Source: Deltaproteobacteria bacterium (GTDB taxonomy: Bacteria > Desulfobacterota > Desulfarculia > Adiutricales > Adiutricaceae). Taken from it: 64,000 bases of DNA. A program made the position numbers and the translations under genes. The first letter of the stretch is position 1, and the number at the start of each line of letters is the position of its first letter. This document shows positions 1 to 64,000 of this stretch, piece by piece. The stretch spans positions 13 to 64,012 of the forward strand of contig JAIRTO010000324.1 in NCBI GenBank assembly GCA_031254895.1, written 5' to 3'. A model generated the notes under the pieces. It made no database searches and was not told the origin of the DNA. It was given only the letters and a program-made list of their open reading frames with translations.

Positions 1-37
1 CGCGGGCCGCGGGGGCGCCCGGAGCGCCCGGGCCCGA

Positions 38-1258
38 TTAAGGCAGAGGTTCTTTGGTGAGGTCGACGGGATTCTCTTCCAAGGTCATGTCGAAAACCTT
101 GGCGTCGTAAGTCTCCAGAAGCTTCCAGATGTTGACGCCCGAGCCGGTCGGGTCGGCTTCGACCATGACGACTTTGCTGAGAAATTGATGAGTGCGCGGA
201 TCCACGTAAGTGGGCGTGTCGCGCAGATTGTCTTCGATCTCCATGCCTTCCAAAGCCAGGATGATCTTGTCGACGTCGTCGGCCGAACCGGCCTTTTCGA
301 TGGCTCTGGCCACGGCCTTCAGGGCCACGTAGCCGTTGTAGTTGGTGCTGTCCAACACCGGGAGGATGGCGTCGGGGAACATTTCGTGGAATTTTTCCGA
401 AGCGGCTTTCATCTTCGGATTTTCGTCCCAATAGATTTCAGCCGCATAGTAGCCGCGATGCTCGTCGGCGGGCAGCGGGTAGCCGTCGACGAAGTCTTGC
501 AGGGTGTAAACGACCTGCATTTTGTCGTGAATGCGATATTCGGCCAGTTGCTTGAGCAAGGCCACGTTGTCGAAGCCGGCGCAGGTGATCATTAGGACGT
601 CCGCGTCGGAGTCGCGCACCTGCAAAAGCTGGGCGCTGAAATCGCGGGTGCCCATGGGGAACTTGACTTCGCCTACTTCGGTGCCGCCGTTTTTGGTCAG
701 AACGTCGCGAGCCCATCTGGTGCCGGAATGACCCCAGGAATAATCGTGGGTCATGAAGAACCATTTCTTGCCCAGATTATTGATGGCGTAAGTGCCGGCG
801 GCTCGGCCCAGACTGGCCATGTTGGGAGCGACTCGAAACATGTTGCGCACGGCCCGGGTGGAAGTCAGCTCGTCGGAATTCGCGTTGGTGGCGATGTACA
901 GCGCCCCGCGCTCCTGAGCCACCGCCCCCACGGCCATGCCGACGGAAGAGTTGACTCCGCCCATGAAGATCTTGATGCCGTCTCTTTCAATCAGACCGCG
1001 CACCCGTCGGGCGGCGGTGTCCGGATTGGTTTCGGAGTCCGCCACCACCAGCTCCACCGGACGACCCAAAATGGTTCCGCCCAATTCCTTCAAGGCCATT
1101 TCCATGCCGGCCCTTTCCAGAACGCCGTGGTCGCCGTAATTTCCGGAAACGGGGCTGACCACTCCGATTTTCAACGTCTCTTGAGCGCTCGCCGAAACGG
1201 CCAGGCCGAAGAAGAGACAAAAAGCAAACAGAAGACCGCTTAAAACCGCCTTTTTCAT
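38..1258 (-). CDS. ABC transporter periplasmic substrate-binding protein, branched-chain amino acid (LivJ/LivK-like, type 1 PBP) family
   Basis: 406-aa ORF with a signal peptide (MKKAVLSGLLFAFCLFFGLAVSASA). It continues LKIGVVSPVSGNYGDHG..., typical of Leu/Ile/Val-binding proteins. An AGGAGG RBS lies upstream on the minus strand (plus strand reads cat gactacctcct). Confidence 0.85.
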   Translation of the reverse strand: MKKAVLSGLLFAFCLFFGLAVSASAQETLKIGVVSPVSGNYGDHGVLERAGMEMALKELGGTILGRPVELVVADSETNPDTAARRVRGLIERDGIKIFMGGVNSSVGMAVGAVAQERGALYIATNANSDELTSTRAVRNMFRVAPNMASLGRAAGTYAINNLGKKWFFMTHDYSWGHSGTRWARDVLTKNGGTEVGEVKFPMGTRDFSAQLLQVRDSDADVLMITCAGFDNVALLKQLAEYRIHDKMQVVYTLQDFVDGYPLPADEHRGYYAAEIYWDENPKMKAASEKFHEMFPDAILPVLDSTNYNGYVALKAVARAIEKAGSADDVDKIILALEGMEIEDNLRDTPTYVDPRTHQFLSKVVMVEADPTGSGVNIWKLLETYDAKVFDMTLEENPVDLTKEPLP

Positions 1259-1463
1259 GACTACCTCCTAAAAAGTATGTCCAGTCATTTCAAAGCCGCC
1301 CGTAAAAAGGGCGGGGTTTCAGGATAAAAAAGCCTTTGCCCTAAGAAACGAATCAGACCGCGCCGCTTGATTCGTCTTTGGATCGACGCCGTCGGCCAGG
1401 AAAGCGGCTGACGTCGGCTCGCTTCCCCTCCTTTTCCGGCGAAAAAAAAGTGAGAGGGCCTTA

Positions 1464-1481
1464 AATGTAATCGGTTACATT
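1464..1481. promoter_or_regulatory. Perfect 7-bp inverted repeat AATGTAA-TCGG-TTACATT, a candidate operator upstream of the livJ-like gene
   Basis: Palindrome read directly from the sequence, about 206 bp upstream of the minus-strand start codon. No cognate regulator was identified. Confidence 0.2.
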
Positions 1482-2342
1482 AACAGGCCGCCACATTTTC
1501 GAGAAATTTCTCCCTCGTTTTAAAAAGGCGCAATTATGATCAGGAACTGAACTAACGACGCGCCATAGGGCGAAAACGCCGCGACGTCGTTAAAGTCTTG
1601 GTATAATAGGCTGAAGAACAAAGTCTCGACGACAAGCGTTTTGGTTTCGCGTCATTGAGACTCGTTCGGCCAAAGAAAAGAAAAAAACGCCGACCGATTT
1701 GGACGATAATCGTCGACCTTACGGCGAGCCGAAAGGCGGACGATTATGTAACCCGATACATCGGAGACTAAAAGTTGAAAGATTCGGTCGGTCTGACAAA
1801 AAAGCCTTATCCGACGAACAGAATGATAATCGCGGCGTCAACGCTGAAATTTTTGGGGGCCCTTTCGGGAGTCGCCTTTCGCGTCGTCGCGAAAGGAAAG
1901 CAAAACGCCGGGCGATTATGGGAAAATCTAAACTGATTTTTATGTCAAAAAGCTATATTGGCTGTTGCCAAATCCTACCAAAAATATGAAAAAAAGGCAA
2001 GCTTTTTTTTCGTTTTTTTTAGAGGCCAAATTGAGAGGCGCCTTGCCGAACGGAGCCAAGCTCCGCTCGGCTCCGTCGCGGTAGACTTGCGGCCTGGCTG
2101 CGCCGCGCTCCTTCGCGGCTTCGCTTTCTATGGCGGCTTGGCTGAGTCGCGCTCCTTCGCTGCGTCGCTTTCTATCGCGGCATGGCAGAGTCGCTTTCTT
2201 TGGCCGCTTCGCGGAGCGGCTGATGAAGCCGTGCCAAGGGCTTCCGGCGTCAAAAGAAAATAGGCCCGTTTGGGCGCCTTAAAAAGGATCAATATATAAA
2301 GTGAACTGGCCATCGCCGTCGCGGCCTTCCCTCGTAGGTTTG

Positions 2343-2440
2343 GCGAGGGAAATCGGACGAGACGATGCGGACGAAACGAAGCGGACGAAGCGAATCGGGC
2401 GAGGCGATGCGGACGAGACGATGCGGGCAAGGCGACGCGG
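2343..2440. repeat. Degenerate stutter array of gcggacga / gatgcgg words
   Basis: gcggacgagacgatgcggacgaaacgaagcggacgaagcgaatcgggcgaggcgatgcggacgagacgatgcgggc; short words reiterated with substitutions. Confidence 0.7.
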
Positions 2441-2757
2441 GAAAAATTAAGGGGGGGGGCAAGGAGCGACTCGATAAGGGCTTTTCAGTCTTCGCGACCT
2501 GGCTCTAACCGACGATGTTGGTTGTCGGGCTCCAGCCGAGCTTCTGGGGCGCCTCTCTCGCCTGTTCGCCGGTTTTATTTTTGGAGTTCGTTTTTATTAG
2601 AGACGCTTTGTCCGAAAGCCGGACTTATTGACCTTCGACCATCCTCCAAAGACGACCAACAGACGACCAACAGACGAACGACTCGTCAAACGTGTTTTCG
2701 TTTCGGCGGCTTAGCCGAGGAAGGCGAAAAAAAAATGACGGACTTCGCAAAAGGATC

Positions 2758-2785
2758 TTGACATCACGGCGCAAATGTTTATATT
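2758..2785 (+). promoter_or_regulatory. Sigma70-type promoter candidate for groES-groEL (TTGACA-N16-TATATT)
   Basis: TTGACA at 2758-2763 and TATATT at 2780-2785. A CIRCE-like element lies immediately downstream. Confidence 0.45.
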
Positions 2786-2794
2786 TGCATTTGT

Positions 2795-2821
2795 CTGGCA
2801 GACGAGGGTCGAGAGTGCTAA
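2795..2821 (+). promoter_or_regulatory. CIRCE-like (HrcA operator) element with a degenerate left arm
   Basis: Sequence is CTGGCAGAC-N9-GAGTGCTAA versus the consensus TTAGCACTC-N9-GAGTGCTAA. The right arm is perfect and the left arm matches 5 of 9. It sits just after the -10, upstream of groES. Confidence 0.35.
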
Positions 2822-3102
2822 TCCGACTCCTTGTGAATCTTCCGTTTCTTGGATCTGTCTGAGAGCTGATTTTTACATTGGACGTTTCTCTTGTTCAGCG
2901 TCAATTTCATGACAAGAAAGTGTTTATCTTATCTTTTATCCGCAAAGTTACATTTTTGTTAATTTAATATTGACTAACATAGGGTTTTAGTTCTGAACGA
3001 ACTATAAATCTTTCCACCTTCCTGTTTCGACGACAGGAATTAGGTTAACGGAACCAGTCGCAAGACTGTGTTAAGCATGCACATTTAATAAGGAGTAAAG
3101 AC

Positions 3103-3390
3103 ATGAACGTGCGTCCTTTATCGGATCGGATTCTGGTCAAACGCCTTGAGGAAGAGGAAAAGACCAAAGGCGGAATCATCATTCCCGATACGGCCAAAGA
3201 GAAGCCCCAGCAGGGCAAGGTGGTGAACGTCGGCGAAGGCAAGGTTCTGGACAACGGTTCCAGAGTGACCCCCGGCGTCAAAGTCGGCGAGACCGTCTTG
3301 TTCGGCAAATATTCCGGAACCGAGATTAAGCTGGACGGCCAAGAGTATTTGATCCTTCGCGAAGACGACATCTTCGGCGTCATCGAGTAA
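3103..3390 (+). CDS. groES: Co-chaperonin GroES
   Basis: 95 aa, [41 protein letters not shown]...; canonical Cpn10 sequence with an AAGGAG RBS upstream. Confidence 0.97.
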
Positions 3391-3397
3391 GCGAAAC

Positions 3398-3435
3398 TCG
3401 GCGAAAGCCGTCCGAAAGAGCTTCGCCGAATTTTT
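3398..3435 (+). terminator. Terminator-like hairpin after groES (8-bp stem TCGGCGAA/TTCGCCGA, then ATTTTT)
   Basis: The stem arms at 3398-3405 and 3422-3429 are perfectly complementary, with a T-run at 3431-3435. It lies inside the unusually long groES-groEL spacer. Confidence 0.4.
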
Positions 3436-3451
3436 GGCTTCTTTTTAATGA

Positions 3452-5347
<1,896 letters not shown>

Positions 5348-5362
5348 TCTTCGTCCAATTCC

Positions 5363-5395
5363 GAGCTCTGGAGACGACGCGCGTCTCCGGAGCTC
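5363..5395 (+). terminator. Strong 14-bp hairpin downstream of groEL, with no clear U-tract
   Basis: GAGCTCTGGAGACG-acgcg-CGTCTCCGGAGCTC, with one G-U pair, 16 nt after the groEL stop. Confidence 0.45.
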
Positions 5396-5473
5396 CGGCT
5401 GATTGTCTTGATGAAAGCACGCGAAACGGTCGGGATTCGTCCTGGCCGTTTTTTTTGTTTTGACGGGAGACTG

Positions 5474-5545
5474 ACGAACGCGGACGAACGCTTTGACGAG
5501 CGCGGAAGAGCGCGGAAGAGCGCGGAAGAGCGCGAACGAGCGCTT
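5474..5545. repeat. Stutter array with cgcggaagag x3 and flanking acgaacgc words
   Basis: Exact 10-bp unit cgcggaagag at 5501-5530, flanked by related words. Confidence 0.75.
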
Positions 5546-6461
5546 GGCCGAGCTCGGCGATGCTTCGGCGGAAGAGAAGGTCGGCCCCCTTTGGGGATGA
5601 TTTGCTGGGCTTCTTTTTGGCGGATAGGGAAAAATTTCGACCAAAAAGGCTCTTGAAATTTAGTCGTCAAATTTTCGGAAGAGAAGGGTCGGAAAGAAGT
5701 CCGAACCCTGGCCGATAGATCGGCCAAAAACGGCGGGGAGATCGCTCCCGCCAAAGGGGCGGCCGCACCTTTGGCGGGTTCGGCGGGACAGCCTAAGGCC
5801 CTTTTGGTCGAGTTTTCTTTTGACGGCAGGAAAGACTAAATGATCCTAGTTTGGATGTAATCGATATTTCCAGATAAATATAAAAATGCGCCCTAAACGA
5901 AAACAATGGCGACGCGAAGAGGACCAAGCGAGGAAAGGGGGAGAATAGGGCGGCGTTTTGAAAAATAATTAGTGTTTTTGTAGAATTGTCTGAAAAGCGT
6001 GGTTTATTTGAAACGGCATCATATAAATCAATATTTGCCTATTTCTGCCGAATTGTCTTTTTATCCCATATGTTGCGTTAATGGGCCAGCTTTCGGGCTA
6101 GATGTTGCGAGGCGAGGTCAGGAAAAAATAACCCCCCGAAATCTTGATTTCGCGGTCGGCTTGTGTTATTGTTTTCGCATGGTTAGTCCAAATGACACCA
6201 GAATGACGCGTTGCGTGAACTGATTTTGTCTCTTTGTTCGGCTAAATTCCCGTTCTCGGACTAAGTCGAGCTAAGTAGCGTTTTTTATGGTTTTTCGGGA
6301 TTATGAACATTTTTCGGCTAACGCTAGTTTTGTTCATGATTCCTCTGTTTATTCAGGTCTGATCAAAAACAGGCTCGCTCCCTTTAGCCTTAAAGTCAGG
6401 ATCAAACTGAACCCTTAAGGCGCCGACGGGGCGAAGGTTGATCTGACCTGCAGCGGAAGGT

Positions 6462-7052
6462 ATGACGCCAATGGAGAATTCAAGAAATTTATGGGTGATA
6501 AGACCCGAACCAAATTTCGTTAATCGTTTGGGCGTTTTTTTGCGCGAAGGCATTGTGGCCATCGGTTGGCCGGCGGTCGGCGATCTTAACGGCTTGTCGC
6601 GCGAGGGGCTCTCGGAGCGTCTGACCGACACTTACAATCATTATCTGAACGAACAGAAAAGCGATTTGGCCGTGGCCGCCGGAGTTCTGGATCGTTTCGT
6701 CAACCAAATCAACGCCGGGGACGTCGTTCTGGTGCCTGACGGCCAGGACGTCTATTTGGCCAGAGTGGACGGTCCCTACGAATACCACTCCGAGTACAGC
6801 CCCGACACCCCTGACGCCGGCTATCCTCATTGGCACAAAGTCAATTTTCTCAACTCCGGCCGTCCTTTATGCCGCATCAGGGAATTGCCTCTTGGCGTCA
6901 GACGGAGCATTGACTGCCGATTGACCGTCTTTTCCATCCATTCAGCGGCCAAGTCGATGTGGAGTTTCTTGGACACGCAAAAAATCGGGGGCCTCGAGTC
7001 GACGGCTGCGGCGTCCGCTGCGGTAAGAGAGATCAGATCTAGAGCCGTATGA
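6462..7052 (+). CDS. Hypothetical protein with a PUA/EVE-like domain of the kind found at the N-terminus of some Mrr/McrB-type restriction proteins; no nuclease or NTPase domain
   Basis: 196 aa with a GGAAGG RBS. The pattern is NLWVIRPEP...FLREGIVAIGWPAVGDLNGLS...INAGDVVLVP...YLARVDGPYEYH...HWHKVNFL...TVFSI. From memory this matches N-terminal sensor domains of Mrr-cat/McrB-like proteins. The gene sits in an AT-rich islet. Confidence 0.6.
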   Translation: MTPMENSRNLWVIRPEPNFVNRLGVFLREGIVAIGWPAVGDLNGLSREGLSERLTDTYNHYLNEQKSDLAVAAGVLDRFVNQINAGDVVLVPDGQDVYLARVDGPYEYHSEYSPDTPDAGYPHWHKVNFLNSGRPLCRIRELPLGVRRSIDCRLTVFSIHSAAKSMWSFLDTQKIGGLESTAAASAAVREIRSRAV

Positions 7053-7196
7053 ATCGGCCGACGACCGGTCTCTCGGACGTCAAGACGGCGACGACAAAAT
7101 CTTCTTTTTTCTGGTCGAAAGAAAAGTAGCCATCGATTTATCAATATTGACGCAAAGATGTCTTCGCAGACGTCTTCGCGGCCATTTTCATTAACG

Positions 7197-7256
7197 CGAA
7201 AAGGCCGTTTTTTTTGGTCAGACGACATGTTCGTCTCCCAAAAAAACGGCCTTTCG
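7197..7256. terminator. Nested inverted repeat, a possible bidirectional terminator
   Basis: CGAAAAGGCCGTTTTTTTT ... AAAAAAACGGCCTTTCG encloses an inner GACGA-catgt-TCGTC hairpin. It lies 145 bp after the stop of the EVE-like gene. Confidence 0.4.
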
Positions 7257-8005
7257 TCAATCATCGCCGAAATCCCGCCCAGCCAAAAACCTCCTTCCGC
7301 CTGATCGTCTCCCGAAAGTTCGTCTCCCAAAAGATCGCCTCCCGCCAGTTCGTCCACAGCCGGATCGTCTCCATCTAACCCGTTTCCTTTTCTTGTCCTC
7401 TCGCCGAAATCCGTCATATGCGTCCTAAGGCGCGAGGACGATTCAAAACCGTCAAACTGTCAGATCCGTCGCCCCGAAAGCGAAAAAAGCGTTTCCCTTT
7501 TTTTGCGGCCGGAGCGAGAGACATTAAAAACCCCCCAAATATTCTAATCTTCCGGAGACAAGGCAGGCTAGATTCGTTATTTCAATTTCTTCGGAAGACG
7601 CGAACCGAGAGGGTCTGTCGGAGGGTCAGCCTCAGTCTGACGCGAGCGGACGGAACGACGGCTCGCTTTCGAGCGGGTCTCTTTAGTCCTAGACCTGCGA
7701 AAGGATTGGGTTTCGCCGATTTTGCCTTGTCCGGATTCTTCGCCTTATGCTAGACTGAACGCCGTCGGCAAAAAAAAATATATCGCCTCCGGCAGGCTCC
7801 TGTTTTGGAGTCTGAGCCGATTCGTCAAGTTCGCTCCGATTTCCGTCGACTGCGGCCAAGGGGCGAAAGCTCCGAGCGATCGCCATTTAAAAAAGATTGC
7901 GCCGTTATGAACGCGGAAGACTCTGTAGAGAAGATGCGCGAATCTTCGAGGCGCGAAGCTCGAGAGACAGGGAATCGAGATCTAAGGAATTTGAAGGGGT
8001 TTGCC

Positions 8006-9301
8006 ATGAAAATGAAAAAAAAGATCCCTTTGGTCGGCGCGGCTTTCCTCGCCTTTCTCTTGGCCGTTTTGACGCCGTTATGGCCAGGCTCTCTTTTCGC
8101 TCAGGAGGGCGGCGGATCTCTGAGCGGCCAGATGTCGGACTATCAGGAAATCAGGCGACAGATTTCCCGCACCATGGAGGCGGCTACGGTCTGGGTGATA
8201 GTCACTAACGGGCATGACCTCGAAGGAACCGGGACGGGGTTTTCGGTCGCCCCCGGCTACATAATGACCAACGCTCATGTGGTCGGCAGCCGGCGGCCCA
8301 AAGGCGACGTGTACCTCATCAACTCGGAGTTGTCTTTGACCAAGGCGGAAGTGGTCGGGTATCTTTTGGACGAAGATACCGGCATGGACGTGGGATTGCG
8401 CGATTTCGCCCTGCTGAAATACGACGTCGCCGGGAAGGCGTCTCTGCCGGTTTTGACCTTCAACCTCGACGTCGTCAAAATGGACAGAATAGGCGCCTGG
8501 GGCTATCCTGGGGTGGTGACCCAATTCGATCAAAGCTCCAGCTCCTTTAAACTTAGAGGCGGAACCCTCGTCGACGTGAAGCCCGCGCCGGTGGTGTTCA
8601 CTGACGGAACCATCAGCACTCTGGTGGAAAATGAGAACGGCGGCAAATCCATCATCCACACGGCCCCCATAAACAGAGGCAACAGCGGAGGACCGCTGGT
8701 CAACGGGCGGGGGGAAGTCGTCGGCATAAACACTTGGGTCTACTCGGAAGACGAATTCAGCACCGTCAACATCGCCATCACCTCCAACGACATCCTCGAT
8801 TTTTTGAAGCATAACGGCGTCGAGCCCAAATTGGCTTCCGGCCAGACCCATACCGCTTCGGTCAGAAGACCTCCCGTGACCAGACCAGATTCCAGAAGCG
8901 GCTCCAGAAGCGGGTCCAGGGAACAGGAAGACAGAGTAAGACGCGTCGGCGGCTTCAGCGTCAAAGTGCCTAACAATTGGTCAGTGATGATGCAGGAAGA
9001 AGATTGCATCCTATTGACCGACGACGAAATGGAGACCCTGATGTTTTTGGGCATGAGCTCCAACGAAGGACTGCCCATCACCCAAGTGGTCAAAAATTAC
9101 GCCGAGGAGATGGCGGCCAAAGAGCCCGCCTATTTGCCGGATGACGACGTCTGGGTTATGGAAGGCTCGCTCCAAGAAATGGACTGCGTGGTCTTCGTGG
9201 CCGGCGACGAAGCGAAAGACTTGCATTCGGTGGTCTTGATTTCAGGAGAATTCAACAATCCGGGGATTGCCGACATAATCGACAGCCTGGTGGAGCATTA
9301 G
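8006..9301 (+). CDS. Secreted trypsin-like serine protease (S1C/DegP-like catalytic domain, no PDZ seen) with an uncharacterised C-terminal domain
   Basis: I start at ATG 8006 (GAAGGGG RBS, signal peptide MKMKKKIPLVGAAFLAFLLAV). The catalytic triad contexts are TNAHVV, DFALLKYD and GNSGGPLVNGRGEVVGINTW. The ORF-track extension to 7805 lacks support. Confidence 0.85.
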   Translation: MKMKKKIPLVGAAFLAFLLAVLTPLWPGSLFAQEGGGSLSGQMSDYQEIRRQISRTMEAATVWVIVTNGHDLEGTGTGFSVAPGYIMTNAHVVGSRRPKGDVYLINSELSLTKAEVVGYLLDEDTGMDVGLRDFALLKYDVAGKASLPVLTFNLDVVKMDRIGAWGYPGVVTQFDQSSSSFKLRGGTLVDVKPAPVVFTDGTISTLVENENGGKSIIHTAPINRGNSGGPLVNGRGEVVGINTWVYSEDEFSTVNIAITSNDILDFLKHNGVEPKLASGQTHTASVRRPPVTRPDSRSGSRSGSREQEDRVRRVGGFSVKVPNNWSVMMQEEDCILLTDDEMETLMFLGMSSNEGLPITQVVKNYAEEMAAKEPAYLPDDDVWVMEGSLQEMDCVVFVAGDEAKDLHSVVLISGEFNNPGIADIIDSLVEH

Positions 9302-9563
9302 AGGGACGCCTGTCCGGAACATTTTGAAGGCCGGGGAGATGGAGAGCGAACCTGACTTGTCGCCCCGGTCATGGCGACAGGGGGCGCGTCTGCCGGAGGC
9401 GGCGACCTTGGCGGGTCGCGACCTGATCGGCCATCCGGATCGGCTGGCGCGGCCGCGAGGGCTTCGGGCTTGTTTGGCGGGAAAGACCGTCGTTTTTTCT
9501 TCTTCTTTACTCCAAAATAACAGGCGACCGCAAAAATCAGCCTATGCCCGATTTTTTAGAGTT

Positions 9564-11021
9564 TTAAATCAAATCATCCAAAGCCCTAGCCCGATTGTCG
9601 CACGAAGAGCGATAGGTCAGGCCTCCTGGAGCGTCCAGAGCCGCTTTGCAGTGGAAGATGGAGTCTTCGGGCCTGCCGGTGGCTTCATAAAAGGACGACA
9701 GAAGGTAATGGCCCTTGGCCAGCTGTCCGTGTTGGCCGAAGAAAAGACCGGCTTGCTCCAGGACAGCCGGGTAGTAGTCGTCCGCTTTTTTTGAAGCCTG
9801 GTCGTACATCTGCGACGCTTCCTTATCGCGTCCGGTCAGTTCGTAGGCTCTGGCCAAGCCCGAAATGGTTTGGATGTTGTTGAATCCGGCTTTTTTGGCT
9901 TGCTCGAAGTAGCCGAGAGCCTTTTCCGGCTTCCGCCGCTTCAGCTCCAGCTCTCCGAAATCGGTCAGGTACTCGCCGTTGTTGGGAGAGAGGGCCAAGG
10001 CTTTGTTGAACATGCTCTCGGCCTGGCTGTAGTTCATCTCTCTGGCCGCGACCAGTCCCAGACCGTGATAGGCCGAGGCGTCGGCCGGGTCGGCGTTGAT
10101 GCGGTCGGTGAAGACTCTTCTGGCTCGGTTGGCCAGGGAGGTCAGAGCCATGACCCTGTCTTTGACGGCCAGATACGTTTCGTCCTTGGGGGCCGGCGGA
10201 GCGTCGGCCTGATCGGCGAAGGTGGAGGCCAGACGCGAGCTCAAGCCCGGGTGGGTGCTCAAGTAGCCGGGCACGTTGCCCCTAAGCTGGTAGCTTTGGT
10301 CGTTCATGACCTTGAAAGCCCCGTACATGTCCCGAGGGTTGTAGCCGGCCTTGATCAAGTAGCCTCGCCCTCTCGAGTCGGCTTCAGTTTCGTCGGCTCG
10401 GGAGTTGGCCAGCATGGCCTGTATGGAAGCCCCTGTTCCGCCTATCATCAAAGCTTGGCCGAGCGCGGCCGTATTTTGTCCGCCGCCGCCCGTTCCCGCC
10501 AAGGCGATGCCGGCCAGCATGCCGACCATATTCAGGATGGAGAGGGATTTGGCCGATTCCGAGCGCCTGGCGAAGTGTCGCGAAGTTATGTGGGCCACTT
10601 CGTGGGCCAGGATGGCGGCCAGTTGCCCTTCGTTCTCCAGACTGTTGATCGTTTCCGTGTGCAGATAGATGTAGCCGCCCGGCACGGCGAAGGCGTTTAA
10701 GGAACTGCCTCTGATGATGTAGAAATGGTAAGGAAAAGGCTGTTTGCCGGCGGCTCCGAGGATTCTTTCGCAGATGCGGCGGAAATAGTTGTTGGCTATG
10801 GGGTCATCGAAGATGACTCCCGATGAGGATATCTGCGAGTGAACCTGGCGGCCTATTTCTATTTCTTCCCGCTGTCCGGCCAAGGCCGCCGAAGGCGCGA
10901 AAAACAGCGACAGAGCGAGCCCTATGACCAGAAGCTTTGACCACAAAACGTTTTTTCTCGTCTTAGCCACTTTTCCCCCTCCCTTTCCAACCTGTCCTGT
11001 CCGACGTGTCTGACCTGTCAT
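9564..11021 (-). CDS. M48-family zinc metallopeptidase with C-terminal TPR repeats (BepA/YfgC-like)
   Basis: HEVAHITSRH (HExxH) motif, an N-terminal hydrophobic anchor and TPR-like repeats (AYHGLGLVAAREMNYSQAESMFNKALAL...). Confidence 0.85.
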   Translation of the reverse strand: MTGQTRRTGQVGKGGGKVAKTRKNVLWSKLLVIGLALSLFFAPSAALAGQREEIEIGRQVHSQISSSGVIFDDPIANNYFRRICERILGAAGKQPFPYHFYIIRGSSLNAFAVPGGYIYLHTETINSLENEGQLAAILAHEVAHITSRHFARRSESAKSLSILNMVGMLAGIALAGTGGGGQNTAALGQALMIGGTGASIQAMLANSRADETEADSRGRGYLIKAGYNPRDMYGAFKVMNDQSYQLRGNVPGYLSTHPGLSSRLASTFADQADAPPAPKDETYLAVKDRVMALTSLANRARRVFTDRINADPADASAYHGLGLVAAREMNYSQAESMFNKALALSPNNGEYLTDFGELELKRRKPEKALGYFEQAKKAGFNNIQTISGLARAYELTGRDKEASQMYDQASKKADDYYPAVLEQAGLFFGQHGQLAKGHYLLSSFYEATGRPEDSIFHCKAALDAPGGLTYRSSCDNRARALDDLI

Positions 11022-11518
11022 GGTCTAAAATAAACATTATTTTAACAAATAAAATTTCTATAAGCAATTAAAGCAAAGTCAGAGTCTTAGAAAAGTGAAT
11101 ACGCGAAGAGATTATGTGTATATGGAAGGACGACTTGACGGGACGATTTAGAGGCGCCGTAAGGCGGATAAAAAGAAAACGGTTCGCCGGTTCACAAAAA
11201 ACTGTTTTCAAAAGCCGTTTTTTTAGCCGTCGACCGAAGTCGCCTGTTTCGAAAGTCGCCAGTTTCGAAGGAAAGTCTGGCGTTCAAAAGGGACTAGAGA
11301 AGATGAGTTTTTCCGGCCCCTAAGGGAGGCGGAGAAACAATTTGGCAATCCGCTGGCCGGGAGTTCCCTTCGGGCGGCAAAAGTTCCCAAAATGGCCAGG
11401 GAAACGCTTTGGGCCGCCTCTTGGGGAGGGGCGGACGCTCTTTTTTTGTTTGGAGCAAGGCCGCATTTCGGAACAGGGCCTTTTTGAAAAAAAACCTTCG
11501 CGTTTGGGCCGGAAAAAG

Positions 11519-12730
11519 TCAGCGGCGGCCTAGGCGCAAGAAGACCAGAGCCAGGGCGCTGACGGCCATGACGATTAGGAGAACTCCCAGCCAGGTCCAG
11601 GCTGAGCCGGCGCGGACGCTGATCCTGAAGTCGAGGGCCGATTGGGCTTTTTCGCCTTGCACGCTCACCCCCAGACCGTAATCGCCCACCAGAGCGTTGG
11701 CGGCCGGGGTGATGGTCATCTCGACTTGAACGGGGTTGGAGCGAGGTTCGAGATTGACGACGGAGGCCGGCGTGAAGGTCACCTCCCAGTCGTCAGGCTT
11801 GACGGCCAAAAAGGTCAATTCCCGCTGAGAAGCGGAGCCCTCGTTGACCACGAAAAGGGTCACGGAAACGGGACGGCCGACTTCGGCGGAGGCGGAAAGA
11901 AGATCGTTGGCGGAGACCGCTCTTATTTTATAAGTGCCGCTCAAATTCACCGTCACCGTGGTCTCCGCCGAGGCGTTGGCCTCTTCGGCTCTGACTTTGA
12001 CCTGATATGAGCCGGCTTCGGCTTGAAAGGCGGGAGCCACGTCCAGAGACACGGAGCGGTTCTGTCCTTTGGGGACGTGAATGGAAGAGATCTGTTTGTC
12101 TTCGTAGCCTGGCTTGAAGGCGAAATCCCAGCCCCGAGGAGTTTCGGCGGAGAGATTGATCAAAGCGTCTTCGGCGCTGTTGTTGCGGATGTCCAGAGAA
12201 AAGGAGAAACGGCCGTCGCTGGGTCCGGCTATTTCCGGGTAGGAAGTGCTCAGAACCAAAGAGTCCCGGCTGATTTTGCCGCTGACGACCTCAAGGTTCA
12301 GGCGGCTTTCGCGCGTTTTTTCGCCGGCCAGGGAGGTCGTCCGCAAAGTGAAGGCATATTTGCCCAAAGGCAGAACGGCTTGCCCTTCCGGCGGGGTCAA
12401 GGACAGGGTCAGACTGGTCGAGTCTTCGCTGGAGAGGTAGATGGCGGTCAGAACGTTGTTGAAGCGTCGCAGTTCCGTCGTCCAGCCTTCCGGGGCTTCG
12501 ACTTCGAACCGAAAGACGTCCCCTTCCAAACCTCGGTTGATCAGGGTTATGTCCAATTCGGGAGGATCGTCAGGAACCAGGACCAGACCGGGATAGGTGA
12601 AGGACGCCTCGAAATCGTAGCTTCGGGTCATGTAGGCGGCTGGATTGAAGCTGGTCTGGGCCTGGACGGAGCTTTCGGCGGACATGAACCAGACGAGAGC
12701 CGTCAAGAGAAGAAAAACGGACTTATTCAT
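11519..12730 (-). CDS. Secreted NEW3-domain / COG1470-like envelope protein with a C-terminal TM anchor
   Basis: Signal peptide MNKSVFLLLTALVWFMSAESSVQA, repeated beta-rich modules (ITLINRG..., LDIRNNS..., LFVVNEGS...) and a C-terminal TM segment WTWLGVLLIVMAVSALALVFL. Confidence 0.65.
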   Translation of the reverse strand: MNKSVFLLLTALVWFMSAESSVQAQTSFNPAAYMTRSYDFEASFTYPGLVLVPDDPPELDITLINRGLEGDVFRFEVEAPEGWTTELRRFNNVLTAIYLSSEDSTSLTLSLTPPEGQAVLPLGKYAFTLRTTSLAGEKTRESRLNLEVVSGKISRDSLVLSTSYPEIAGPSDGRFSFSLDIRNNSAEDALINLSAETPRGWDFAFKPGYEDKQISSIHVPKGQNRSVSLDVAPAFQAEAGSYQVKVRAEEANASAETTVTVNLSGTYKIRAVSANDLLSASAEVGRPVSVTLFVVNEGSASQRELTFLAVKPDDWEVTFTPASVVNLEPRSNPVQVEMTITPAANALVGDYGLGVSVQGEKAQSALDFRISVRAGSAWTWLGVLLIVMAVSALALVFLRLGRR

Positions 12731-12865
12731 GGTCAGGCTAAAACCTCGGCGCGTCGTTTAAAAAGTGGAGCAAGCCTTTTTGGCCCTGGCTTCGGTCGCC
12801 GACGCCATGGAGCCAATCAGCTCATATCTTCAAATGTTATCACGAGAAGGCGTGTTTTGCCACAC

Positions 12866-13025
12866 CTGGACTGCCGCGCCTGGACGGCCGCGTTTGGGCC
12901 GTCAGGCCTGGACTGTCGCGCCCGGACGGTTGCGCTTGGACTGTCGCGCCTGGACGGTCGGGCTTGGGCCGTCGCGTCTGGACTGTCGCGCTTGTACGGT
13001 CGCGCCTGGACTGTCGCGTTTGGTT
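12866..13025. repeat. Higher-order tandem repeat built on (c/t)tggactgYcgcg
   Basis: Five copies of the core word start at 12866, 12908, 12936, 12978 and 13006. The spacings alternate 42/28/42/28, giving a period of about 70 bp. Confidence 0.8.
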
Positions 13026-13309
13026 CGTCAGTCTTGGCCCCGTCGGCTTGCCGGCGGGAGAGGGCCGTCTATAGTTCGGCGTCAGGACAGGAGCGCTAAA
13101 CCGATTGGCCCGTTTTGGCGGCCGAGAGAGGCCGGAAAAGCCTTCGGGCTTTTTTTGGGGACGTTTTTTGGAACCGTTTTGGCCTTAGGCTGACGGACAA
13201 TGGCCAGACGGACAATGACCAGACGAAAATGGCTAGGGAGCAGCCAGGCTTGTAATTTTTAATAAAATTGAAATAAATAATAATTATGCGGACAATTTCA
13301 TAATATATA

Positions 13310-13338
13310 TTGACAAAAACATTTTATTAACGTATAAA
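13310..13338 (+). promoter_or_regulatory. Strong sigma70-type promoter candidate (TTGACA-N17-TATAAA) in an AT-rich islet
   Basis: TTGACA at 13310-13315 and TATAAA at 13333-13338. No recognisable gene lies immediately downstream. Confidence 0.4.
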
Positions 13339-13343
13339 AATAA

Positions 13344-13372
13344 CAAGATTAGATAAATCATTTCTAATCTTG
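13344..13372. promoter_or_regulatory. Perfect 10-bp inverted repeat CAAGATTAGA-N9-TCTAATCTTG at the predicted transcription start (operator or 5' stem-loop)
   Basis: The arms at 13344-13353 and 13363-13372 are exact reverse complements. Confidence 0.35.
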
Positions 13373-14138
13373 ATGACAAGCTTAATTAGACTGTCGTCGA
13401 CCATAATAAATAATAAAAGGAGTTCATATCTGGCAGTCTGTTCGTTGTTTGAAGAGCGGCTTCAGGGCCGAGGCGCCGTCTTTTTTGGTCGACGCTCGGC
13501 GGCCGCGCGGCGGCCGGTTGATTGCCTGAAGTTGGGATGTTTCGGAACGGTTTGATGACGAGAAAAGAAAAAACAGCCGCTTTTAAGGTTGTATACTGGC
13601 CTAAGTTTGATATAATTGCGTGTTGACGGCTAAGTAGGCTTTTATTTCTTATGCGCTTTGGATTACGCGCTGGCTTCGGCTTGGGCCGATTGGCTTGTTT
13701 CGATCGGCTTATCCTGAGAAATACGGATTAATTCGCCTTTTTTCCTCCAAAACGATCGTTTGTCGGAGCCTATGGCTTCGCCGCCGGACTCTCGGCCAAA
13801 AGTCGGGATTATAAGGCCCCCCTTCCGGTCGAAATGAATTCGCTTGTCCCCTTAACGCTTCGCCGCTCCGTAACGAAACCGCCCAGACTAGGCCGCCGAA
13901 GGGCTATGGGCCAGTTTTTTTGACCGATGGACTTTTCTCGGCTGGTCTCGACGGCACGTCGGTTCAGGCCCTGCAACATCCGCCTCGAGGTTCGGCCTTC
14001 TCGTCCGAACCGGCAGGCTTTCTCCTGATTCAGCTCACCCTTCGCCAGCGAAAGGGCCCTGGATTTTTCAGAGCTCTCTGTTTGATATCTATGTTCAATT
14101 TTTATATGTGTTTTGCCTGTTGTTATGTTGAAATCGAG

Positions 14139-14166
14139 TTGATGAGCGTATTAATATTTCTAAAAT
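14139..14166 (+). promoter_or_regulatory. Promoter candidate for the RND efflux operon (TTGATG-N16-TAAAAT)
   Basis: Hexamers at 14139-14144 and 14161-14166, about 90 bp upstream of the MFP start codon in AT-rich sequence. Confidence 0.3.
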
Positions 14167-14255
14167 TACCCAGTAAAGAATATAAATCATTTTAATTCAG
14201 TATTAGAGGGTTTGTCCTCAAAATAATATTTGCTTTTTAGCGGAGTAAAATATTA

Positions 14256-15578
14256 ATGTTGCCATCATCTTTGATTAAAAAATGGATATTCGTGCTGATT
14301 CCACTCATCATCGTCGCCTTGGCGGCGGCCGTCATCGGCTACGGCATTCTGCGCAGCGTTCCTCAGACGCCGCCTCCGCCGCAAAAGGTGGTTTTGGCTG
14401 AAATCTCCTCGCAGGCCCCGATTTCGTCTTTGCGGGCCGTCGCTTTGATCTCCGCCGAGCAGAGCGTCGATCTGAAGCCTAGAGTCAGCGGCTATCTGAT
14501 AGGCAAGTACATTCAGGAAGGTCAAAAAGTCAAGGCCGGCGATCTTCTCTTCCTGATTGAGCAAGGCCAGTATGAAGCCGCCCAGTCTTCCGCTCAGGCC
14601 GATCTCGACTCGGCCCAGGCCCAGCTGGACTTGGCCGAGATCGAATTCGAGCGGGCCAAGGATCTCTATCTCAAGCGGTCCATGCCTAAAAGCGATTACG
14701 ACAAGGCCGTGGCTTCCCGGGATCAGGCTCAAGCCGCCGTCAAATCGGCTTCGGCTCGTCTGGACCAGGCGAAGCTGAACTACGGATACACCTTCATCAG
14801 GGCGCCTTTCGACGGTTTGGCTTCCGACACCCCCTTCTCGGTCGGCAGCTTCATTTCGCCGGAGGTGGGCGTGTTGGCCACGATTGTTTCCGTCGATCCG
14901 GTCGAGGCCATTTTCGGCTTGTCCGACACCCTCATGGCTCAAGTCCGTTCGGGTCAGGAAAGAAGCGGGCTTCCCGGGGGCAGTCTGGAAAACGTCAAGC
15001 CCCGACTTTTGCTCGGTCAGGACGTCTACTACGAGTTTGACGGCGAGTTCAGCTACGTCGCTCCGGAAGTGGACCGCAACACCGACACGATCAAATTCAA
15101 AGCCAAGTTCGCCAACCCGAAAAACGTTTTGGCCCCTGGCCAGTCGGTCATCGTGAGCCTGGAGCCCGTCGAGCCGCAAACAGTTTTGATCCTTCCTAAG
15201 GAAGCCCTCATGACCAGCGAAGGCGAAAGCTTCGTCTATCAGGCCGGGCCTGATCCTCGCGGCGGAGGCGGTCTGGTGGCCGTGCAGACGCCGGTCAAGA
15301 CAGGCGTCGAGTTCGCCGAGGGCTTCGAGATCCTCTCCGGACTGGCCGAAGGCGACAAAGTCATGGTCATGGGACTCATGTCCGGCGGCTCCAGGCTTAG
15401 ACCCGGTTCCCCGGTGGAAATAATCGGCGAAGCCGACGCGAAGCCGTCGGCGAACCAGGCCGCCGGCCAAGCGGACGGCGGCCCGGGCGCCTCCGAGGCC
15501 GTAGAGCCGACCGCCTCGGCGGCCGCCGCCCAAGTCGAGAGCGCTGGGGACGAAGCCGGTCAGGCGGAGGAAAAATAA
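14256..15578 (+). CDS. RND efflux periplasmic adaptor subunit (membrane fusion protein, AcrA/MexA family)
   Basis: 440 aa with an N-terminal TM anchor, a lipoyl/hairpin region (RVSGYLIGKYIQEGQKVKAGDLLFLIEQGQYEAA...AQLDLAEIEFERAKDLY) and an Ala/Glu-rich C-terminal tail. Its stop codon abuts the pump start (TAA ATG). Confidence 0.9.
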   Translation: MLPSSLIKKWIFVLIPLIIVALAAAVIGYGILRSVPQTPPPPQKVVLAEISSQAPISSLRAVALISAEQSVDLKPRVSGYLIGKYIQEGQKVKAGDLLFLIEQGQYEAAQSSAQADLDSAQAQLDLAEIEFERAKDLYLKRSMPKSDYDKAVASRDQAQAAVKSASARLDQAKLNYGYTFIRAPFDGLASDTPFSVGSFISPEVGVLATIVSVDPVEAIFGLSDTLMAQVRSGQERSGLPGGSLENVKPRLLLGQDVYYEFDGEFSYVAPEVDRNTDTIKFKAKFANPKNVLAPGQSVIVSLEPVEPQTVLILPKEALMTSEGESFVYQAGPDPRGGGGLVAVQTPVKTGVEFAEGFEILSGLAEGDKVMVMGLMSGGSRLRPGSPVEIIGEADAKPSANQAAGQADGGPGASEAVEPTASAAAAQVESAGDEAGQAEEK

Positions 15579-18500
15579 ATGTTGTCGCGTATTTTTATAG
15601 ATCGGCCGCGTTTCGCCATCGTCGTGGCTCTGGTGATCAGCATCGCCGGCGCCCTGGCTCTGATGCGACTGCCGGTCGAGCAGTTTCCCGACATAGTTCC
15701 GCCTGAGGTCAACATTCGGGCCATATATCCCGGAGCCAGCGCCGAGACGTTGGAAAGCACGGTGGCCCAGCCCATCGAAAGCGCCATGAACGGCATAGAC
15801 GGCATGCTCTACATGTCCAGCCAGTCGTCCAACAACGGCTCCTACAGTCTCACCGTGACTTTCGAGATCGGCTCCGACCCGGATCTGAACATGGTCAACG
15901 TGCAGAACCGTCTGAAAAAAGCCGAAGCTCTTCTGCCTCAGGAGGTCATTCGGCAGGGCGTCGACGTCGACAAGAGCACTTCCGGCTTTCTGAAGGCCTA
16001 CTCCTTCCATTCTCCGGGCGGAACCATCTCGGATCTGGACATGAGCGACTGGGTCAGCAACAACGTCGTCGACCCTCTGGCCAGAATTTCCGGCGTCGGT
16101 TCGATTAACTTCTTCGGTTCCGAATACAGCATGCGCATTTGGATGAATCCGGACGTGCTGGCTTCCCGAGGCTTGTCCCCCGCCGACATCATCGCCGCCT
16201 TGGGCTCTCAGAACATCCAAGCCGCCGTCGGCGAAGTCGGCGGCGCGCCCACTCCGCCCAATCAGGAGCTGCATTACAACCTGACGGCCACCGGACGACT
16301 GAGCACCCCCGAAGAGTTCGAAAGGATCATCATCAGGACCAATCCTGACGGGACAATCCTGCGTTTGGGCGACGTCTCCGAAGTGGTTTTGGATTCCAAC
16401 ACCTACGCTCCCACCGGCATCTACAAGGGACGCAATTCCGTCGGCATGATGCTGACTTCGTCGGCCGGCTCCAACGCCGTGGCCACGGCGGCCATGGTCG
16501 ACGCCGCTTTGGCGGACATAGAAAAGCGTTTTCCTCCCGACATGGAGGTCTTGCCCGTCTTCGACGCCACCGAGTTCGTCAGAAGCTCCATCCACGAGGT
16601 TCAGGAGACCATAGTCATCGCCATGGTTCTGGTCATCATGGTGGTTTATCTTTTTCTGGGCAGCTGGCGAGCCACTTTGATTCCCATGGTGGCCGTGCCC
16701 GTCTCTCTGGTGGGCACCTTCGCCGTTCTTCTGATCATGGGCTATTCGGCCAACACCATCTCTCTTTTGGCTTTGGTCTTGTCGGTGGGCATCGTCGTTG
16801 ACGACGCCATCGTCGTGGTGGAGAACGTCGAACGCGTCATGCGAGACGAGGGCTTGGGCCCAAGAGAGGCCAGCATAAAGGCCATGGGCCAGATTACCGG
16901 GGCCATCGTGGCCATCGCTCTGGTTCTCCTGTCGGTCTTCGTGCCCGTGGCCTTCATTCCCGGTCTCTCCGGCAAGCTTTATCAGCAGTTCGCCGTGACC
17001 ATTTCCGTCTCCATGCTCATCTCGGCGGTCAACGCCCTGACTCTCAGTCCGGCGTTGTGCGCCATCCTTCTCACCACCGGCCATCGCAAACCGTTCTTCC
17101 TCGTCCGCATCTTCCAAAATATGGTGAACAAGACCAGGGACAAATACCGCGCGCTGGTCGTCCTGCTTTTGAGACGGGCCGCCTTCGGTCTGGTCGTGGC
17201 CTGCTTCTGTCTCGGCGCGGCCATCTGGCTTCTTAAATCCACGCCGAGCGGCTTTTTGCCCGACGAGGACAAAGGCACTTTCATCATTCAGATAGGTCTG
17301 CCCGAAGGCTCGCCTCTCAACAAGACTAGAGAAATCCTGGTCAAGGCCGAGGAGCTCGTCTATGAGATAGAGGGCGTGGACAACATCATGGCCATTTTGG
17401 GCATCAACGTGGTCAACTTCAGCCTTCAGGACAACGCCGCCTTCATGTTCGTCGGCCTGGATCCTTACGACGAGCGAAGGACCCGGGAAACCCAGTTGGA
17501 CTACATCCTGAATCAGGCCAACATGAAGCTGGCTTCGATCATTGACGCCAGCTGCGTCTCCTTTTCTCTGCCCCCCATCATGGGGCTCGGTTCGGTCGGC
17601 GGCTTCGAGTTCGTGCTGGAGGATTTCGTCGGCCGACCGCCGTCGGAGCTGGCCCAGGAAGCCCAGAAATTCATTGGCGTGGCCATGCAGGATCCGGGCA
17701 TGCTCATGGCCTTCACCTTCTTCAACACCGACACTCCGGTGCTGAAGGTCGAGATAGACCGCGACAAGGCCATCCGCATGGGCGTCAACGTCAACGACAT
17801 CTTCGCCTCCATGCAGTTTTATTTGGGCAGCTATTACGTCAACGACTTCAACTACAAAGGCCGCAGCTGGCAAGTCAAGATCATGGGCGGGGCTCTGAGC
17901 CGCAAAAACATCGACGACATCTACGCCATCCATGTCCGCTCGAACAACGGCAGCATGGTGCCTTTGTCGTCTCTGGTCACCGTGGAGCTTTCCACCGGCC
18001 CGCAGAACATCACTCGCTACAACAACTACCGCAGCGCCGTCGTCATGGGCAGCGGCAAGCCCTGGCTGGGCACCGGCGTCGGCATAGAGGCCATGGAAAA
18101 CGCCGCTTTGAGCCTGCCTTCCGACATAGGCTACGAGTGGACCGGTTCGACCTATCAGGAAAAAGAATCGGCCGGTCAGACCTTTTCCCTGTTCGTCCTC
18201 TCCTTTTTGTTCGCCTATTTGTTTCTGGTGGCCCTCTATGAGAGCTGGACCATACCTTTGGGCGTCATCGTCTCAATCTCGGCGGCCATCTACGGATCCA
18301 TGCTGGCCGTCAAGCTGGCCAACCAGTCTTTGGGCCTGTACGTCCAGATAGGCATAGTCACCCTGATCGCTTTGGCCAGCAAGAACGCCATCTTGATCGT
18401 GGAGTTCGCCAAGGACGCCAGGCAGGACGGCGAGACGATCAAGGAGAGCGCGGCTTCCGGAGCCTTTTTGAGATTCCGGGCCGTCATCATGACCTCCATG

Positions 18501-18764
18501 GCCTTTTTGGCCGGTCTTCTGCCCCTGGTCTTCGCCACCGGCCCTGGGGCCGAGACTCGCCAAAACGTCTCCATCTGCGTCTTCGGCGGCATGCTGGCCG
18601 CCTCGACCATAGGCCTCATCATCATCCCGCTGGTCTACGCCATGTTCCAGAAGACCAGAGAAGTCTTCCACCACTGGCGCGGAGCGGATCTGTACGGGCG
18701 GGTGTCCGTGAAGGAGCGGCCTCCGACCAAGCCGGCTCACGACGGGGGCTCTTCGGCCAGTTGA
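15579..18764 (+). CDS. RND multidrug efflux pump, inner-membrane permease (AcrB/HAE1 family)
   Basis: 1061 aa, MLSRIFIDRPRFAIVVALVISIAGALALMRLPVEQFPDIVPPEV...; typical 12-TM AcrB layout with two large periplasmic loops. Confidence 0.95.
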   Translation: MLSRIFIDRPRFAIVVALVISIAGALALMRLPVEQFPDIVPPEVNIRAIYPGASAETLESTVAQPIESAMNGIDGMLYMSSQSSNNGSYSLTVTFEIGSDPDLNMVNVQNRLKKAEALLPQEVIRQGVDVDKSTSGFLKAYSFHSPGGTISDLDMSDWVSNNVVDPLARISGVGSINFFGSEYSMRIWMNPDVLASRGLSPADIIAALGSQNIQAAVGEVGGAPTPPNQELHYNLTATGRLSTPEEFERIIIRTNPDGTILRLGDVSEVVLDSNTYAPTGIYKGRNSVGMMLTSSAGSNAVATAAMVDAALADIEKRFPPDMEVLPVFDATEFVRSSIHEVQETIVIAMVLVIMVVYLFLGSWRATLIPMVAVPVSLVGTFAVLLIMGYSANTISLLALVLSVGIVVDDAIVVVENVERVMRDEGLGPREASIKAMGQITGAIVAIALVLLSVFVPVAFIPGLSGKLYQQFAVTISVSMLISAVNALTLSPALCAILLTTGHRKPFFLVRIFQNMVNKTRDKYRALVVLLLRRAAFGLVVACFCLGAAIWLLKSTPSGFLPDEDKGTFIIQIGLPEGSPLNKTREILVKAEELVYEIEGVDNIMAILGINVVNFSLQDNAAFMFVGLDPYDERRTRETQLDYILNQANMKLASIIDASCVSFSLPPIMGLGSVGGFEFVLEDFVGRPPSELAQEAQKFIGVAMQDPGMLMAFTFFNTDTPVLKVEIDRDKAIRMGVNVNDIFASMQFYLGSYYVNDFNYKGRSWQVKIMGGALSRKNIDDIYAIHVRSNNGSMVPLSSLVTVELSTGPQNITRYNNYRSAVVMGSGKPWLGTGVGIEAMENAALSLPSDIGYEWTGSTYQEKESAGQTFSLFVLSFLFAYLFLVALYESWTIPLGVIVSISAAIYGSMLAVKLANQSLGLYVQIGIVTLIALASKNAILIVEFAKDARQDGETIKESAASGAFLRFRAVIMTSMAFLAGLLPLVFATGPGAETRQNVSICVFGGMLAASTIGLIIIPLVYAMFQKTREVFHHWRGADLYGRVSVKERPPTKPAHDGGSSAS

Positions 18765-18765
18765 G

Positions 18766-18872
18766 CCGCCTGGCTGGTCGTCCGACATCCTGCGGCTGGC
18801 CGCTTGGCTGTCCGTTGGTTACCCGCTTGGCCAGCCGTTTGGCTGGTCAGTTAGCTGGCCGCTGGGCTGTCG
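18766..18872. repeat. Stutter array of tggctgg / ttggcc words
   Basis: gcctggctggtcg...gcggctggccgcttggctgtccgttgg...cgcttggccagccgtttggctggtcagttagctggccgctgggctgtcg. Confidence 0.7.
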
Positions 18873-19143
18873 AGCGGAGTTCTTGAACCAGTTCATGATC
18901 GAACTTTCTGACGCCGGATCGAAGGGGCGCCCCCTTTGGTTCGGCGCTTCTATAGTCGGGAGTTTTTTTTGCTGTAGCGGAAGACAGTTTTTCCCAGTTC
19001 GCTTTATTGGTTCGATGTTTCAATGGCCTTCGTCTTGAAGTTTGATTCACCGACGCTTTTTAGCCCTTTTGAGGGGATAAGATCTTGATGAAGAGGCCGA
19101 AAACAAGGTCATCCCGTTTTCTGGTTCGAAAAAGAGCCAAGAG

Positions 19144-19172
19144 TTGATTTATTTCCATCGTTCAAGTAGAAT
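19144..19172 (+). promoter_or_regulatory. Promoter candidate upstream of the chemosensory cluster (TTGATT-N17-TAGAAT)
   Basis: Hexamers at 19144-19149 and 19167-19172. A TATAAT also occurs at about 19178. Confidence 0.3.
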
Positions 19173-19312
19173 CTCACTATAATAGCGCTGATGTATCGAC
19201 AAGCGTCAGTACTTTGGCCTTCGCAACCAGACTCCGGCCGACTTTTTTTTTCGGCGGAGCCCTCTTTTTTGATGAACGAAAGACGCGCCAAGGAGCGTTC
19301 GAGAAAAGGCTT

Positions 19313-19726
19313 ATGCGGATCGTCATTGTGGACAGGGAGCCTAATTTTTTGGCGCCTCTCATCTCGGATCTCGAACGCGAAGGCTTCGCGGTGACCGTGG
19401 TCGAGAACATATCCGGGGTTTTGTCCTTCATCAAGACCCAAAGCCTGCATTTTTTGGTGGCCGACAGCAACCTTTTGGTCGATCACTCTCTTGGGGCCGA
19501 GGTTCTCCGCCAGTCTCCGCTCAGCCGACTCATCGTCCTGGCCTCTCGGCCTTCTTTGCTGGGCATGATCGAGGCCATCAGCTGCGGCATCACGGATTAT
19601 TTTTCCCGCCAGCCGAGCAGTTTCGGACAGCTCGTGGACACGATTCTGGACGAGCGCGATCGTCTGATGCGCTGGCAATACGCCATCTTAAGCGAGACTC
19701 TGGGCCAGGGAGCCAAGATAGAATAG
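19313..19726 (+). CDS. Stand-alone receiver (REC)-like domain protein, divergent
   Basis: I start at ATG 19313 (MRIVIVDREPNF...). The layout is REC-like, with an Asp in FLVADSNLL and Ser in LIVLASRPS. The acidic pair is reduced to D-R-E, and the usual D-Y-L-x-K-P reads DYFSRQP. Confidence 0.65.
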   Translation: MRIVIVDREPNFLAPLISDLEREGFAVTVVENISGVLSFIKTQSLHFLVADSNLLVDHSLGAEVLRQSPLSRLIVLASRPSLLGMIEAISCGITDYFSRQPSSFGQLVDTILDERDRLMRWQYAILSETLGQGAKIE

Positions 19727-19829
19727 TTTTTTCCGGCCAAAAAAAAGCCTCCTTCGCCTGAAAAAACGTCGCCGCCTTTCCGAAAACAAGGCTTTTCTTT
19801 TCCAAGGCGCAAGCTTGCCAGGGGGGGCC

Positions 19830-22673
19830 ATGACCTTTGACGAAGACAGGTTGAACGAGCTATTGAACCGGGCCAGCCTTGATCTGGTCATGCTCTCGCA
19901 GGACGACCTCTTGGAGTTCAGCTCGCTTTTGGGGATGATGGAGGAGATTCGCGAAGCCTTCGCTCCTCTGGCCGGCGACGTCGCTCCAGACGAGGCCGCC
20001 TCCGGCCCTTCTTCTCAAGACGCCTCTTGGCCTCGACAGATCCTCGCCTCTCTGTCTTCCATTCTGGAGCTGGCCATCCTCGACGAAATGTCCGACCCTG
20101 ATCAAGGCGTGGAGCTTTTGAGCCAGGGACTGATTCTTTTGGACGAGTTGGCCCGCTGCCTCCCCGTAGAGGCGCCCTTTCAGGGCGACGCCGCCGGCTT
20201 TTTGAAGAAGGCGACCAAATTTCAGCAAGCCTCGATGGAAAAAATGGCGGCCGCCCTAAGCGACGACGGAACCGCCTCCTCCTCTCCCGACGATTTCTCT
20301 CTTTTTGGCTCTTCCTCCGAAACTTCCCCGCCATCTGAAAATCGGCTCTCGGACGATTCGTCGGCCGAACCGATCCGCTTAAGCGACTCGCCGTCAGGGG
20401 AAGCGTTCGACATTCCTTTGTCCGGCGGACAAGCGGCCGGGGGACAAGCGGTCGGGGGCCAGGCGGCCGAGTTCGGCGGCGGACGGCGCGAATCCGGCAA
20501 AGACTCTTTTCAGCCGCGCAAAAAAGGCGACGGTCTGGCCTTCATCGTGCCCACGCCCACGCAAGTTCGTCGGGATGTCTTGTTGTTGACTCAGAAGCTG
20601 ACGGTGGATTACTTCAAGTCCGATTTTATCGGGGCCGTGGAAGATCTACAGATGAAGCTGGTCAGCGTCGAGCAGAAAGCCGATCCGTGTTCGGCCATGT
20701 CCGAGACGCTGCCGCGCTTCCGGGCCATTCTGGGCGGCTTGTGCCTCTTGGATCTCGACGATCTGGCCAGACTCGCCGCCGACACCATCGGCCTCATCGA
20801 TTACGTCGTCGGCGAACAGGTTCCCCACACCACCGTCATCACCGACGTGTTGCTGAAGGCCTGTTCCTTCGTCATCGGCGGCCTGTCCACCCTGGTCATC
20901 AACCCCGACGGACGCAGCTGGTCCATCAATCCCAGTTGGACGAGCGAAGAGCTCGCCCAGCTTAGGGAAAATCTGTGGGCGGCTCGCCAAGGCATCCTGA
21001 CGGCGGCGCCTCAGCCGCCAGCCGCTCAGCCGGTGGCCGCGGCCTTGGGCAAGCCCAAAAAGCTGGGCGAAATTTTGGTCGAAAAGGGCCTCATCTCGGA
21101 AGGGGATTTGGGCGGTCTCATCCAAGCCCAGAAAACGGTCAGAAGCGTCAGGCTGGGCGAAATTCTGGTCAAGGAAAACCTAATTTCGGAACATGAGCTG
21201 GAAGAGGCCCTCAAGCGGCAGCAGGGCGAGGACAAGGGCCGACGCTTGGGCGAAATACTGGTCTCCATGGGTCTTCTGGAACACGAGCACATCGACAAGG
21301 CCTTGAAGATACAGGAAGGATTAAAAGAAACCAAACTTGGCGAAATCATCCTCAAACAGAAGATAGGCGCCCCTGAAAAGGTGGCCGCGGCTTTGCGCGA
21401 GCAGAAGCAAAGCGAGATGGCCGTGACCCCGGGCGCGGGGCTGGGGGGAGTGCAGACGGTCAAGGTGGAGACTTTAAAGCTCGACGGGCTCATCGATCTG
21501 GTCGGGGAGCTGGTCATAACCCAATCTCTCATCACTTCCAACGAATCCATCAAAGAGCTCAAAGAGCAAAAAATAATCAAAGATCTGGCTCAAGTTTCCC
21601 GCATCACCTCCGAATTGCAGCGAAACGCCATGAGTCTTCGGATGGTCCAGATCAACAACACCTTCCGAAAAATGGGCCGACTGGTCAGAGATTTGGCCCA
21701 TAAATTCGAAAAGGACGTGGAGTTTCAAACCATAGGCGAAGACACGGAGATCGACCGCAACATGGTCGAATCTCTCTACGATCCTCTGGTTCACATGATC
21801 CGAAACGCTCTCGACCATGGCCTGGAGATGCCCAAGGAGCGCTTGGCCAAAGGCAAGTCTCCCAAAGGCATGGTTCTTTTGAAGGCCTACCATCAAGGCG
21901 GAAACGTGGTCATAGAGCTCTCCGACGACGGCAACGGACTGGACCTCGACAAGACGCTGGCCAAGGCCGTGGAAAAAGGTTTCGTCCAGCCTGGAGAAAA
22001 TCTTTCTGAGGCGGCCATTCGCAACCTGATCTTTCAGCCCGGCTTCTCCACCACCGACAAAGTCACCGAGATCTCCGGGCGCGGGATCGGCATGGACGTA
22101 GTGAAAAAATCAATTGAAGTTTTGAGAGGCAAGGTCGATTTCGCCACGGCCCCCAACGAAGGCTCCACTTTCACCATACGTCTGCCCTTAACCTTAGCCA
22201 TAATTGATGGTATGATAGTGAGGGTTGGCGAGAATCAGTACATTTTGCCGACAATTTCCATCAATCAGTCCTTCAGGCCGAAGCCGGAAGAGTATTTCAC
22301 CGTCAAAAACCAGGGCGAGATGATCAAAGTGCGAGACAGCCTTCTGCCTTTGGTCAGACTCAACCGGCTGGTGAACGTTCAGGACGCCGTCTCCGATCCG
22401 TCCAGAGCTTTGGTGGTGGTCGTGGAGAACGAGGGCGAAAGACGCTGCCTCATGGTCGACGAGGTCGTCGGCAAGCAGGAAGTCGTCATCAAGTCTCTGG
22501 GCGAGCGCCTCAAATACGTCCGGACTCTGGCCGGCGGCACCATCCTCGGCGACGGCAGGGTGGGGCTGATTTTGGACGTCAACGGCTTGTTCGAAGCCGA
22601 AGAAGGCGGTCCTTCCCTAATCGCCGGAAGAGACTGTTTCGACGACGACGACTGGGGCATGGGACCGACCTGA
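19830..22673 (+). CDS. cheA: CheA-type chemosensory histidine kinase with an atypical N-terminus and four MshEN/T2SSE_N-like motifs
   Basis: Dimerisation region VKVETLKLDGLIDLVGELVITQS, N-box HMIRNALDHGLE, G1 DDGNGLD, G2 GRGIGMDVV and a C-terminal CheW-like domain (IIDGMIVRVGENQYILP...LMVDEVVGKQEVVIKSLG). I use ATG 19830; the ORF track starts at TTG 19815. Confidence 0.9.
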   Translation: MTFDEDRLNELLNRASLDLVMLSQDDLLEFSSLLGMMEEIREAFAPLAGDVAPDEAASGPSSQDASWPRQILASLSSILELAILDEMSDPDQGVELLSQGLILLDELARCLPVEAPFQGDAAGFLKKATKFQQASMEKMAAALSDDGTASSSPDDFSLFGSSSETSPPSENRLSDDSSAEPIRLSDSPSGEAFDIPLSGGQAAGGQAVGGQAAEFGGGRRESGKDSFQPRKKGDGLAFIVPTPTQVRRDVLLLTQKLTVDYFKSDFIGAVEDLQMKLVSVEQKADPCSAMSETLPRFRAILGGLCLLDLDDLARLAADTIGLIDYVVGEQVPHTTVITDVLLKACSFVIGGLSTLVINPDGRSWSINPSWTSEELAQLRENLWAARQGILTAAPQPPAAQPVAAALGKPKKLGEILVEKGLISEGDLGGLIQAQKTVRSVRLGEILVKENLISEHELEEALKRQQGEDKGRRLGEILVSMGLLEHEHIDKALKIQEGLKETKLGEIILKQKIGAPEKVAAALREQKQSEMAVTPGAGLGGVQTVKVETLKLDGLIDLVGELVITQSLITSNESIKELKEQKIIKDLAQVSRITSELQRNAMSLRMVQINNTFRKMGRLVRDLAHKFEKDVEFQTIGEDTEIDRNMVESLYDPLVHMIRNALDHGLEMPKERLAKGKSPKGMVLLKAYHQGGNVVIELSDDGNGLDLDKTLAKAVEKGFVQPGENLSEAAIRNLIFQPGFSTTDKVTEISGRGIGMDVVKKSIEVLRGKVDFATAPNEGSTFTIRLPLTLAIIDGMIVRVGENQYILPTISINQSFRPKPEEYFTVKNQGEMIKVRDSLLPLVRLNRLVNVQDAVSDPSRALVVVVENEGERRCLMVDEVVGKQEVVIKSLGERLKYVRTLAGGTILGDGRVGLILDVNGLFEAEEGGPSLIAGRDCFDDDDWGMGPT
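21060..21404 (+). other. Four tandem 24-residue MshEN/T2SSE_N-type motifs inside CheA (putative c-di-GMP binding modules)
   Basis: The motifs are KLGEILVEKGLISEGDLGGLIQAQ, RLGEILVKENLISEHELEEALKRQ, RLGEILVSMGLLEHEHIDKALKIQ and KLGEIILKQKIGAPEKVAAALREQ (aa 416-530 in ORF-track numbering), separated by 6-7 residues. They fit RLGxx(L/V/I)(L/V/I)xxG(L/V/I)(L/V/I)xxxxLxxxLxxQ as I recall it. Confidence 0.6.
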
Positions 22674-22754
22674 GCCGTCGCCTTTTAGAGCCAAAAAAAC
22701 CTGTCTTGGTCGTCGGCCCCTTTGGTTTTCCATCGGTCGACCGGAGACGGTCTT

Positions 22755-22890
22755 CATGGTCGCTTGATCGCATGGCAGCTTGATCGCATGGCCGCATGGT
22801 CGCTCGAACGCTGGCCGCTTTTCAGCCTTTTCGCTTCTTGCCGCTTGGCCGCTTGGCGGCTTGGCCGTTTGGCCGTTTTACGACGTTTCA
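22755..22890. repeat. Stutter arrays in the cheA-cheW spacer (gcttgatcgcatgg x2, ccgcttggc / ggccgtttt words)
   Basis: Read directly: ggtcgcttgatcgcatggcagcttgatcgcatggccgcatggtcgc ... ccgcttggccgcttggcggcttggccgtttggccgtttt. Confidence 0.7.
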
Positions 22891-22960
22891 TATTTGATCC
22901 TTTGCCAAAAAGCCATATTATTGTCGAAAAATGGGCCGCCAAAAAAGGCCGCCAAGCCAA

Positions 22961-23040
22961 GGCGACCAATTCTAGGCGACCGATTCTAGGCGACCGATTC
23001 TTGGCCGCCCAATTCTAGGCCGACCGATTGGCGGTCGGCC
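22961..23040. repeat. ggcgaccgattctag-type 14-15-bp tandem repeat (about 3 copies), ending in a perfect 9-bp palindrome GGCCGACCG-attgg-CGGTCGGCC
   Basis: ggcgaccaattctaggcgaccgattctaggcgaccgattcttggccgcccaattctaggccgaccgattggcggtcggcc. Confidence 0.75.
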
Positions 23041-23150
23041 GAAGTGACCGTAAAATACGGACGCGCGAAAGGCCGGACGACCTTTAAAGTTCCCTTCGGC
23101 CTCTTTATAAACCCTTTTTCGGATGACGTTTTAGTTTTTGGGTGTCGTCT

Positions 23151-23693
23151 ATGAGTCAGAGCCAAATAAACGAAGCCAGCAGTTTGTCGGTCGATCATTC
23201 ACAGGACATGAAATTTCTGCAGTTTGAGCTGGCCGGCGAATTCTACGGACTGGATATCCTTAAAATCATGGAAATCAACGGATTGATGGACATAACCGCC
23301 GTGCCCCAGACTCCTCAGTTCATGAAAGGTCTCATAAACCTGAGGGGGAAAGTCATTCCGGTCATCGATCTGCGGCTGAAGTTCGGCCTGCCGGAGGAAA
23401 CGTACTCCGAACGGACCTCCATAATCGTCATAGAGTTCAACACTCTGTCCGGGACCACCCATATGGGCATCGTGGTGGACAGGGTTTCCGAGGTCATAAC
23501 CATCAACAAAGCCGACATAGAGCCGGCTCCGGAATTCGGCAGCCGGCTGAAGAGCGAATACATCAAAGGCATGGCCAAGACCAAGACTCAGGTGCTCATC
23601 ATTTTGGACATAGATCTTATCTTGACCGACGAAGAGCTGACTTTCGGGCCGAGGGCCGAATTCGTCGAAGAAGAAAAGGCCGAAGACGCCTGA
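23151..23693 (+). CDS. cheW: Chemotaxis coupling protein CheW
   Basis: FLQFELAGEFYGLDILKIMEINGLMDITAVPQTPQFMKGLINLRGKVIPVIDLRLKFGL is canonical CheW. I use ATG 23151; a GTG at 23142 is also possible. Confidence 0.9.
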   Translation: MSQSQINEASSLSVDHSQDMKFLQFELAGEFYGLDILKIMEINGLMDITAVPQTPQFMKGLINLRGKVIPVIDLRLKFGLPEETYSERTSIIVIEFNTLSGTTHMGIVVDRVSEVITINKADIEPAPEFGSRLKSEYIKGMAKTKTQVLIILDIDLILTDEELTFGPRAEFVEEEKAEDA

Positions 23694-23802
23694 CCGCCCA
23701 ACACGCATTAGGACGCCGTTTTTCTTGTCTCGCGTTATGGAGTCGGACAAGATCGCTTTTTCGTCTTATTGAACCTGGCTGGCATTTTTGGGGGAGACAA
23801 TA

Positions 23803-24687
23803 GTGAGCGAAAGATTTCAACCAGGGGCTTCCCCTTTCAATCAGCCGGATCTGAGCGACGCCGAATACCAGACCATCGCGTCTTTCGTTCATAAGGCCAG
23901 CGGCATCAATCTTATGGACGGGAAGAAAGAGCTGGTTCGGGCCAGGCTGGCCAAGCGCATCAGTCAGCTGCAGATGAAGAATTTCAAGTCCTATTTCCAG
24001 CACGTCATGACCGACTCCACCGGAGACGAGCTCGTCTTTCTTTTGGACGCCTTGGCCACCAATCTGACCAGCTTCTGGCGCGAACCCCAACATTTCGATT
24101 TTATGACCAAGACTTTCGTTCCGGAGCTGGAAGCCAGACGGCGCCGTCCCGGCGGCGGCGGACCGAGGATGCGAATCTGGAGCGCCGCCTGCTCTTCCGG
24201 CGAAGAGCCGTACACCATAGCCATGGTGGTTTTGGAGAAGAGTCCCTACTTCGCCCAAGGCGGAGATTTCAGAATATTGGCCACGGATCTGTCGACCAAG
24301 GTCTTGAACGTCGCCAAAAGAGGCCAATACGGCCCGGAGAGCGTGAAAAACATACCTCCGGCTTCCCTCCACGCCTTCATGACCAAGAGTCCGGCCGAAA
24401 AAGGCGGCTTCACCTACGTCGTCAAGCCCGAGGTGAGAAGGATCATCTCTTTCCGGCGCTTCAACCTGATGGAGCCCATGCCTTTCAAAGGACCGATGGA
24501 TCTGATCTTCTGCCGCAACGTCATGATTTATTTCGATCGCGAGACCATAGCCAGGCTGGTGGAGAAGTTTCACAACCTCTTGGAAGTCGGGGGCTATCTA
24601 TTCATCGGGCATTCGGAGAGTCTGTCCGGGTTGACCCACAATTTTCAGTACGTGGCTCCCTGCATCTACAGGAAGGTCAATCGCTGA
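23803..24687 (+). CDS. cheR: Chemotaxis protein methyltransferase CheR
   Basis: N-terminal helical CheR domain (DAEYQTIASFVHKASGINL...), NLTSFWREPQHFDF and the SAM-binding segment RIWSAACSSGEEPYTIAM. I prefer GTG 23803 (GGGGGAG RBS) over TTG 23788. Confidence 0.9.
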   Translation: MSERFQPGASPFNQPDLSDAEYQTIASFVHKASGINLMDGKKELVRARLAKRISQLQMKNFKSYFQHVMTDSTGDELVFLLDALATNLTSFWREPQHFDFMTKTFVPELEARRRRPGGGGPRMRIWSAACSSGEEPYTIAMVVLEKSPYFAQGGDFRILATDLSTKVLNVAKRGQYGPESVKNIPPASLHAFMTKSPAEKGGFTYVVKPEVRRIISFRRFNLMEPMPFKGPMDLIFCRNVMIYFDRETIARLVEKFHNLLEVGGYLFIGHSESLSGLTHNFQYVAPCIYRKVNR

Positions 24688-24866
24688 CGATTTCGCCTGT
24701 TTTGGCCGGCGTGCGGCGGCGTTTTTTTTCTTGGCTTTTGGCGCCTTGAAAAGATTTTCGAGCGAGGCGCCCTCTGAAGATGACGGTCTTCGGCAGACGG
24801 TTTTTGAAGGATGGTTTTTGAAAGATGGTTTTGGAAAGAAGGTCTTTAACGGCCGTCTTCGTTTAA

Positions 24867-25997
<1,131 letters not shown>

Positions 25998-26009
25998 GGG
26001 AGAGACGCG

Positions 26010-26843
26010 ATGGTCGCCGCCAACACGAAAAGGGGGCCGTCCAAGGCCCCGAAAACGGCCAAAGAAACGGAATCCGTCGGAGACTTCGCCGACTTGGGAA
26101 AGGCATCTCAAAGGTCCTCGGGTCTGCGGGAGTCGGCGGCGGCAAAGGAAGCGACGGCGGCAAAGAGGTCGGCGGCGGCAAGGGGGGCCAGGACTTCAAG
26201 ATCTCCAGGAACTTCAAAAACTTCAAAGACGTCAAAAACTGAAAAAAGTTCCGGGGGCGACGGTTTCGTCGCTCCGCTTCCGTCAGGCGGAATTGTCCCT
26301 TCAGCCACCTGTCTGGATCAGGCCAGCGGTTTGTACCATCCTCAGCATTTCAACCTCTCGCTCAGTTACGAGTTCAGCCGGATGGAAAGGACCGAGAAGC
26401 CGTTGGGACTAATTTTGGTGAGGTACCGCGAGCCCGAAAACAGCGTTCTGCAAAAATTGGCCGTTTTCTTGCGCGGCGCTTTGCGTCCTTTGGATCTGGC
26501 CGCCCGCTTGTCCGAGGAGGAAGTGGCCATATTGATACCCGAAGCGGACAAGGACAAGGCTTTGAGACTTCTGGCCGCTCTAGGGCGCGAGTTCGGTCCG
26601 AAAGGGAGCCTTTGCGGGCCGGCCGTCGTTTTTGGGGCGGCTCTGGCCAAGCCTTATCAGGGGGGAGGTCCGGAGGATCTGGTGCGGCGGGCTCGGGAAA
26701 ACCCCGGCGACGCGGAGGCGGCGGCGGCCAGGATTTCAGCCGTTTCCAGTCCCTGGTCGGAGGCGGACACGGCTTTAGCCGGAGAGGAAAGAGACAGTCT
26801 TTTCAGCGGCTTCGCCGCTTTGACGGGGCGGACTCGCTCTTAG
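26010..26843 (+). CDS. Degenerate GGDEF-like domain protein (SEEEV instead of GGDEF/GGEEF; RxxD I-site retained) with a low-complexity Lys/Ser/Thr-rich N-terminus
   Basis: GAGGGAGAG RBS, with the start 12 nt after the cheB stop. LDQASGLYHPQHF aligns with DxLTGLxNRRxF. ALRPLDLAARLSEEEVAILIPEAD aligns residue for residue with RxxDxxxRxGG(D/E)EFxxLLPxT. The upstream Mg-binding DxD / GHxxGD segment is absent. Confidence 0.65.
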   Translation: MVAANTKRGPSKAPKTAKETESVGDFADLGKASQRSSGLRESAAAKEATAAKRSAAARGARTSRSPGTSKTSKTSKTEKSSGGDGFVAPLPSGGIVPSATCLDQASGLYHPQHFNLSLSYEFSRMERTEKPLGLILVRYREPENSVLQKLAVFLRGALRPLDLAARLSEEEVAILIPEADKDKALRLLAALGREFGPKGSLCGPAVVFGAALAKPYQGGGPEDLVRRARENPGDAEAAAARISAVSSPWSEADTALAGEERDSLFSGFAALTGRTRS

Positions 26844-26914
26844 ATCCAATACTGTCAACTTAAGCTAGGGTTGATTGTTCCTGGCATCATCAATAGATAT
26901 CGTAGGCGTCAATT

Positions 26915-27223
26915 TCCGCGCCCACAATCGCCCTTGTCCCGAGGTTCAACAAGAGCGACGACTCTCGCCTTTGGGAAAGCGGTCTCGCCTTGCTTGACAG
27001 AAGGAAAACCGAAATGAACCCTAAAGCGGGTTCATCATTGCGGAACCAAAAAACAGGTTCCATCAAGAGCCGTCAGTCGGAACCCTTTGCATCGCGCGCC
27101 AATCATCTTTGAACCAAGCGCAAAAAGTCGATTTCTGCAAAATCGGTCAAAATTAACCCTTGATAATAGGCATTCGTCTGACTCGACTTTTGGCATTACA
27201 GGTGGTTTTTGCAGTTGGATCAA
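26915..27223 (-). pseudogene. Relic of an IS4-family DDE transposase, interrupted by a stop and truncated
   Basis: The minus-strand translation reads ...GFRLTALDGTCFLVPQ*TRFRVHFGFPSVKQGETAFPKARVVALVEPRD... The LDGT (first catalytic Asp) and AFPxARvVALve blocks resemble IS4-type transposases from memory. There is an in-frame TGA, and the rest of the gene is missing. Confidence 0.4.
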
Positions 27224-27437
27224 ATTTAGTTTAGCGCAAGAAAAAATAAAAAGGCGTTTTTTCGTTTCACCCGCTTAACAGCTACAGATGATTCTGTTTT
27301 TCACGTTAAATAAACAGTGAGATTACCCGAAAAACGTCAAGCCGCCAATAACGTCAAGCTTCGTCAGGAGCGAAAGCCTGAAGAAATTGGCCAGGGAGGC
27401 TGCCCGGGGCGACGGCAGGCCCAGCTTCGTCTCAATT

Positions 27438-28397
27438 TCAGCGAAGCGACTTGTTTATGTCTCTATCCATCCATAAGCCCAGCAAAAATGACTGCAAGCC
27501 CAAGGTAAAACTGAAAAGCATGATGATGAGGGTTATTTCCGGCATCTGGCTTTGGTCTATCCAAAGATAAATCAGCCGCAAAAAAAACAGAAAGCCGATG
27601 GCGAACAGGCCCAGCCCCATGAGAATGAACAGAAACAGGGGGTGAGCGTCTCGAATCACGTATTTTTTCCACATGCGCCAGGCGTACATGGTCAGCAACA
27701 AGCGGCTGATGGGCCACAGCACCTGTCTGGGCTTGAAGCCGCTGGTCTCGCCGATGTTGTAGACCGGTTTTATGGGGACGTCGCGAACCCGCATTTCCTC
27801 GACGTTCAATCGGACCAAAATGTCGTTGGGCTGGCCGTATCGCTTGTACATCTTGTCCCAATCAATGGCCTTGAGGGCTCGCAGACTGATGACGGTGTAC
27901 CCTGTTTGAGAGTCGGCGATGTGCCAGTAGCCGGAAGCCACCTTGGTCAGAAACGAGAGGGCGGCGTTGCCGAAAAATCTCACCTTCGGGATGAGGTGGT
28001 AGGACTCTTCGTAGACCAGGCGGTTGCCCTTGGCGTAATCGACGCCGTCTTCGGCCACCGGGTCGCACAAATTCGGCAGATCCGCCGGATCCATCTGGCC
28101 GTCTCCGGCCATCACCACGGCCATGTCCACGTCGTTGTCTCGCGCCCACTTGTAGCCGGTGGCGATGGCGCCGCCCACGCCCTGATTGACTTTATGGGAC
28201 AAAAGGACGACTCTAGAGTCTGATTTGGCGAGCCTTTCCGCTTCGGCGGCCGTGCCGTCGGAGCTTTGGTCGTCGATCACGACTATGTGATCGACGAAGT
28301 CAGGCATGGTCAGAACGACCCGGGAGAGCAGCTTTTCTTCGTTGTAAGCCGGCACCACGGCGGCCAGGGTTTTGTTTTTGTACATGTCAACTCGCAT
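27438..28397 (-). CDS. Family 2 glycosyltransferase (polyprenyl-phosphate sugar synthase-like) with C-terminal TM helices
   Basis: LAAVVPAYNEEKLLSRVV...IVVIDDQSSDGT...VVMAGDGQMDP, then hydrophobic C-terminal helices. Confidence 0.85.
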   Translation of the reverse strand: MRVDMYKNKTLAAVVPAYNEEKLLSRVVLTMPDFVDHIVVIDDQSSDGTAAEAERLAKSDSRVVLLSHKVNQGVGGAIATGYKWARDNDVDMAVVMAGDGQMDPADLPNLCDPVAEDGVDYAKGNRLVYEESYHLIPKVRFFGNAALSFLTKVASGYWHIADSQTGYTVISLRALKAIDWDKMYKRYGQPNDILVRLNVEEMRVRDVPIKPVYNIGETSGFKPRQVLWPISRLLLTMYAWRMWKKYVIRDAHPLFLFILMGLGLFAIGFLFFLRLIYLWIDQSQMPEITLIIMLFSFTLGLQSFLLGLWMDRDINKSLR

Positions 28398-28433
28398 GTC
28401 GGCGATTTGGCGAGGCTCGTCGTTTTGGCCTCG

Positions 28434-29303
28434 TCACTTGGCGTAGACGGCTATGATGAGATCTCCTCTGCGGCCGTCCGGGCCGGGGACGCCGTGTCCG
28501 GCGGCTTTCAGGGACGTTCCGGCCCGCGTCCCGGCCGGCACGGTCAATCTGAGATTGCGTTCGTCCAAAGTGGGCACCAAGACCCGGCAGCCGTCGAGCA
28601 GTTCGGCTTTGGTCAGCTGAAGGGCGGTCAGCAGATCCTGCCCGACTCGCTTGAAATTCTGGTCGGCGGTAATGCTGACGGTGACCAGCAAATCCCCGGC
28701 CTTTCGGCCTGGGCTAGGCGCCCGGCCAGGGACTTTGACGATTTGCCCCGTTTTGGTTCCCGGGGGGATGGTCACCGGCACCCTGACGACTTCGCCGCCG
28801 ACGTTGAAGGCGGCGATTTTGATGGCCCCGAAGACGGCTTCCTTGAGAGACACCGCCAGAATTATGCCAAAGCCCGACTTGGCCGACGGCTTTTTCCTTC
28901 CCGGCTTCTGGCCGAATTCGGCGAAAAAATCCTGGTACGGGCCGGTTCCGGCCCGTTTGGCCGGATTGTCCTCCAGGATGCCGAATAAAGTCTCTTTGAC
29001 GGGAGGCAGACCGAATTCTCGAAAAAGATCGGACAGATCAAAGCCTTGAAATATGTCTCCCGTCCCGCATTCGGCGTTGAAGGCCTCCGGTCCCAAGTGG
29101 TCGTAGCGTCGCCTTTTGACCGGATCGCTTAAGACGGCGTAAGCCTCGGCGATGGATTTGAAGCGTTCCTCCGCGACTTTCGAGCCGGGATTTCGATCCG
29201 GGTGCCAGATGACCGCCAGTTTGCGGTAAGCTTTTTTCAAGGCCGCCTGGTCGGCTTCCGCATCGACTTGAAGGATCCGGTAATAGTCTTTCCAGACAGC
29301 CAC
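28434..29303 (-). CDS. J-domain co-chaperone lacking the zinc-finger region (CbpA-like DnaJ homologue)
   Basis: KDYYRILQVDAEADQAALKKAYRKLAVIWHPDRNPG (HPD motif), followed directly by DnaJ C-terminal beta-domains. No CxxCxGxG repeats. Confidence 0.85.
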   Translation of the reverse strand: MAVWKDYYRILQVDAEADQAALKKAYRKLAVIWHPDRNPGSKVAEERFKSIAEAYAVLSDPVKRRRYDHLGPEAFNAECGTGDIFQGFDLSDLFREFGLPPVKETLFGILEDNPAKRAGTGPYQDFFAEFGQKPGRKKPSAKSGFGIILAVSLKEAVFGAIKIAAFNVGGEVVRVPVTIPPGTKTGQIVKVPGRAPSPGRKAGDLLVTVSITADQNFKRVGQDLLTALQLTKAELLDGCRVLVPTLDERNLRLTVPAGTRAGTSLKAAGHGVPGPDGRRGDLIIAVYAK

Positions 29304-29484
29304 GTTCGTCTCCCGCGATGTTTATGGACGATTGGCGGACTATTGACGGACAATAGACGCGCGAAAGGGCGGACGACAGTTGGAGGTCAGAGGCGCGACA
29401 GGCGAAACGTCAGCCGCTCCATGGTTTCTTCAGGCGACGTTTGCCGAGGACGGCCGGTCGGCCTCGGGCCGTTGTTCCAGCCCT

Positions 29485-29640
29485 AGTTCAAACTGTCGTC
29501 CAAGCCGCCGTCCAAACCGATTGTTCAAGCCGTTGTCCAACCTGATTGTCCAAACCGTCGTCCAAGCTCTTGTCCAACCTAAGTTGCGCAAGGCGTGATC
29601 CAAGCCCTTGTCCATCATGTCGTCCAAAGCCGTCGCTCAA
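29485..29640. repeat. Stutter array of gtccaa(a/g)c words
   Basis: gtcgtccaagccgccgtccaaaccgattgttcaagccgttgtccaacctgattgtccaaaccgtcgtccaagctcttgtccaacc... Confidence 0.75.
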
Positions 29641-29666
29641 GATCTGGCCAGAGCCGTCTTCGAGCG

Positions 29667-30134
29667 TCAGTCGCCGAGCTCGTCTTCCGTTTCGTTTTGT
29701 TCGCCTCCGCCTTGTTTCCGGGCCGCCTGATTATGAGCCATAAGGGCGTCGGCAAGCTTTTGCGGGTCAGGTTGGGCCAAAAGGGTCAGACTGCCTTCGT
29801 CGGGGTGAAGGGAGCGGACGACGATATGGCCGCAGCCGACCAGCGACATGGCCATGGAGCGGGTCACGTCGGCTCGGTCTATGGCGGACAGGGAAATCGT
29901 CTCCGGACGGCCCAGCCCCCACCAACTGTCCGTCCGCAAAGTCGATTCGGATAGGGTGTAGACTAAACTCAATCGGTGTAGAAAAAGGGCAACGAAAATT
30001 GTGGCCAGAAAGACCCAAGGCCAGATCTCTTCGGAGCGGCTTCTGGCGTGCAAGGCGATGACAAGACCAAGGCCGGAGCCGAAGACCAACACCCAGGCGC
30101 CTCGCAAGGCGGGTCTGAAACGTCTGATGGACAC
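29667..30134 (-). CDS. Small membrane protein with a bacterial PH-like (DUF304/YdbS-like) domain
   Basis: Two N-terminal TM helices, then YTLSESTLRTDSWWGLGRPETISLSAIDRADV...GHIVV, and an acidic tail. Confidence 0.5.
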   Translation of the reverse strand: MSIRRFRPALRGAWVLVFGSGLGLVIALHARSRSEEIWPWVFLATIFVALFLHRLSLVYTLSESTLRTDSWWGLGRPETISLSAIDRADVTRSMAMSLVGCGHIVVRSLHPDEGSLTLLAQPDPQKLADALMAHNQAARKQGGGEQNETEDELGD

Positions 30135-30352
30135 AAAAAAACCTTCTGTTCACTTTTTAGGCGCGGTTGATAAAAATAGGATCGGCCTTTAGGGCATGGT
30201 CGTCATGATCCGCCTCAGTAGCTGGTTGGCCTGAAAATTGCAACTCCTAACGAAGCCTCCCAAGGAGGCGAACCGCAACATATTAAAAAACATTTGGCGT
30301 TCATAAGCAAGGGGGTTCAGTTCGCCGATATCGGAAGACGGGAGACTAGAAA

Positions 30353-31156
30353 GTGGAAAGCATAGTATATTATTTGCAGAAAATAGGCGAAATAGTCGTT
30401 TGGGCGATGGGGGTGATTGGTTTGTGTTGGCTTTTGTCAAGCGCCGCCTTCGGCAAGGAGGCCGTGCCGGGAGCCCTGGACACGGTCAAGATAGGCGAAC
30501 TGGAAGTGGGCATGGTTCAGCCCGAAGGTTTGATCAAGGTCAACGGTCTTTGTCCTGAAGCGGACAAATTCATGGAATCTCTAAAAGATCTGTTCAAGTT
30601 GAACGTCTTGGCCGTCTACGCCAATCCCGATCAGTGGACCGTTTTCGTCAACGGCTTGTCCACCGGCCAGCCCAGGCTTCTGCCGTCCATAGCCGTCATC
30701 AGCTCCACCATCAGGATGGAGGGCAAGAGCTACGACCAGAAGAGCGTGGTCAAGGAGCGGCGACGCCTGAACAACCTCATCGGCTTGGCCATAAACACCA
30801 AACCTTTGTCCATGGTCATGAGCAACCGGGCCAACGCCAAGCTTCGTCAGAAGTTGGGCCGGGAATTGGGTTTCAGCTATTCCACCGGCCAGGACGTCGG
30901 CCGTTTCGCCGAGACTGAGCGCAGCATATCGTTCGCGCTAAAGACGTCCCTAAACCTCAACGGGCTTCGGAGCGATTCGTTCGTCACCGCTTCCGCCTTG
31001 AACGTCGGAGACAAATTCATCTACCTGACCTGGTTCACTCCGGATCGCAGCCCGGAAGGCATGGACAAGCAAAAGACTCAGAGCATCGTCTGGATGAACC
31101 AAGTGTCCAGTCTCAACGCCAATCTCGCCGCCAGCGCGGGCAGCGCGCCCAATTGA
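30353..31156 (+). CDS. Hypothetical secreted or membrane-anchored protein
   Basis: 267-aa ORF starting at GTG with a GGGAG RBS 8 nt upstream. It has an N-terminal hydrophobic segment IVVWAMGVIGLCWLLSSAAFG. I recognise no family. Confidence 0.5.
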   Translation: MESIVYYLQKIGEIVVWAMGVIGLCWLLSSAAFGKEAVPGALDTVKIGELEVGMVQPEGLIKVNGLCPEADKFMESLKDLFKLNVLAVYANPDQWTVFVNGLSTGQPRLLPSIAVISSTIRMEGKSYDQKSVVKERRRLNNLIGLAINTKPLSMVMSNRANAKLRQKLGRELGFSYSTGQDVGRFAETERSISFALKTSLNLNGLRSDSFVTASALNVGDKFIYLTWFTPDRSPEGMDKQKTQSIVWMNQVSSLNANLAASAGSAPN

Positions 31157-31479
31157 GCGGCTAGCGATCCTTTGGTTCGGCGCGACGGAGGGCGGCGAAG
31201 AGCCTTTCGTCTCGCCCAAAAAGACGGGAACGCCTTCGGCTATCGGGGGCCATAGCGGCCAGGCGAGGTCGAAAAGCGTCCCTTGTCCGAAAGAGAGTCC
31301 TTGTCCGAAAGAGGGCCCTTGCCCGAGGGCAGCTGGCGGTTCCCGCTCGAACGGCGTCGCGAGCAAAAATGCTGGCGAACAAAAATACTGGCGAGTCAAT
31401 GGGTTCGCGTTCTAAAGGTTCGCGAGCCAGGGGCGTCCGCTCGCGCGGCTCCAGGGCTAAAGAACCGAGCTCCTGTCCG

Positions 31480-31620
31480 ATCCGTTTTCCCCGTTCTCCC
31501 CGTCCTGCTCTCGCCGTCCGTCCTATCCGTCCTGCTCTCGCCGTCCGTCCTGTCCGTCCTGCTCTCGCCGACCGACCTCTTCTCTCTGCCCGTCCTGCTG
31601 CCTATCCTGTTCTCCCCGTT
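31480..31620. repeat. Tandem array of about 26-27 bp (ccgtcctgctctcgccg core, 3 copies plus degenerate flanks)
   Basis: The core word starts at 31500, 31527 and 31553. Confidence 0.8.
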
Positions 31621-31682
31621 CGCCCCCTTTTTTTCGGGGCGGTTCCCCTCGAAGACTTGAAGAGATCTCGAAGAGATGGAGA

Positions 31683-32924
31683 TTAGCCCAGTTTGAAAGC
31701 CTCGTGTAGGGCTCTGACGGCCAGTTCGGCGTATTTTTTTTCGATGACGCAGCTTATTTTGATTTCCGAAGTCGAAATCATCGACAAATTGATGCCTTCT
31801 CGGGCCAGGGTCTGAAACATGAGCGTCGCCACGCCGGCGTGATTGCGCATCCCCACGCCCACAATGGAGACCTTGGCTATGTTGTTGTCTCCCACCACTT
31901 CGGCCGCGCCTATTTCTTGCCCGGCCGCCTTCATCAGATCAAGAGTGGTGTCGTAATCGCCGGACGGGACGGTGAAGGAAAAGTCCGTCAGCTGGATTTG
32001 GCCGTCGTCGGTCTCGTCGGGGGGCAAGGCGGACTGATTTTGGATGATCATGTCCACGACGACCCCGGCTTTGGAGATGATGCTCAGTATGCGGGCGGCC
32101 ACTCCAGGCAGATCGGGCACTCTTAATAGGGTTATGCGGGCCTCGTTGACTGAATGGGTCACGCCTCGCACTGGTGTCTTTTCCATGTCAGCGTCCTCTT
32201 CGCAGATTATGGTGCCTGTGGCGCTGGAATGAGCGTGGCGGACATGGATTTTGACTCCGTAGTTCATGCCCAGCTCGACGCTGCGTATTTCCATGACTTT
32301 AGCGCCTAAGGATGATAATTCCAGCATTTCTTCGTAACAAATTCTGTCCATCTTCCGGGCGGCGTCGCAGACGTTGGGATCTGTGGTGTAGATGCCCTCG
32401 ACGTCGGTGTATATTTCGCAGACGTCGGCGTCAAGAGCCACGGCCAGAGCCACGGCCGTCGTGTCCGAGCCGCCCCGGCCCAAGGTGGTGATGTCTCCGT
32501 GGCGATTCTGGCCCTGAAAGCCGGCCACGACGCAGATGCGGCCTTTGGCCAGCTCGGTCTTCAGCCGGGAGGGGTTCAGCTCCGTGATGCGGGCCCGGCC
32601 GTGGACGTCGTCCGTCTTGATGCCGGCCTGGTAGCCGAGAAAGGACTTGACCTTTTCGCCCATGGCCTGACAGACCAGAGCGAATATGGCGACGTTCGTC
32701 TGCTCTCCGATGGAGAGAAGACAGTCGAGCTCTCTTTTGTCCGGATCTTCAGTGATCTCTTTGGCCAGGTTGAGGAGACGATCCGTCTCGCCCTTCATGG
32801 CCGACAAGACGACCACGACTTCGTGGCCGGCAAGTTTGGTTTCGATGGCTCTCTGGGCCACGGCTTTGATGAGCTCCAAATTGGCGACGGAACTCCCGCC
32901 GTATTTTTGAATAATTCTAGACAT
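31683..32924 (-). CDS. lysC: Aspartate kinase
   Basis: MSRIIQKYGGSSVANLELIKAVAQRA...VVVVLSAMKGETDRLL..., with GGSDTTAVALA and two C-terminal ACT-like regions. Confidence 0.95.
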   Translation of the reverse strand: MSRIIQKYGGSSVANLELIKAVAQRAIETKLAGHEVVVVLSAMKGETDRLLNLAKEITEDPDKRELDCLLSIGEQTNVAIFALVCQAMGEKVKSFLGYQAGIKTDDVHGRARITELNPSRLKTELAKGRICVVAGFQGQNRHGDITTLGRGGSDTTAVALAVALDADVCEIYTDVEGIYTTDPNVCDAARKMDRICYEEMLELSSLGAKVMEIRSVELGMNYGVKIHVRHAHSSATGTIICEEDADMEKTPVRGVTHSVNEARITLLRVPDLPGVAARILSIISKAGVVVDMIIQNQSALPPDETDDGQIQLTDFSFTVPSGDYDTTLDLMKAAGQEIGAAEVVGDNNIAKVSIVGVGMRNHAGVATLMFQTLAREGINLSMISTSEIKISCVIEKKYAELAVRALHEAFKLG

Positions 32925-32937
32925 CTCTCGTACCTGG

Positions 32938-33492
32938 CTAGAGACTTAGGCAAAGCTTCCAGATTTTTCGGGCCAAGGGCGACGGCCCTCGAGCCCGAAG
33001 CAAGCGGCCCTGGCCGTCATATTGAAATACAAGCTCCAGCCTGTCTGCGGGCCAAAAAGAATCGTCCATTCTCTCAGGCCACTCCACAAGACAAAGGCCG
33101 TCAAGACATTCGTCCAGTCCGGCTCCGACGAATTCGGCGGCCGCGTTCGGGCCCAAGCGATAAAGATCGATATGGCGGAGGGGAATTTTGGTCTGATATT
33201 CGTTGCAGAGGGTAAAAGTCGGGCTGACCGCTTCTCCCGGCTCCGCCCCCATAGCCTCGGCCAAGCCTTGGCACAAGGTGGTTTTTCCGGCGCCCAAAGG
33301 ACCTTCCAAAGTGACGAGAAAGGGAGCGAGCGGCTCCTTTAGGAGCGCCGCGCCCACGACGGCGCCGACGGCGCGGGTGGCTTCGGGACTGTCCAGACGC
33401 AGAAGACCGGGAAGATAAGAACTGTCTTGAGGTATAATCACAGCAGGGGAATTCGATTGATCCTCAGGGGAAGAGTTTAAATGTAGAGGCAT
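32938..33492 (-). CDS. tsaE: tRNA t6A37 biosynthesis ATPase TsaE (YjeE)
   Basis: Walker A LEGPLGAGKTTLCQGLAEAMG, VSPTFTLCNEY and HIDLYRL motifs. It ends 13 nt upstream of lysC. Confidence 0.85.
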   Translation of the reverse strand: MPLHLNSSPEDQSNSPAVIIPQDSSYLPGLLRLDSPEATRAVGAVVGAALLKEPLAPFLVTLEGPLGAGKTTLCQGLAEAMGAEPGEAVSPTFTLCNEYQTKIPLRHIDLYRLGPNAAAEFVGAGLDECLDGLCLVEWPERMDDSFWPADRLELVFQYDGQGRLLRARGPSPLARKIWKLCLSL

Positions 33493-33720
33493 TTCTTTCT
33501 TTTTATCCCTTTGGCCTCTATAAAGCGAAGCGAACGACTCGGAGTCGGCCGGGGCTGAAGGTCTCAGAAGCTGTTATTATGGCCGTTCGAGCCTCTGAAG
33601 TCAACAGTTCATGAAAACGAGCAATTTTAGACCTATCGGAGGCGGCGCGGGCTAGGGGCCCTAAGACGGGCGCCTAGGCCGTTTTTGGCCGGCCGACGGG
33701 AAACTGGCGCAGAGGAGGCC

Positions 33721-34353
33721 ATGACGATAAAGGATCAGAGAAGACTGGACGATCACTACAGCCGCAAGGCTCGGAAAGAAGGCTACCCGGCCAGATCCGT
33801 CTGGAAGCTTGAGGAGTTCGACCGCAAATATGGCTTGTTCAAGCCGGGTCAGAAAGTCTTGGACCTCGGCTGCGCTCCGGGCGGCTGGACTCTGTACGCC
33901 GCCGCCAAGGTCGGGGCGGGCGGTCTGGCGCTGGGCTATGATCTCGCTCTGCCCAAAGGTCAAAAATTTCCGGCTCAGGTCGTTCTGCGGGAAGCCGACC
34001 TCGCCGAAATCGACTCGGCCGAAGCCGTAGATCTAGGCCCCTTTGACGTCGTCTTGTCGGATATGGCTCCCAAAACCACGGGCCGAAGAGAAATAGATCA
34101 GGCCCTGAGCTTGAGGCTGTGTCTGATCGCCTGGGACTGGGCCAGAAAGTCCGCCAAAAAAGGCGGCTTTTTTCTGCTCAAAATATTCCAAAGTCCTGAC
34201 GGAGACAGATTTTTGAAGAGTTTAGAGCCGTATTTCCGGAAAAGGACGCTTTTGAAGCCCCAGGCGACCAGAAAAGAGAGTCAGGAGATTTATTTCCTGG
34301 GCCAAGCCTTTGCCGGTCCCGAGGCGGCGGCGGCCTACGAGTTCGTTTTCTAG
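33721..34353 (+). CDS. rlmE: 23S rRNA (uridine-2'-O)-methyltransferase RlmE/FtsJ
   Basis: DHYSRKARKEGYPARSVWKLEEFDRKYGLFKPGQKVLDLGCAPGGWT...VLSDMAPKTTG. I use ATG 33721 with a GAGGAGG RBS; the ORF-track extension is rejected. Confidence 0.9.
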   Translation: MTIKDQRRLDDHYSRKARKEGYPARSVWKLEEFDRKYGLFKPGQKVLDLGCAPGGWTLYAAAKVGAGGLALGYDLALPKGQKFPAQVVLREADLAEIDSAEAVDLGPFDVVLSDMAPKTTGRREIDQALSLRLCLIAWDWARKSAKKGGFFLLKIFQSPDGDRFLKSLEPYFRKRTLLKPQATRKESQEIYFLGQAFAGPEAAAAYEFVF

Positions 34354-34364
34354 CGGCGCCGCCG

Positions 34365-35618
34365 TCAGGCGCTTTGTCCGTCGGAAGAGGTCGTCCGAAG
34401 CGTCTGTATTTTCGCTTCGGCTCTTGGCCGACGGAAAAAGAAAGCCGCGAGATAGAAGCACAGAAAGATGACGCAGTTGACCGTGGCGCCTCGGAAGGCC
34501 GCTCGATAGGTTTCGAAATGTTCGGCTATGAAGCCCAGAGCGACGGAGCCGATGCCCATGCCCACGTCGAAGGCGTTGAACAGCGAGGAGGCCACGGAAG
34601 TGCGCTGGTGGGGCTGCACCGAGGAAAAGGCCAGAGCCTGGACGCTGGGGAAGATGGCTCCCGTGGAGATGCCCCACAGAACGGCGGCCAAGAGCAGCAG
34701 TCCTCTCCCTTGAATGTGCGGAATGAGGGTCACGGCGAGGGTCATGGAGCAGATGGCCGGAAAGATGACCACCCTGTGGCCGCAGCGATCCTGCAGCTGT
34801 CCGGAGAAGACTCGGGATATGACTATGCCTATGGTGGCCAGGCCGAAAAAGAGACCGCTGTAGGGCAGATCGATTTCTTTGAAGTACAGGGCCAGATAGA
34901 TGGCCACGGCGCTGATGGAGACGCCGGTGGAAAACATCAGGAAGGACGGGGCCAGAACCAGGCGGCTGATGAAGACCAGTTTGGGCTTGGGCTTGTTTTC
35001 CGGCGGGGCGGGCAAGTCCAGATCCGGCATGCGCATGGTCCAAAAAAGGGCGCAGAGGTAAAAGCCGGCCACGGCCAGGAACATGACCAGATAGCCGAAG
35101 GAGTCTCTCAGCCAGATGCCGAAGGAAGGGCCGACGGCCAAAGTCAGAATCGTTCCCAAGCCCAGAAAGCCCATGCCTTGGGCCATTTTGCCCGGGGGGA
35201 CTATCCCGGCGGCCAGGGCCATTAAAAGAGTCGAGGTCAGACCGAAGCCCAGGCCGTGAAAGAAGCGGGCCAGACTGGCGGAGACGGCCGAATGAGCGAA
35301 ATAATAGCTCGTCACGGCCAGTCCCGCGATGAGGAGACCCAGTCGAACCAGGGCGAAAGGCTTGTATTTTAAAACCAGCTTCGGCGCGAGCATGCGCATG
35401 ATGATGGCGGCGACGGTGAAAAAGCTGAATATCCGGCCGATCGCGTCTCGGGAATGGCCATGCTCCTCCAGATAGACGGTCAGCGTGGGCAGAAGAACGT
35501 CGAAACCCAGGAAGATGAAGACGTTTAGAAAAATGAAGGCCCGAAAGCCGCGTGTCCACAGCTTCTGGCCCCGGTCGTCTTCGGAAAAGTAATAATCCCG
35601 AGTCTGGTCTCGTTTCAT
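34365..35618 (-). CDS. MFS transporter
   Basis: About 12 TM helices with an MFS loop motif (GQLQDRCGHR). I start at ATG 35618 (GGGAGAG RBS); the longer ORF-track N-terminus is not supported. Confidence 0.85.
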   Translation of the reverse strand: MKRDQTRDYYFSEDDRGQKLWTRGFRAFIFLNVFIFLGFDVLLPTLTVYLEEHGHSRDAIGRIFSFFTVAAIIMRMLAPKLVLKYKPFALVRLGLLIAGLAVTSYYFAHSAVSASLARFFHGLGFGLTSTLLMALAAGIVPPGKMAQGMGFLGLGTILTLAVGPSFGIWLRDSFGYLVMFLAVAGFYLCALFWTMRMPDLDLPAPPENKPKPKLVFISRLVLAPSFLMFSTGVSISAVAIYLALYFKEIDLPYSGLFFGLATIGIVISRVFSGQLQDRCGHRVVIFPAICSMTLAVTLIPHIQGRGLLLLAAVLWGISTGAIFPSVQALAFSSVQPHQRTSVASSLFNAFDVGMGIGSVALGFIAEHFETYRAAFRGATVNCVIFLCFYLAAFFFRRPRAEAKIQTLRTTSSDGQSA

Positions 35619-36170
35619 GGACGTTCTCTCCCTGAACGGAAATAGGCGGTCAGGGCGGCAAGAGGATGAAGTGGCGGCTTCGGCCGCGCGTCCGAACGGA
35701 CAATCGTCCGAGGCGAGGCCAAAAAAGAGAAGGGCAGGACGCGTCTCCAAGATGCGTCTTTTTGGGGCGTCGTCATGACGACGCGTCATGGGGACGTCAT
35801 CGCGGGAGCGTCGTCAAGGCGCGTCTTCATGAAAGGGGTCGAGGGTTGGTGGAGGGGGGAACCCGCCGCAGGGCCGACTCTCCCCTCCCGCAACCGTCAT
35901 TATGGCGACGCTTGGCCGCCGACGCGACGTTCCTTGACGAAAGGCCTTCAATTAGCCGCCAAAGAGATGAGCGTTCCTAAAACGCTAGACGTTTCCGCAC
36001 AACTAATCTGGTCCGGCGCGGCGGCCGAACGAGTTTCGGCAAGATACCTCATGGACGGGCAATAGTCAAGGTCGGCTTTGGCCCGCGCGCGCCGCCCTTG
36101 GCTCGGCGGCGCCTGACGCGTCAGAGCCAAGGGCGAAAAAGTTTTGGCTTATTGGCCAAAAGGGACGGCC

Positions 36171-36340
36171 CGCCTGGTCGAAGCTGGCCGAGCCTGGTCG
36201 AAGTTGGTCGAGGCTGGTCGGCTCGGCGTTTGGCCCTTGGCGCAGTTTGCCCGTCTGTCAGTCGGGCCGTCTGTCAGTTTGTCCGCCTGTCGGTTGGCCC
36301 GCCTGTCATTATTGCTTGTTGTTTGCTGTTGGTTTGATGG
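36171..36340. repeat. Stutter arrays (cctggtcgaag / ctggtcg words, then ccgtctgtcag / cgcctgtc words)
   Basis: gcctggtcgaagctggccgagcctggtcgaagttggtcgaggctggtcgg ... gcccgtctgtcagtcgggccgtctgtcagtttgtccgcctgtcggttggcccgcctgtc. Confidence 0.75.
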
Positions 36341-36726
36341 GTAGTTATGGTTTGACCGCTCGTTTGGGGGTCAAAAGACGGAAAAGAGGGCCGGCCAGAA
36401 AACGCCTTCCCGGACAGGGCTTTTAGGGGGGAGGCCAAGCCCTCCCCCCCTCGAAAGCTCAGGCCAGGAGCCGTCGATTTTTTTGGCCGGGCGGCTTTTG
36501 GAACATCGTGCCTCGGCCAGCCGCCTCGGCCAGCCGGGAAAAAAGGCGAAAGACCCTTCGCGTCCAGCCAAAAGACGCGCGTCTGGCCTAAGCCCTTTTG
36601 GGGGTTTGGAGGTCGTCCGTACTCCGCCCTTACAGGATGGCCTTTTCTGGGAAGAAAAGGCCAAGGCTTATCGTCAGAAAAGAAAAACAGGGAGGAAACG
36701 TCATCGCCTAGTGGGGCGATAAGGAC

Positions 36727-37731
36727 TTATGGCTTTAGGCCGAACAAGATGGATCGCCCTGGCGGAAGAGCCAGGGGCAGGATCTTGACGTCCACCAAAG
36801 AAGCCTCTCTCATCATGTCCGTTATTTCCCGGAAAGTGTAGCTTTGTCCGCCTTTCGTGTTGACCAGCATGTTGAGAGAGAATAAGGTCGAAGAGACGGG
36901 GCCGTCCAAAGAATCGGCGATCGTCATTTCCTGCACGGCCAATAAGCCGCCTTTCTCCAGAGCGTCGGCCGCCTTGGCCACTAGAGCGGCCGCTCCGGTC
37001 GGAGATTCCTGATGGAGGATCTGAGAGAGCCAGACGACGTCGTAGCCGACGGGAAAGGGGTCGACGTTGAAGTCGCCGCCGATGAAGCGGATGCGGTCGG
37101 AAAGGCCTAATTGGCCGACGACTTTTTCGGCGACGCTCTTCGAGGCCGGCAGATCGAAGATGGCGGCTTCGAGGGCTGGATTTTTGGCGCAGAAGCTGGC
37201 CGCATAGGTTCCCGGGCCGCCGCCGAGATCCAATAACATCTTTCGTCCGGAGAGATCCATGGCTTCGGCTACTTCGTCCGCCTGCATCCTGGCCGCGTTG
37301 TACATGGCCATCAAGAAGGCTTCTCTCTGAACGTCGTCGTCCGACTCGGCGGCCGAGGCGGCGGCCACTCTCGAGCCGGTTTTGACCGCTTCGTCGAGTC
37401 TGAGCCAGTTGGGCAGAATATGGGATTGGTGCCTCAGCATGTGGCCGAAATAGTCGGGAGAGTTTTTGGAAAAGAGCTTTCTGGAGTCTTCCGGCAGCCT
37501 GAGGGCCTGGCCTTGCCTTTCCAAGAGCCCCAGACCGACTAAAGCGGTCGCCAACATGCCCGTGGCTCTGGCGTCGCCGCCGACGGCGGCGGCCAGTTCG
37601 GCGACGGTCAGCTCGCCTTTTTCCAGCGGCGTGAAGAGATCCAGCTTGACGGCCGCCTGTATGGCGCAGCAAGCCCAGACTTCCTGAGTCATTTGCATTA
37701 TGGACTGCGGCGTCCAGGTTCTTTTGGTCAT
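36727..37731 (-). CDS. Class I SAM-dependent O-methyltransferase (family 2, with N-terminal dimerisation / winged-helix domain)
   Basis: I start at ATG 37731 (AAGGAGA RBS). SAM motif LLDLGGGPGTYA, and FIGGDFNVDPFPVGYDVVWLSQILH is typical of CrtF/ASMT-like OMTs. Confidence 0.8.
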   Translation of the reverse strand: MTKRTWTPQSIMQMTQEVWACCAIQAAVKLDLFTPLEKGELTVAELAAAVGGDARATGMLATALVGLGLLERQGQALRLPEDSRKLFSKNSPDYFGHMLRHQSHILPNWLRLDEAVKTGSRVAAASAAESDDDVQREAFLMAMYNAARMQADEVAEAMDLSGRKMLLDLGGGPGTYAASFCAKNPALEAAIFDLPASKSVAEKVVGQLGLSDRIRFIGGDFNVDPFPVGYDVVWLSQILHQESPTGAAALVAKAADALEKGGLLAVQEMTIADSLDGPVSSTLFSLNMLVNTKGGQSYTFREITDMMREASLVDVKILPLALPPGRSILFGLKP

Positions 37732-38479
37732 GTCGTTCTCCTTTCGGCGTCGGCGAAGAGCGCCTTTCGCGAAGGCGAAAGGCGGCGATGAACGAAAAGC
37801 GAAAAAGAATCTTTCTCCAAGGCGGGCTTGGCCGTTAGACGAAGTCCGGCCCGTCGAAAGGGCCAAAAAAGCGCGGCCGACGGACGGATTGGCCGCCCAG
37901 TTGGCCGTCAAAAAAAAGCGAACCGGACGAAAGGCCGCCGCGAAGGGCGAGGCCAGGCGCCTTTTGGGCGGAGAGCCTAAAAAAATCGTCGTCGCTCGGC
38001 GTTTTTTCGGCGTTGGCGAACGATCTCGGCGGCGTTTTTGTTTCGAGGGGGGCCCAAGGCCTTTATGATAACATAGCCGCGCTCTTATGTCAGACTTTTG
38101 GGAACCAAACGGCTCTTTTACGGCTACTTGACTCTCTCCTTGACCCTTCCATTGGCGAAAGATCAAAATCTATTTCAGCGCGTCAAGCCGGCTTTTCCGA
38201 TTCCCGACAATGATTCGGCCTTTGGCCGAACAATGTGCTAGGCCAAATCAAGGCCGTAAACGGCGTTTTCATCGACTTGCCCTGCGTATTTTGCGGACGT
38301 CAAGGCCAGAAGGGCGAGGCCGCCGCCCAGCCAACAACATGCGGAAAACAGGCGCATGTCCTTGAGAACTTTCAAGGCGCTTCCTTTTAGTTGAAACATG
38401 TCTCTCTCCATTGGCGCACTCTAATGGATGCTTATAAAATATCCTTGCTAAAAATAAAAATCAATGCTATTTTCAGGAA

Positions 38480-39421
38480 ATGATTTTCCAAAAACAGAAA
38501 ACAATTAATCCTCTTCTCAGCGACATGCCTCTATTTGCCGAAGTGGCGAGATTGCGCAGTTTCAGCAAGGCGGCTGACGCGCTCAATTTGGGCGTTTCCA
38601 CTATTTCCCGCCGCGTAAGGCTCTTAGAAGAGAAATTGGGGATGCCGCTGCTGATTCGGGACACTCATTCCGTTCAGTTGACGGAAGAAGGCAAAGCTCT
38701 CCTGGAGCACTGCGAATTTATTATGAATTCTGCGGATACCGCCCTTGAATCCATTACAGGAAGGGCTGCTCGACCATCTGGGCGGGTCAGGGTCAGCATG
38801 TACGCGGATATTTATTATGGTTCAATGCAAGGAGCGCTCAGCTCCTTCGCGGACAAATGGCCAGATATCGGACTGAGCATTCGGCTTGCGGAAGATCCGC
38901 CGGATTTATTGCTGGAGCCTTATGACATAATTTTCCGAATCGGGCCGTTGCCTCACGCGCACCTTACGGCAAAGAAAGTTTCAACTATATGCCCGGCGGC
39001 ATATGCCGCGCCCAAGCTGTTGGAAAAGCATTTCAAGCCGGAACATCCGCAAGATTTGAGAAACTTGCCCTGCATAGCCCTTTCCCGTTTTGGCCCTGTA
39101 TGGGAGTTGCGATGCGGCTCTGATATTGAAGTTGTTCACACCGCGCCTAAATTTACTTTCAGCAGCGCCCTGCTTGTAAAAGAATTTGCTGTCGGTGGAC
39201 ATGGGATCGCGCTGATCAGGGATGAGCTTGCAGAGCCGCTTGTTGAGAAAGGGGAGCTTGTTCGTCTGCTGCCGAAGTGGAAAGGGCCGGAACATGACTT
39301 ATTCCTTGTCATGGCTGGAAAGCCGATACCACAACGGGTGCAGCTTCTGACCAGCCATATGCTCAGCCATTTGTCATCCCCCTCAGGAAATATGGCCAAG
39401 GGAAAAAGCGTGTCCGGATAA
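38480..39421 (+). CDS. LysR-family transcriptional regulator
   Basis: HTH region LFAEVARLRSFSKAADALNLGVSTISRRVRLLEEKLGMPLLIRD plus a LysR substrate-binding domain. GC content is visibly lower than in the neighbouring genes. An alternative start lies at 38525. Confidence 0.9.
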   Translation: MIFQKQKTINPLLSDMPLFAEVARLRSFSKAADALNLGVSTISRRVRLLEEKLGMPLLIRDTHSVQLTEEGKALLEHCEFIMNSADTALESITGRAARPSGRVRVSMYADIYYGSMQGALSSFADKWPDIGLSIRLAEDPPDLLLEPYDIIFRIGPLPHAHLTAKKVSTICPAAYAAPKLLEKHFKPEHPQDLRNLPCIALSRFGPVWELRCGSDIEVVHTAPKFTFSSALLVKEFAVGGHGIALIRDELAEPLVEKGELVRLLPKWKGPEHDLFLVMAGKPIPQRVQLLTSHMLSHLSSPSGNMAKGKSVSG

Positions 39422-39458
39422 CGCGAAAAATCACCCATTGCCTCCGAGATTTAAGCTA

Positions 39459-39490
39459 GAAAGGCGACAGTTTTGCCGCCTTTCCGTTTT
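39459..39490 (+). terminator. Rho-independent terminator candidate after the LysR gene
   Basis: GAAAGGCG-N10-CGCCTTTC (8-bp perfect stem) followed by CGTTTT. Confidence 0.5.
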
Positions 39491-40448
39491 ACAAGGATTT
39501 CTTGCGCTCCGGTCAGCCAGCGCAACCCCAAAACTCGTAGCCGCCTTTACTACCCTTGCCGGGCTTTTTTACCCGATGAGCCATTGCTTTGCCGCATTTT
39601 GAACGGATCGTCAATGATTCGGCCGTTGGCCGAGCGAAAGGCGGGGCCTTTTTGGTCCCATCTCGTGAGGACGAACAATGCGCCAAGTTGGCCCAAGCGG
39701 CTTCGTCAAAGTTGTCAATTTGGCCGCTCGGCCGAAAATCGTCGCTTTGGTCGCGTCTTCGCCAATTCGCTATTTGGCCGCAACGTCTAGATTTAGCGTT
39801 CTTTTGGCCAGACTGAAGAACTAGGGACAAAACGGCCTCGCCAAAGCGCCAAAAAAGCTCGATTAAGCGGCCGGAAAAGCGCGAGCGTTTTGCTCCAAAA
39901 GGCCGCCAAATCGGCTTGGCGGGCGATGGCCCGCCCGGCTATGTCCCTCTTGAAAGAACACACAATATCTGGTATCTTTACGCAACGCCAAAGAGCCGAA
40001 ACATAATTCGTTCTTGAGCAACTTCATTAGTCATTATCTGTAACTGCAACCATCCAGCCTCAGGATTCGCTCCCCTGACGTCCACCGCCTCTGGACGACA
40101 GCCTCTCCTTCGACAAGTCGTTTTTTTCATCAGCCGGGGGAGATTATATTATTCGCTTTTCAGCCAAGGTCCATGACCGTTTCCGTCCCAGGATCACCTC
40201 CGCCCCCTGGCTGTTTCAGTCTCAGGATCATTTCAGTCCTGTGACCGGTTCCGCCTCGGTTCCGCCCCCGGTTCCGCCCCGCTTCCGCTTGGTCCTGTCG
40301 GAGACCAAGCCGGGTTTTTGACGACGGTTTTCTGGCCTGGCGGCGGCGGCGGCTCGAATGGCCAATTTCGGCGGAGTTCGAAGTTTTTGGCGGCGATTCC
40401 CGAGCCGGCTCGCTTCCCTGACCCTGAATCAGAGGCTTGGTCGATTTT

Positions 40449-41396
40449 ATGAACCAAGATTATTTGGCGGCCCTGGACCTAGGGTCAAACACCTTCAGAC
40501 TACTCTTAGCCGCCGAAGCTGACGGATCTCTATCTTCTCGCCAAGTCTGGCAAGAAATTCCCCGCCTTTCCGAAAACATCGCCGCCGGAGCCGACCTGGC
40601 GGAAGCGCCTAAAAAAAGAGCCTGGGAGGCCTTGGAGCGTTTCGCCGACATACTGAAAGTCTACCAGCCTAAAAAAACTCTGGCCGGCGGGACCATGGTC
40701 TTTCGCGAAGCCGCCGACGGTCAGGCTTTTTTGGCTGAAATAGCCGAACGTTTCGGCTGGCGGACCGTTTTGCTGTCCGGGTTTCAGGAAGCCTACCTTT
40801 CCGCTCAAGGGGTTCTTTCCGGGCTGGCCTCCATCCCCGACAAGGCTTTGATATTCGACGTCGGCGGCCGCTCCACCGAGCTTGTGCGCACGGAAGGCCG
40901 ACGGATAAAGTCGCTCGTCAGTCTCAACGCGGGCGTGGTGGGGCTGACGGAAGAGTTCGTCAAGCATGATCCTCCCCGACCGGAGGAATTGGCGGCGATC
41001 GAAAGGCGCCTCGAAAGCCTTTTGGCCTCGGCTCGGCTGCCTAAATTGAGCCGGGAGGCCGTCCTCGTCGGCACCGCCGGGACGGTGACGACCATCGCGG
41101 CCATGCTTTTGGACATGGCCCGTTATGACGGCGACCGCGTCAACAATCAGGTCATCTCCGTCTCTTCGGCGGAAAATTTGCTCCGGGAAATGGCCGGAAT
41201 GAATTTGGACGCCCGCAAAACCCGGGCGGGTCTTGATCCTCGCCGGGCGGACGTGATCGTCGCCGGCTTGGTTCTGGTGAAAGTATTGGCGCGTTTTTTC
41301 CGTCGCTCCGAGGCCGTCGTCAGCGACAAAAGTCTTCTTGAAGGGCTATGGCTGGCCGCCGCCGGCCATGTTCCTCTTTCTCCACCATCTTTTTGA
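40449..41396 (+). CDS. Ppx/GppA-family phosphatase (exopolyphosphatase / pppGpp phosphohydrolase N-terminal module only)
   Basis: DYLAALDLGSNTFRLLLA..., FDVGGRSTEL and LVGTAGTVTT are ASKHA-fold Ppx/GppA motifs. I use ATG 40449. Confidence 0.85.
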   Translation: MNQDYLAALDLGSNTFRLLLAAEADGSLSSRQVWQEIPRLSENIAAGADLAEAPKKRAWEALERFADILKVYQPKKTLAGGTMVFREAADGQAFLAEIAERFGWRTVLLSGFQEAYLSAQGVLSGLASIPDKALIFDVGGRSTELVRTEGRRIKSLVSLNAGVVGLTEEFVKHDPPRPEELAAIERRLESLLASARLPKLSREAVLVGTAGTVTTIAAMLLDMARYDGDRVNNQVISVSSAENLLREMAGMNLDARKTRAGLDPRRADVIVAGLVLVKVLARFFRRSEAVVSDKSLLEGLWLAAAGHVPLSPPSF

Positions 41397-42875
<1,479 letters not shown>

Positions 42876-43207
42876 GGGGCGTCTTTTGACGCCCCTTAGC
42901 GGCCGAGCCCTGGAAAGGCCAGGCCTTCGGCGGGGCCAAAAAGTCGCAAGAAGGGCTAAAGTCGCGTTTTTTGCGGACTGACGGGCCAATGAGCCAAACA
43001 AACTGTCTGGTCGAGAGAGGGCGGAGGCGCCAAAAACCGCCGAGACGAACTCTCCCGCGCGGCGGATTGGCCGTTCAGGCGCTTCTTGGGAGGCGCTTTT
43101 TGGGAGGCTCTTCGCCTACCTAGAGCTTTCCTCGCCTTAAGATTTTGGAACGGCCGGGAAAAGGGCCGGCTTTTTTTCATTTTGTTCGCCTCCAAAGGAG
43201 GGCCTCG

Positions 43208-46200
43208 ATGTCGTTCGTCCACCTGCACGTCCACACCTACTACAGTCTTTTGGACGGGGCCATAAGAATACCGGATCTCGTCAAGACCGCCAAGGAAATG
43301 AACATGCCGGCGGTGGCCGTGACCGATCATGGCCAGATGTTCGGCCTTATGGCCTTCTATAAAGAGGCGATCGCGAAGAAAATCAAGCCTATTCTGGGCG
43401 TCGAGGCGTATTTGGACGCGGTCAGCCGATTCGGCAGGGACAAGAATGAGCCGAGGCACCATTTGACCTTGTTGGCCAAGAACTTGGAGGGTTACAAGAA
43501 TCTTTGCCGAATGATCTCCTACGCCAACATAGAAGGGTTCTATTACAAGCCCAGAGTCGATTACGAATTGTTGAGCAAATACTCCGAAGGCGTGTTCGCC
43601 CTGTCCGGCTGCCTTCAGGGGCAAATCCCCAGAGCCCTTCTGGCCGGCCACGGAGACGACGCCAGGCGGATAGCCGAAAAAATGGCCGGCCTGTTTCCCG
43701 ACCGCTTCTACATAGAGATACAAGAGAACGGACTGCCGGAACAGGCTCTGGCCAATCAGGGCTTGGTGGAACTGGCCGATTCCATGGGTCTGCCGCTGGT
43801 GGCCACCAACGACTGTCACTATCTGAGGCAGGAAGACGCCGTCGCTCATGACTTGCTGCTTTGCATTCAGACCAGCAAGAAGGTCGACGACAAAAAGCGC
43901 ATGCGCATGAACACGGACGAATTGTATTTCAAAAGTCCGGAAAAGATGGCCGACGATTTTCGCTGGCGGCCGGACGCCGTCGCCAATGCGGCGGACATCG
44001 CCGAGAAATGCGATTTCGTCAGATTCGAAAACGTCGACGCCGGAGACGACAGGGTTTATTATTTCCCGACTTTTCTTTCTCGCGGAGACCCCAGGCCGGC
44101 GGACGAGATCATGAAAGAAAAGGCCAGAAACGGCCTGGAGAAGCATTTGGAGCGCCGGACCGAATTGGGCGAGCCCTTCTCGGAGGAGGAAAAAGCCAAA
44201 TACAGACGGCGGCTGGAAGAAGAGATGGCCGTCATCATCGACATGAAATTCGCCAGTTATTTTTTGACGGTGGCTGATTTCATCCAATGGGCCAAGGACG
44301 AGAAGATCCCGGTCGGCCCGGGCCGAGGCTCCGGCGTCGGCAGCGTCGTCGCCTGGTCGTTGGGCATCACCAACGTCGATCCTATTCGCTTCGATCTCCT
44401 GTTCGAGCGTTTTTTGAACCCTGAACGAAAATCCATGCCTGACATAGACGTGGACTTCTGCGCCGAGAACAGGGACAGGGTCATCAAGTACGTGTCAGAA
44501 GCATACGGCGGAACGGAATATGTGGCGCAGATCATTGCTCTAGGGCAGTTGAAGCCCAAGTCCGTGATCAAGGACGTCGGCCGGGCCAAAGGCGTGCCCT
44601 TGGACGAAGTGACGGCTTTGACCAAAATGCTCGACGAGGCGGCCAACGTGAAACAGTCGGCCAACGCGAAACAGTCGGGCGACGGAGAAGAGAAGGCGAT
44701 TTCCCTGCAGACGCTGATAGACAAAAGCCCGGAGCTTAAAAAGGCCATCAACGCCAACCCGAAGTACAAAGAACTCGTCGACATGGGTCTTTTTTTCGAG
44801 AATTTTCCTCGCCACGCGTCCGTCCACGCCTCCGGCGTGATCATTTGCGATCGCTCCCTGACGGAATATTTGCCTCTATATTGCGACGCCAAAACGCCGG
44901 AAGAGGGGGGAAGACGGACTCAAGCCATCACCCAGTTCAATTTGAAGGGCGTGGAAGATCTCGGCTTGGTCAAATTCGATTTTCTGGCCTTGAAGAATCT
45001 TACTTTCATCAATAACTGCATCGAACTGATCGCTCTAAATGGCCGGCAAATTGATTTGGACAAATTGGATTACGCGGATAAAAAGACTTACGAGCTTATC
45101 GCCAGGGGCGACGTGACGGGAGTTTTTCAAATTGAGCACTCCGGCATGAGAAAAATGACCGTCAGGCTAGGACCGAACTGTTTGGAAGATTTGGTGGCTC
45201 TGGTGGCCCTTTATCGGCCAGGGCCCCTCCAAAGCGGCATGACCGAAACGTATCTCAGAGTAAGAAAAGGCCAAGAAGAAGTCCACTACCCCGTTCCTCA
45301 AATGAAGGAAATACTGGAACCGACCCATGGCTGCATGGTTTATCAGGAGCAGGTCATGCGTCTGGCTCAGGTTCTGGCCGGCTATTCCTTAGGCGACGCC
45401 GACGAGCTTCGCCGGGCGATGGGCAAAAAAAAGGCCGACCTGATGTTGAAGGAAAAACCTCGATTTGTGGAGGGATGCCTGAAAACGAGCAATATTTCCT
45501 CCGAGATTTCGGAGGAAATTTTCGCCAACATGGCCAAGTTCGCCGAATACGGCTTCAACAAATCTCACAGCGTCGCTTACGCCTACCTCATCTTTCAGAC
45601 GGCTTACCTGAAGGCTAATCATCCCGTGGAGTTCATGGCCGCCTTGCTGACGGCGGAGTCGGAGAATCTGAAAAAGATAAACGTCATCAAAACCGAATGC
45701 CTGCAAAGAGGCATCGAGATGATTCCGCCTAACGTCAATTTGTCGAAGCGTCAGACGACCGTGTCCGACGGCAAAATAATTCTGGGTCTTGGCTCCCTCA
45801 AAGGGGTTGGGGAAGGGATCATTCAATCGATCGTCGAAGCTAGGCGGGACGGGCTTTTTACGGATCTCTTCGATTTTTGCCGACGGGTCGGAGACAGCAA
45901 ATTGACCTCCAAAGTCGTGGAAACGCTGATAAAAGCCGGAACCTTCGACTCTTTGGGTCAGACCTGTCGGGCCACGCTTTTGGCCGCCTTGCCGGAGGCC
46001 ATGGAATCGGTCAAAAGAGGCAAACAGAAAAGGAGCAGACTGGCCAAGGCCGGAGGAGGCCTTTTCGCCGCCTTCGACGCGGAGAGCAGGAAGCCGCGCT
46101 GGCCGTCGGTTCCGCCGATGCCGGAAAGCGAGCGTCTGGCCTATGAAAAAGATATTCTGGGCTATTACGTGTCCGGTCATCCTTTGCTGAAGTACAAGCC

Positions 46201-46834
46201 GACCGCGGAGGCCATCCAAAGCCGGAGCATCGTAGAGGCTTTGGCCTACGATAAAAGGCTCGAGGTCAGGCTTTGCGGACAGTTGAACAACTGTCAAGTC
46301 ATCCCGACGAAGAAAGACCCCAACAAAAAATTCGGGCGAGCTTTATTGACTGATTGGAACGATTCCATCGCCGTGAAAATGTTCGACAAGTTGTTGAAAA
46401 GAAAAGCTAAAACGTTGGTTGACGGCCAGATGGTCATCATCGACGGCGTGGCCGACAAAAACGAGTTCAACGGCGAGGTCTCCGTCGAGGTCATGGTCAA
46501 CGACATTTTTCCTTTAGAGGAAAGCCTCAAACACAGTTTTCCTTCCATTGTCGTCGACACGAATCTGGACGATCTGGAAGACGTCATTTATTTTTTCAAG
46601 AATTGGATCGGCCAGCGGGAAAATGGGCTTGAAGAGGTTTCCGACGTGAAGAAAGGCGAGATATTGAGGAAAGCCATCGTCTATCTGCTCATCTATGACG
46701 GTTCCGGCCAGTGCGTCTACCGCCTGAACGACAAAATCGGGCTGTGCGTCGATTTTTTTCTTGAAGCCGACAAATTGACGAGCAACAACACGAAAATAAC
46801 GTGTTCTGAAAAATATGATCCCTTCAGATCTTAG
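43208..46834 (+). CDS. dnaE: DNA polymerase III alpha subunit
   Basis: PHP domain MSFVHLHVHTYYSLLDGA, GPGRGSGVGS, PDIDVDF and the OB-fold C-terminus. I use ATG 43208 with an AGGAGG RBS. Confidence 0.97.
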   Translation: MSFVHLHVHTYYSLLDGAIRIPDLVKTAKEMNMPAVAVTDHGQMFGLMAFYKEAIAKKIKPILGVEAYLDAVSRFGRDKNEPRHHLTLLAKNLEGYKNLCRMISYANIEGFYYKPRVDYELLSKYSEGVFALSGCLQGQIPRALLAGHGDDARRIAEKMAGLFPDRFYIEIQENGLPEQALANQGLVELADSMGLPLVATNDCHYLRQEDAVAHDLLLCIQTSKKVDDKKRMRMNTDELYFKSPEKMADDFRWRPDAVANAADIAEKCDFVRFENVDAGDDRVYYFPTFLSRGDPRPADEIMKEKARNGLEKHLERRTELGEPFSEEEKAKYRRRLEEEMAVIIDMKFASYFLTVADFIQWAKDEKIPVGPGRGSGVGSVVAWSLGITNVDPIRFDLLFERFLNPERKSMPDIDVDFCAENRDRVIKYVSEAYGGTEYVAQIIALGQLKPKSVIKDVGRAKGVPLDEVTALTKMLDEAANVKQSANAKQSGDGEEKAISLQTLIDKSPELKKAINANPKYKELVDMGLFFENFPRHASVHASGVIICDRSLTEYLPLYCDAKTPEEGGRRTQAITQFNLKGVEDLGLVKFDFLALKNLTFINNCIELIALNGRQIDLDKLDYADKKTYELIARGDVTGVFQIEHSGMRKMTVRLGPNCLEDLVALVALYRPGPLQSGMTETYLRVRKGQEEVHYPVPQMKEILEPTHGCMVYQEQVMRLAQVLAGYSLGDADELRRAMGKKKADLMLKEKPRFVEGCLKTSNISSEISEEIFANMAKFAEYGFNKSHSVAYAYLIFQTAYLKANHPVEFMAALLTAESENLKKINVIKTECLQRGIEMIPPNVNLSKRQTTVSDGKIILGLGSLKGVGEGIIQSIVEARRDGLFTDLFDFCRRVGDSKLTSKVVETLIKAGTFDSLGQTCRATLLAALPEAMESVKRGKQKRSRLAKAGGGLFAAFDAESRKPRWPSVPPMPESERLAYEKDILGYYVSGHPLLKYKPTAEAIQSRSIVEALAYDKRLEVRLCGQLNNCQVIPTKKDPNKKFGRALLTDWNDSIAVKMFDKLLKRKAKTLVDGQMVIIDGVADKNEFNGEVSVEVMVNDIFPLEESLKHSFPSIVVDTNLDDLEDVIYFFKNWIGQRENGLEEVSDVKKGEILRKAIVYLLIYDGSGQCVYRLNDKIGLCVDFFLEADKLTSNNTKITCSEKYDPFRS

Positions 46835-47007
46835 ACTCGTCGTCATGGATGTTGGCCTTAGGGCGTCATCGGGCGATTTTGCGGCTTAAGGGGAAAGGCG
46901 GCCTCGAAGGCCCGGCCGCTTCTTTTTCTTCTTCCGACGACGACTTCGCCTGCGGTCTTTTTTGGGCTCGAAAAAGGAGCGCTCCAGGCCGCCGACAGAC
47001 GGCGACA

Positions 47008-47073
47008 GGCCCGTCGGCAGGCGGCGGAAGGCCCGTCGGCAGGCGGCGGAAGGCCCGCCGGCAGGCGGCGGAA
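47008..47073. repeat. Near-perfect 22-bp tandem repeat x3 (ggcccgtcggcaggcggcggaa)
   Basis: Units at 47008-47029, 47030-47051 and 47052-47073, with one substitution in the third. Confidence 0.9.
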
Positions 47074-47199
47074 GTTCGCGGCTGGGCCAAATCGATTCAA
47101 GGCCAAATCGACAGAGGAGAAAATGACTCTGGGGAAAATCGCGGCCGGGCCAAAGCGACGCGGGGAAAAAAATATCTTTAGGAAAAAGGGCGGGGTTTA

Positions 47200-48201
47200 G
47201 TGGACAAGAATATGGTTGCGCAGGTTCTGGAAACGCTTAAAGACGTCAGATCGGCCAAAGTTCTCTGTTTGGGCGATCTGATGCTGGATCGCTACATCTA
47301 TGGCCACGCGGCTCGTCTATCGCCGGAAGCTCCGGTGCCGGTGGTCGTCGTCAAGAGAAAGACCTACATGCCCGGCGGGCTGGGCAACGTGGTCATGAAT
47401 CTCAAATCGTTGGGCGCCGACCCCCTGGCGGCGGGACTGGTCGGTCGGGATCAGGCGGCCAAGCTTTTGGCCGATCTTCTGAGCGGCGCTCTGGATCCGG
47501 CTTCGCCGCCATTGCTCGAAGACGAACAGCGGCCCACCACCGTCAAAACGAGGGTTCTGGCCGGGATTCAGCAGGTGGTCAGGTTCGACGAGGAATCGGA
47601 AAGCCCTCTGTCCCCGGAGACGGAAGAGAAGTATCGCCAGTCCGTCTCCGAGCTTCTGCCTCGCTGCGGCGCCGTGGCCGCGTCGGACTACGGCAAAGGG
47701 GTTCTCACGCCTTCCTTCTGCGCTTGGCTGTTGGAGGAGGCGGAAAAGATGAATGTCCCCGTGATCGTCGATCCGAAGGGATCCGATTACGGCCGCTACC
47801 GAAACGCCTTTTTGGTCACTCCGAATCGGCAGGAACTGGCCCAAGCCGTAGGGGAAGACGTCGCCGGGGCCTCGACGGAACGTTTGGTCGCGGCCGGGCG
47901 AAAGCTCATGGACCGCTGCCGTCTGAAAAATCTCCTCATCACGCGCAGCGAAGACGGCATGACCCTTCTCTCCAGCGCCGGCGGCGTTAGTCATTTTCCC
48001 GCCAAAGCTCAAGAAGTTTTCGACGTCAGCGGGGCCGGAGACACCGTGGTCGCGGCCATGGCCGCCGCCTTGGCCTGCGGACGAAGCTTGGAGGCGGGAG
48101 CGGGACTGGCCACCTTGGCCGCAGCCGTCGTCGTCGGAAAAGTCGGCACGGCCGTCGCCGCTCCGGAAGAGATAGAAGAAGCCGCCCGCCCCGTCGACTG
48201 A
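47200..48201 (+). CDS. hldA: D-glycero-beta-D-manno-heptose-7-phosphate kinase (RfaE domain I / PfkB family)
   Basis: KVLCLGDLMLDRYIYGHAARLSPEAPVPVV..., and C-terminal DVSGAGDTVVAAMA (PfkB signature). No adenylyltransferase domain follows. Confidence 0.85.
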   Translation: MDKNMVAQVLETLKDVRSAKVLCLGDLMLDRYIYGHAARLSPEAPVPVVVVKRKTYMPGGLGNVVMNLKSLGADPLAAGLVGRDQAAKLLADLLSGALDPASPPLLEDEQRPTTVKTRVLAGIQQVVRFDEESESPLSPETEEKYRQSVSELLPRCGAVAASDYGKGVLTPSFCAWLLEEAEKMNVPVIVDPKGSDYGRYRNAFLVTPNRQELAQAVGEDVAGASTERLVAAGRKLMDRCRLKNLLITRSEDGMTLLSSAGGVSHFPAKAQEVFDVSGAGDTVVAAMAAALACGRSLEAGAGLATLAAAVVVGKVGTAVAAPEEIEEAARPVD

Positions 48202-48255
48202 CAATTTTTGCGGTTATCGACCCTTGTTTTCCGACGTCGTTTGTAGGGCCGCCTT

Positions 48256-48933
48256 TCAAGAAGCGGTCGGCCGTTCCGCCTCGCTTTTTTCCTCGCCTTT
48301 TTCCTCGTTCGCTCCCTCGATGACTTCCGCTTTTTCCTTTTTGGCTTTTTTCGGTTTGACGTTGGCTTTTCGCTGGCAGGCGGGGAGCCCTTTATGGCTC
48401 CACAGAGCCGTCGCCTGGGCGCCTATTAGTATGGCGGCGTCGATGATTTCTCTTTCTTCAGGCTCAAAATCCGACAGCACGTAAGGCGCGTAGTCGCCGT
48501 CGAACGTCCCTTTGACGGGTCGGCCGATGCCGACCCGCAATCGATCGAAATTTTCGCGGATTTCGCCGATTAGGGACGTCAGACCGTTGTGCCCGCTGCT
48601 GCCGCCGCCGTTGACGGCTTTGAGGCGGCCTACGGGCAGATCCATGTCGTCGTGCACGACCAGAAGACAGGACGGCTTGACCTTGTAAAAGTCCAAAAGC
48701 TCCCTGACCGCTTGACCGGAATTGTTCATGAAGGTCTGGGGCCAGGCCAGGATCGTTCTTTGCCCTTCAATCTTGCCTTTGCTGATCAGGTTCTTCGCGA
48801 AACGCGAAGGATCCGGGAAGTTTTTCATTTCGGCCATCTTGGCCACGACGTGGTAACCGGCGTTGTGTCTGGTGTTTTGGTAACGTTCGCCGGGATTGCC
48901 GAGTCCGACGATTATTTTCAATTCTTCCGCCAA
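48256..48933 (-). CDS. pth: Peptidyl-tRNA hydrolase with a Lys/Glu-rich C-terminal extension
   Basis: KIIVGLGNPGERYQNTRHNAGYHVV...GHNGL is canonical Pth. It carries an extra tail of about 40 aa, KPKKAKKEKAEVIEGANEEKGEEKSEAERPTAS. Confidence 0.93.
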   Translation of the reverse strand: MAEELKIIVGLGNPGERYQNTRHNAGYHVVAKMAEMKNFPDPSRFAKNLISKGKIEGQRTILAWPQTFMNNSGQAVRELLDFYKVKPSCLLVVHDDMDLPVGRLKAVNGGGSSGHNGLTSLIGEIRENFDRLRVGIGRPVKGTFDGDYAPYVLSDFEPEEREIIDAAILIGAQATALWSHKGLPACQRKANVKPKKAKKEKAEVIEGANEEKGEEKSEAERPTAS

Positions 48934-49005
48934 GCCTCACCTCCAAGCCTTGCCTTCCGGACGAGCCCTGCGCCCGAAAAGAACCAAAGCCAAAAAGACT
49001 GTCGG

Positions 49006-49034
49006 ATTGTACTTGAAAAAGCTTGGGGATTCAA
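49006..49034 (-). promoter_or_regulatory. Promoter candidate for pth (minus strand TTGAAT-N17-TACAAT)
   Basis: On the plus strand ATTGTA lies at 49006-49011 and ATTCAA at 49029-49034, about 70 nt upstream of the pth ATG. Confidence 0.35.
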
Positions 49035-49196
49035 AAGCGAATTCGACGGTCAATAAATGACCTTCACGAAAAGGTCTTCGGGCGCTCCGCCATCCTCCTG
49101 AACGCCCGGCCGGCTCTTGGCGGCCGGCCGGGCTCGGCGGGCCGCCAAGGCGTCCAGGCGAGCGGGATTCGCCGGTTTTTCCTTTCAAGCAAATAT

Positions 49197-49225
49197 TTGA
49201 CATCACCAGACATATGAACTAAAGT
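49197..49225 (+). promoter_or_regulatory. Orphan promoter candidate (TTGACA-N17-TAAAGT; also TGTTATGAT at 49227-49235)
   Basis: Hexamers read directly from the sequence. No convincing ORF occurs before the terminator at 50059. Confidence 0.3.
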
Positions 49226-50058
49226 TTGTTATGATCGTTCAGCGGTAGGGCAGTTTTTTTGGCGCCGGCCATTGGCGAGTCGCCCTCCGGAGAACGTGAA
49301 GACTGGCGGCCCCGAATCGTTCGCCGAAAATCCGGCTAAAGTCCTAAAAAAGTCGGAGAAGGGCGCCGCCAAAAGCGCTGTCCGTTTCGACGGTTCGCGA
49401 GGCCTCGCCTTTTTGGCGCGGCCAAACAGCTCCAAGGCGGCCGCAAGCCGCCGCAGGCGGGAAACGAAACGTCTTCTTAGGCTGGACTGATCTCTGGCCG
49501 TCGTTTCCCCCCGGCCTTTGACCGCCCGCTCTCTGGAGCCGGCTCAGTCTGGCCTTAACGAGCCTCTTCTGGCCTCATCGAGCCTTATCTAGCCTTATCG
49601 AGCTTCCTCTGGTCTCATCTTGGCCTTGGCTGGTCTTGACTGTCCAGGGAAGCTTGTTTCGGTCTTCTTTCGTTCTAATTGGTCTTCTTTCGGCCGACGG
49701 CTCGCCGCCAAAAATGCTGGACGCCAAAGGCTTCAGTTCGCTGGCGAGAGTCAGTCATCTTGATCGTTTTGGCTTGGTTTTTTTGTTTTTGGCTGACCAA
49801 AAAGGACGAGTCTTCTAAAGAGGACGGAAACGGTTCATCGACGCGCTTGGACTGTTCCGACAGTTCGTGCCGATCGGCGCGTCGGTCGATTGTTCGAGCC
49901 AAGGGCTTGGCCAAATATTTGGTCGTTCCTAGGGCGCGGACTTCGACATGTTTCTTTGTAATTTTTTTGAAGAAATTCGCTGCTTCGCCAGACCCGCCAG
50001 GGTCCCTTTAAACCCTGTTCCGATTCCGGCCCTAAATCGGATTCGGACCATATTCTTT

Positions 50059-50087
50059 CCCTGATCGTTTCGGATCAGGGCTTTTTT
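50059..50087 (+). terminator. Rho-independent terminator 14 nt upstream of the rubredoxin start
   Basis: CCCTGATC-gtttcg-GATCAGGG followed by CTTTTTT. Confidence 0.6.
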
Positions 50088-50100
50088 AGGGTGATTTCCC

Positions 50101-50262
50101 ATGAAAAAGCATGTATGCATCGTCTGCGGGTACATCTACGATCCCGCCGTCGGCGATCCCGACAACAGCGTGGCGGCCGGCACCGAGTTCAGCGCTGTTC
50201 CCCATGATTGGACCTGTCCCGTTTGCGGCGCCGGCAAAGATCAGTTCGACGCTCAGGGTTGA
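50101..50262 (+). CDS. rub: Rubredoxin
   Basis: 53-aa ORF below the ORF-track cutoff: [53 protein letters not shown]. It has two CxxCG knuckles. Confidence 0.9.
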
Positions 50263-50383
50263 GAATTAGGGAGCTTTCGGCCGGCGCCAAATCGGCCGGA
50301 GGCCGCATTTGGCCTGAAACCATTAACCTGTCGAGTCGTCGGCGGCCTCTGGCCGGCGACTCGTTCGCGTGGCGGGAGGGCAG

Positions 50384-50872
50384 ATGATCTATCCATTTAA
50401 CGCTGCGGAAGCTTTCAAGATCGCGATCGCGCTCGAAGAGAACGGCTTGAGGTTTTATCGACGGGCGGCCGAGAAGTTCGCGCCCGGCCCCATCGCCGAT
50501 CTCTTCACTTCGCTCGCGCAAGAGGAAGCCATCCATAAAGCCTCTTTCTCCAAGTTTCTGACTGATGTTTCGACTGGCGAACCCACGGTCTACGATCCCG
50601 ACAACGAGCTCGACGATTATCTGAAGATGATGGCCGGGCTCAACGTCTTCAAAGACGGCGCCGCCGAAGTGGACAGGCTTCTTTCGGAAGTGGACTCCGT
50701 TCAAGGGGCTCTGAAGCTGGCCATGTCGTTCGAGAAAGACTCCATAGTTTTTTTCGTGCAGTTGAAAAGCTCCTCGGAGGCGGCGGCCGACAAGATGTCG
50801 GTCGACAAGCTCATCCTCGAGGAAGCCAAACATCTTAGGAAACTGGCCAGAATCTACAACGCCTTGGTCTGA
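50384..50872 (+). CDS. Rubrerythrin-like ferritin-fold di-iron protein (no rubredoxin domain)
   Basis: Two E...ExxH pairs: ALEENG / QEEAIH and SFEKDS / LEEAKH. I use ATG 50384 with a GGGAGGG RBS. Confidence 0.8.
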   Translation: MIYPFNAAEAFKIAIALEENGLRFYRRAAEKFAPGPIADLFTSLAQEEAIHKASFSKFLTDVSTGEPTVYDPDNELDDYLKMMAGLNVFKDGAAEVDRLLSEVDSVQGALKLAMSFEKDSIVFFVQLKSSSEAAADKMSVDKLILEEAKHLRKLARIYNALV

Positions 50873-51057
50873 TCGTTTCGATTGATCTGATCGTTTCGAA
50901 GTCATGGCCCTTTATCGGGCCATGACTTCGTCAAAATCCCGAACGCTTGCGATCCCTTAAGTTAAGCTCCTCTTCAAGAGCGCCGTCTATGACGGCCGTT
51001 CTTTTTAGCGAAATCGCCAACATATTCATTTTTTCCAAATTGCATAAAGGATTCAAA

Positions 51058-52257
51058 ATGGAACCTGTCAAGGTAACAGACAATATTTATTGGGTCGGCG
51101 CCGTGGACTACGACATCAGAGATTTTCACGGCTATCTGACTCCTCGCGGCAGCACTTACAACGCCTACCTTGTCGTCAACGGCGACGTCGTCACTTTGAT
51201 CGACACCGTCAAGCACGGCCTGGAAGACGAGTTGTTGAGCCGCGTGGCCAAGATCGTCGACCCCTCCAAAATCACTCAAGTCGTCTCCAATCACGCTGAA
51301 ATGGATCACTCCGGCGGTCTGCCGGTCATCATGAAGCGCATCGGTCTGGAAAAGCCCGTCTACGCCAGCTCCATGGGCGTCAAGAACCTCTTCGGCCAGT
51401 TCCACTACGCGGGCATGAACTTGCAAACCGTCCCCGAGAAGCTGGATCTGGGCGGCGAAGATATGGTCTTCCTGGAAACGCGCATGATCCACTGGCCGGA
51501 CAGCATGTTCAGCTTCCTGCCTTCTCAAGGCGTTTTGTTCTCTCAAGACGGCTTCGGCATGCATCTGGCCGCTCCAGAGCGTTTCGACGACGAGGTCGAC
51601 GAAAAAGTCTGGGGTCCCCTGGCTCTCAACTATTTCGCCAACATCTTGACGCCGTACACCGTCCAGATCGGCAAGCTTCTCGAAAAGGTCGCGGCTGACG
51701 GCTTGCTGGCACAGATAAAGATCGTCTGTCCGGATCACGGCTTCGTCTGGCGCAAAAATCCCGGCCGGATCGTGGAATTGTATTCCCGGTGGGTCCAGCA
51801 GAAGCCGGAGAGGAAAGCGGTCATCGTCTTCGACACCATGTGGCATTCCACCGAATACATGGCCAGAGAGCTGACGGACTACCTGGCCTGTCAGGGGATC
51901 GAGACCCGCTATCACAATCTGAAAAACACCCACCGCAGCGTGGCGACCACCGACTGCTTCGAAGCGGCGGCCATCTTGATCGGTTCTCCGACGATCAACA
52001 ACCAGATGTTTCCTTCGGTGGCCGATTTTCTGACCTACGTCAAGAGCCTGAAGTTCAAGAACAAAATTGGCGCCGCCTTCGGCTCCCACGGCTGGAGCGG
52101 AGAAGGGGCCAAATTGGTGCAGGCGGAACTGAAGACCATGGGCTTCGAGGTTCCGTCCGACGAAGTCAGAATCCAATGGGTGCCTCAGGAAAAAGATCTG
52201 GGCCCCTTGAAGGCGTTGGGTCAAACCGTCGCCGAGGCCGTCAAAAAGCTGTCCTGA
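51058..52257 (+). CDS. Flavodiiron protein (FprA / rubredoxin:oxygen oxidoreductase type)
   Basis: Metallo-beta-lactamase-like domain with SNHAEMDHSGG (HxExDH) and a C-terminal flavodoxin-like domain (KAVIVFDTMWHSTEYMA). I use ATG 51058. Confidence 0.92.
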   Translation: MEPVKVTDNIYWVGAVDYDIRDFHGYLTPRGSTYNAYLVVNGDVVTLIDTVKHGLEDELLSRVAKIVDPSKITQVVSNHAEMDHSGGLPVIMKRIGLEKPVYASSMGVKNLFGQFHYAGMNLQTVPEKLDLGGEDMVFLETRMIHWPDSMFSFLPSQGVLFSQDGFGMHLAAPERFDDEVDEKVWGPLALNYFANILTPYTVQIGKLLEKVAADGLLAQIKIVCPDHGFVWRKNPGRIVELYSRWVQQKPERKAVIVFDTMWHSTEYMARELTDYLACQGIETRYHNLKNTHRSVATTDCFEAAAILIGSPTINNQMFPSVADFLTYVKSLKFKNKIGAAFGSHGWSGEGAKLVQAELKTMGFEVPSDEVRIQWVPQEKDLGPLKALGQTVAEAVKKLS

Positions 52258-52258
52258 C

Positions 52259-52744
52259 GTGAGCGGCAGGCAGGCCAAAACCAACGCGGCCAGGTTTTTG
52301 GACGGTCTGGGGACGCCCTACGAGCTCTTGACTTGCCAAATCGATCCGGCCGATCTTTCGGCCGAAACCGCAGCCGTCGCCTTGGGTCTGCCGCCGGAGA
52401 TGGTCTATAAAACATTGCTCCTGCGCGGTTCGGACTCGACCTTGCTCGAGGCTTGTCTGCCGGCCGATCGCGAGCTTGATCTAAAAGCCTTAGCCAAGGC
52501 CGCCGGTCTTCGATCGGCGGCCTTGGCGCCTTTGAAGGAGCTGTTCCCCTTGACCGGCTATCGCCGGGGCGGCTGTTCGCCTTTTGGCGGCAAGCGCCGC
52601 TTTCCTCTCTTCGTCCATGAAGATGTCGTCCTCTTGGACAAGATGGCCGTCAACGCCGGCGCCGTCGGCTTGATGTTTCTTATGAAGCCGGACGATTTTC
52701 TGCGCGCCGGCGAAGGCGTCTTGGCGCCTATAGTCAAGATTTGA
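52259..52744 (+). CDS. ybaK: Cys-tRNA(Pro)/Cys-tRNA(Cys) deacylase YbaK/EbsC family
   Basis: TNAARFLDGLGTPYELL...YKTLLL...GGCSPFG; 161 aa. It starts 2 nt after the flavodiiron stop. Confidence 0.85.
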   Translation: MSGRQAKTNAARFLDGLGTPYELLTCQIDPADLSAETAAVALGLPPEMVYKTLLLRGSDSTLLEACLPADRELDLKALAKAAGLRSAALAPLKELFPLTGYRRGGCSPFGGKRRFPLFVHEDVVLLDKMAVNAGAVGLMFLMKPDDFLRAGEGVLAPIVKI

Positions 52745-53223
52745 TCGAGAGCTTTCGCGTCGTCTTCGCCCCTCCTCCAGGCCCCGCCTTTTTCGCCTTC
52801 CCTCGTCTTGCCGTCTTTCCTTCCGCCTCGCCGTCGCTTAGGCTCTCCGAAGCGCCGCAGCTCAGCCGCTCCGTCTCTCCGCATTGTCGATTGTCGTCGA
52901 ATATGCGATAATTTCGGAGGAAATAAGAGTTTTTCCTGCTCCAAGACGGCTTTTTGGTTCGTCGGCGGAGCCTTGCGTCTCGGCGTCTTTTTTGGCTGTC
53001 GAGGAAACGGCCGTTTTTTTTCGACGCGCGGCGAAAGGTTCATCTTCGCCTCGACGGCGGCTTGCCGGTCTTCGGCGTTATCGCGCGTTCGCCTCGACGG
53101 CGGTTTGGCGTTCTTCGGCCTTTTCGCTCGTTGGCCTCGCCGGACGAGGATGACAAGAACCGTCTCGCCCTTTTCTGACGCTATTTTTTCCGGCCTTATC
53201 TTTTTTTTGGAGAAACGCTCATT

Positions 53224-54669
53224 TTGTCGACTTATCATCCTAAGATTCTGGCTCTGGATCTCGACGGCACCCTTTTAGGGACCGATTCGTTGTGGGAGCT
53301 TTTTTTTAAAGGTCTGTCTTTGGGCCGAATAAGCCCTCTTTTATGGCTCCTGACGGGACGGCTGTCCTTCAAAAGAAGGCTGGCCGAGACGGTGGATTTG
53401 GACTTGGCTTTGTTGCCTTGGAACCCCAAGGTCATCGAGCTGGCTTTGGCGCATAAGGCCAAGGGGGGAGAAGTCTGGCTGGCCACCGCCGCCAACGAGG
53501 CCATGGCCAAAAAAGTCGTGGCCCATTTCGATTTTTTTTCCGGCTATATGGGTTCGGATCGTCAGGTCAATCTCAAAAGCGCGGCCAAGGCCCTGGAGCT
53601 GTCTCGCCGTTTCGGTCCGGGAAAATTCATCTACGCCGGCGATTCCGGAGCCGACGTCGCGGTTTGGCGGGAAGCCGGCGGAGCCGTCGTCGTGGGTTCG
53701 GAGAAGTTGGCCGGCCGAGCCGAGCCCAGGCAAGGCCGGGTGGAAACGGTTCCGCCCGTCGGAACCAAGAGCCCGTCGCCGGCCTTGGTTCTGAAGACCG
53801 CCCGAGCCGGCCAATGGGTCAACAACTTGTGGCTCTTGGTTCCCTTGTTGGCGGCCGGTCTTTCCGCCTCGTCAAATTTGGCCCAAGCCGCTCTGGCCCT
53901 GGTCGTTTTTTGCCTGTATTCTTCCGCCGCCAGCGTCGCGGGCGACCTGCTGAGCGTGGAATCGGATCGGCGAAGCCCGAAAACGCGCCAGAGTCCCTTC
54001 GCCTCAGGGGCCTTGGATCTCTCCCGGGGCGGCTTCATTTTTCTGGGCTCCCTTTTGGTCGGACTGTCGGCTTCCCTATTTCTTGGCTGGGCTTTCTTTT
54101 TCTTGGCCCTTTTGCATCTTTTTTTCTCAATTATTTATTCTCTTTCGATCAAAAACAGATTTATTTTGGACGCAGTCGCTTTCGCTCTTCTGTTCGTCGT
54201 GCGGCTTCTGGCCGGGAGCGCGGCCATGGGAGTCAGGAACTCCTTATGGCTCATACTTTTTTCGTTTTTTCTCTTCGCCTCTTTAGGTCTCGTCAAGCGT
54301 TTAATTTCAATTAGGTCGCGAACTCCGGCCGAAGAGGCGTCGGCCGTCGCTTTTCAGCCGTTCAAAATCGCCGAATCGGCTCTAGTCAAATTTCTTTGCG
54401 TTGTCTGCATTTGCGCGACAGCGCCGACGCTGCTCGTTTTCGCGAGCGACGAGGCCGCCTGGAGCCTCTATGGGAGGCAGAGGGAGATACATAGGTTGTT
54501 ATTATTGCTTTGTGCGGCTCTTTTCTACTGGCTGGTCAGATTCTTGAAGATGGCCGACGCGGGACGTATTGGGAGAGAGCCGTTATCCTTCTTGCGGAAG
54601 GACAAAATCAGCTGGATCTGTCTGGGGTTGGGGGCGGTCGTTCTTATTCTGGATATTTTGGCGGCTTGA
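53224..54669 (+). CDS. HAD-like hydrolase fused to a UbiA-superfamily prenyltransferase (decaprenyl-phosphate phosphoribosyltransferase-like) membrane domain
   Basis: N-terminal HAD motif ILALDLDGTLLGT. The membrane part has RAGQWVNNLWLLVPLLAAG and GDLLSVESDRRSPKTRQSPFASG, aligning with RxxQWxKN and NDxxDxxxDRxHPxKxxRPxAxG of the DPPRS/UbiA family. Confidence 0.75.
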   Translation: MSTYHPKILALDLDGTLLGTDSLWELFFKGLSLGRISPLLWLLTGRLSFKRRLAETVDLDLALLPWNPKVIELALAHKAKGGEVWLATAANEAMAKKVVAHFDFFSGYMGSDRQVNLKSAAKALELSRRFGPGKFIYAGDSGADVAVWREAGGAVVVGSEKLAGRAEPRQGRVETVPPVGTKSPSPALVLKTARAGQWVNNLWLLVPLLAAGLSASSNLAQAALALVVFCLYSSAASVAGDLLSVESDRRSPKTRQSPFASGALDLSRGGFIFLGSLLVGLSASLFLGWAFFFLALLHLFFSIIYSLSIKNRFILDAVAFALLFVVRLLAGSAAMGVRNSLWLILFSFFLFASLGLVKRLISIRSRTPAEEASAVAFQPFKIAESALVKFLCVVCICATAPTLLVFASDEAAWSLYGRQREIHRLLLLLCAALFYWLVRFLKMADAGRIGREPLSFLRKDKISWICLGLGAVVLILDILAA

Positions 54670-54827
54670 AGGGGCTATTTTTTTTTAAAAATCTCCGCTC
54701 CGTCGGCTTGAGATTGCGGCGGCCAGGTCGACGGGCCAAACGAGACGCCAGGCCTCGGGAGACTCTCTCAGCCCAGGCGAGTTGACAAGCCCCAGACGAC
54801 TCGCTCGGCCCCGGTCAAGTCGCCAGG

Positions 54828-54941
54828 CCCAGGGCAAGTCGCCAGTCCTCTGGGAGAGTCGTTTGAATCAGACGAGTCGCTTCGCCCAGGGCAAGTCGCC
54901 AGGCCCCAGAGAGAGTCGTTCGAACCAGACGAGTCGCCTGG
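54828..54941. repeat. 57-bp tandem direct repeat x2 within a broader stutter zone (54770-54990)
   Basis: Copy 1 starts at 54828 (cccagggcaagtcgccagtcctctgggagagtcgtttgaatcagacgagtcgcttcg). Copy 2 starts at 54885 (cccagggcaagtcgccaggccccagagagagtcgttcgaaccagacgagtcgcctgg). Confidence 0.85.
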
Positions 54942-55335
54942 CCCGGAAAGTCGCCAGGCTCCCGACGAGACGCTTGGCCCCGGCTTGAACAGACCGCCGG
55001 TCGACTGGGGAGCCCGCGACCGATTCTTTCTGCGCCAAATCGGCTCTCCGCCTGTCTTTCTGACCGACTATATGGTCGACTGGCAGGCTGACTAACTGAC
55101 CGACTGGCTGAATGACTGGTTGGCTGATTGGCTGCCCGTCTGACTTATTGATTAGGCTATGGCCGATCTCGCCCGGTTCGGAGCGGGACGCGGCCGTAGC
55201 TTTTTTTTGGCCAACAAAAGCTCCTTACGGATCAGGGCTTTGGGACAAACCTGCCCAACGAGGCACGTTTGGCGAAGCTTATGAAACGAATCGAAGCTTC
55301 GCCCGGCGGTTCTTTCGTATCCCTGGCGAAACTCT

Positions 55336-55540
55336 CGGCCGAACCCCAGGCCAAATCCTTGGCTGAACCCCTAGCCAAATCACTGCCGAATCGCTGCCCG
55401 AATCCTTGACCGAATCTCGGCCAGAATCCCTGACCGAATTTCGGCCGAACCTCGGCAGAACCCCCAGCCAAATCCCAGGCCGAATCCATAGCCAAATACC
55501 CCATCGAATCCACAGCCAAAGCCCATGACCTGACCTCTGG
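55336..55540. repeat. Stutter array of (g)gcc(g/a)aat(c)c words, about 200 bp
   Basis: ggccgaaccccaggccaaatccttggctgaacccctagccaaatcactgccgaatcgctgcccgaatccttgaccgaatctcggccagaatccctgaccgaatttcggccgaacc... Confidence 0.8.
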
Positions 55541-55566
55541 CCCGGCACCCAGGCCGAGGGCGGGGG

Positions 55567-55584
55567 TTTTACAAAAATTTTACA
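55567..55584 (+). promoter_or_regulatory. Pho-box candidate TTTTACA-AAAA-TTTTACA upstream of pstC
   Basis: Perfect 7-4-7 direct repeat with 11-bp periodicity, 44 bp upstream of the pstC ATG. The TTTACA hexamers match the TT(A/T/C)ACA PhoP/PhoB-type half-site. Confidence 0.5.
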
Positions 55585-55627
55585 TCCTCATGACGTTAAT
55601 TTGGTCGGCAGTAGGTTACTTTAAAAC

Positions 55628-56554
55628 ATGACCAGCGGGCAGACCAAAAATCTCATCTTCAAAATCGTTGCCGGCATGGCGGCCGCCAGCGTTCTCGCGA
55701 TCGTCGCGGCTATGGCCGCGACCCTCTACGTTCAATCCCGCCCGGCTCTGACTCGTTTCGGCTTCGTCAATTTTCTGACCTCGACCAGCTGGAACTACGG
55801 TCAAGAGGTCTTCGGGGCGGCCAGACCTCTGTTCGGGACGTTCGCCAGCGCCTTATTGGCCCTGATCGTGGCCGTACCGGCGGCTTTGGGCATAGCCGTT
55901 TTTTTGACCGAGATTTGTCCCTCCAAACTGCGAGGCGTCATCGCTGCGGCTCTGGAGCTTCTGGCGGCCATTCCCAGCATCATCTACGGCATGTGGGGAC
56001 TGTTCATCCTGGCTCCGGCTTTGGAGAAGTTCGTTCAGCCGCTGGTCGGGGAGACTTTGGGGCGACTGCCTTTGATAGGCTCGTTCTTTCAGACCAAGCT
56101 GGCCGGAGGGGTCAATCTCTTCACCGCCTCAATGATTCTCGCGATCATGATCGTTCCTTTCATCAGCGGCATCGCCCGCGAAGCCATGGCTCAGGTCCCG
56201 CCGATGCTGAAAGAGTCGTCTTACGCCTTGGGGGCCACCCGCTGGGAGACGGTTCGCCGGGTGGTCGTTCCTTACGTCAAAACGGCCCTGGCGGGCGGAA
56301 TAGTCATGGCCATGGGCCGGGCTCTGGGAGAGACCATGGCCGTGGCCTACGTCATCGGCAACCGCCACGCTCCCTTGGAGTCCATTTTTTCGCCTTACGT
56401 GACCATCACCTCCGTCATGGCCAACGAATTCAACGAGGCCGGCGGTCTGCAGCTGTCGGCCTTGTTTTCTTTGGCCTTTTTTCTCTTCGCGGCCAATTTT
56501 CTGGCTTTGACCCTGGCCAAACGGCTTTTGGGCGGAAAAAAGTGGACCATCTAA
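55628..56554 (+). CDS. pstC: Phosphate ABC transporter permease PstC
   Basis: 308 aa with 6 TM helices and the EAA-loop region ISGIAREAMAQVPPMLKESSYALGATRWETVRRVVVP. Confidence 0.93.
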   Translation: MTSGQTKNLIFKIVAGMAAASVLAIVAAMAATLYVQSRPALTRFGFVNFLTSTSWNYGQEVFGAARPLFGTFASALLALIVAVPAALGIAVFLTEICPSKLRGVIAAALELLAAIPSIIYGMWGLFILAPALEKFVQPLVGETLGRLPLIGSFFQTKLAGGVNLFTASMILAIMIVPFISGIAREAMAQVPPMLKESSYALGATRWETVRRVVVPYVKTALAGGIVMAMGRALGETMAVAYVIGNRHAPLESIFSPYVTITSVMANEFNEAGGLQLSALFSLAFFLFAANFLALTLAKRLLGGKKWTI

Positions 56555-56583
56555 AGAGCAGGAAACTGAAAAATCTCGTGGCC

Positions 56584-57387
56584 ATGACTCTGGCCACGTT
56601 GTGCGCGGCCGCCGGGTTGGCTCTGCTGTTCGTGATCCTCTACGACGTTTTGGTCGAGGGCCTGGGCGCCTTGAAGCTCAGGCTCTTCACCCAAGATCCG
56701 GCCCCGCCCAACCTCGCCGACGCCGGCGGGCTGCGGGGCGCCTTTTTGGGTCAGGGGCTCCTGACTCTGGTCGCCGCCGCCGTCGGCGTCCCCGCCGGAG
56801 TCATGGGGGGCACCTTTCTGGCCGAATACGGCCGAAACAGCCGGATATGCCGATTGATCAGTGCCTTGAGCGACATGGCCGTCTCCATACCCTCCATCGT
56901 CATAGGGGCGTTCGCCTACGCCGTCCTCGTCAAACCCATGGGCGGGTTCAACGGCTGGGCCGGAGCGGCGGCTTTGGCCATCATCATCCTCCCGATAATC
57001 CTGCGAACCACGGAAGAGATGCTGAACATCGTGCCCTGGGAGCTGAGGGAAGCGGCTTTCGCTTTGGGGGCTCCGCAGCATAAGGTGATAATCGGCATCG
57101 TCTGGCGCTCGGCCAAGAGCGGCCTCTTCACCGGGGCGCTTTTGGCCATAGCCAGGGTGGCCGGGGAGACGGCCCCGCTGTTGTTCACCTCCTTCAACAG
57201 CAATTTTTTTAAGCTGAATCTCTCGGAAGCCGTGCCGTCCATAACCGTCAGCATATATCAGTACGCGGCCTCTCCCTACGAGAGTTGGACGGAAATGGCC
57301 TGGGCGGCCGCGTTCGTGGTCACCGTCTTCGTTTTGTTGCTGAATCTCGTCGGTCGGGCGGCGCTGAAATTCAAGAAAGTCGGCTGA
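56584..57387 (+). CDS. pstA: Phosphate ABC transporter permease PstA
   Basis: This is the C-terminal part of ORF-track 55915..57387. It reads [23 protein letters not shown]..., with EAA loop [31 protein letters not shown]. The start is ATG 56584 or GTG 56578. Confidence 0.9.
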
Positions 57388-57394
57388 GGCGAAC

Positions 57395-58150
57395 ATGGAA
57401 GATCTGTTGGAAGTCAAAAATTTGAGTTTTTTCTATGGCGCCGATCAGGCCTTGAAGGACGTGACTCTGCCGATCAGAAAAAACAGCATCACCTCGCTCA
57501 TCGGTCCTTCCGGCTGCGGCAAGACGACGCTTCTGCGCTGTTTCAACAGGATGCACGATCTTTACCCCAAAAACCGCTACGCAGGAGAGATCCTCATGGC
57601 CGGGCGGAACATCTTGAGCGACGGGGTGGACGTCTTGAAGCTCCGAAACGCCATGGGCATGGTCTTTCAAAAACCAACCCCCTTTCCCATGAGCGTCTTC
57701 GACAACGTCGCCTACGGTCTGAGGCTGAAAAGCGTCCGGAACATGAGCGCTCTAAGGGAGAAGGTGGAAAAGGCCCTGCGTCAGGCGGCCGTTTGGGACG
57801 AGGTCAAAGATCGGCTTCACCGGAACGCCGCCGGACTCTCCGGCGGGCAGCAGCAGAGACTGGTCATCGCCCGGACTCTGGCCGTGGAGCCAAAGGTCAT
57901 TCTCTTCGACGAGTCCACCAGCGCCTTGGATCCCATTTCCGCCAAAAAAATCGAAGAGCTGATGGCGGAGCTCAAAAAAGAAGTCACCATCGTGGCCGTC
58001 ACCCATAACATGCAGCAGGCGGCTCGTATTTCGGACTACACCGCCCTGATGTACCTAGGCTCCTTGGTGGAATTCGACGAGACGGGAGTCATCTTCACCA
58101 AGCCCAAGCATAAGATGACCGAAGACTACGTCACCGGCCGCTTCGGCTGA
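57395..58150 (+). CDS. pstB: Phosphate ABC transporter ATP-binding protein PstB
   Basis: Walker [10 protein letters not shown], signature LSGGQQQRL and Walker B ILFDEST; 251 aa. Confidence 0.96.
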
Positions 58151-58224
58151 GCCGGCTGAGCAGGTCTTTTTCCGGCGGCGGCGCGACGGCTTTTGGTTTT
58201 TGTTAGGATTCTGCCGTTCGATTC

Positions 58225-58320
58225 TGTTCGCCTTAGGCCGAATTTTGGCCGACTCCGCGCCAATTTGTTCGCCTTAGGCCGAATTTGGTCGACTCCGCGC
58301 CAATTTGTTGGTCTTGGCCG
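58225..58320. repeat. Tandem direct repeat of 40-41 bp, about 2.3 copies, in the pstB-phoU spacer
   Basis: tgttcgccttaggccgaattttggccgactccgcgccaatt at 58225-58265, tgttcgccttaggccgaatttggtcgactccgcgccaatt at 58266-58305, then a partial copy. Confidence 0.9.
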
Positions 58321-58400
58321 GATTTTTATTCAAATTTTCTCGCCTTTGCCGCTTTGCTCGCCTTAGTTTTCTCAGCCTTCGAAAAAAAAGGGGAAGGAAA

Positions 58401-59081
58401 ATGGCTCCTTTGGAAAGTCAGTTGAGCGTCATTCGGTCCAAGGTCGCGGCCATGGGGCTGGCGGCTTCCGAAATGTTCGATCAAGCCGTCCAGTCATTGC
58501 TGAACTCGGATCATAACCTGGCCAGGGGAGTCATCGAGCGCGACTCCGAAGTGGACGGACTGGAAAACGAGATCGAGGGCTTGTGCTTGAAGTTTTTGGC
58601 CTTGAAGGCCCCTAAGGCCCAGGAGCTCCGCTACGCCGTGGCCGCGACCAGACTCATCAGCGACATAGAACGGATAGCCGATCACGCCGCCGTTCTCGGC
58701 CGGGAGAGCTTGAACCGGCGTCTTTGGCCGATTCTTTCGACTTTGCCCGGCTTTAGCGACATGGGTCGTCTGGCCGGGGACATGGTTCGAAAAGCCGTGG
58801 ATAGTTTTTTGTCTTCAGATGATCTATCGTATCTGGAAATATGTCGGCAAGACAAAAAGGTGGGCGAACGTCAGAGGGAATTGAACGAGGCCTTGGCGGC
58901 CAAGGTGGCCAAGGAGCCGGAAAAGGCTCCGGACATCGTCTCTCTCGTCAACATCGTCAGGCGCATGGAAAGAACGGCCGATCACGCCAAAAACGTCGCC
59001 GTCATGGTTCCCTACATCACTAAAGGTCTCTTGCTGCGTCACAATCCGGAGGACGGCGTCGATGCTGATTATGATGATTGA
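58401..59081 (+). CDS. phoU: Phosphate signalling complex protein PhoU
   Basis: Two PhoU repeats (ARGVIERDSEVDGLENEIE... and ...RMERTADHAKNVA). I use ATG 58401 with a GGGGAAGG RBS; the ORF-track extension runs into the 41-bp repeats. Confidence 0.9.
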   Translation: MAPLESQLSVIRSKVAAMGLAASEMFDQAVQSLLNSDHNLARGVIERDSEVDGLENEIEGLCLKFLALKAPKAQELRYAVAATRLISDIERIADHAAVLGRESLNRRLWPILSTLPGFSDMGRLAGDMVRKAVDSFLSSDDLSYLEICRQDKKVGERQRELNEALAAKVAKEPEKAPDIVSLVNIVRRMERTADHAKNVAVMVPYITKGLLLRHNPEDGVDADYDD

Positions 59082-59751
59082 AGATGAAGCCGCTCTGAGG
59101 GAGGTCATCGAGTACCGCCTCAATCGGGAGGGCTATCAGGTGGCTTCCTTCGACAACGCCAACGACGCCTTGATCGCCATCGAGGATTGCCCGCCGGATC
59201 TGATTTTATTGGATCTCATGCTGCCCGGCCTTCAGGGGCTGCAGTTTTTGGACATCCTGCGCCAGCGAGACCAGCGCACCCCGGTCGTCGTCATCTCGGC
59301 CAGAACTTCCGAAGAGGACGTCATCCGGGCTTTGGAGCGCGGCGCGGACGATTATCTGCCCAAACCCTTCAGCGTGAAGCTTCTGGAGACGAAGGTCAAA
59401 GTGGCCTTGCGTCGGAGCTCCGGCGAAGAGACGGTTCCGGGAGGTCTCTTGTCCAGCGGAGGGGTGGTCGTCGATCTGGGCGGACACAAGGCGACCATCG
59501 ACGACAAGGAGATCCAGCTGACCCAAAAAGAGTTCGATCTTCTGGTTCTCTTCATCAGAAAGCCCGGCAAGGTTTTTACCAGAAACCAGCTTCTGAACGT
59601 CATTTGGGGCTATGAAAACGACGTCAACAGCCGAACCGTCGACGTCCACATGGCCATGCTCCGCAAGAAGCTGGCCGACAAGGGCCGTTACATCAGAACG
59701 TTGCCGAAGATAGGCTACCTCTGGGAGGTCAGGCCAGGCGAAGCCAAATGA
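59062..59751 (+). CDS. phoB: OmpR/PhoB-family response regulator
   Basis: REC domain (MMIEDEAALRE, LILLDLMLPG, DDYLPKPF) plus a winged-helix domain (LTQKEFDLLVLFIRKPGKVFTRNQLL...VDVHMAMLRKKL). It overlaps the phoU stop; alternative ATGs lie at 59071 and 59074. Confidence 0.88.
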   Translation: MLIMMIEDEAALREVIEYRLNREGYQVASFDNANDALIAIEDCPPDLILLDLMLPGLQGLQFLDILRQRDQRTPVVVISARTSEEDVIRALERGADDYLPKPFSVKLLETKVKVALRRSSGEETVPGGLLSSGGVVVDLGGHKATIDDKEIQLTQKEFDLLVLFIRKPGKVFTRNQLLNVIWGYENDVNSRTVDVHMAMLRKKLADKGRYIRTLPKIGYLWEVRPGEAK

Positions 59752-61823
59752 CCAGCAAATACAAGATATTCGCTTTGATTTTCTTGCCGGCCTCCTTGGC
59801 CGTCGTTTTCGGTCTGGCCTTGGTTCAGCAGAAAAACAAGGACTTGAGCGCCCGGCAGTTTGAAGAGCAGCTGAAAAATCAGTGGCGTCTCGTCTCCATC
59901 ATCCAGCGAACCTCGCTCGATTCGGAGCGGTTCAAAGCGGTCGGCGACGAGCTCGGTCTGCGGGTCAGTCTCATCGATCGCCATGGGGTCGTCAATTTCG
60001 ACAACGGCGGCCAAGACGAGGTTTTGGAAGATCACAGCCAGCGGGAGGAAGTCCGCAACGCCTTTCTCGGCGCGCCGACCATGTCCGCCAGGCGCAGCGC
60101 CACCACCGGCTTGTACACCATCTACTACGCCGATAAGCTGAGCGACGATCTCGTTCTCCGGGTCGCCTATCCGGCCGATTATTACCAACGCCAGGAGGGG
60201 GCTCTCCTGGCTCAGACGTTTTCGGGCCTGACGGGACTCATCGTCGCCGTGGCCGTCTTCGCCTTCCTGGTTTCGCGCTCGACCGGCCGGACTCTGCAGG
60301 AGCTGAGCCGGGCCGTCGCGGCAGCCGAAAAAGGCAGTCTGGTTCTGCAAACTTTCGGCGCCGAATCGCTGGATTCGGCGCTCCATTCCCTCAGCGCGGC
60401 GACCAGAGAGCTGAAGCAGTCCGGCGAGCGGAACGCCGCTTTGAACGCCCGGCTCCTATACATTCTCGGGGCCATCCAAGAGGGCGTGATCTTGATTCAA
60501 GACCAGAGCGTCGTCTTTGCCAACGACAAGGCTTCGGAAATTCTGAATAGTCAGGTTCCGAAGAGTCTTTCGGAAATAAACAAGGCCGATTTGCTGGCCG
60601 TCTTCGAAAGCCTGACCGGCCCTAATCCGCCCGCCGAACTGAACGTCGGCGGCCGGATCGTCTCGGCGAGCCGTCACCGCGCCGATCAGACCACTTTGAT
60701 CATTTTGCGCGACATTTCGGATCGAATCAGGTACAGCGGCTACAAATCCGATCTGGTGGCCAACATTTCCCATGAGCTCAAAACTCCGCTGGCTCTGATC
60801 ATGGCCGTCAGCGAGGTTCTGGCCAAAGACTCGGAGATGCCGGCGGAGAAGAGGGAAAAGTTTTTGAAGACCGTTCATGGCAACGCGAAGAGACTGAACT
60901 CTCTTTTGGACGATCTCATCGCCTTGCACAAGCTGGAATCGACCCAAGAAGTGGAGGCGTCCCAAAGCGATCTGGAAGAAATAGCCGCCGACGTCGCCGG
61001 TCTCGTCGATCCCAAGGACAAGCGGATCGACTGGTTCTGCGACAAAGGACAGGTCAACATAAACTCCAGTCACGTGGCCAGCGTGCTCGTCAATCTCATC
61101 AGCAACGCCGTCAAATATTCTCAAGGGCCGAACGTCGAAGTTTCTCTAAAACGTCTCGGCCGCGAGCTCGAAATAACCGTGTCGGATCATGGGCCGGCCA
61201 TCCCCGTCTCCGAGCGGGAACGCATCTTCGAGAGATTTTATTCTCTGTCCGCCTCCCGAAACCGGGAAAACTCCGGCTCCGGCTTGGGTCTTTCCATCGT
61301 CAAACATATCGCCAGACTGTACGGGGGCCAGGCCCAGCTCCTTTCCGGCGAGTCGTCAGGCCCAAGCGGATCGTCAGGCAACGTCTTCAGAGTCACGTTG
61401 ACGGAAAAAGCCGACGGCGCTTTCGGCGAACCAGCCGACGAAACGGCTGGGGAATATGTCGGCGAATCTGTCGGAGAAACGGCCGGGGAAACGACAATGG
61501 AGTCTGCCGACGAAACCGCCAACGAAGCGTCTGGGAAAACTGTAGGCGAATCTGTCCACGAAACGACCGTGGAATCCGCCGGGGAAACGGTCAACGAAAC
61601 GGTTGGGAAAACTGCCGACGAAACAACCGGCCAAACGGCCAACGAAGCGGCTGGGGAAACTTTCGGAGAACCAGCCGACGAAACGGCCGGGGAATTTGTT
61701 GGCGAACTAGCCGACGAATCTGTCAGAGAAACGGCCGGAGAAACGACCCTGAAGTCTGCCGGCGAAATCGCCAATGAAGCGGCTGGGGAAACTTTGGGCG
61801 GATCTGCCGACAAAACGGATTGA
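59748..61823 (+). CDS. phoR: PhoR-like sensor histidine kinase with a 33-unit tetrapeptide-repeat C-terminal tail
   Basis: ATGA overlap with phoB. N-terminal TM segment, a PAS-like region, H-box ISHELKTPLALI and an HATPase domain (LISNAVKYS, DHGPAIP, GSGLGLSIVKHIA). The catalytic core ends near FRVTLTEKA at about 61410. Confidence 0.85.
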   Translation: MTSKYKIFALIFLPASLAVVFGLALVQQKNKDLSARQFEEQLKNQWRLVSIIQRTSLDSERFKAVGDELGLRVSLIDRHGVVNFDNGGQDEVLEDHSQREEVRNAFLGAPTMSARRSATTGLYTIYYADKLSDDLVLRVAYPADYYQRQEGALLAQTFSGLTGLIVAVAVFAFLVSRSTGRTLQELSRAVAAAEKGSLVLQTFGAESLDSALHSLSAATRELKQSGERNAALNARLLYILGAIQEGVILIQDQSVVFANDKASEILNSQVPKSLSEINKADLLAVFESLTGPNPPAELNVGGRIVSASRHRADQTTLIILRDISDRIRYSGYKSDLVANISHELKTPLALIMAVSEVLAKDSEMPAEKREKFLKTVHGNAKRLNSLLDDLIALHKLESTQEVEASQSDLEEIAADVAGLVDPKDKRIDWFCDKGQVNINSSHVASVLVNLISNAVKYSQGPNVEVSLKRLGRELEITVSDHGPAIPVSERERIFERFYSLSASRNRENSGSGLGLSIVKHIARLYGGQAQLLSGESSGPSGSSGNVFRVTLTEKADGAFGEPADETAGEYVGESVGETAGETTMESADETANEASGKTVGESVHETTVESAGETVNETVGKTADETTGQTANEAAGETFGEPADETAGEFVGELADESVRETAGETTLKSAGEIANEAAGETLGGSADKTD
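61422..61817 (+). repeat. 12-nt periodic repeat x33, read in frame as (A/V/T)(G/D/N)E(T/S) tetrapeptides; 240-nt higher-order duplication
   Basis: FGEP ADET AGEY VGES VGET AGET TMES ADET ANEA ... The block FGEPADETAGE(Y/F)VGE recurs at 61422 and 61662. Two minus-strand frames are also open across it. Confidence 0.9.
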
Positions 61824-62212
61824 TTCGTAGATTTTCGCAATCGGCTTTTGATATGCCGGAGACCGGCGATATTGGCCTATTTTCGTTTCGGTTCTGCTGA
61901 AGATGGAAAGCTGTTGAGAGATTCAAAAAAGATTTTTCCTTCGGCAGCTGACATTGTTCCATTGGCGTCGCCTCGCTCGGAGGCCGGTCAGCCGTTAGCC
62001 GTCACCAGTCGCCAGTAGCCAGTCTCTAGCCTCCAAACCCTAGTTTCTAGTCTCTAACCCCTTTTCTCCCGTCACGCCTTCCTCCTCGGCCAGTCCTTTC
62101 CGCTGGCGGCAATAAATCCCAAAATATCCCCAACTATCCCTATTTTCTGTATATCACCCAGAAAAAGACGTCTCCGTTCGGGCTATTATTCTTCTGACCA
62201 GGTTCAGTTTCA

Positions 62213-62400
62213 GACGCGAGCCGACGCGAGCCGACAGAGCCGACCGAGCCGACCGAGTCGACCGAGCCGCATGAGTCAACCGAGTCGAACGAGTCGGTCG
62301 AGCCAACCGAGCTGACTGAGCCTGTTGAGCCGGCTGAGCCGAACCGAGCGAGCGAACAAACAGAACAGACAGAACATGAAGACAAACAGAGCAGACAGGA
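62213..62400. repeat. Stutter arrays (gaccgagcc-type 9-nt words, then acagaacag words)
   Basis: gcgagccgacgcgagccgacagagccgaccgagccgaccgagtcgaccgagccgc...gagtcgaacgagtcggtcgagccaaccgagctgactgagcc...caaacagaacagacagaacatgaagacaaacagagcagacagg. Confidence 0.8.
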
Positions 62401-62507
62401 CTTACATAACCGACTTAGCCGAACGAGGTAAAAGTGAACAGCTTATAAATTTTATCGGTCAGCAAATTCCGGTTAGTAAAATTCTCGAACCGAAATGCGC
62501 CGCCAAA

Positions 62508-62525
62508 CTTTACAACTATTTTACC
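62508..62525 (+). promoter_or_regulatory. Pho-box candidate CTTTACA-ACTA-TTTTACC upstream of pstS
   Basis: It has the same 7-4-7 architecture and TTTAC(A/C) half-sites as the pstC box, and lies 123 bp upstream of the pstS ATG. Confidence 0.45.
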
Positions 62526-62647
62526 TGGTCTTAAAAGCCATTTGACCCTGAAGGCATAAGATAGTCGCAACTTCAAGCCGCTATCGTCCGGCTGTCAAAA
62601 ATATGACGCCTTTTGTGGCGTCCGAAATCAACCTGCGAGGTATTTAC

Positions 62648-63649
62648 ATGAAAAAGTCGTTATTGGCTCTGGTCTTGGGATTGTCGCTGCTCCTGCCTGG
62701 CTTGGCTTCGGCCAGGGACGTCACCGGAGCCGGAGCGTCTTTCCCTTATCCCATCTATTCGGCCTGGGCCTACAGCTATGAAAAGGAGACCGAAGTCAAG
62801 GTTAATTATCAGTCCATTGGCTCGGGCGGCGGCCTCAAGCAGGTCGGCGAGGGAACCGTCGATTTCGGCGCCTCCGACGATCCCCAGACGTCGGCGGATT
62901 TGGAGAAGGCCGGCTTAATTCAGTTTCCGGCCGTCTTGGGCGGCGTCGTGGCCATAATCAATGTGGACGGCGTGGCCAACAACCAGATGGTTCTGACCGG
63001 CAAGATTCTGGCCGACATCTTTCAGGGGATCATCAGCAAATGGAACGATCCCGCCCTCGCCGCCTTGAACCCAGGCCTAAAGCTGCCGGACGAAACCATC
63101 AACGTCGTCTACCGTTCCGACAGCTCCGGGACGTCGGCCATTTTCACCAATTACCTCTCCTTGTCGTCTCCGGAGTGGAAAAATGCCGTCGGGGCCGGCA
63201 AATCGGTCAACTGGCCGGTCGGGGTGGGGCAGAAAGGGAACGACGGCGTGGCCGGTTCGGTCAAAAGGATCAAAAACAGCATCGGCTATGTCGAGTACGC
63301 CTACGCCTCTGAAAACCGGATAGTCTGGACCAGTCTCGTCAACAAAGCCGGGAAGACCGTCGTCCCGTCCATAGAATCTTTCGCCTCGGCGGCCAGCAAC
63401 GCCCAATGGGATGCTGGTAAGGATTATTTCCTGTGGCTGGTCGACGAAAGCGGAGACGATTCTTGGCCCATCGCGGCGGCCACCTTCATTTTGATCCGAA
63501 AAGACAAACCGGAAGCCTTGGAATCGGTGACCAAATTCTTCGATTGGTGTTTCCAAAATGGAGACGCCCAGGCGGAGGATTTGCAGTATGTGCCTCTGCC
63601 GTCCTCTCTCAAGGACGACATCCGGCAATATTGGCGGAAGGCTCGCTAA
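62648..63649 (+). CDS. pstS: Phosphate ABC transporter substrate-binding protein PstS
   Basis: I start at ATG 62648 (signal peptide MKKSLLALVLGLSLLLPGLASA). TGAGASFPYPIYSAWAYSYEKETEVKVNYQSIGSGGG is canonical PstS. Confidence 0.93.
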   Translation: MKKSLLALVLGLSLLLPGLASARDVTGAGASFPYPIYSAWAYSYEKETEVKVNYQSIGSGGGLKQVGEGTVDFGASDDPQTSADLEKAGLIQFPAVLGGVVAIINVDGVANNQMVLTGKILADIFQGIISKWNDPALAALNPGLKLPDETINVVYRSDSSGTSAIFTNYLSLSSPEWKNAVGAGKSVNWPVGVGQKGNDGVAGSVKRIKNSIGYVEYAYASENRIVWTSLVNKAGKTVVPSIESFASAASNAQWDAGKDYFLWLVDESGDDSWPIAAATFILIRKDKPEALESVTKFFDWCFQNGDAQAEDLQYVPLPSSLKDDIRQYWRKAR

Positions 63650-63814
63650 AGGGGCGTCAAAAGCGCCGAAGCGACTTTATTGGAAAAATGGCCGGGCGAG
63701 TCGGGAGGCGCCTGAAAAGGCCCGGCCGGTTTTATGGTCCTCGTCTCCCGAAGGGGGAAAGAGGAGGCGCCGCCCAGGCAAGGTTTCGTCTGGTAAAGGC
63801 ATTTTGGCTGAAAA

Positions 63815-63848
63815 CTGCGGATCGGCAAAAGATCCGCAGTTTTTTTTT
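63815..63848 (+). terminator. Rho-independent terminator after pstS
   Basis: CTGCGGATC-ggcaaaa-GATCCGCAG (9-bp perfect stem) followed by T9. Confidence 0.85.
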
Positions 63849-64000
63849 GGGCTCTGGCGAACGTCGGAAAATTTCTGGAGGCGGGGGAGAAAGGGCGAGG
63901 TGCGCGGCGATAAAACGCTGGAGAGGGAAAGGGCTCTGGCGAACGGCGGAAAATTGCTGGAGGCGCGGGGAAAAAGGCGGGGCGCGCGGCGAAAAAAAAA
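63849..64000. repeat. Direct repeat of about 67-70 bp with 82-bp period, two copies, running off the window end
   Basis: gggctctggcgaacgtcggaaaatttctggaggcgggggagaaagggcgaggtgcgcggcgataaaa at 63849, and gggctctggcgaacggcggaaaattgctggaggcgcggggaaaaaggcggggcgcgcggcgaaaaa at 63931. Confidence 0.85.

Follow-up and report, generated by a model that had tools for sequence, protein, structure and literature searches.

The spacers of a 64,000-nt stretch of DNA from a termite-gut-type bacterium (hereafter "the window") carry degenerate tandem arrays that are strongly enriched, specific to their locus, not conserved, and subject to turnover between relatives. Judged from the sequence, the evidence supports reading these repeats as local, locus-specific tandem duplications. 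We put at about 70% the probability that they result from repeated slippage or unequal duplication and subsequent mutational decay, tolerated under weak deletion pressure.

The contig is part of an NCBI MAG of an uncultured bacterium from the termite-gut Adiutricales (Rs-K70), a host-associated clade that includes the endosymbiont Ca. Adiutrix intracellularis. The window has 56% GC, and its bacterium has kept chemotaxis, efflux and two-component genes. A codon-usage gene map, to which a LysR gene and a missed rubredoxin gene were added (Table 1), gives ~46.3 kb of coding DNA in 64 kb, or ~72%, which bears out the 45.9 kb and ~72% of a preliminary description. NCBI protein numbering (GroES MDR0356432, AK MDR0356451) leaves room for exactly the number of genes in our map and a further small one. 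With a crude gene caller the window is 70.7% coding, versus a mean of 86.5% in 70 other bacterial loci. The sole repair or replication gene within it is an intact-looking dnaE.

When Tandem Repeats Finder (TRF) was run on the window, the short reiterated words noticed earlier were confirmed as tandem arrays (period 7–57 nt, 2–15 copies), and all ten words then given as examples lie inside or adjoining them, the one at 18766 having been read directly. At a TRF score of at least 30, arrays make up 15.4% of the bases in spacers and 2.25% of those in coding DNA, against 0.5% and 0.4% in segment-wise dinucleotide shuffles; at a score of at least 50 the values are 13.5% and 1.4%, with shuffles at about zero, while permissive parameters place 25–27% of spacer in arrays vs 2–4.5% in shuffles. 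The spacers of other bacteria (67 loci, 162 kb) contain 1.4% array, so the window's load is ~10 times theirs; its coding DNA also stands at ~4 times background (1.4% vs 0.31%). Most spacers are affected, but since an array scoring at least 50 is present in 20 of the 26 spacers of at least 200 nt, the initial wording "nearly every spacer" was slightly generous. The array share of bases is 10% in divergent, 19% in co-directional and 12% in convergent spacers. Outside the arrays, local repetitiveness reaches 1.55 times that of shuffles in spacers vs 1.7 times in coding DNA; non-array spacer is no more repetitive than coding sequence, so stutter is restricted to discrete arrays. These take up only ~15% of spacer DNA under strict settings and 27% under permissive ones; stutter thus leaves the greater part of the window's non-coding sequence unaccounted for, and "spacer filling by stutter" fails to explain the low coding density.

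Table 1. Arrays and other features of the window (positions in nt; n × c, unit length and copy number).
Feature	Position	Strand	Description	Context
Spacer	1259-3102		1.8 kb, divergent; arrays 2089-2194 (44 nt × 2.4), 2354-2441 (14 nt × 6.3), 2646-2677 (11 nt × 3)	upstream of groES
Predicted promoter	2758-2785		sigma-70-like, strong	groES upstream spacer 1259-3102
groEL terminator	5423-5452			directly before array 5472-5543
Array	5472-5543		10 nt × 6.9; three perfect GCGGAAGAGC copies	inside spacer 5348-6527
Array	12861-13030		14 nt × 12; 42-nt and 70-nt higher-order structure	divergent spacer 12731-14270
Array	13192-13233		15 nt × 2.9; smaller	divergent spacer 12731-14270
Array	18794-18869		12 nt × 6.4; 67% match, degenerate	directly 3' of acrB-like stop codon
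Arrays	22762-23029		three adjacent: 8/16 nt, 8 nt, 14/28 nt	37% of cheA-cheW spacer
Array	24795-24847		14 nt × 3.8	cheR-cheB spacer, 290 nt (43 nt in relative L163)
Array	29468-29614		12/25/38-nt periods, GTCCAAxCC words	half of spacer 29304-29666
Spacer	31157-31682		526 nt, convergent (needs no promoter); arrays 31280-31326 (18 nt), 31359-31394 (16 nt), 31482-31578 (27 nt × 2.9, 94% match)	AK-hypA
Arrays	36172-36308		two: 10/20 nt and 16/32 nt	1.1-kb spacer 35619-36726
LysR gene	38480-39421		added to gene map	
Array	40245-40288		11/23-nt periods	spacer 39422-40436
dnaE	43145-46834		intact-looking	
Array	46989-47074		22 nt × 3.9; 90% match, two perfect copies	dnaE-pfkB spacer
Array	49543-49612		10/20-nt periods	spacer 48934-49674
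Rubredoxin gene	50101-50265	+	54 aa; 87% identity to L168	first taken as spacer
Array	53045-53143		43 nt × 2.3	spacer 52745-53223
Arrays	54807-55462		three: 19/57 nt, 8/12 nt, 12/24 nt	35% of 958-nt ubiA-pstC spacer
Array	58225-58326		20/40-nt periods	pstB-phoU spacer
In-frame array	61440-61742	+	12/24/36/48-nt periods	within PhoR-like kinase gene
Arrays	62001-62062; 62217-62349; 62354-62398		7/21 nt; 9 nt × 14.6; 4/9 nt	phoR-pstS spacer
Array	63849-63996		21/43 nt, degenerate	contig end
Spacers of at least 200 nt without an array of score at least 50	9302-9563; 26844-27437; 30135-30373; 33442-33684; 37912-38479; 49915-50383			

The word family differs from locus to locus, as had been proposed. 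Spacer-against-spacer blastn gave one 22-nt match in total and no repeated IS or MITE ends, and comparison of units between arrays (all rotations, both strands) came out only slightly above the level of shuffled units; the broad spectrum of periods shows no preferred unit or flanking motif. Abundant intergenic repeats are also a mark of REP/BIME elements, MITEs and the cyanobacterial STRR heptamer repeats, but each such family follows one consensus throughout the genome, and its members are in many cases palindromes or have terminal inverted repeats. Between the window's spacers no such similarity exists, and a REP/BIME/MITE family is ruled out by the lack of a consensus shared between loci. 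CRISPR arrays likewise reiterate short sequences, but here the copies are contiguous and degenerate, with neither unique spacers nor cas genes, and this candidate is rejected too, in agreement with the preliminary description. The spacers yielded no Rfam or tRNA match. In 257 stop-free spacer segments of at least 45 aa no Pfam remnant was found except the rubredoxin gene, which served as positive control of the screen, and tblastx with the loci of 13 relatives returned, rubredoxin aside, nothing in the window's spacers.

Could the arrays be artefacts of short-read metagenome assembly? This is a short-read MAG contig and, at 64,020 nt in length, it ends in or beside an array. The idea is nonetheless scarcely credible. 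Over 2303-3735 (1,433 nt), three arrays included, an independent Logan assembly (L169) matches the window at 100% identity, and L165 agrees with L164 at 100% over 3,350 nt. Arrays of this kind also occur in contigs from five other samples. Their copies are degenerate and their lengths do not exceed 170 nt (239 nt for the coding one), and they are therefore resolvable by k-mers and reads; nor would artefacts produce the selection-like filtering by reading frame described below.

Comparison of coding density and repeat load with relatives shows that several of the nearest share the trait and others are without it. Long, array-rich spacers recur patchily in the clade (the window, L163, L164/L172, L161 and L004), with unrelated units and often in other spacers, and no nucleotide similarity is left between the window's spacers and those of the relatives compared. 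The AK-hypA spacer, 526 nt in the window, measures 461 nt in L161, where it holds unrelated AT-rich arrays, and 3–110 nt in seven further relatives. L170 and L171 have 80–81 nt between ubiA and pstC, L172 has 405 nt there, including an unrelated array of 67 nt × 4, and the ortholog of spacer 29304-29666 spans 41–91 nt in L001 and L003. Conversely, the MFS-FtsJ spacer is 11 nt in the window vs 303 nt in L163, nearly filled by a 284-nt array. Both the ubiA-pstC and the pstB-phoU spacers are expanded and array-rich in two species (the window's and L172), which could reflect permissive sites or a site-linked cause. Relative to its kin the window also carries a ~17-kb inversion with breakpoints in spacers 35619-36726 and 52745-53223. 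Among relatives the coding fraction ranges from 58 to 85%, and it is decoupled from array load: L167 (58%) and L168 (72%) have few arrays, yet in L163, at 85%, arrays make up 33% of spacer DNA. Of the lineage-specific spacer-filling process once suggested, the lineage specificity stands, in a patchy way, while the filling does not, at ~15–27% of spacer.

Several signatures fit the local slippage or duplication proposed at the outset. Periods are nested within arrays (14/42, 10/20, 19/57, 20/40, 12/24/48), and the 14-nt array at 12861-13030 has a multi-unit superstructure. Differences among copies are transition-biased (Ts/Tv 1.6 vs 0.5 for unbiased substitution). A filter for frame acts only in genes, the period being a multiple of 3 in 19/25 arrays within coding DNA vs 14/47 in spacers (Fisher p = 4e-4). 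In the PhoR-like kinase, the greater part of an acidic repeat tail of ~140 aa (E-T/S-A/V-G) is specified by the in-frame array; nearly all homologues of this kinase are 544–565 aa long, and the tail aligns in none of the 75 examined. Relatives have independent, unrelated arrays in orthologous spacers, and two near-identical strains of one of them (L161 and L162) differ over 2.2 kb by 3 substitutions and a single spacer indel of 35 nt, which has an 11-nt direct repeat at its borders. Slippage, neutrality and weak deletion bias are what we infer from these patterns rather than events observed in the window's species; within that species, which only one sequencing run carries, no copy-number variation was seen, and this counts against our reading. 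Each array would arise locally, minisatellite-like, starting as a short direct repeat or a minor duplication and growing through slipped-strand mispairing while DNA is replicated or repaired, or through unequal recombination; re-duplication of multi-unit blocks would create the higher-order periods, and ordinary transition-biased point mutation would make the copies decay. Such a process would ignore gene boundaries, any period being tolerated in spacers and only in-frame arrays such as the PhoR tail surviving in genes. Arrays and long spacers would persist because this host-associated lineage is under little pressure to delete useless DNA, perhaps owing to a small effective population, to a change in the fidelity of replication or repair, or to both.

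Alternatively, the long spacers together with their arrays might be eroded pseudogenes or dead mobile elements, and the low coding density would then reflect recent gene inactivation and not DNA gain. A host-associated clade with an endosymbiont member, relatives of such varied coding fraction, an inversion and a LysR insertion that show the region rearranging, and the lack of an assigned origin for the non-array spacer DNA (~75–85%) would all suit this idea. We consider it unlikely: the Pfam screen, sensitive enough to catch a 54-aa rubredoxin, and the tblastx search found nothing further, IS and MITE ends are not repeated, and at most expanded junctions relatives have short spacers, not extra genes. 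Distinctly improbable is a dedicated lineage-specific process that seeds and amplifies arrays, whether a template-switching or error-prone polymerase, break repair that fills gaps with tandem copies, or a specific repair defect that acts at particular sites. The trait is recurrent in one clade and rare in the 67 background loci, and the same spacers were struck independently in two species; but the window holds no candidate gene, the breadth of periods and want of a favored unit or flanking motif speak against such machinery, and generic slippage covers everything observed.

The arrays could also be functional cis-elements under selection, such as reiterated sites bound by regulators or nucleoid proteins, insulators or spacers in transcription, or small-RNA/UTR modules. 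Where signals are visible, arrays fall outside predicted promoter-to-terminator units, many of them in the interval from a terminator to the promoter that follows; the window and L172 have arrays in the same pair of orthologous spacers; and array GC is 62% vs 52% in the remaining spacer DNA, a richness that simple neutral slippage does not predict and that counts against our preferred explanation. A function is still very improbable, given a different word at every locus, no array sequence conserved between relatives even at a common position, other relatives with just 3–80 nt at the same junctions, arrays in convergent spacers as well, a mutation-like spectrum of decay and the absence of Rfam matches.

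Comparable repeats are known elsewhere. Bacterial minisatellites (VNTR) are intergenic head-to-tail arrays with units of ~10–100 nt that change by slippage or unequal recombination, and the window's arrays share this layout. However, the MIRU-VNTR of Mycobacterium tuberculosis are a single dispersed family whose consensus recurs at a few dozen loci, while in the window nearly all spacers have a unit of their own, unrelated to the rest, at ~10 times the load of typical bacterial spacers. Cryptic simplicity, the concept to which the preliminary description appealed and one described mainly for eukaryotic DNA, was reportedly defined by Tautz, Trick and Dover in 1986 as scrambled, degenerate local motif reiteration and attributed to slippage-like turnover. 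The window resembles it in its degenerate local reiteration of short motifs, but the excess is limited to discrete arrays and the remaining spacer is not "simple."

The closest precedent is the genome instability syndrome of "Candidatus Portiera aleyrodidarum" from the whitefly Bemisia tabaci (Sloan and Moran, 2013, PMC3673631; Santos-Garcia et al., 2015, PMC5322561). This 0.36-Mb, 26% GC obligate endosymbiont is ~69% coding, with abnormally large intergenic regions that are short in sister lineages; short tandem repeats, dominated by 7-bp microsatellites, have proliferated mostly between genes, rearrangements are tied to those regions, and the instability goes together with the loss of dnaQ, mutL and ruvC and a lack of deletion bias (PMC3673631; PMC5322561). 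The window shares the low coding density, enlarged intergenic regions, intergenic tandem repeats, linked rearrangements and restriction to one sub-lineage. It differs in its GC content and retained chemotaxis, efflux and two-component genes, and in units of 7–57 nt that are degenerate and different at every locus; and whereas Portiera has a documented loss of dnaQ, mutL, ruvC and others, the window's own genes show dnaE only. In this lineage the arrays are a symptom of low coding density and not its main cause, and most likely they are harmless remnants of slips in DNA copying which the lineage does not delete. With one insect-symbiont precedent already documented, the stutter-repeat spacers are therefore a curiosity rather than a new mechanism.

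The clustering of degenerate tandem arrays in the spacers of the window is real, statistically robust and no artefact. Merging overlapping rows of Tandem Repeats Finder (TRF) left 72 arrays: 47 lie in spacers and total 2.9 kb, and 25 lie within genes and total 1.0 kb. At a TRF score of at least 50, arrays cover 13.5% of spacer and 1.4% of coding DNA, with coverage close to zero in shuffled sequences of either kind. The corresponding values are 15.4% and 2.25% at a score of at least 30 (shuffles 0.5% and 0.4%), and 25–27% and 6–10% under permissive scoring (shuffles 2–4.5% and 2–4%). The load is 7–10 fold higher in spacer than in coding DNA, and about 10 fold that of other bacteria's spacers: in 67 unrelated loci comprising 162 kb of spacer, arrays scoring at least 50 cover 1.4% of spacer (median 0) and 0.31% of coding DNA. 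Two of these loci attain the window's spacer level, one being contig_30738 of an uncultured deltaproteobacterium (71% GC), which tops the set with a spacer load of 19%. Arrays of this score are present in 20 of the 26 spacers of at least 200 nt, and all ten repeat words quoted as examples in the preliminary description lie in or adjoin a TRF array. With the arrays masked, local repetitiveness falls to 1.55 times that of shuffles in spacers vs 1.7 times in coding DNA; since masked spacer is no more repetitive than coding sequence, the stutter resides in discrete arrays and does not extend to the non-coding DNA at large.

The arrays are richer in GC than other spacer DNA (62% vs 52%) and are found in divergent, co-directional and convergent spacers alike. 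Wherever promoter-like or terminator-like signals are clear, they stand outside the transcription unit. No consistent strand, purine or orientation regularity is apparent in the array table. Upstream of groES, at a distance of about 320 nt, lies a near-consensus sigma-70 promoter (TTGACA-16-TATATT); a search upstream of the gene for the CIRCE operator, allowing up to three mismatches, had no match. The source contig ends at 64,020, in or just past a degenerate 21/43-nt array, which suggests that arrays break short-read assemblies; the tandem-repeat load may therefore be underestimated.

The structure of the arrays bears signatures of how they may have arisen. Periods that are a multiple of three are found in 19 of 25 genic arrays vs 14 of 47 spacer arrays (Fisher p = 4e-4), the latter being about the one-third expected at random. 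Such a difference would follow from a single mutational process acting in spacers and genes alike, with selection purging those genic arrays that break the frame. The clearest genic case is a PhoR-like kinase whose last ~140 residues are an in-frame 12-nt array, encoding an acidic C-terminal tail of E-T/S-A/V-G repeats; the alignments of all 75 homologues cover only ~80% of the window protein, and most homologues are 544–565 aa long. A few relatives of 587–648 aa may have tails of their own. Nested periods (14/42, 10/20, 16/32, 11/23, 19/57, 12/24, 20/40 and 12/24/36/48) occur in at least ten arrays, and in one 14-nt array the unit variants alternate in a pattern that recurs every several units. 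This multi-unit superstructure implies that blocks of several units were themselves re-duplicated. Differences between copies are biased toward transitions (Ts/Tv 1.6 over 63 differences, vs 0.5 if unbiased). The arrays show two characteristics of minisatellites: head-to-tail copies of ~7–100 nt units well above chance, in 47 spacer arrays, and a higher-order periodicity with decay of the copies, visible in the nested periods and the Ts/Tv ratio.

Coordinates of the features discussed (positions in the window unless another locus is named)
Feature	Locus	Coordinates	Remark
Segment matched by independent assembly	window	2303-3735	contains three arrays
Array	window	2354-2441	upstream of groES promoter, outside transcription unit
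Sigma-70 promoter	window	2758-2785	
Array	window	5472-5543	downstream of groEL terminator, outside transcription unit
Trypsin-like protease	window	8006-9301	
14-nt array	window	12861-13030	alternating unit variants
Inversion breakpoint spacer	window	35619-36726	
Inverted segment	window	36727-53223	~17 kb
LysR-type regulator	window	38480-39421	
Rubredoxin	window	50101-50265	54 aa
Inversion breakpoint spacer	window	52745-53223	
PhoR-like kinase	window	59748-61823	
PhoR acidic tail	window	61395-61823	
PhoR tail array	window	61440-61742	
21/43-nt array	window	63849-63996	
Indel after aspartokinase gene	L161	9942-9976	35 nt
MFS-ftsJ array	L163	332-615	284 nt; 13/26/39/78-nt hierarchy
Stretch without called ORFs	L003	7018-9498	>2.4 kb
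Stretch without called ORFs	L003	14637-17318	>2.4 kb

The window is nearly the whole of a 64,020-nt contig from an NCBI/JGI metagenome-assembled genome (MAG) named "Deltaproteobacteria bacterium", whose proteins are numbered MDR0356432–MDR0356451 and onward (locus tag prefix LBJ64). Its aspartokinase (AK) shares 84–75% identity with that of numerous termite-gut-type "Deltaproteobacteria" MAG contigs and 68–71% with that of Candidatus Adiutrix, including Ca. A. intracellularis, and on these identities the organism is placed in the Adiutricales, the "Rs-K70" clade (PMC5322295). Relatives taken from a scan of genome contigs have at most 77% AK identity. None of the contig's proteins clusters with another at 90% identity or more, and a metagenome search for closer relatives or strains with a clade-specific protein alignment gave no matches; a similar search with DnaE was swamped by universal motifs, returned homologues of at most 48% identity only, and served as background only.

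As mapped with a codon-usage gene caller and Pfam scans, the gene set is that of an ordinary bacterium. It includes a periplasmic binding protein, groES-groEL, a trypsin-like protease, an M48/TPR protease, acrAB-like efflux genes, a cheA-W-R-B cluster, a GT2 glycosyltransferase, a DnaJ-like protein, aspartokinase, tsaE, ftsJ, an MFS transporter, an O-methyltransferase (OMT), a LysR regulator, ppx, guaB, dnaE (with all its domains present), pfkB, pth, rubredoxin, rubrerythrin, an FprA-like protein, ybaK, a HAD-UbiA protein and pstCAB-phoU-phoBR-pstS. Three of these genes deserve a word. For the trypsin-like protease, the next-best homologues are just 45% identical, and most of those with organism names belong to Synergistaceae/Synergistales, not to Adiutricales; judged from these matches, the gene may have been transferred inside the gut community. 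The LysR-type gene, overlooked by the codon-usage caller, separates OMT from ppx, direct neighbours in three relatives (L170–L172), lies in a block of lower GC (~51.5%) at 38–40 kb and may be a horizontally acquired insertion. The rubredoxin gene, upstream of rubrerythrin and 87% identical to the copy in the relative L168, is easily overlooked, being overlapped by a 238-aa ORF on the opposite strand.

With rubredoxin added to this map, coding DNA amounts to ~46.3 kb, or 72% of the window, in agreement with the 45.9 kb of the preliminary description. The NCBI protein numbering fits the map and leaves room for one more small gene only, between groEL and the protease. Under one and the same crude gene caller, the window comes out at 70.7% coding and 70 other bacterial loci average 86.5%. 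The 72% compares with 87–92% in the relatives L170, L171 and L001, and orthologous spacers are 5–100 times longer in the window.

Relatives retrieved via aspartokinase and PhoR keep the gene order of the window at 20–36 kb and 53–63 kb, so that orthologous spacers can be compared directly. Although flanking genes share 65–79% nucleotide identity, no spacer of the window could be aligned with that of any relative, and arrays have been gained or lost between species. In L163, for example, 284 of the 303 nt between MFS and ftsJ are one array of GCTTATAAAAGCG-like units. The array loads make the trait recurrent but patchy in the clade, and they are only loosely coupled to coding density. Over the whole locus, the load is at most 0.5% in L001, L003 and L007; L003, with its very low tandem-repeat load, also has two stretches of more than 2.4 kb without called ORFs.

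Array load, coding density and orthologous spacer lengths in the window and in fetched loci of relatives (arrays at TRF score ≥50 as a share of spacer DNA; coding percentage from called genes; AK and hypA are convergent)
Locus	Spacer in arrays	Coding	AK-hypA (nt)	MFS-ftsJ (nt)	ubiA-pstC (nt)
Window	13.5%	72%	526	11	958 (35% array)
L163	33%	85%	54	303	
L172	15%	84%			405 (266-nt array of 67-nt units)
L164	8.6%	73%	110		
L161	6.3%	69%	461		
L167	≤2.4%	58%	82		
L168	≤2.4%	72%	47		
L166 (A. intracellularis)	≤2.4%	81%			
L170	≤2.4%	92%			81
L171	≤2.4%	87%			80
L007			54		
L001			19		
L003			3		

One pair of assemblies offers a direct look at the process. L161 and L162 represent nearly one strain, with 3 substitutions over 2.2 kb, and are set apart by one 35-nt indel in the spacer that follows the aspartokinase gene. 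An 11-nt direct repeat, CCCGCGGCAGG, flanks the indel, which is a textbook footprint of slipped mispairing, or of direct-repeat duplication or deletion. On a larger scale, a ~17 kb segment of the window is inverted, by a single event, relative to L168 and L170–L172, which accounts for the YbaK/MFS and OMT/UbiA adjacencies of the window. Both breakpoints fall in large spacers, between which no inverted repeat was found.

Could the arrays be something more familiar? A dispersed family of the REP/BIME/MITE type would share one consensus, yet blastn of all spacers against each other yields one 22-nt match, and repeat units, whatever the rotation or strand in which they are compared, are barely more alike than shuffled units. 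The few exact matches between units trace either to a repeat inside the AK gene, found again in two relatives, or to an 8-nt unit that matches within longer window units. An AT-rich motif seemingly shared by arrays of L161 and L163 (CTTCTAAA-like) matches at only 0.82, within the null range, and local alignment of window arrays with those at the orthologous positions of L172 scores at null level. In CRISPR loci, conserved repeats alternate with unique spacers of similar length, and cas genes usually accompany them; here the copies are contiguous and degenerate, and Pfam scans detect no cas domains. On both counts the preliminary description, which had set the repeats apart from these families, was right. 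Nor do they resemble phase-variable contingency loci, which are perfect runs of 1–7-nt units in promoters or 5' coding regions: units are mostly 8–57 nt long and match at 57–95%, with at most three perfect copies together.

Hidden genes or recent pseudogenes might also account for long spacers. A Pfam search of the 257 longest stop-free spacer segments (at least 45 aa) recovered rubredoxin only, a genuine gene and thus a positive control for the screen. Ten individual spacer ORFs had no Pfam match, and tblastx of the spacers against the loci of 13 relatives gave nothing beyond rubredoxin. Non-coding RNAs fare no better, as searches with Rfam, at gathering as well as E-value thresholds, and with ARAGORN returned nothing meaningful. 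An assembler artefact is contradicted by the independent Logan assembly of run SRR14710884, which is 100% identical over a segment with three arrays. The slippage or "cryptic simplicity" proposed in the preliminary description best explains the arrays, but these make up at most a quarter of spacer DNA, and the low coding density as a whole is left unexplained by it.

We infer that short direct repeats would give rise to local tandem duplications, by slippage or unequal exchange, and that these would be amplified stepwise, multi-unit steps included, before the copies decay by point mutation. Their removal would be slow, owing to weak deletion pressure or weak purifying selection on intergenic DNA in a host-associated lineage. 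Such a course is consistent with the array results, their high GC content aside, and with the one documented precedent, that of "Candidatus Portiera aleyrodidarum", the symbiont of Bemisia tabaci. Portiera has a coding density of 68–69%, enlarged intergenic regions with proliferated tandem repeats and no deletion bias, and has lost dnaQ, mutL, ruvC and other genes (PMC3673631, PMC5322561). The window similarly combines low coding density and spacers enlarged relative to sister lineages with tandem repeats that have proliferated specifically in intergenic regions. Rearrangement breakpoints in large repetitive spacers are a further, weak parallel, as one inversion only is involved.

In kind, the phenomenon is thus a known one, bacterial minisatellites and a Portiera-like intergenic expansion, met here in a new host lineage of a rather different kind. 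There is no sign of a new molecular system, and nothing points to a functional role for some arrays or to a narrower, lineage-restricted cause. It is improbable that a termite-gut sub-clade of the Adiutricales carries a heritable, lineage-specific change that actively seeds and amplifies intergenic minisatellites, or that arrays were co-opted for spacing or insulation. Candidates for such a change are the loss or alteration of a function in replication or repair, or an active process of template switching or gap filling. If either were true, it would be a natural reversal of bacterial deletion bias in a free-living-style, motile, GC-rich bacterium.

Bacterial genomes are compact, and debate continues on whether deletion-biased mutation or selection makes them so; to our knowledge non-compact lineages are rare and mostly tiny obligate endosymbionts. 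For annotation of MAGs, it matters that array-rich genomes assemble poorly at the arrays, and that arrays inflate ORFs, as in the PhoR tail and in spurious frames running through arrays. The finding is of moderate interest for specialists in genome evolution: an uncultured gut clade that still encodes chemotaxis, efflux and phosphate-sensing genes has closely related species with several-fold differences in spacer length and tandem-repeat load at shared gene junctions. Should whole genomes bear this out, a comparison of array-rich with array-poor sister MAGs could reveal the gene losses or the population conditions under which non-coding DNA accumulates.

What the first reader, a model, noticed from the sequence alone, without database searches (positions are those of the whole stretch)
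19313..26843. Wsp-like chemosensory cluster that looks wired to sense c-di-GMP rather than make it
The gene order is REC-like, cheA, cheW, cheR, cheB, GGDEF-like. This parallels Wsp-type chemosensory clusters, which end in a diguanylate cyclase, but three parts deviate. First, the terminal gene has no receiver domain, and its GGDEF motif is SEEEV while the RxxD inhibitory (c-di-GMP binding) site is intact. Second, CheA carries four MshEN/T2SSE_N-type motifs, a known high-affinity c-di-GMP receptor fold, where P2 usually sits. Third, the CheA P1-like region has no His at the phospho-acceptor position. CheB and CheR look intact, so receptor adaptation should be functional, yet no MCP and no canonical CheY lie in this 64 kb. 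Two independent putative c-di-GMP-binding modules in one che operon suggest c-di-GMP is an input to the pathway. I do not know this architecture as a described system.
Basis: partly seen in the sequence, partly recalled or inferred. Interest (0 to 1): 0.8.

Follow-up and report, generated by a model that had tools for sequence, protein, structure and literature searches.

The report
c-di-GMP-wired chemosensory operon lacking its phosphorelay
A six-gene chemotaxis-type operon, conserved in termite-gut Deltaproteobacteria, has a kinase that carries two c-di-GMP-receptor modules but has lost its own phosphorylation site, so it probably reads an internal second messenger and signals in an unusual way.

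Summary
The operon is REC-like, CheA, CheW, CheR, CheB, GGDEF-like.

- **CheA:** it has four 24-residue MshEN motifs (aa 416-530; NCBIfam c-di-GMP_motif 62.5 bits against a cut-off of 38). No P2 domain is detected. Its P1 domain is folded, but Arg303 replaces the phospho-His. The ATP-binding boxes, P3 and P5 are intact.
- **REC-like protein:** it is a pseudo-receiver (D13R, T87A, K109R).
- **Terminal protein:** it has a GGDEF fold but a dead active site.
- **Surroundings:** no MCP, CheY or separate Hpt lies in the 64 kb window or in 33 related loci.

- MshEN fused to CheA was already catalogued in 2016.
- The nearest His-bearing relatives are MshEN-CheAs in flagellar or multi-CheA che clusters, not Wsp systems.
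- The RxxD site of the GGDEF-like protein survives in only 14 of 21 orthologues, and this protein is the least constrained part of the operon.

What appears undescribed is a conserved operon under purifying selection, restricted to Adiutrix-related bacteria, in which Hpt, CheY and GGDEF are all non-catalytic while the kinase core, CheB and CheR stay canonical.

My preferred reading is c-di-GMP input through MshEN with no cis phosphorelay. Output would be by protein contacts or by phosphorylation in trans. I rate it a new variant of a known kind, interest about 0.6.

The parts
19313..19726 (+). Pseudo-receiver: a stand-alone REC fold plus a C-terminal RLxRWQ helix. The D13 equivalent is Arg8, D57 is Asp51, T87 is Ala77 and K109 is Arg99.
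   Evidence: The family profile hits the CpxR receiver at E 2e-6 and gives these column assignments. R8, R99 and R120-W121-Q122 are invariant in 17 orthologues. Canonical relatives with the same C-terminal helix sit next to MshEN-CheAs in L036. dN/dS is about 0.09.
19830..22673 (+). CheA homologue of 947 aa. Residue numbers in this report follow the 952-aa ORF that starts at 19815.
19830..20189 (+). CheA domain A (aa 6-125): a conserved N-terminal helical domain of unknown function.
   Evidence: It is conserved in 20 orthologues. It has no Hpt or PDB match. It resembles the N-terminal extensions of other MshEN-CheAs only weakly (hhalign 44%, E 2e-4).
20577..20999 (+). Pseudo-Hpt (P1 fold, aa 255-395). 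Arg303 (nt 20721-20723) lies in the His48 column. K51, H67 and E70 are also replaced.
   Evidence: hhalign against canonical P1 gives 94.4% probability, E 9e-8. The AF2 model has pLDDT around 90 in this region, and its top Foldseek hits are CheA P1 structures 2lp4, 3kyi, 1i5n, 8c5v and 1tqg. Column counts over 79 family members are. dN/dS is 0.12-0.18.
21060..21404 (+). Four tandem MshEN-type 24-residue motifs, i.e. two putative c-di-GMP-binding modules. They lie at nt 21060-21131, 21150-21221, 21243-21314 and 21333-21404.
   Evidence: NCBIfam NF053729 scores 62.5 bits against a cut-off of 38. phmmer against PDB hits PilF, PilB and MshEN. The motif G, L and Q positions are invariant. A DNA-level repeat with 90/93-nt spacing is visible. 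dN/dS is 0.06-0.08.
21453..22601 (+). CheA core: P3 dimerisation domain, P4 ATP-binding domain with intact N, G1, F and G2 boxes, and P5 CheW-like domain.
   Evidence: Pfam H-kinase_dim, HATPase_c and CheW are found. The boxes DPLVHMIRNALDHG, DDGNG, FQPGFST and GRGIGMD are present, and their key residues are invariant in 20 orthologues.
23142..23693 (+). CheW
   Evidence: Pfam CheW scores 127 bits.
23788..24687 (+). CheR methyltransferase
   Evidence: Pfam CheR scores 195 bits and CheR_N 48 bits.
24978..25997 (+). CheB methylesterase with a canonical receiver domain
   Evidence: NCBIfam PRK00742 scores 433 bits against a cut-off of 293. The receiver and catalytic motifs are present.
26010..26843 (+). 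Degenerate GGDEF protein. It has a variable basic N-terminus and a GGDEF-fold core (aa about 100-235). RPLD lies at nt 26484-26495 and SEEEV at nt 26511-26525. A conserved C-terminal peptide TALxxxE(K/R)DSLFxGF lies at nt 26769-26813.
   Evidence: Pfam GGDEF scores 33.9 bits, a partial match. The AF2 model has pLDDT 86.7 and its top Foldseek hits are WspR, GcbC and PleD GGDEF domains at E about 4e-9. The start codon is uncertain: JGI calls only 170 aa.

Best explanation
This is a lineage-specific derivative of a che operon whose CheA already carried an MshEN c-di-GMP receptor between P1 and P3. It is found in Adiutrix-related termite-gut Deltaproteobacteria.

In this lineage CheA carries four MshEN motifs, i.e. 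two modules. The His-to-Asp step of the operon's own relay has been disabled on both sides.
- P1 is a folded pseudo-Hpt: His48 is Arg or Lys in 94% of members.
- The adjacent CheY-type protein is a pseudo-receiver.
- A catalytically dead GGDEF protein closes the operon.

Proposed mechanism:
- P3-P4-P5 and CheW dock to unlinked MCPs.
- CheR and CheB adapt those receptors.
- c-di-GMP binding to the tandem MshEN linker sets the conformation or activity of the CheA core.
- The output is carried by protein-protein contacts of the conserved pseudo-Hpt, pseudo-REC and GGDEF-like proteins, not by phosphotransfer from this CheA's own P1.
- Any phosphoryl flow, for example to CheB, must come in trans.

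Shown: the domain identities, the missing catalytic residues, the operon conservation and the purifying selection.

Inferred: c-di-GMP binding (I put it at about 0.8), coupling to MCPs, and a phospho-independent output (about 0.4, against about 0.3 for trans-phosphorylation).
For: - MshEN: the HMM scores above its cut-off and the region resembles solved c-di-GMP-binding domains. The motifs are near-invariant and have the lowest dN/dS class in the operon.
- Pseudo-Hpt: hhalign and Foldseek both point to CheA P1. The His48 column reads R 64, K 10, S 2, Q 1, H 2 over 79 members. K51, H67 and E70 are also lost.
- Pseudo-REC. Canonical cousins sit beside His-bearing MshEN-CheAs.
- Dead GGDEF.
- The six-gene order is conserved in about 30 species-level genomes, including the complete genome CP026657.1.
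- Purifying selection acts on the pseudo-domains: dN/dS is 0.09 for REC-like and 0.12-0.18 for pseudo-Hpt.
- Precedents come from ChpA, which has non-phosphorylated Xpt domains proposed to act as scaffolds, and from ChpB, which is not thought to be phosphorylated (PMC12632253).
Against: - The P4 ATP-binding boxes are invariant and the CheB receiver keeps every phospho-acceptor residue. This argues that phosphoryl transfer still matters somewhere.
- No binding data exist for any MshEN-CheA. Some MshEN-like domains, such as XpsE, do not bind c-di-GMP (PMC5013675).
- Motifs 2 and 4 deviate at the central Gly.
- No partner or target of the pseudo-domains is identified.
- The rest of each genome could not be searched for MCPs, Hpt proteins or a second CheA.
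- dS is near saturation, so the dN/dS values are approximate.
Confidence: 0.45

Rival explanations
1. Split kinase. P4 is an active kinase that phosphorylates a P1/Hpt domain encoded elsewhere in the genome, either a second CheA or a P1-P5 protein. Precedents are Rhodobacter sphaeroides CheA4 with CheA3 and E. coli CheA-short with CheA-long. c-di-GMP bound to MshEN tunes this trans reaction, CheB is phosphorylated from the trans P1, and the pseudo-Hpt and pseudo-REC act only as docking or regulatory elements.
For: - The N, G1, F and G2 boxes are invariant.
- The CheB receiver is canonical and tightly constrained (dN/dS 0.05).
- A FliJ-like gene lies near one family locus, which hints that these bacteria may have flagella and hence other che genes.
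- The R. sphaeroides and E. coli precedents are from my own knowledge. The 3kyi structure of CheA3 P1 is among the fold hits.
Against: - No separate Hpt was found within the 64 kb window or within 10 kb of the cluster in 33 loci.
- In the known split systems the kinase simply lacks P1. Here a pseudo-P1 and a pseudo-CheY are both kept under purifying selection.
- P4 is somewhat less constrained (0.10) than P3 and P5 (0.05-0.06).
Confidence: 0.3
2. This is a Wsp-type pathway rewired so that c-di-GMP is sensed twice, by MshEN in CheA and by the I-site of the terminal degenerate GGDEF, instead of being produced.
For: - RxxD followed by five residues and a degenerate motif is present in the window and in 14 of 21 orthologues.
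- The best structural matches of the GGDEF-like model are WspR GGDEF domains.
- Degenerate GGDEF domains with intact I-sites are known receptors (review PMC10118264).
Against: - The located His-bearing relatives of the CheA are MshEN-CheAs in a flagellar cluster and a multi-CheA cluster. None of the 120 listed relatives shows a precomputed Response_reg domain.
- The operon has no MCP and no second CheW.
- RxxD is lost in 7 of 21 orthologues.
- The equivalent of PleD Arg390 is Ala.
- The GGDEF-like core is the least constrained domain.
Confidence: 0.15
3. CheA autophosphorylates on a relocated residue, for example the clade-specific His629 at the start of P4, so a modified phosphorelay persists in cis.
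For: His629 (RDLAHKFEK) is present in 46 of 51 clade members and in none of the outgroup CheAs examined.
Against: It is replaced by N, Q or G in five members. It lies inside the kinase domain rather than on a mobile substrate domain. I know of no precedent.
Confidence: 0.05
4. The operon is a decaying remnant of a chemotaxis cluster in a symbiont lineage and has no function.
For: Three catalytic sites are lost at once. The N-terminus of the GGDEF-like protein and the CheA linker evolve almost neutrally (dN/dS 0.5-1.2).
Against: All six reading frames are intact. The same gene order occurs in about 30 species. dN/dS is 0.05-0.18 for CheA domains, CheW, CheB and the pseudo-REC. Many residues in the pseudo-domains are invariant.
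Confidence: 0.03

Closest known systems
[quoted passage not shown] 2016, PMC5013675)
   Same: An MshEN-type c-di-GMP-binding motif pair is inserted between the N-terminal phosphotransfer region and P3 of a CheA with a normal P3-P4-P5 core.
   Different: Here there are four motifs (two modules), no P2, an extra N-terminal domain A, and a P1 without the phospho-His. The closest relatives (P0053, P0056, P0146-P0186) keep FRxxH(S/T)xKG. None of these proteins has been tested for c-di-GMP binding in the papers I could search.
Split or truncated CheA kinases (R. sphaeroides CheA4 with CheA3; E. coli CheA-short). From my own knowledge.
   Same: A competent P3-P4-P5 kinase core has no phosphorylatable P1 of its own.
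   Different: Those proteins lack P1 altogether and depend on a known trans P1. Here a folded pseudo-P1 is retained and conserved, and no trans P1 has been found.
Non-phosphorylatable Xpt domains of ChpA in the P. aeruginosa Pil-Chp system (PMC12632253)
   Same: These are Hpt-fold domains in a CheA homologue that are not phosphorylated and are proposed to act as binding scaffolds. The cognate CheB homologue (ChpB) is not thought to be phosphorylated.
   Different: ChpA also has several functional Hpt domains and a receiver domain. Here the only Hpt-like domain is dead.
Wsp chemosensory system (WspA-F, WspR)
   Same: A che-type operon in which CheB is followed by a GGDEF-fold protein, linking chemosensory proteins to c-di-GMP. 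WspR is the best structural match of the terminal protein.
   Different: There is no MCP, no second CheW and no CheA-REC hybrid. The terminal protein has no receiver and no active site. The located His-bearing CheA relatives are in a flagellar and a multi-CheA che cluster.
Degenerate GGDEF c-di-GMP receptors (PelD, PopA, SgmT type)
   Same: A GGDEF fold with a destroyed GG(D/E)EF motif and, in the window, an RxxD motif at the canonical distance.
   Different: RxxD is not conserved across orthologues. The DxDxFKxxND segment is deleted. A conserved C-terminal SLFxGF peptide is present.
c-di-GMP-binding CheY-like or pseudo-receiver proteins (Caulobacter Cle proteins, PMC5677366 and PMC7382256; ShkA REC1 from my own knowledge)
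   Same: A small CheY-fold protein with a C-terminal extension, encoded in a c-di-GMP-linked motility or chemosensory context.
   Different: The Cle DRR ... (R/K)RxxD motif is not present in the RLxRWQ extension. I have no evidence for nucleotide binding here.

Membership tests
CheA histidine kinase | P1 (Hpt) domain with a phospho-accepting His (E. coli His48) supported by Lys51, His67 and Glu70 | tested here: not met
   The fold is present. The His48 column holds Arg303. K51 is Leu, H67 is Ala and E70 is Ile. Pfam finds no Hpt.
CheA histidine kinase | P3 dimerisation domain, P4 HATPase_c domain with N, G1, F and G2 boxes, and P5 CheW-like domain | tested here: met
   Pfam scores are 47, 58 and 85 bits. 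NCBIfam CheA PRK10547 scores 375 bits over the core. The boxes are invariant.
CheA histidine kinase | P2 (CheY/CheB-binding) domain | tested here: not met
   There is no Pfam P2 or CheY-binding hit. The MshEN repeats occupy the P1-P3 interval.
MshEN (T2SSE_N-type) c-di-GMP receptor domain | Tandem 24-residue motifs RLGxx(L/V/I)(L/V/I)xxG(L/V/I)(L/V/I)xxxxLxxxLxxQ | tested here: met
   There are four motifs. Motifs 1 and 3 fit the relaxed published pattern. Motif 2 has Asn at the central Gly. Motif 4 has Lys at that position and Gly at position 12. NF053729 scores above its cut-off. E is 5e-7 to 5htl.
MshEN (T2SSE_N-type) c-di-GMP receptor domain | Binds c-di-GMP | not testable with these tools
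   This needs ITC, DRaCALA or MST on CheA aa 410-535.
GGDEF diguanylate cyclase | GG(D/E)EF active-site motif and the metal/GTP-binding segment (DxDxFKxxND) | tested here: not met
   The window has SEEEV. The motif is different in almost every orthologue. A deletion of about 12 residues removes the upstream segment.
GGDEF diguanylate cyclase | GGDEF fold | tested here: met
   The AF2 model has pLDDT 86.7 and pTM 0.78. Foldseek hits WspR, GcbC and PleD at E 4e-9 to 1e-7.
Degenerate-GGDEF c-di-GMP receptor (I-site type) | RxxD located five residues upstream of the former GGDEF motif and conserved in the family | tested here: inconclusive
   RPLD is present in the window. It is kept in 14 of 21 orthologues and lost in 7. 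Binding was not testable.
Wsp-type (alternative cellular function) chemosensory system | An operon-encoded MCP, two CheW proteins, a CheA-REC hybrid and a REC-GGDEF output with an active GGEEF | tested here: not met
   No MCP was found. There is one CheW. CheA has no receiver. The terminal protein lacks both a REC domain and an active site.
CheY-type response regulator receiver | Acidic pocket (D12, D13), phospho-Asp57, Thr/Ser87 and Lys109 | tested here: not met
   REC homology is real (E 2e-6). However D13 is an invariant Arg, D57 is Asp or Glu, T87 is Ala and K109 is Arg.
CheB and CheR adaptation enzymes | Catalytic domains, plus a phosphorylatable receiver in CheB | tested here: met
   Pfam and NCBIfam scores are well above their cut-offs. 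The CheB motifs are present.

The most novel reading that the evidence does not exclude
A chemoreceptor-array kinase has been converted into a phosphorylation-independent second-messenger sensor. The dead Hpt (mostly Arg or Lys at the His48 position) and the dead CheY (Arg at D13, Asp or Glu kept at D57) form a constitutive mimic of the phosphotransfer complex. Its assembly or release is governed by receptor state and by c-di-GMP occupancy of the tandem MshEN linker. The GGDEF-like protein, with its C-terminal SLFxGF peptide, is the downstream adaptor. This would be a chemosensory pathway that signals without a His-Asp relay.
Probability: 0.2. Interest if true: 0.85.

Novelty: new variant of a known kind. 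Interest (0 to 1): 0.6.

Why it matters
Links between c-di-GMP and chemotaxis are known downstream of the kinase (YcgR, MapZ-CheR, Cle proteins) or as an output (Wsp). Direct c-di-GMP input to a CheA has been predicted from domain architecture since 2016. I found no experimental test of it in the papers I could search.

This operon is an extreme, naturally simplified case. The MshEN module is doubled and tightly conserved, while the kinase's own substrate domain and its partner CheY are both dead but still maintained by selection. That makes two questions directly testable:
- Does c-di-GMP control a receptor-array kinase?
- Can a CheA/CheW/CheR/CheB array signal without its own His-Asp relay?

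One family member lies in a complete genome, CP026657.1 (strain Smac51). That genome can settle whether a trans Hpt, MCPs and c-di-GMP-metabolising enzymes exist.

Tried and rejected
- Pfam finds no Hpt in CheA. A profile of the P1-like region against PDB sequences gave only a weak hit to CheA3 P1 (E 0.32). hhalign and fold search were needed to establish the fold.
- My first manual alignment put Leu306 in the His48 column. hhalign places Arg303 there instead. Two family members with RSFHSLLGG and YFHSLLAG support the hhalign register.
- Domain A gave no convincing match to Hpt, PDB sequences or the outgroup N-termini.
- Co-loss of the CheA His and the REC residues was not supported. The two His-retaining lineages (L037, L038) already have degenerate receivers.
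- P0001 could not be looked up in the contig index.
- Rfam found nothing in the window.
- The promoter and terminator scans were at chance level.
- Literature searches for Smac51, for Adiutrix chemotaxis, and for an experimentally studied MshEN-CheA or pseudo-Hpt CheA found nothing relevant.
- Genome-wide searches for MCPs, Hpt proteins or DGC/PDE genes in the same genomes were not possible.
- Foldseek of the combined model did not list MshEN structures among the 50 matches shown, because P1 hits dominated. I did not run a separate model of the MshEN part.
Full report
**Observation**

The six + strand ORFs exist as described. Pfam and NCBIfam give the following.
- REC-like, 19313-19726: a weak receiver match (Response_reg 21.7 bits, below the 30.2 gathering score).
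- CheA: H-kinase_dim, HATPase_c and CheW domains, but no Hpt and no P2.
- CheW, CheR and CheB: clear matches.
- Terminal protein: a partial GGDEF match (33.9 bits, profile positions 57-150 of 161).

The CheA start is Met6 of the long ORF (nt 19830). This matches a 947-aa database protein from a 64,020-bp contig named 'MAG: Deltaproteobacteria bacterium'.

**MshEN repeats**

NCBIfam NF053729, the 'cyclic di-GMP-binding domain, MshE-related' model, scores 62.5 bits against a cut-off of 38, in three stretches. Read directly, there are four 24-residue units at aa 416-439, 446-469, 477-500 and 507-530, separated by 6, 7 and 6 residues. They follow the published motif RLGxx(L/V/I)(L/V/I)xxG(L/V/I)(L/V/I)xxxxLxxxLxxQ (PMC5013675).
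- Motifs 1 and 3 fit the relaxed published pattern.
- Motif 2 has Asn at the central Gly.
- Motif 4 has Lys at the central Gly and Gly at position 12.

The region matches solved c-di-GMP-binding domains by sequence alone:

| Structure | E-value |
|---|---|
| T. thermophilus PilF (6f8l) | 3e-18 |
| PilB (5tsg) | 3e-8 |
| V. cholerae MshEN (5htl) | 5e-7 |
| PilF c-di-GMP-binding domain (8pfa) | 4e-5 |

The duplication is still visible in the DNA, as repeats spaced 90 and 93 nt apart. The AF2 model shows four copies of a short helix followed by a long helix.

**P1 is a pseudo-Hpt**

Twenty full-length orthologues share a conserved region at aa 255-395 with no conserved His.
- A profile of this region aligns with canonical CheA P1 at 94.4% probability, E 9e-8. 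Arg303 falls in the His48 column, Leu in the Lys51 column, Ala in His67 and Ile in Glu70.
- The AF2 model (mean pLDDT 80 overall, about 90 in this domain) has CheA P1 structures as its best PDB matches. These are 2lp4, 3kyi, 1i5n, 8c5v, 2ld6 and 1tqg, with target-normalised TM 0.67-0.78 for five of them.
- Over 79 family sequences the His48 column reads R 64, K 10, S 2, Q 1 and H 2.
- The two members with His (P0142 RSFHSLLGG and P0050 YFHSLLAG) confirm the alignment register. They look like intermediates, because they also lack Lys51 and Glu70.

An exhaustive HMM search of 1.84 billion representative proteins found only eight representatives above 100 bits. The score then drops to 72 bits. 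The 28 lower-scoring hits I retrieved are ordinary CheAs with FRxxH(S/T)xKG. The pseudo-Hpt is therefore confined to a narrow clade.

**The kinase core is intact**

The N box (DPLVHMIRNALDHG), G1 (DDGNG), F (FQPGFST) and G2 (GRGIGMD) are present, and their key residues are invariant.

**The REC-like protein is a pseudo-receiver**

Its family profile hits receiver domains (CpxR at E 2e-6, then PmrA and NtrC). Against CheY and CpxR the substitutions are as follows.

| CheY residue | This family |
|---|---|
| D13 | Arg, invariant |
| D12 | Asp, Gly, Ser or Glu |
| D57 | Asp or Glu |
| T87 | Ala (mostly) |
| K109 | Arg, invariant |

A conserved C-terminal helix (RLxRWQ) follows the receiver fold. 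In a related cluster (L036), small receivers with this same helix sit directly beside His-bearing MshEN-CheAs, and they have canonical DD, D, T and K residues. The pseudo-receiver is thus a degenerate member of a CheY subfamily that travels with MshEN-CheAs.

**The terminal protein**

The core folds as a GGDEF domain (pLDDT 86.7, pTM 0.78). Its best matches are WspR, GcbC and PleD (E 4e-9 to 1e-7).
- The GG(D/E)EF motif is SEEEV here and differs in nearly every orthologue.
- The DxDxFKxxND segment is deleted.
- RPLD lies exactly five residues upstream. RxxD is kept in 14 of 21 orthologues and replaced by GxxD, SxxD or GxxE in 7.
- A C-terminal peptide, TALxxxE(K/R)(D/N)SLFxGF, is better conserved than the I-site.
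- The basic N-terminal 95 residues are variable. JGI calls only a 170-aa product.

**Distribution and context**

A scan of one genome per species found 32 loci that encode this CheA with the pseudo-Hpt region, plus one fragment. They come from termite-gut 'Deltaproteobacteria bacterium' MAGs, Candidatus Adiutrix sp. and the complete genome CP026657.1 (strain Smac51).

The order REC-like, CheA, CheW, CheR, CheB, GGDEF-like is kept wherever the contig is long enough. An MFP-RND efflux pair often lies upstream and a GT2 plus DnaJ-like pair downstream. In the Adiutrix and Smac51 branch the surroundings are different.

No MCP (phmmer at E<=10) and no separate Hpt occur in the window or any locus. 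Pfam scans of 20 other window proteins found no MCP, CheY, GGDEF, EAL or HD-GYP. The only other two-component genes are a PhoB/PhoR-like pair next to pst genes.

**Selection**

Nei-Gojobori estimates are approximate because dS is 1.4-2.2, near saturation.

| Region | dN/dS |
|---|---|
| MshEN | 0.06-0.08 |
| P3 | 0.05 |
| P5 | 0.06 |
| CheB | 0.05 |
| CheW | 0.07 |
| REC-like | 0.09 |
| P4 | 0.10 |
| Pseudo-Hpt | 0.12-0.18 |
| Domain A | 0.28-0.34 |
| CheA linker | 0.44-0.53 |
| GGDEF-like core | 0.35-0.41 |
| GGDEF-like N-terminus | 0.7-1.2 |

The pseudo-domains are therefore maintained. The GGDEF-like protein is the loosest component.

**Ancestry**

After the clade (830 bits or more), CheA scores fall to 491 bits or less. 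Those relatives have an Hpt with His, and mostly one MshEN pair.
- P0053 lies in a flagellar cluster: cheR, cheD, REC, cheX, cheB, REC, cheA, cheZ, flgM, flagellin, flgK.
- P0056 lies in a multi-CheA cluster with an MCP and a PilZ protein.
- None of the 120 listed relatives shows a precomputed Response_reg domain.
- Other lineages have CheAs with two functional Hpt domains and up to four MshEN motifs, for example P0170.

So MshEN in CheA, even doubled, is not new. Wang et al. [quoted passage not shown] What is particular to this clade is the joint loss of catalytic residues in Hpt, CheY and GGDEF within a conserved operon.

**Mechanism**

The shown facts are these.
- CheA cannot be phosphorylated at the canonical P1 site.
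- Its neighbour cannot accept phosphate in the canonical way.
- The terminal protein cannot make c-di-GMP.
- The ATP-binding core, the CheW-type coupling domains and the adaptation enzymes are canonical.

My inference is that c-di-GMP binds the MshEN linker and modulates a receptor-coupled core whose output no longer passes through its own P1. I favour protein-contact signalling through the retained pseudo-domains (about 0.4). ChpA offers a precedent, with unphosphorylated Xpt domains and an unphosphorylated ChpB. The invariant ATP site and the canonical CheB receiver keep trans-phosphorylation of an unlinked P1 a strong rival (about 0.3). A relic explanation is unlikely given the selection data.

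**Verdict**

I rate it a new variant of a known kind. It is of moderate to high interest to researchers on chemotaxis and c-di-GMP signalling.

Noticed in passing
window 18794-18869, 22762-22803, 22840-22875, 22960-23029, 24795-24847: Short tandem repeats fill the spacers upstream of the REC-like gene, between cheA and cheW, and between cheR and cheB. The units are GGCTGGCCGCTT x6, a 16-nt unit x2.6, GCCGCTTG x4.5, AGGCGACCGATTCT x4.9 and AGATGGTTTTTGAA x3.8. These spacers vary greatly in length among related loci (48 to about 830 bp between cheA and cheW). Their function is unknown.
   Followed up: partly
window 22641-22661 (CheA aa 943-949): CheA ends in an acidic tail, DDDDWGM. Trp947 and Met949 are invariant in 20 orthologues, and a second SW often follows. 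From my own knowledge it is reminiscent of the C-terminal xWxxF tethers that recruit CheR and CheB to receptors, but here it sits on the kinase.
   Followed up: no
window 26769-26813 (GGDEF-like aa 254-268): A conserved C-terminal peptide, TALxxxE(K/R)(D/N)SLFxGF, is better conserved than the I-site and is duplicated in one orthologue (L033). It resembles the CheY-binding C-terminus of CheZ (...DSLGF, from my own knowledge), so it may dock to a receiver fold.
   Followed up: partly
window 21693-21713 (CheA aa 627-633): His629 in RDLAHKFEK, at the start of P4, is specific to this clade. It is present in 46 of 51 members, with N, Q or G in the rest, and is absent from all outgroup CheAs examined.
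   Followed up: partly
window 19830-20189 (CheA aa 6-125): The conserved N-terminal domain A matches no Pfam, PDB or Hpt model. It resembles the N-terminal extensions of other deltaproteobacterial MshEN-CheAs only weakly (hhalign 44%, E 2e-4).
   Followed up: partly
L038 10001-12583 and L037 2975-4220: Two family members (P0050, P0142) keep a His in the His48 column but already have degenerate receivers next door. The P0050 locus has no room for cheW between cheA and cheR, and it has a FliJ-like gene about 6 kb upstream.
   Followed up: partly
L036 6577-22319: A metagenome contig carries at least three CheAs and one CheA-REC hybrid side by side, together with an MCP, a PilZ protein, CheD and small receivers that have the RLxRW C-terminal helix.
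   Followed up: no
L028 1-8350 and 16476-17681 (CP026657.1): In strain Smac51 the cluster is flanked by HdrA-like, MvhD and MTHFR genes (Wood-Ljungdahl-associated), an IS200-type transposase and a nitronate monooxygenase-like gene. The six genes therefore move as a unit between contexts.
   Followed up: no
window 14265-17933 (- strand): A 1222-aa ORF runs antisense to the MFP/RND efflux genes. It has low third-position GC (0.59, against 0.80 for the RND gene) and a low-complexity translation. It is most likely a stop-free artefact of G+C-rich coding DNA rather than a gene.
   Followed up: no
window 55628-63649: A phosphate-uptake regulon block lies here: PstB-like (57395-58150), a PhoB-type regulator (59062-59751), a sensor kinase with an sCache-like domain (59748-61823) and a phosphate-binding protein (62603-63649). 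These are the only other two-component genes in the window.
   Followed up: partly
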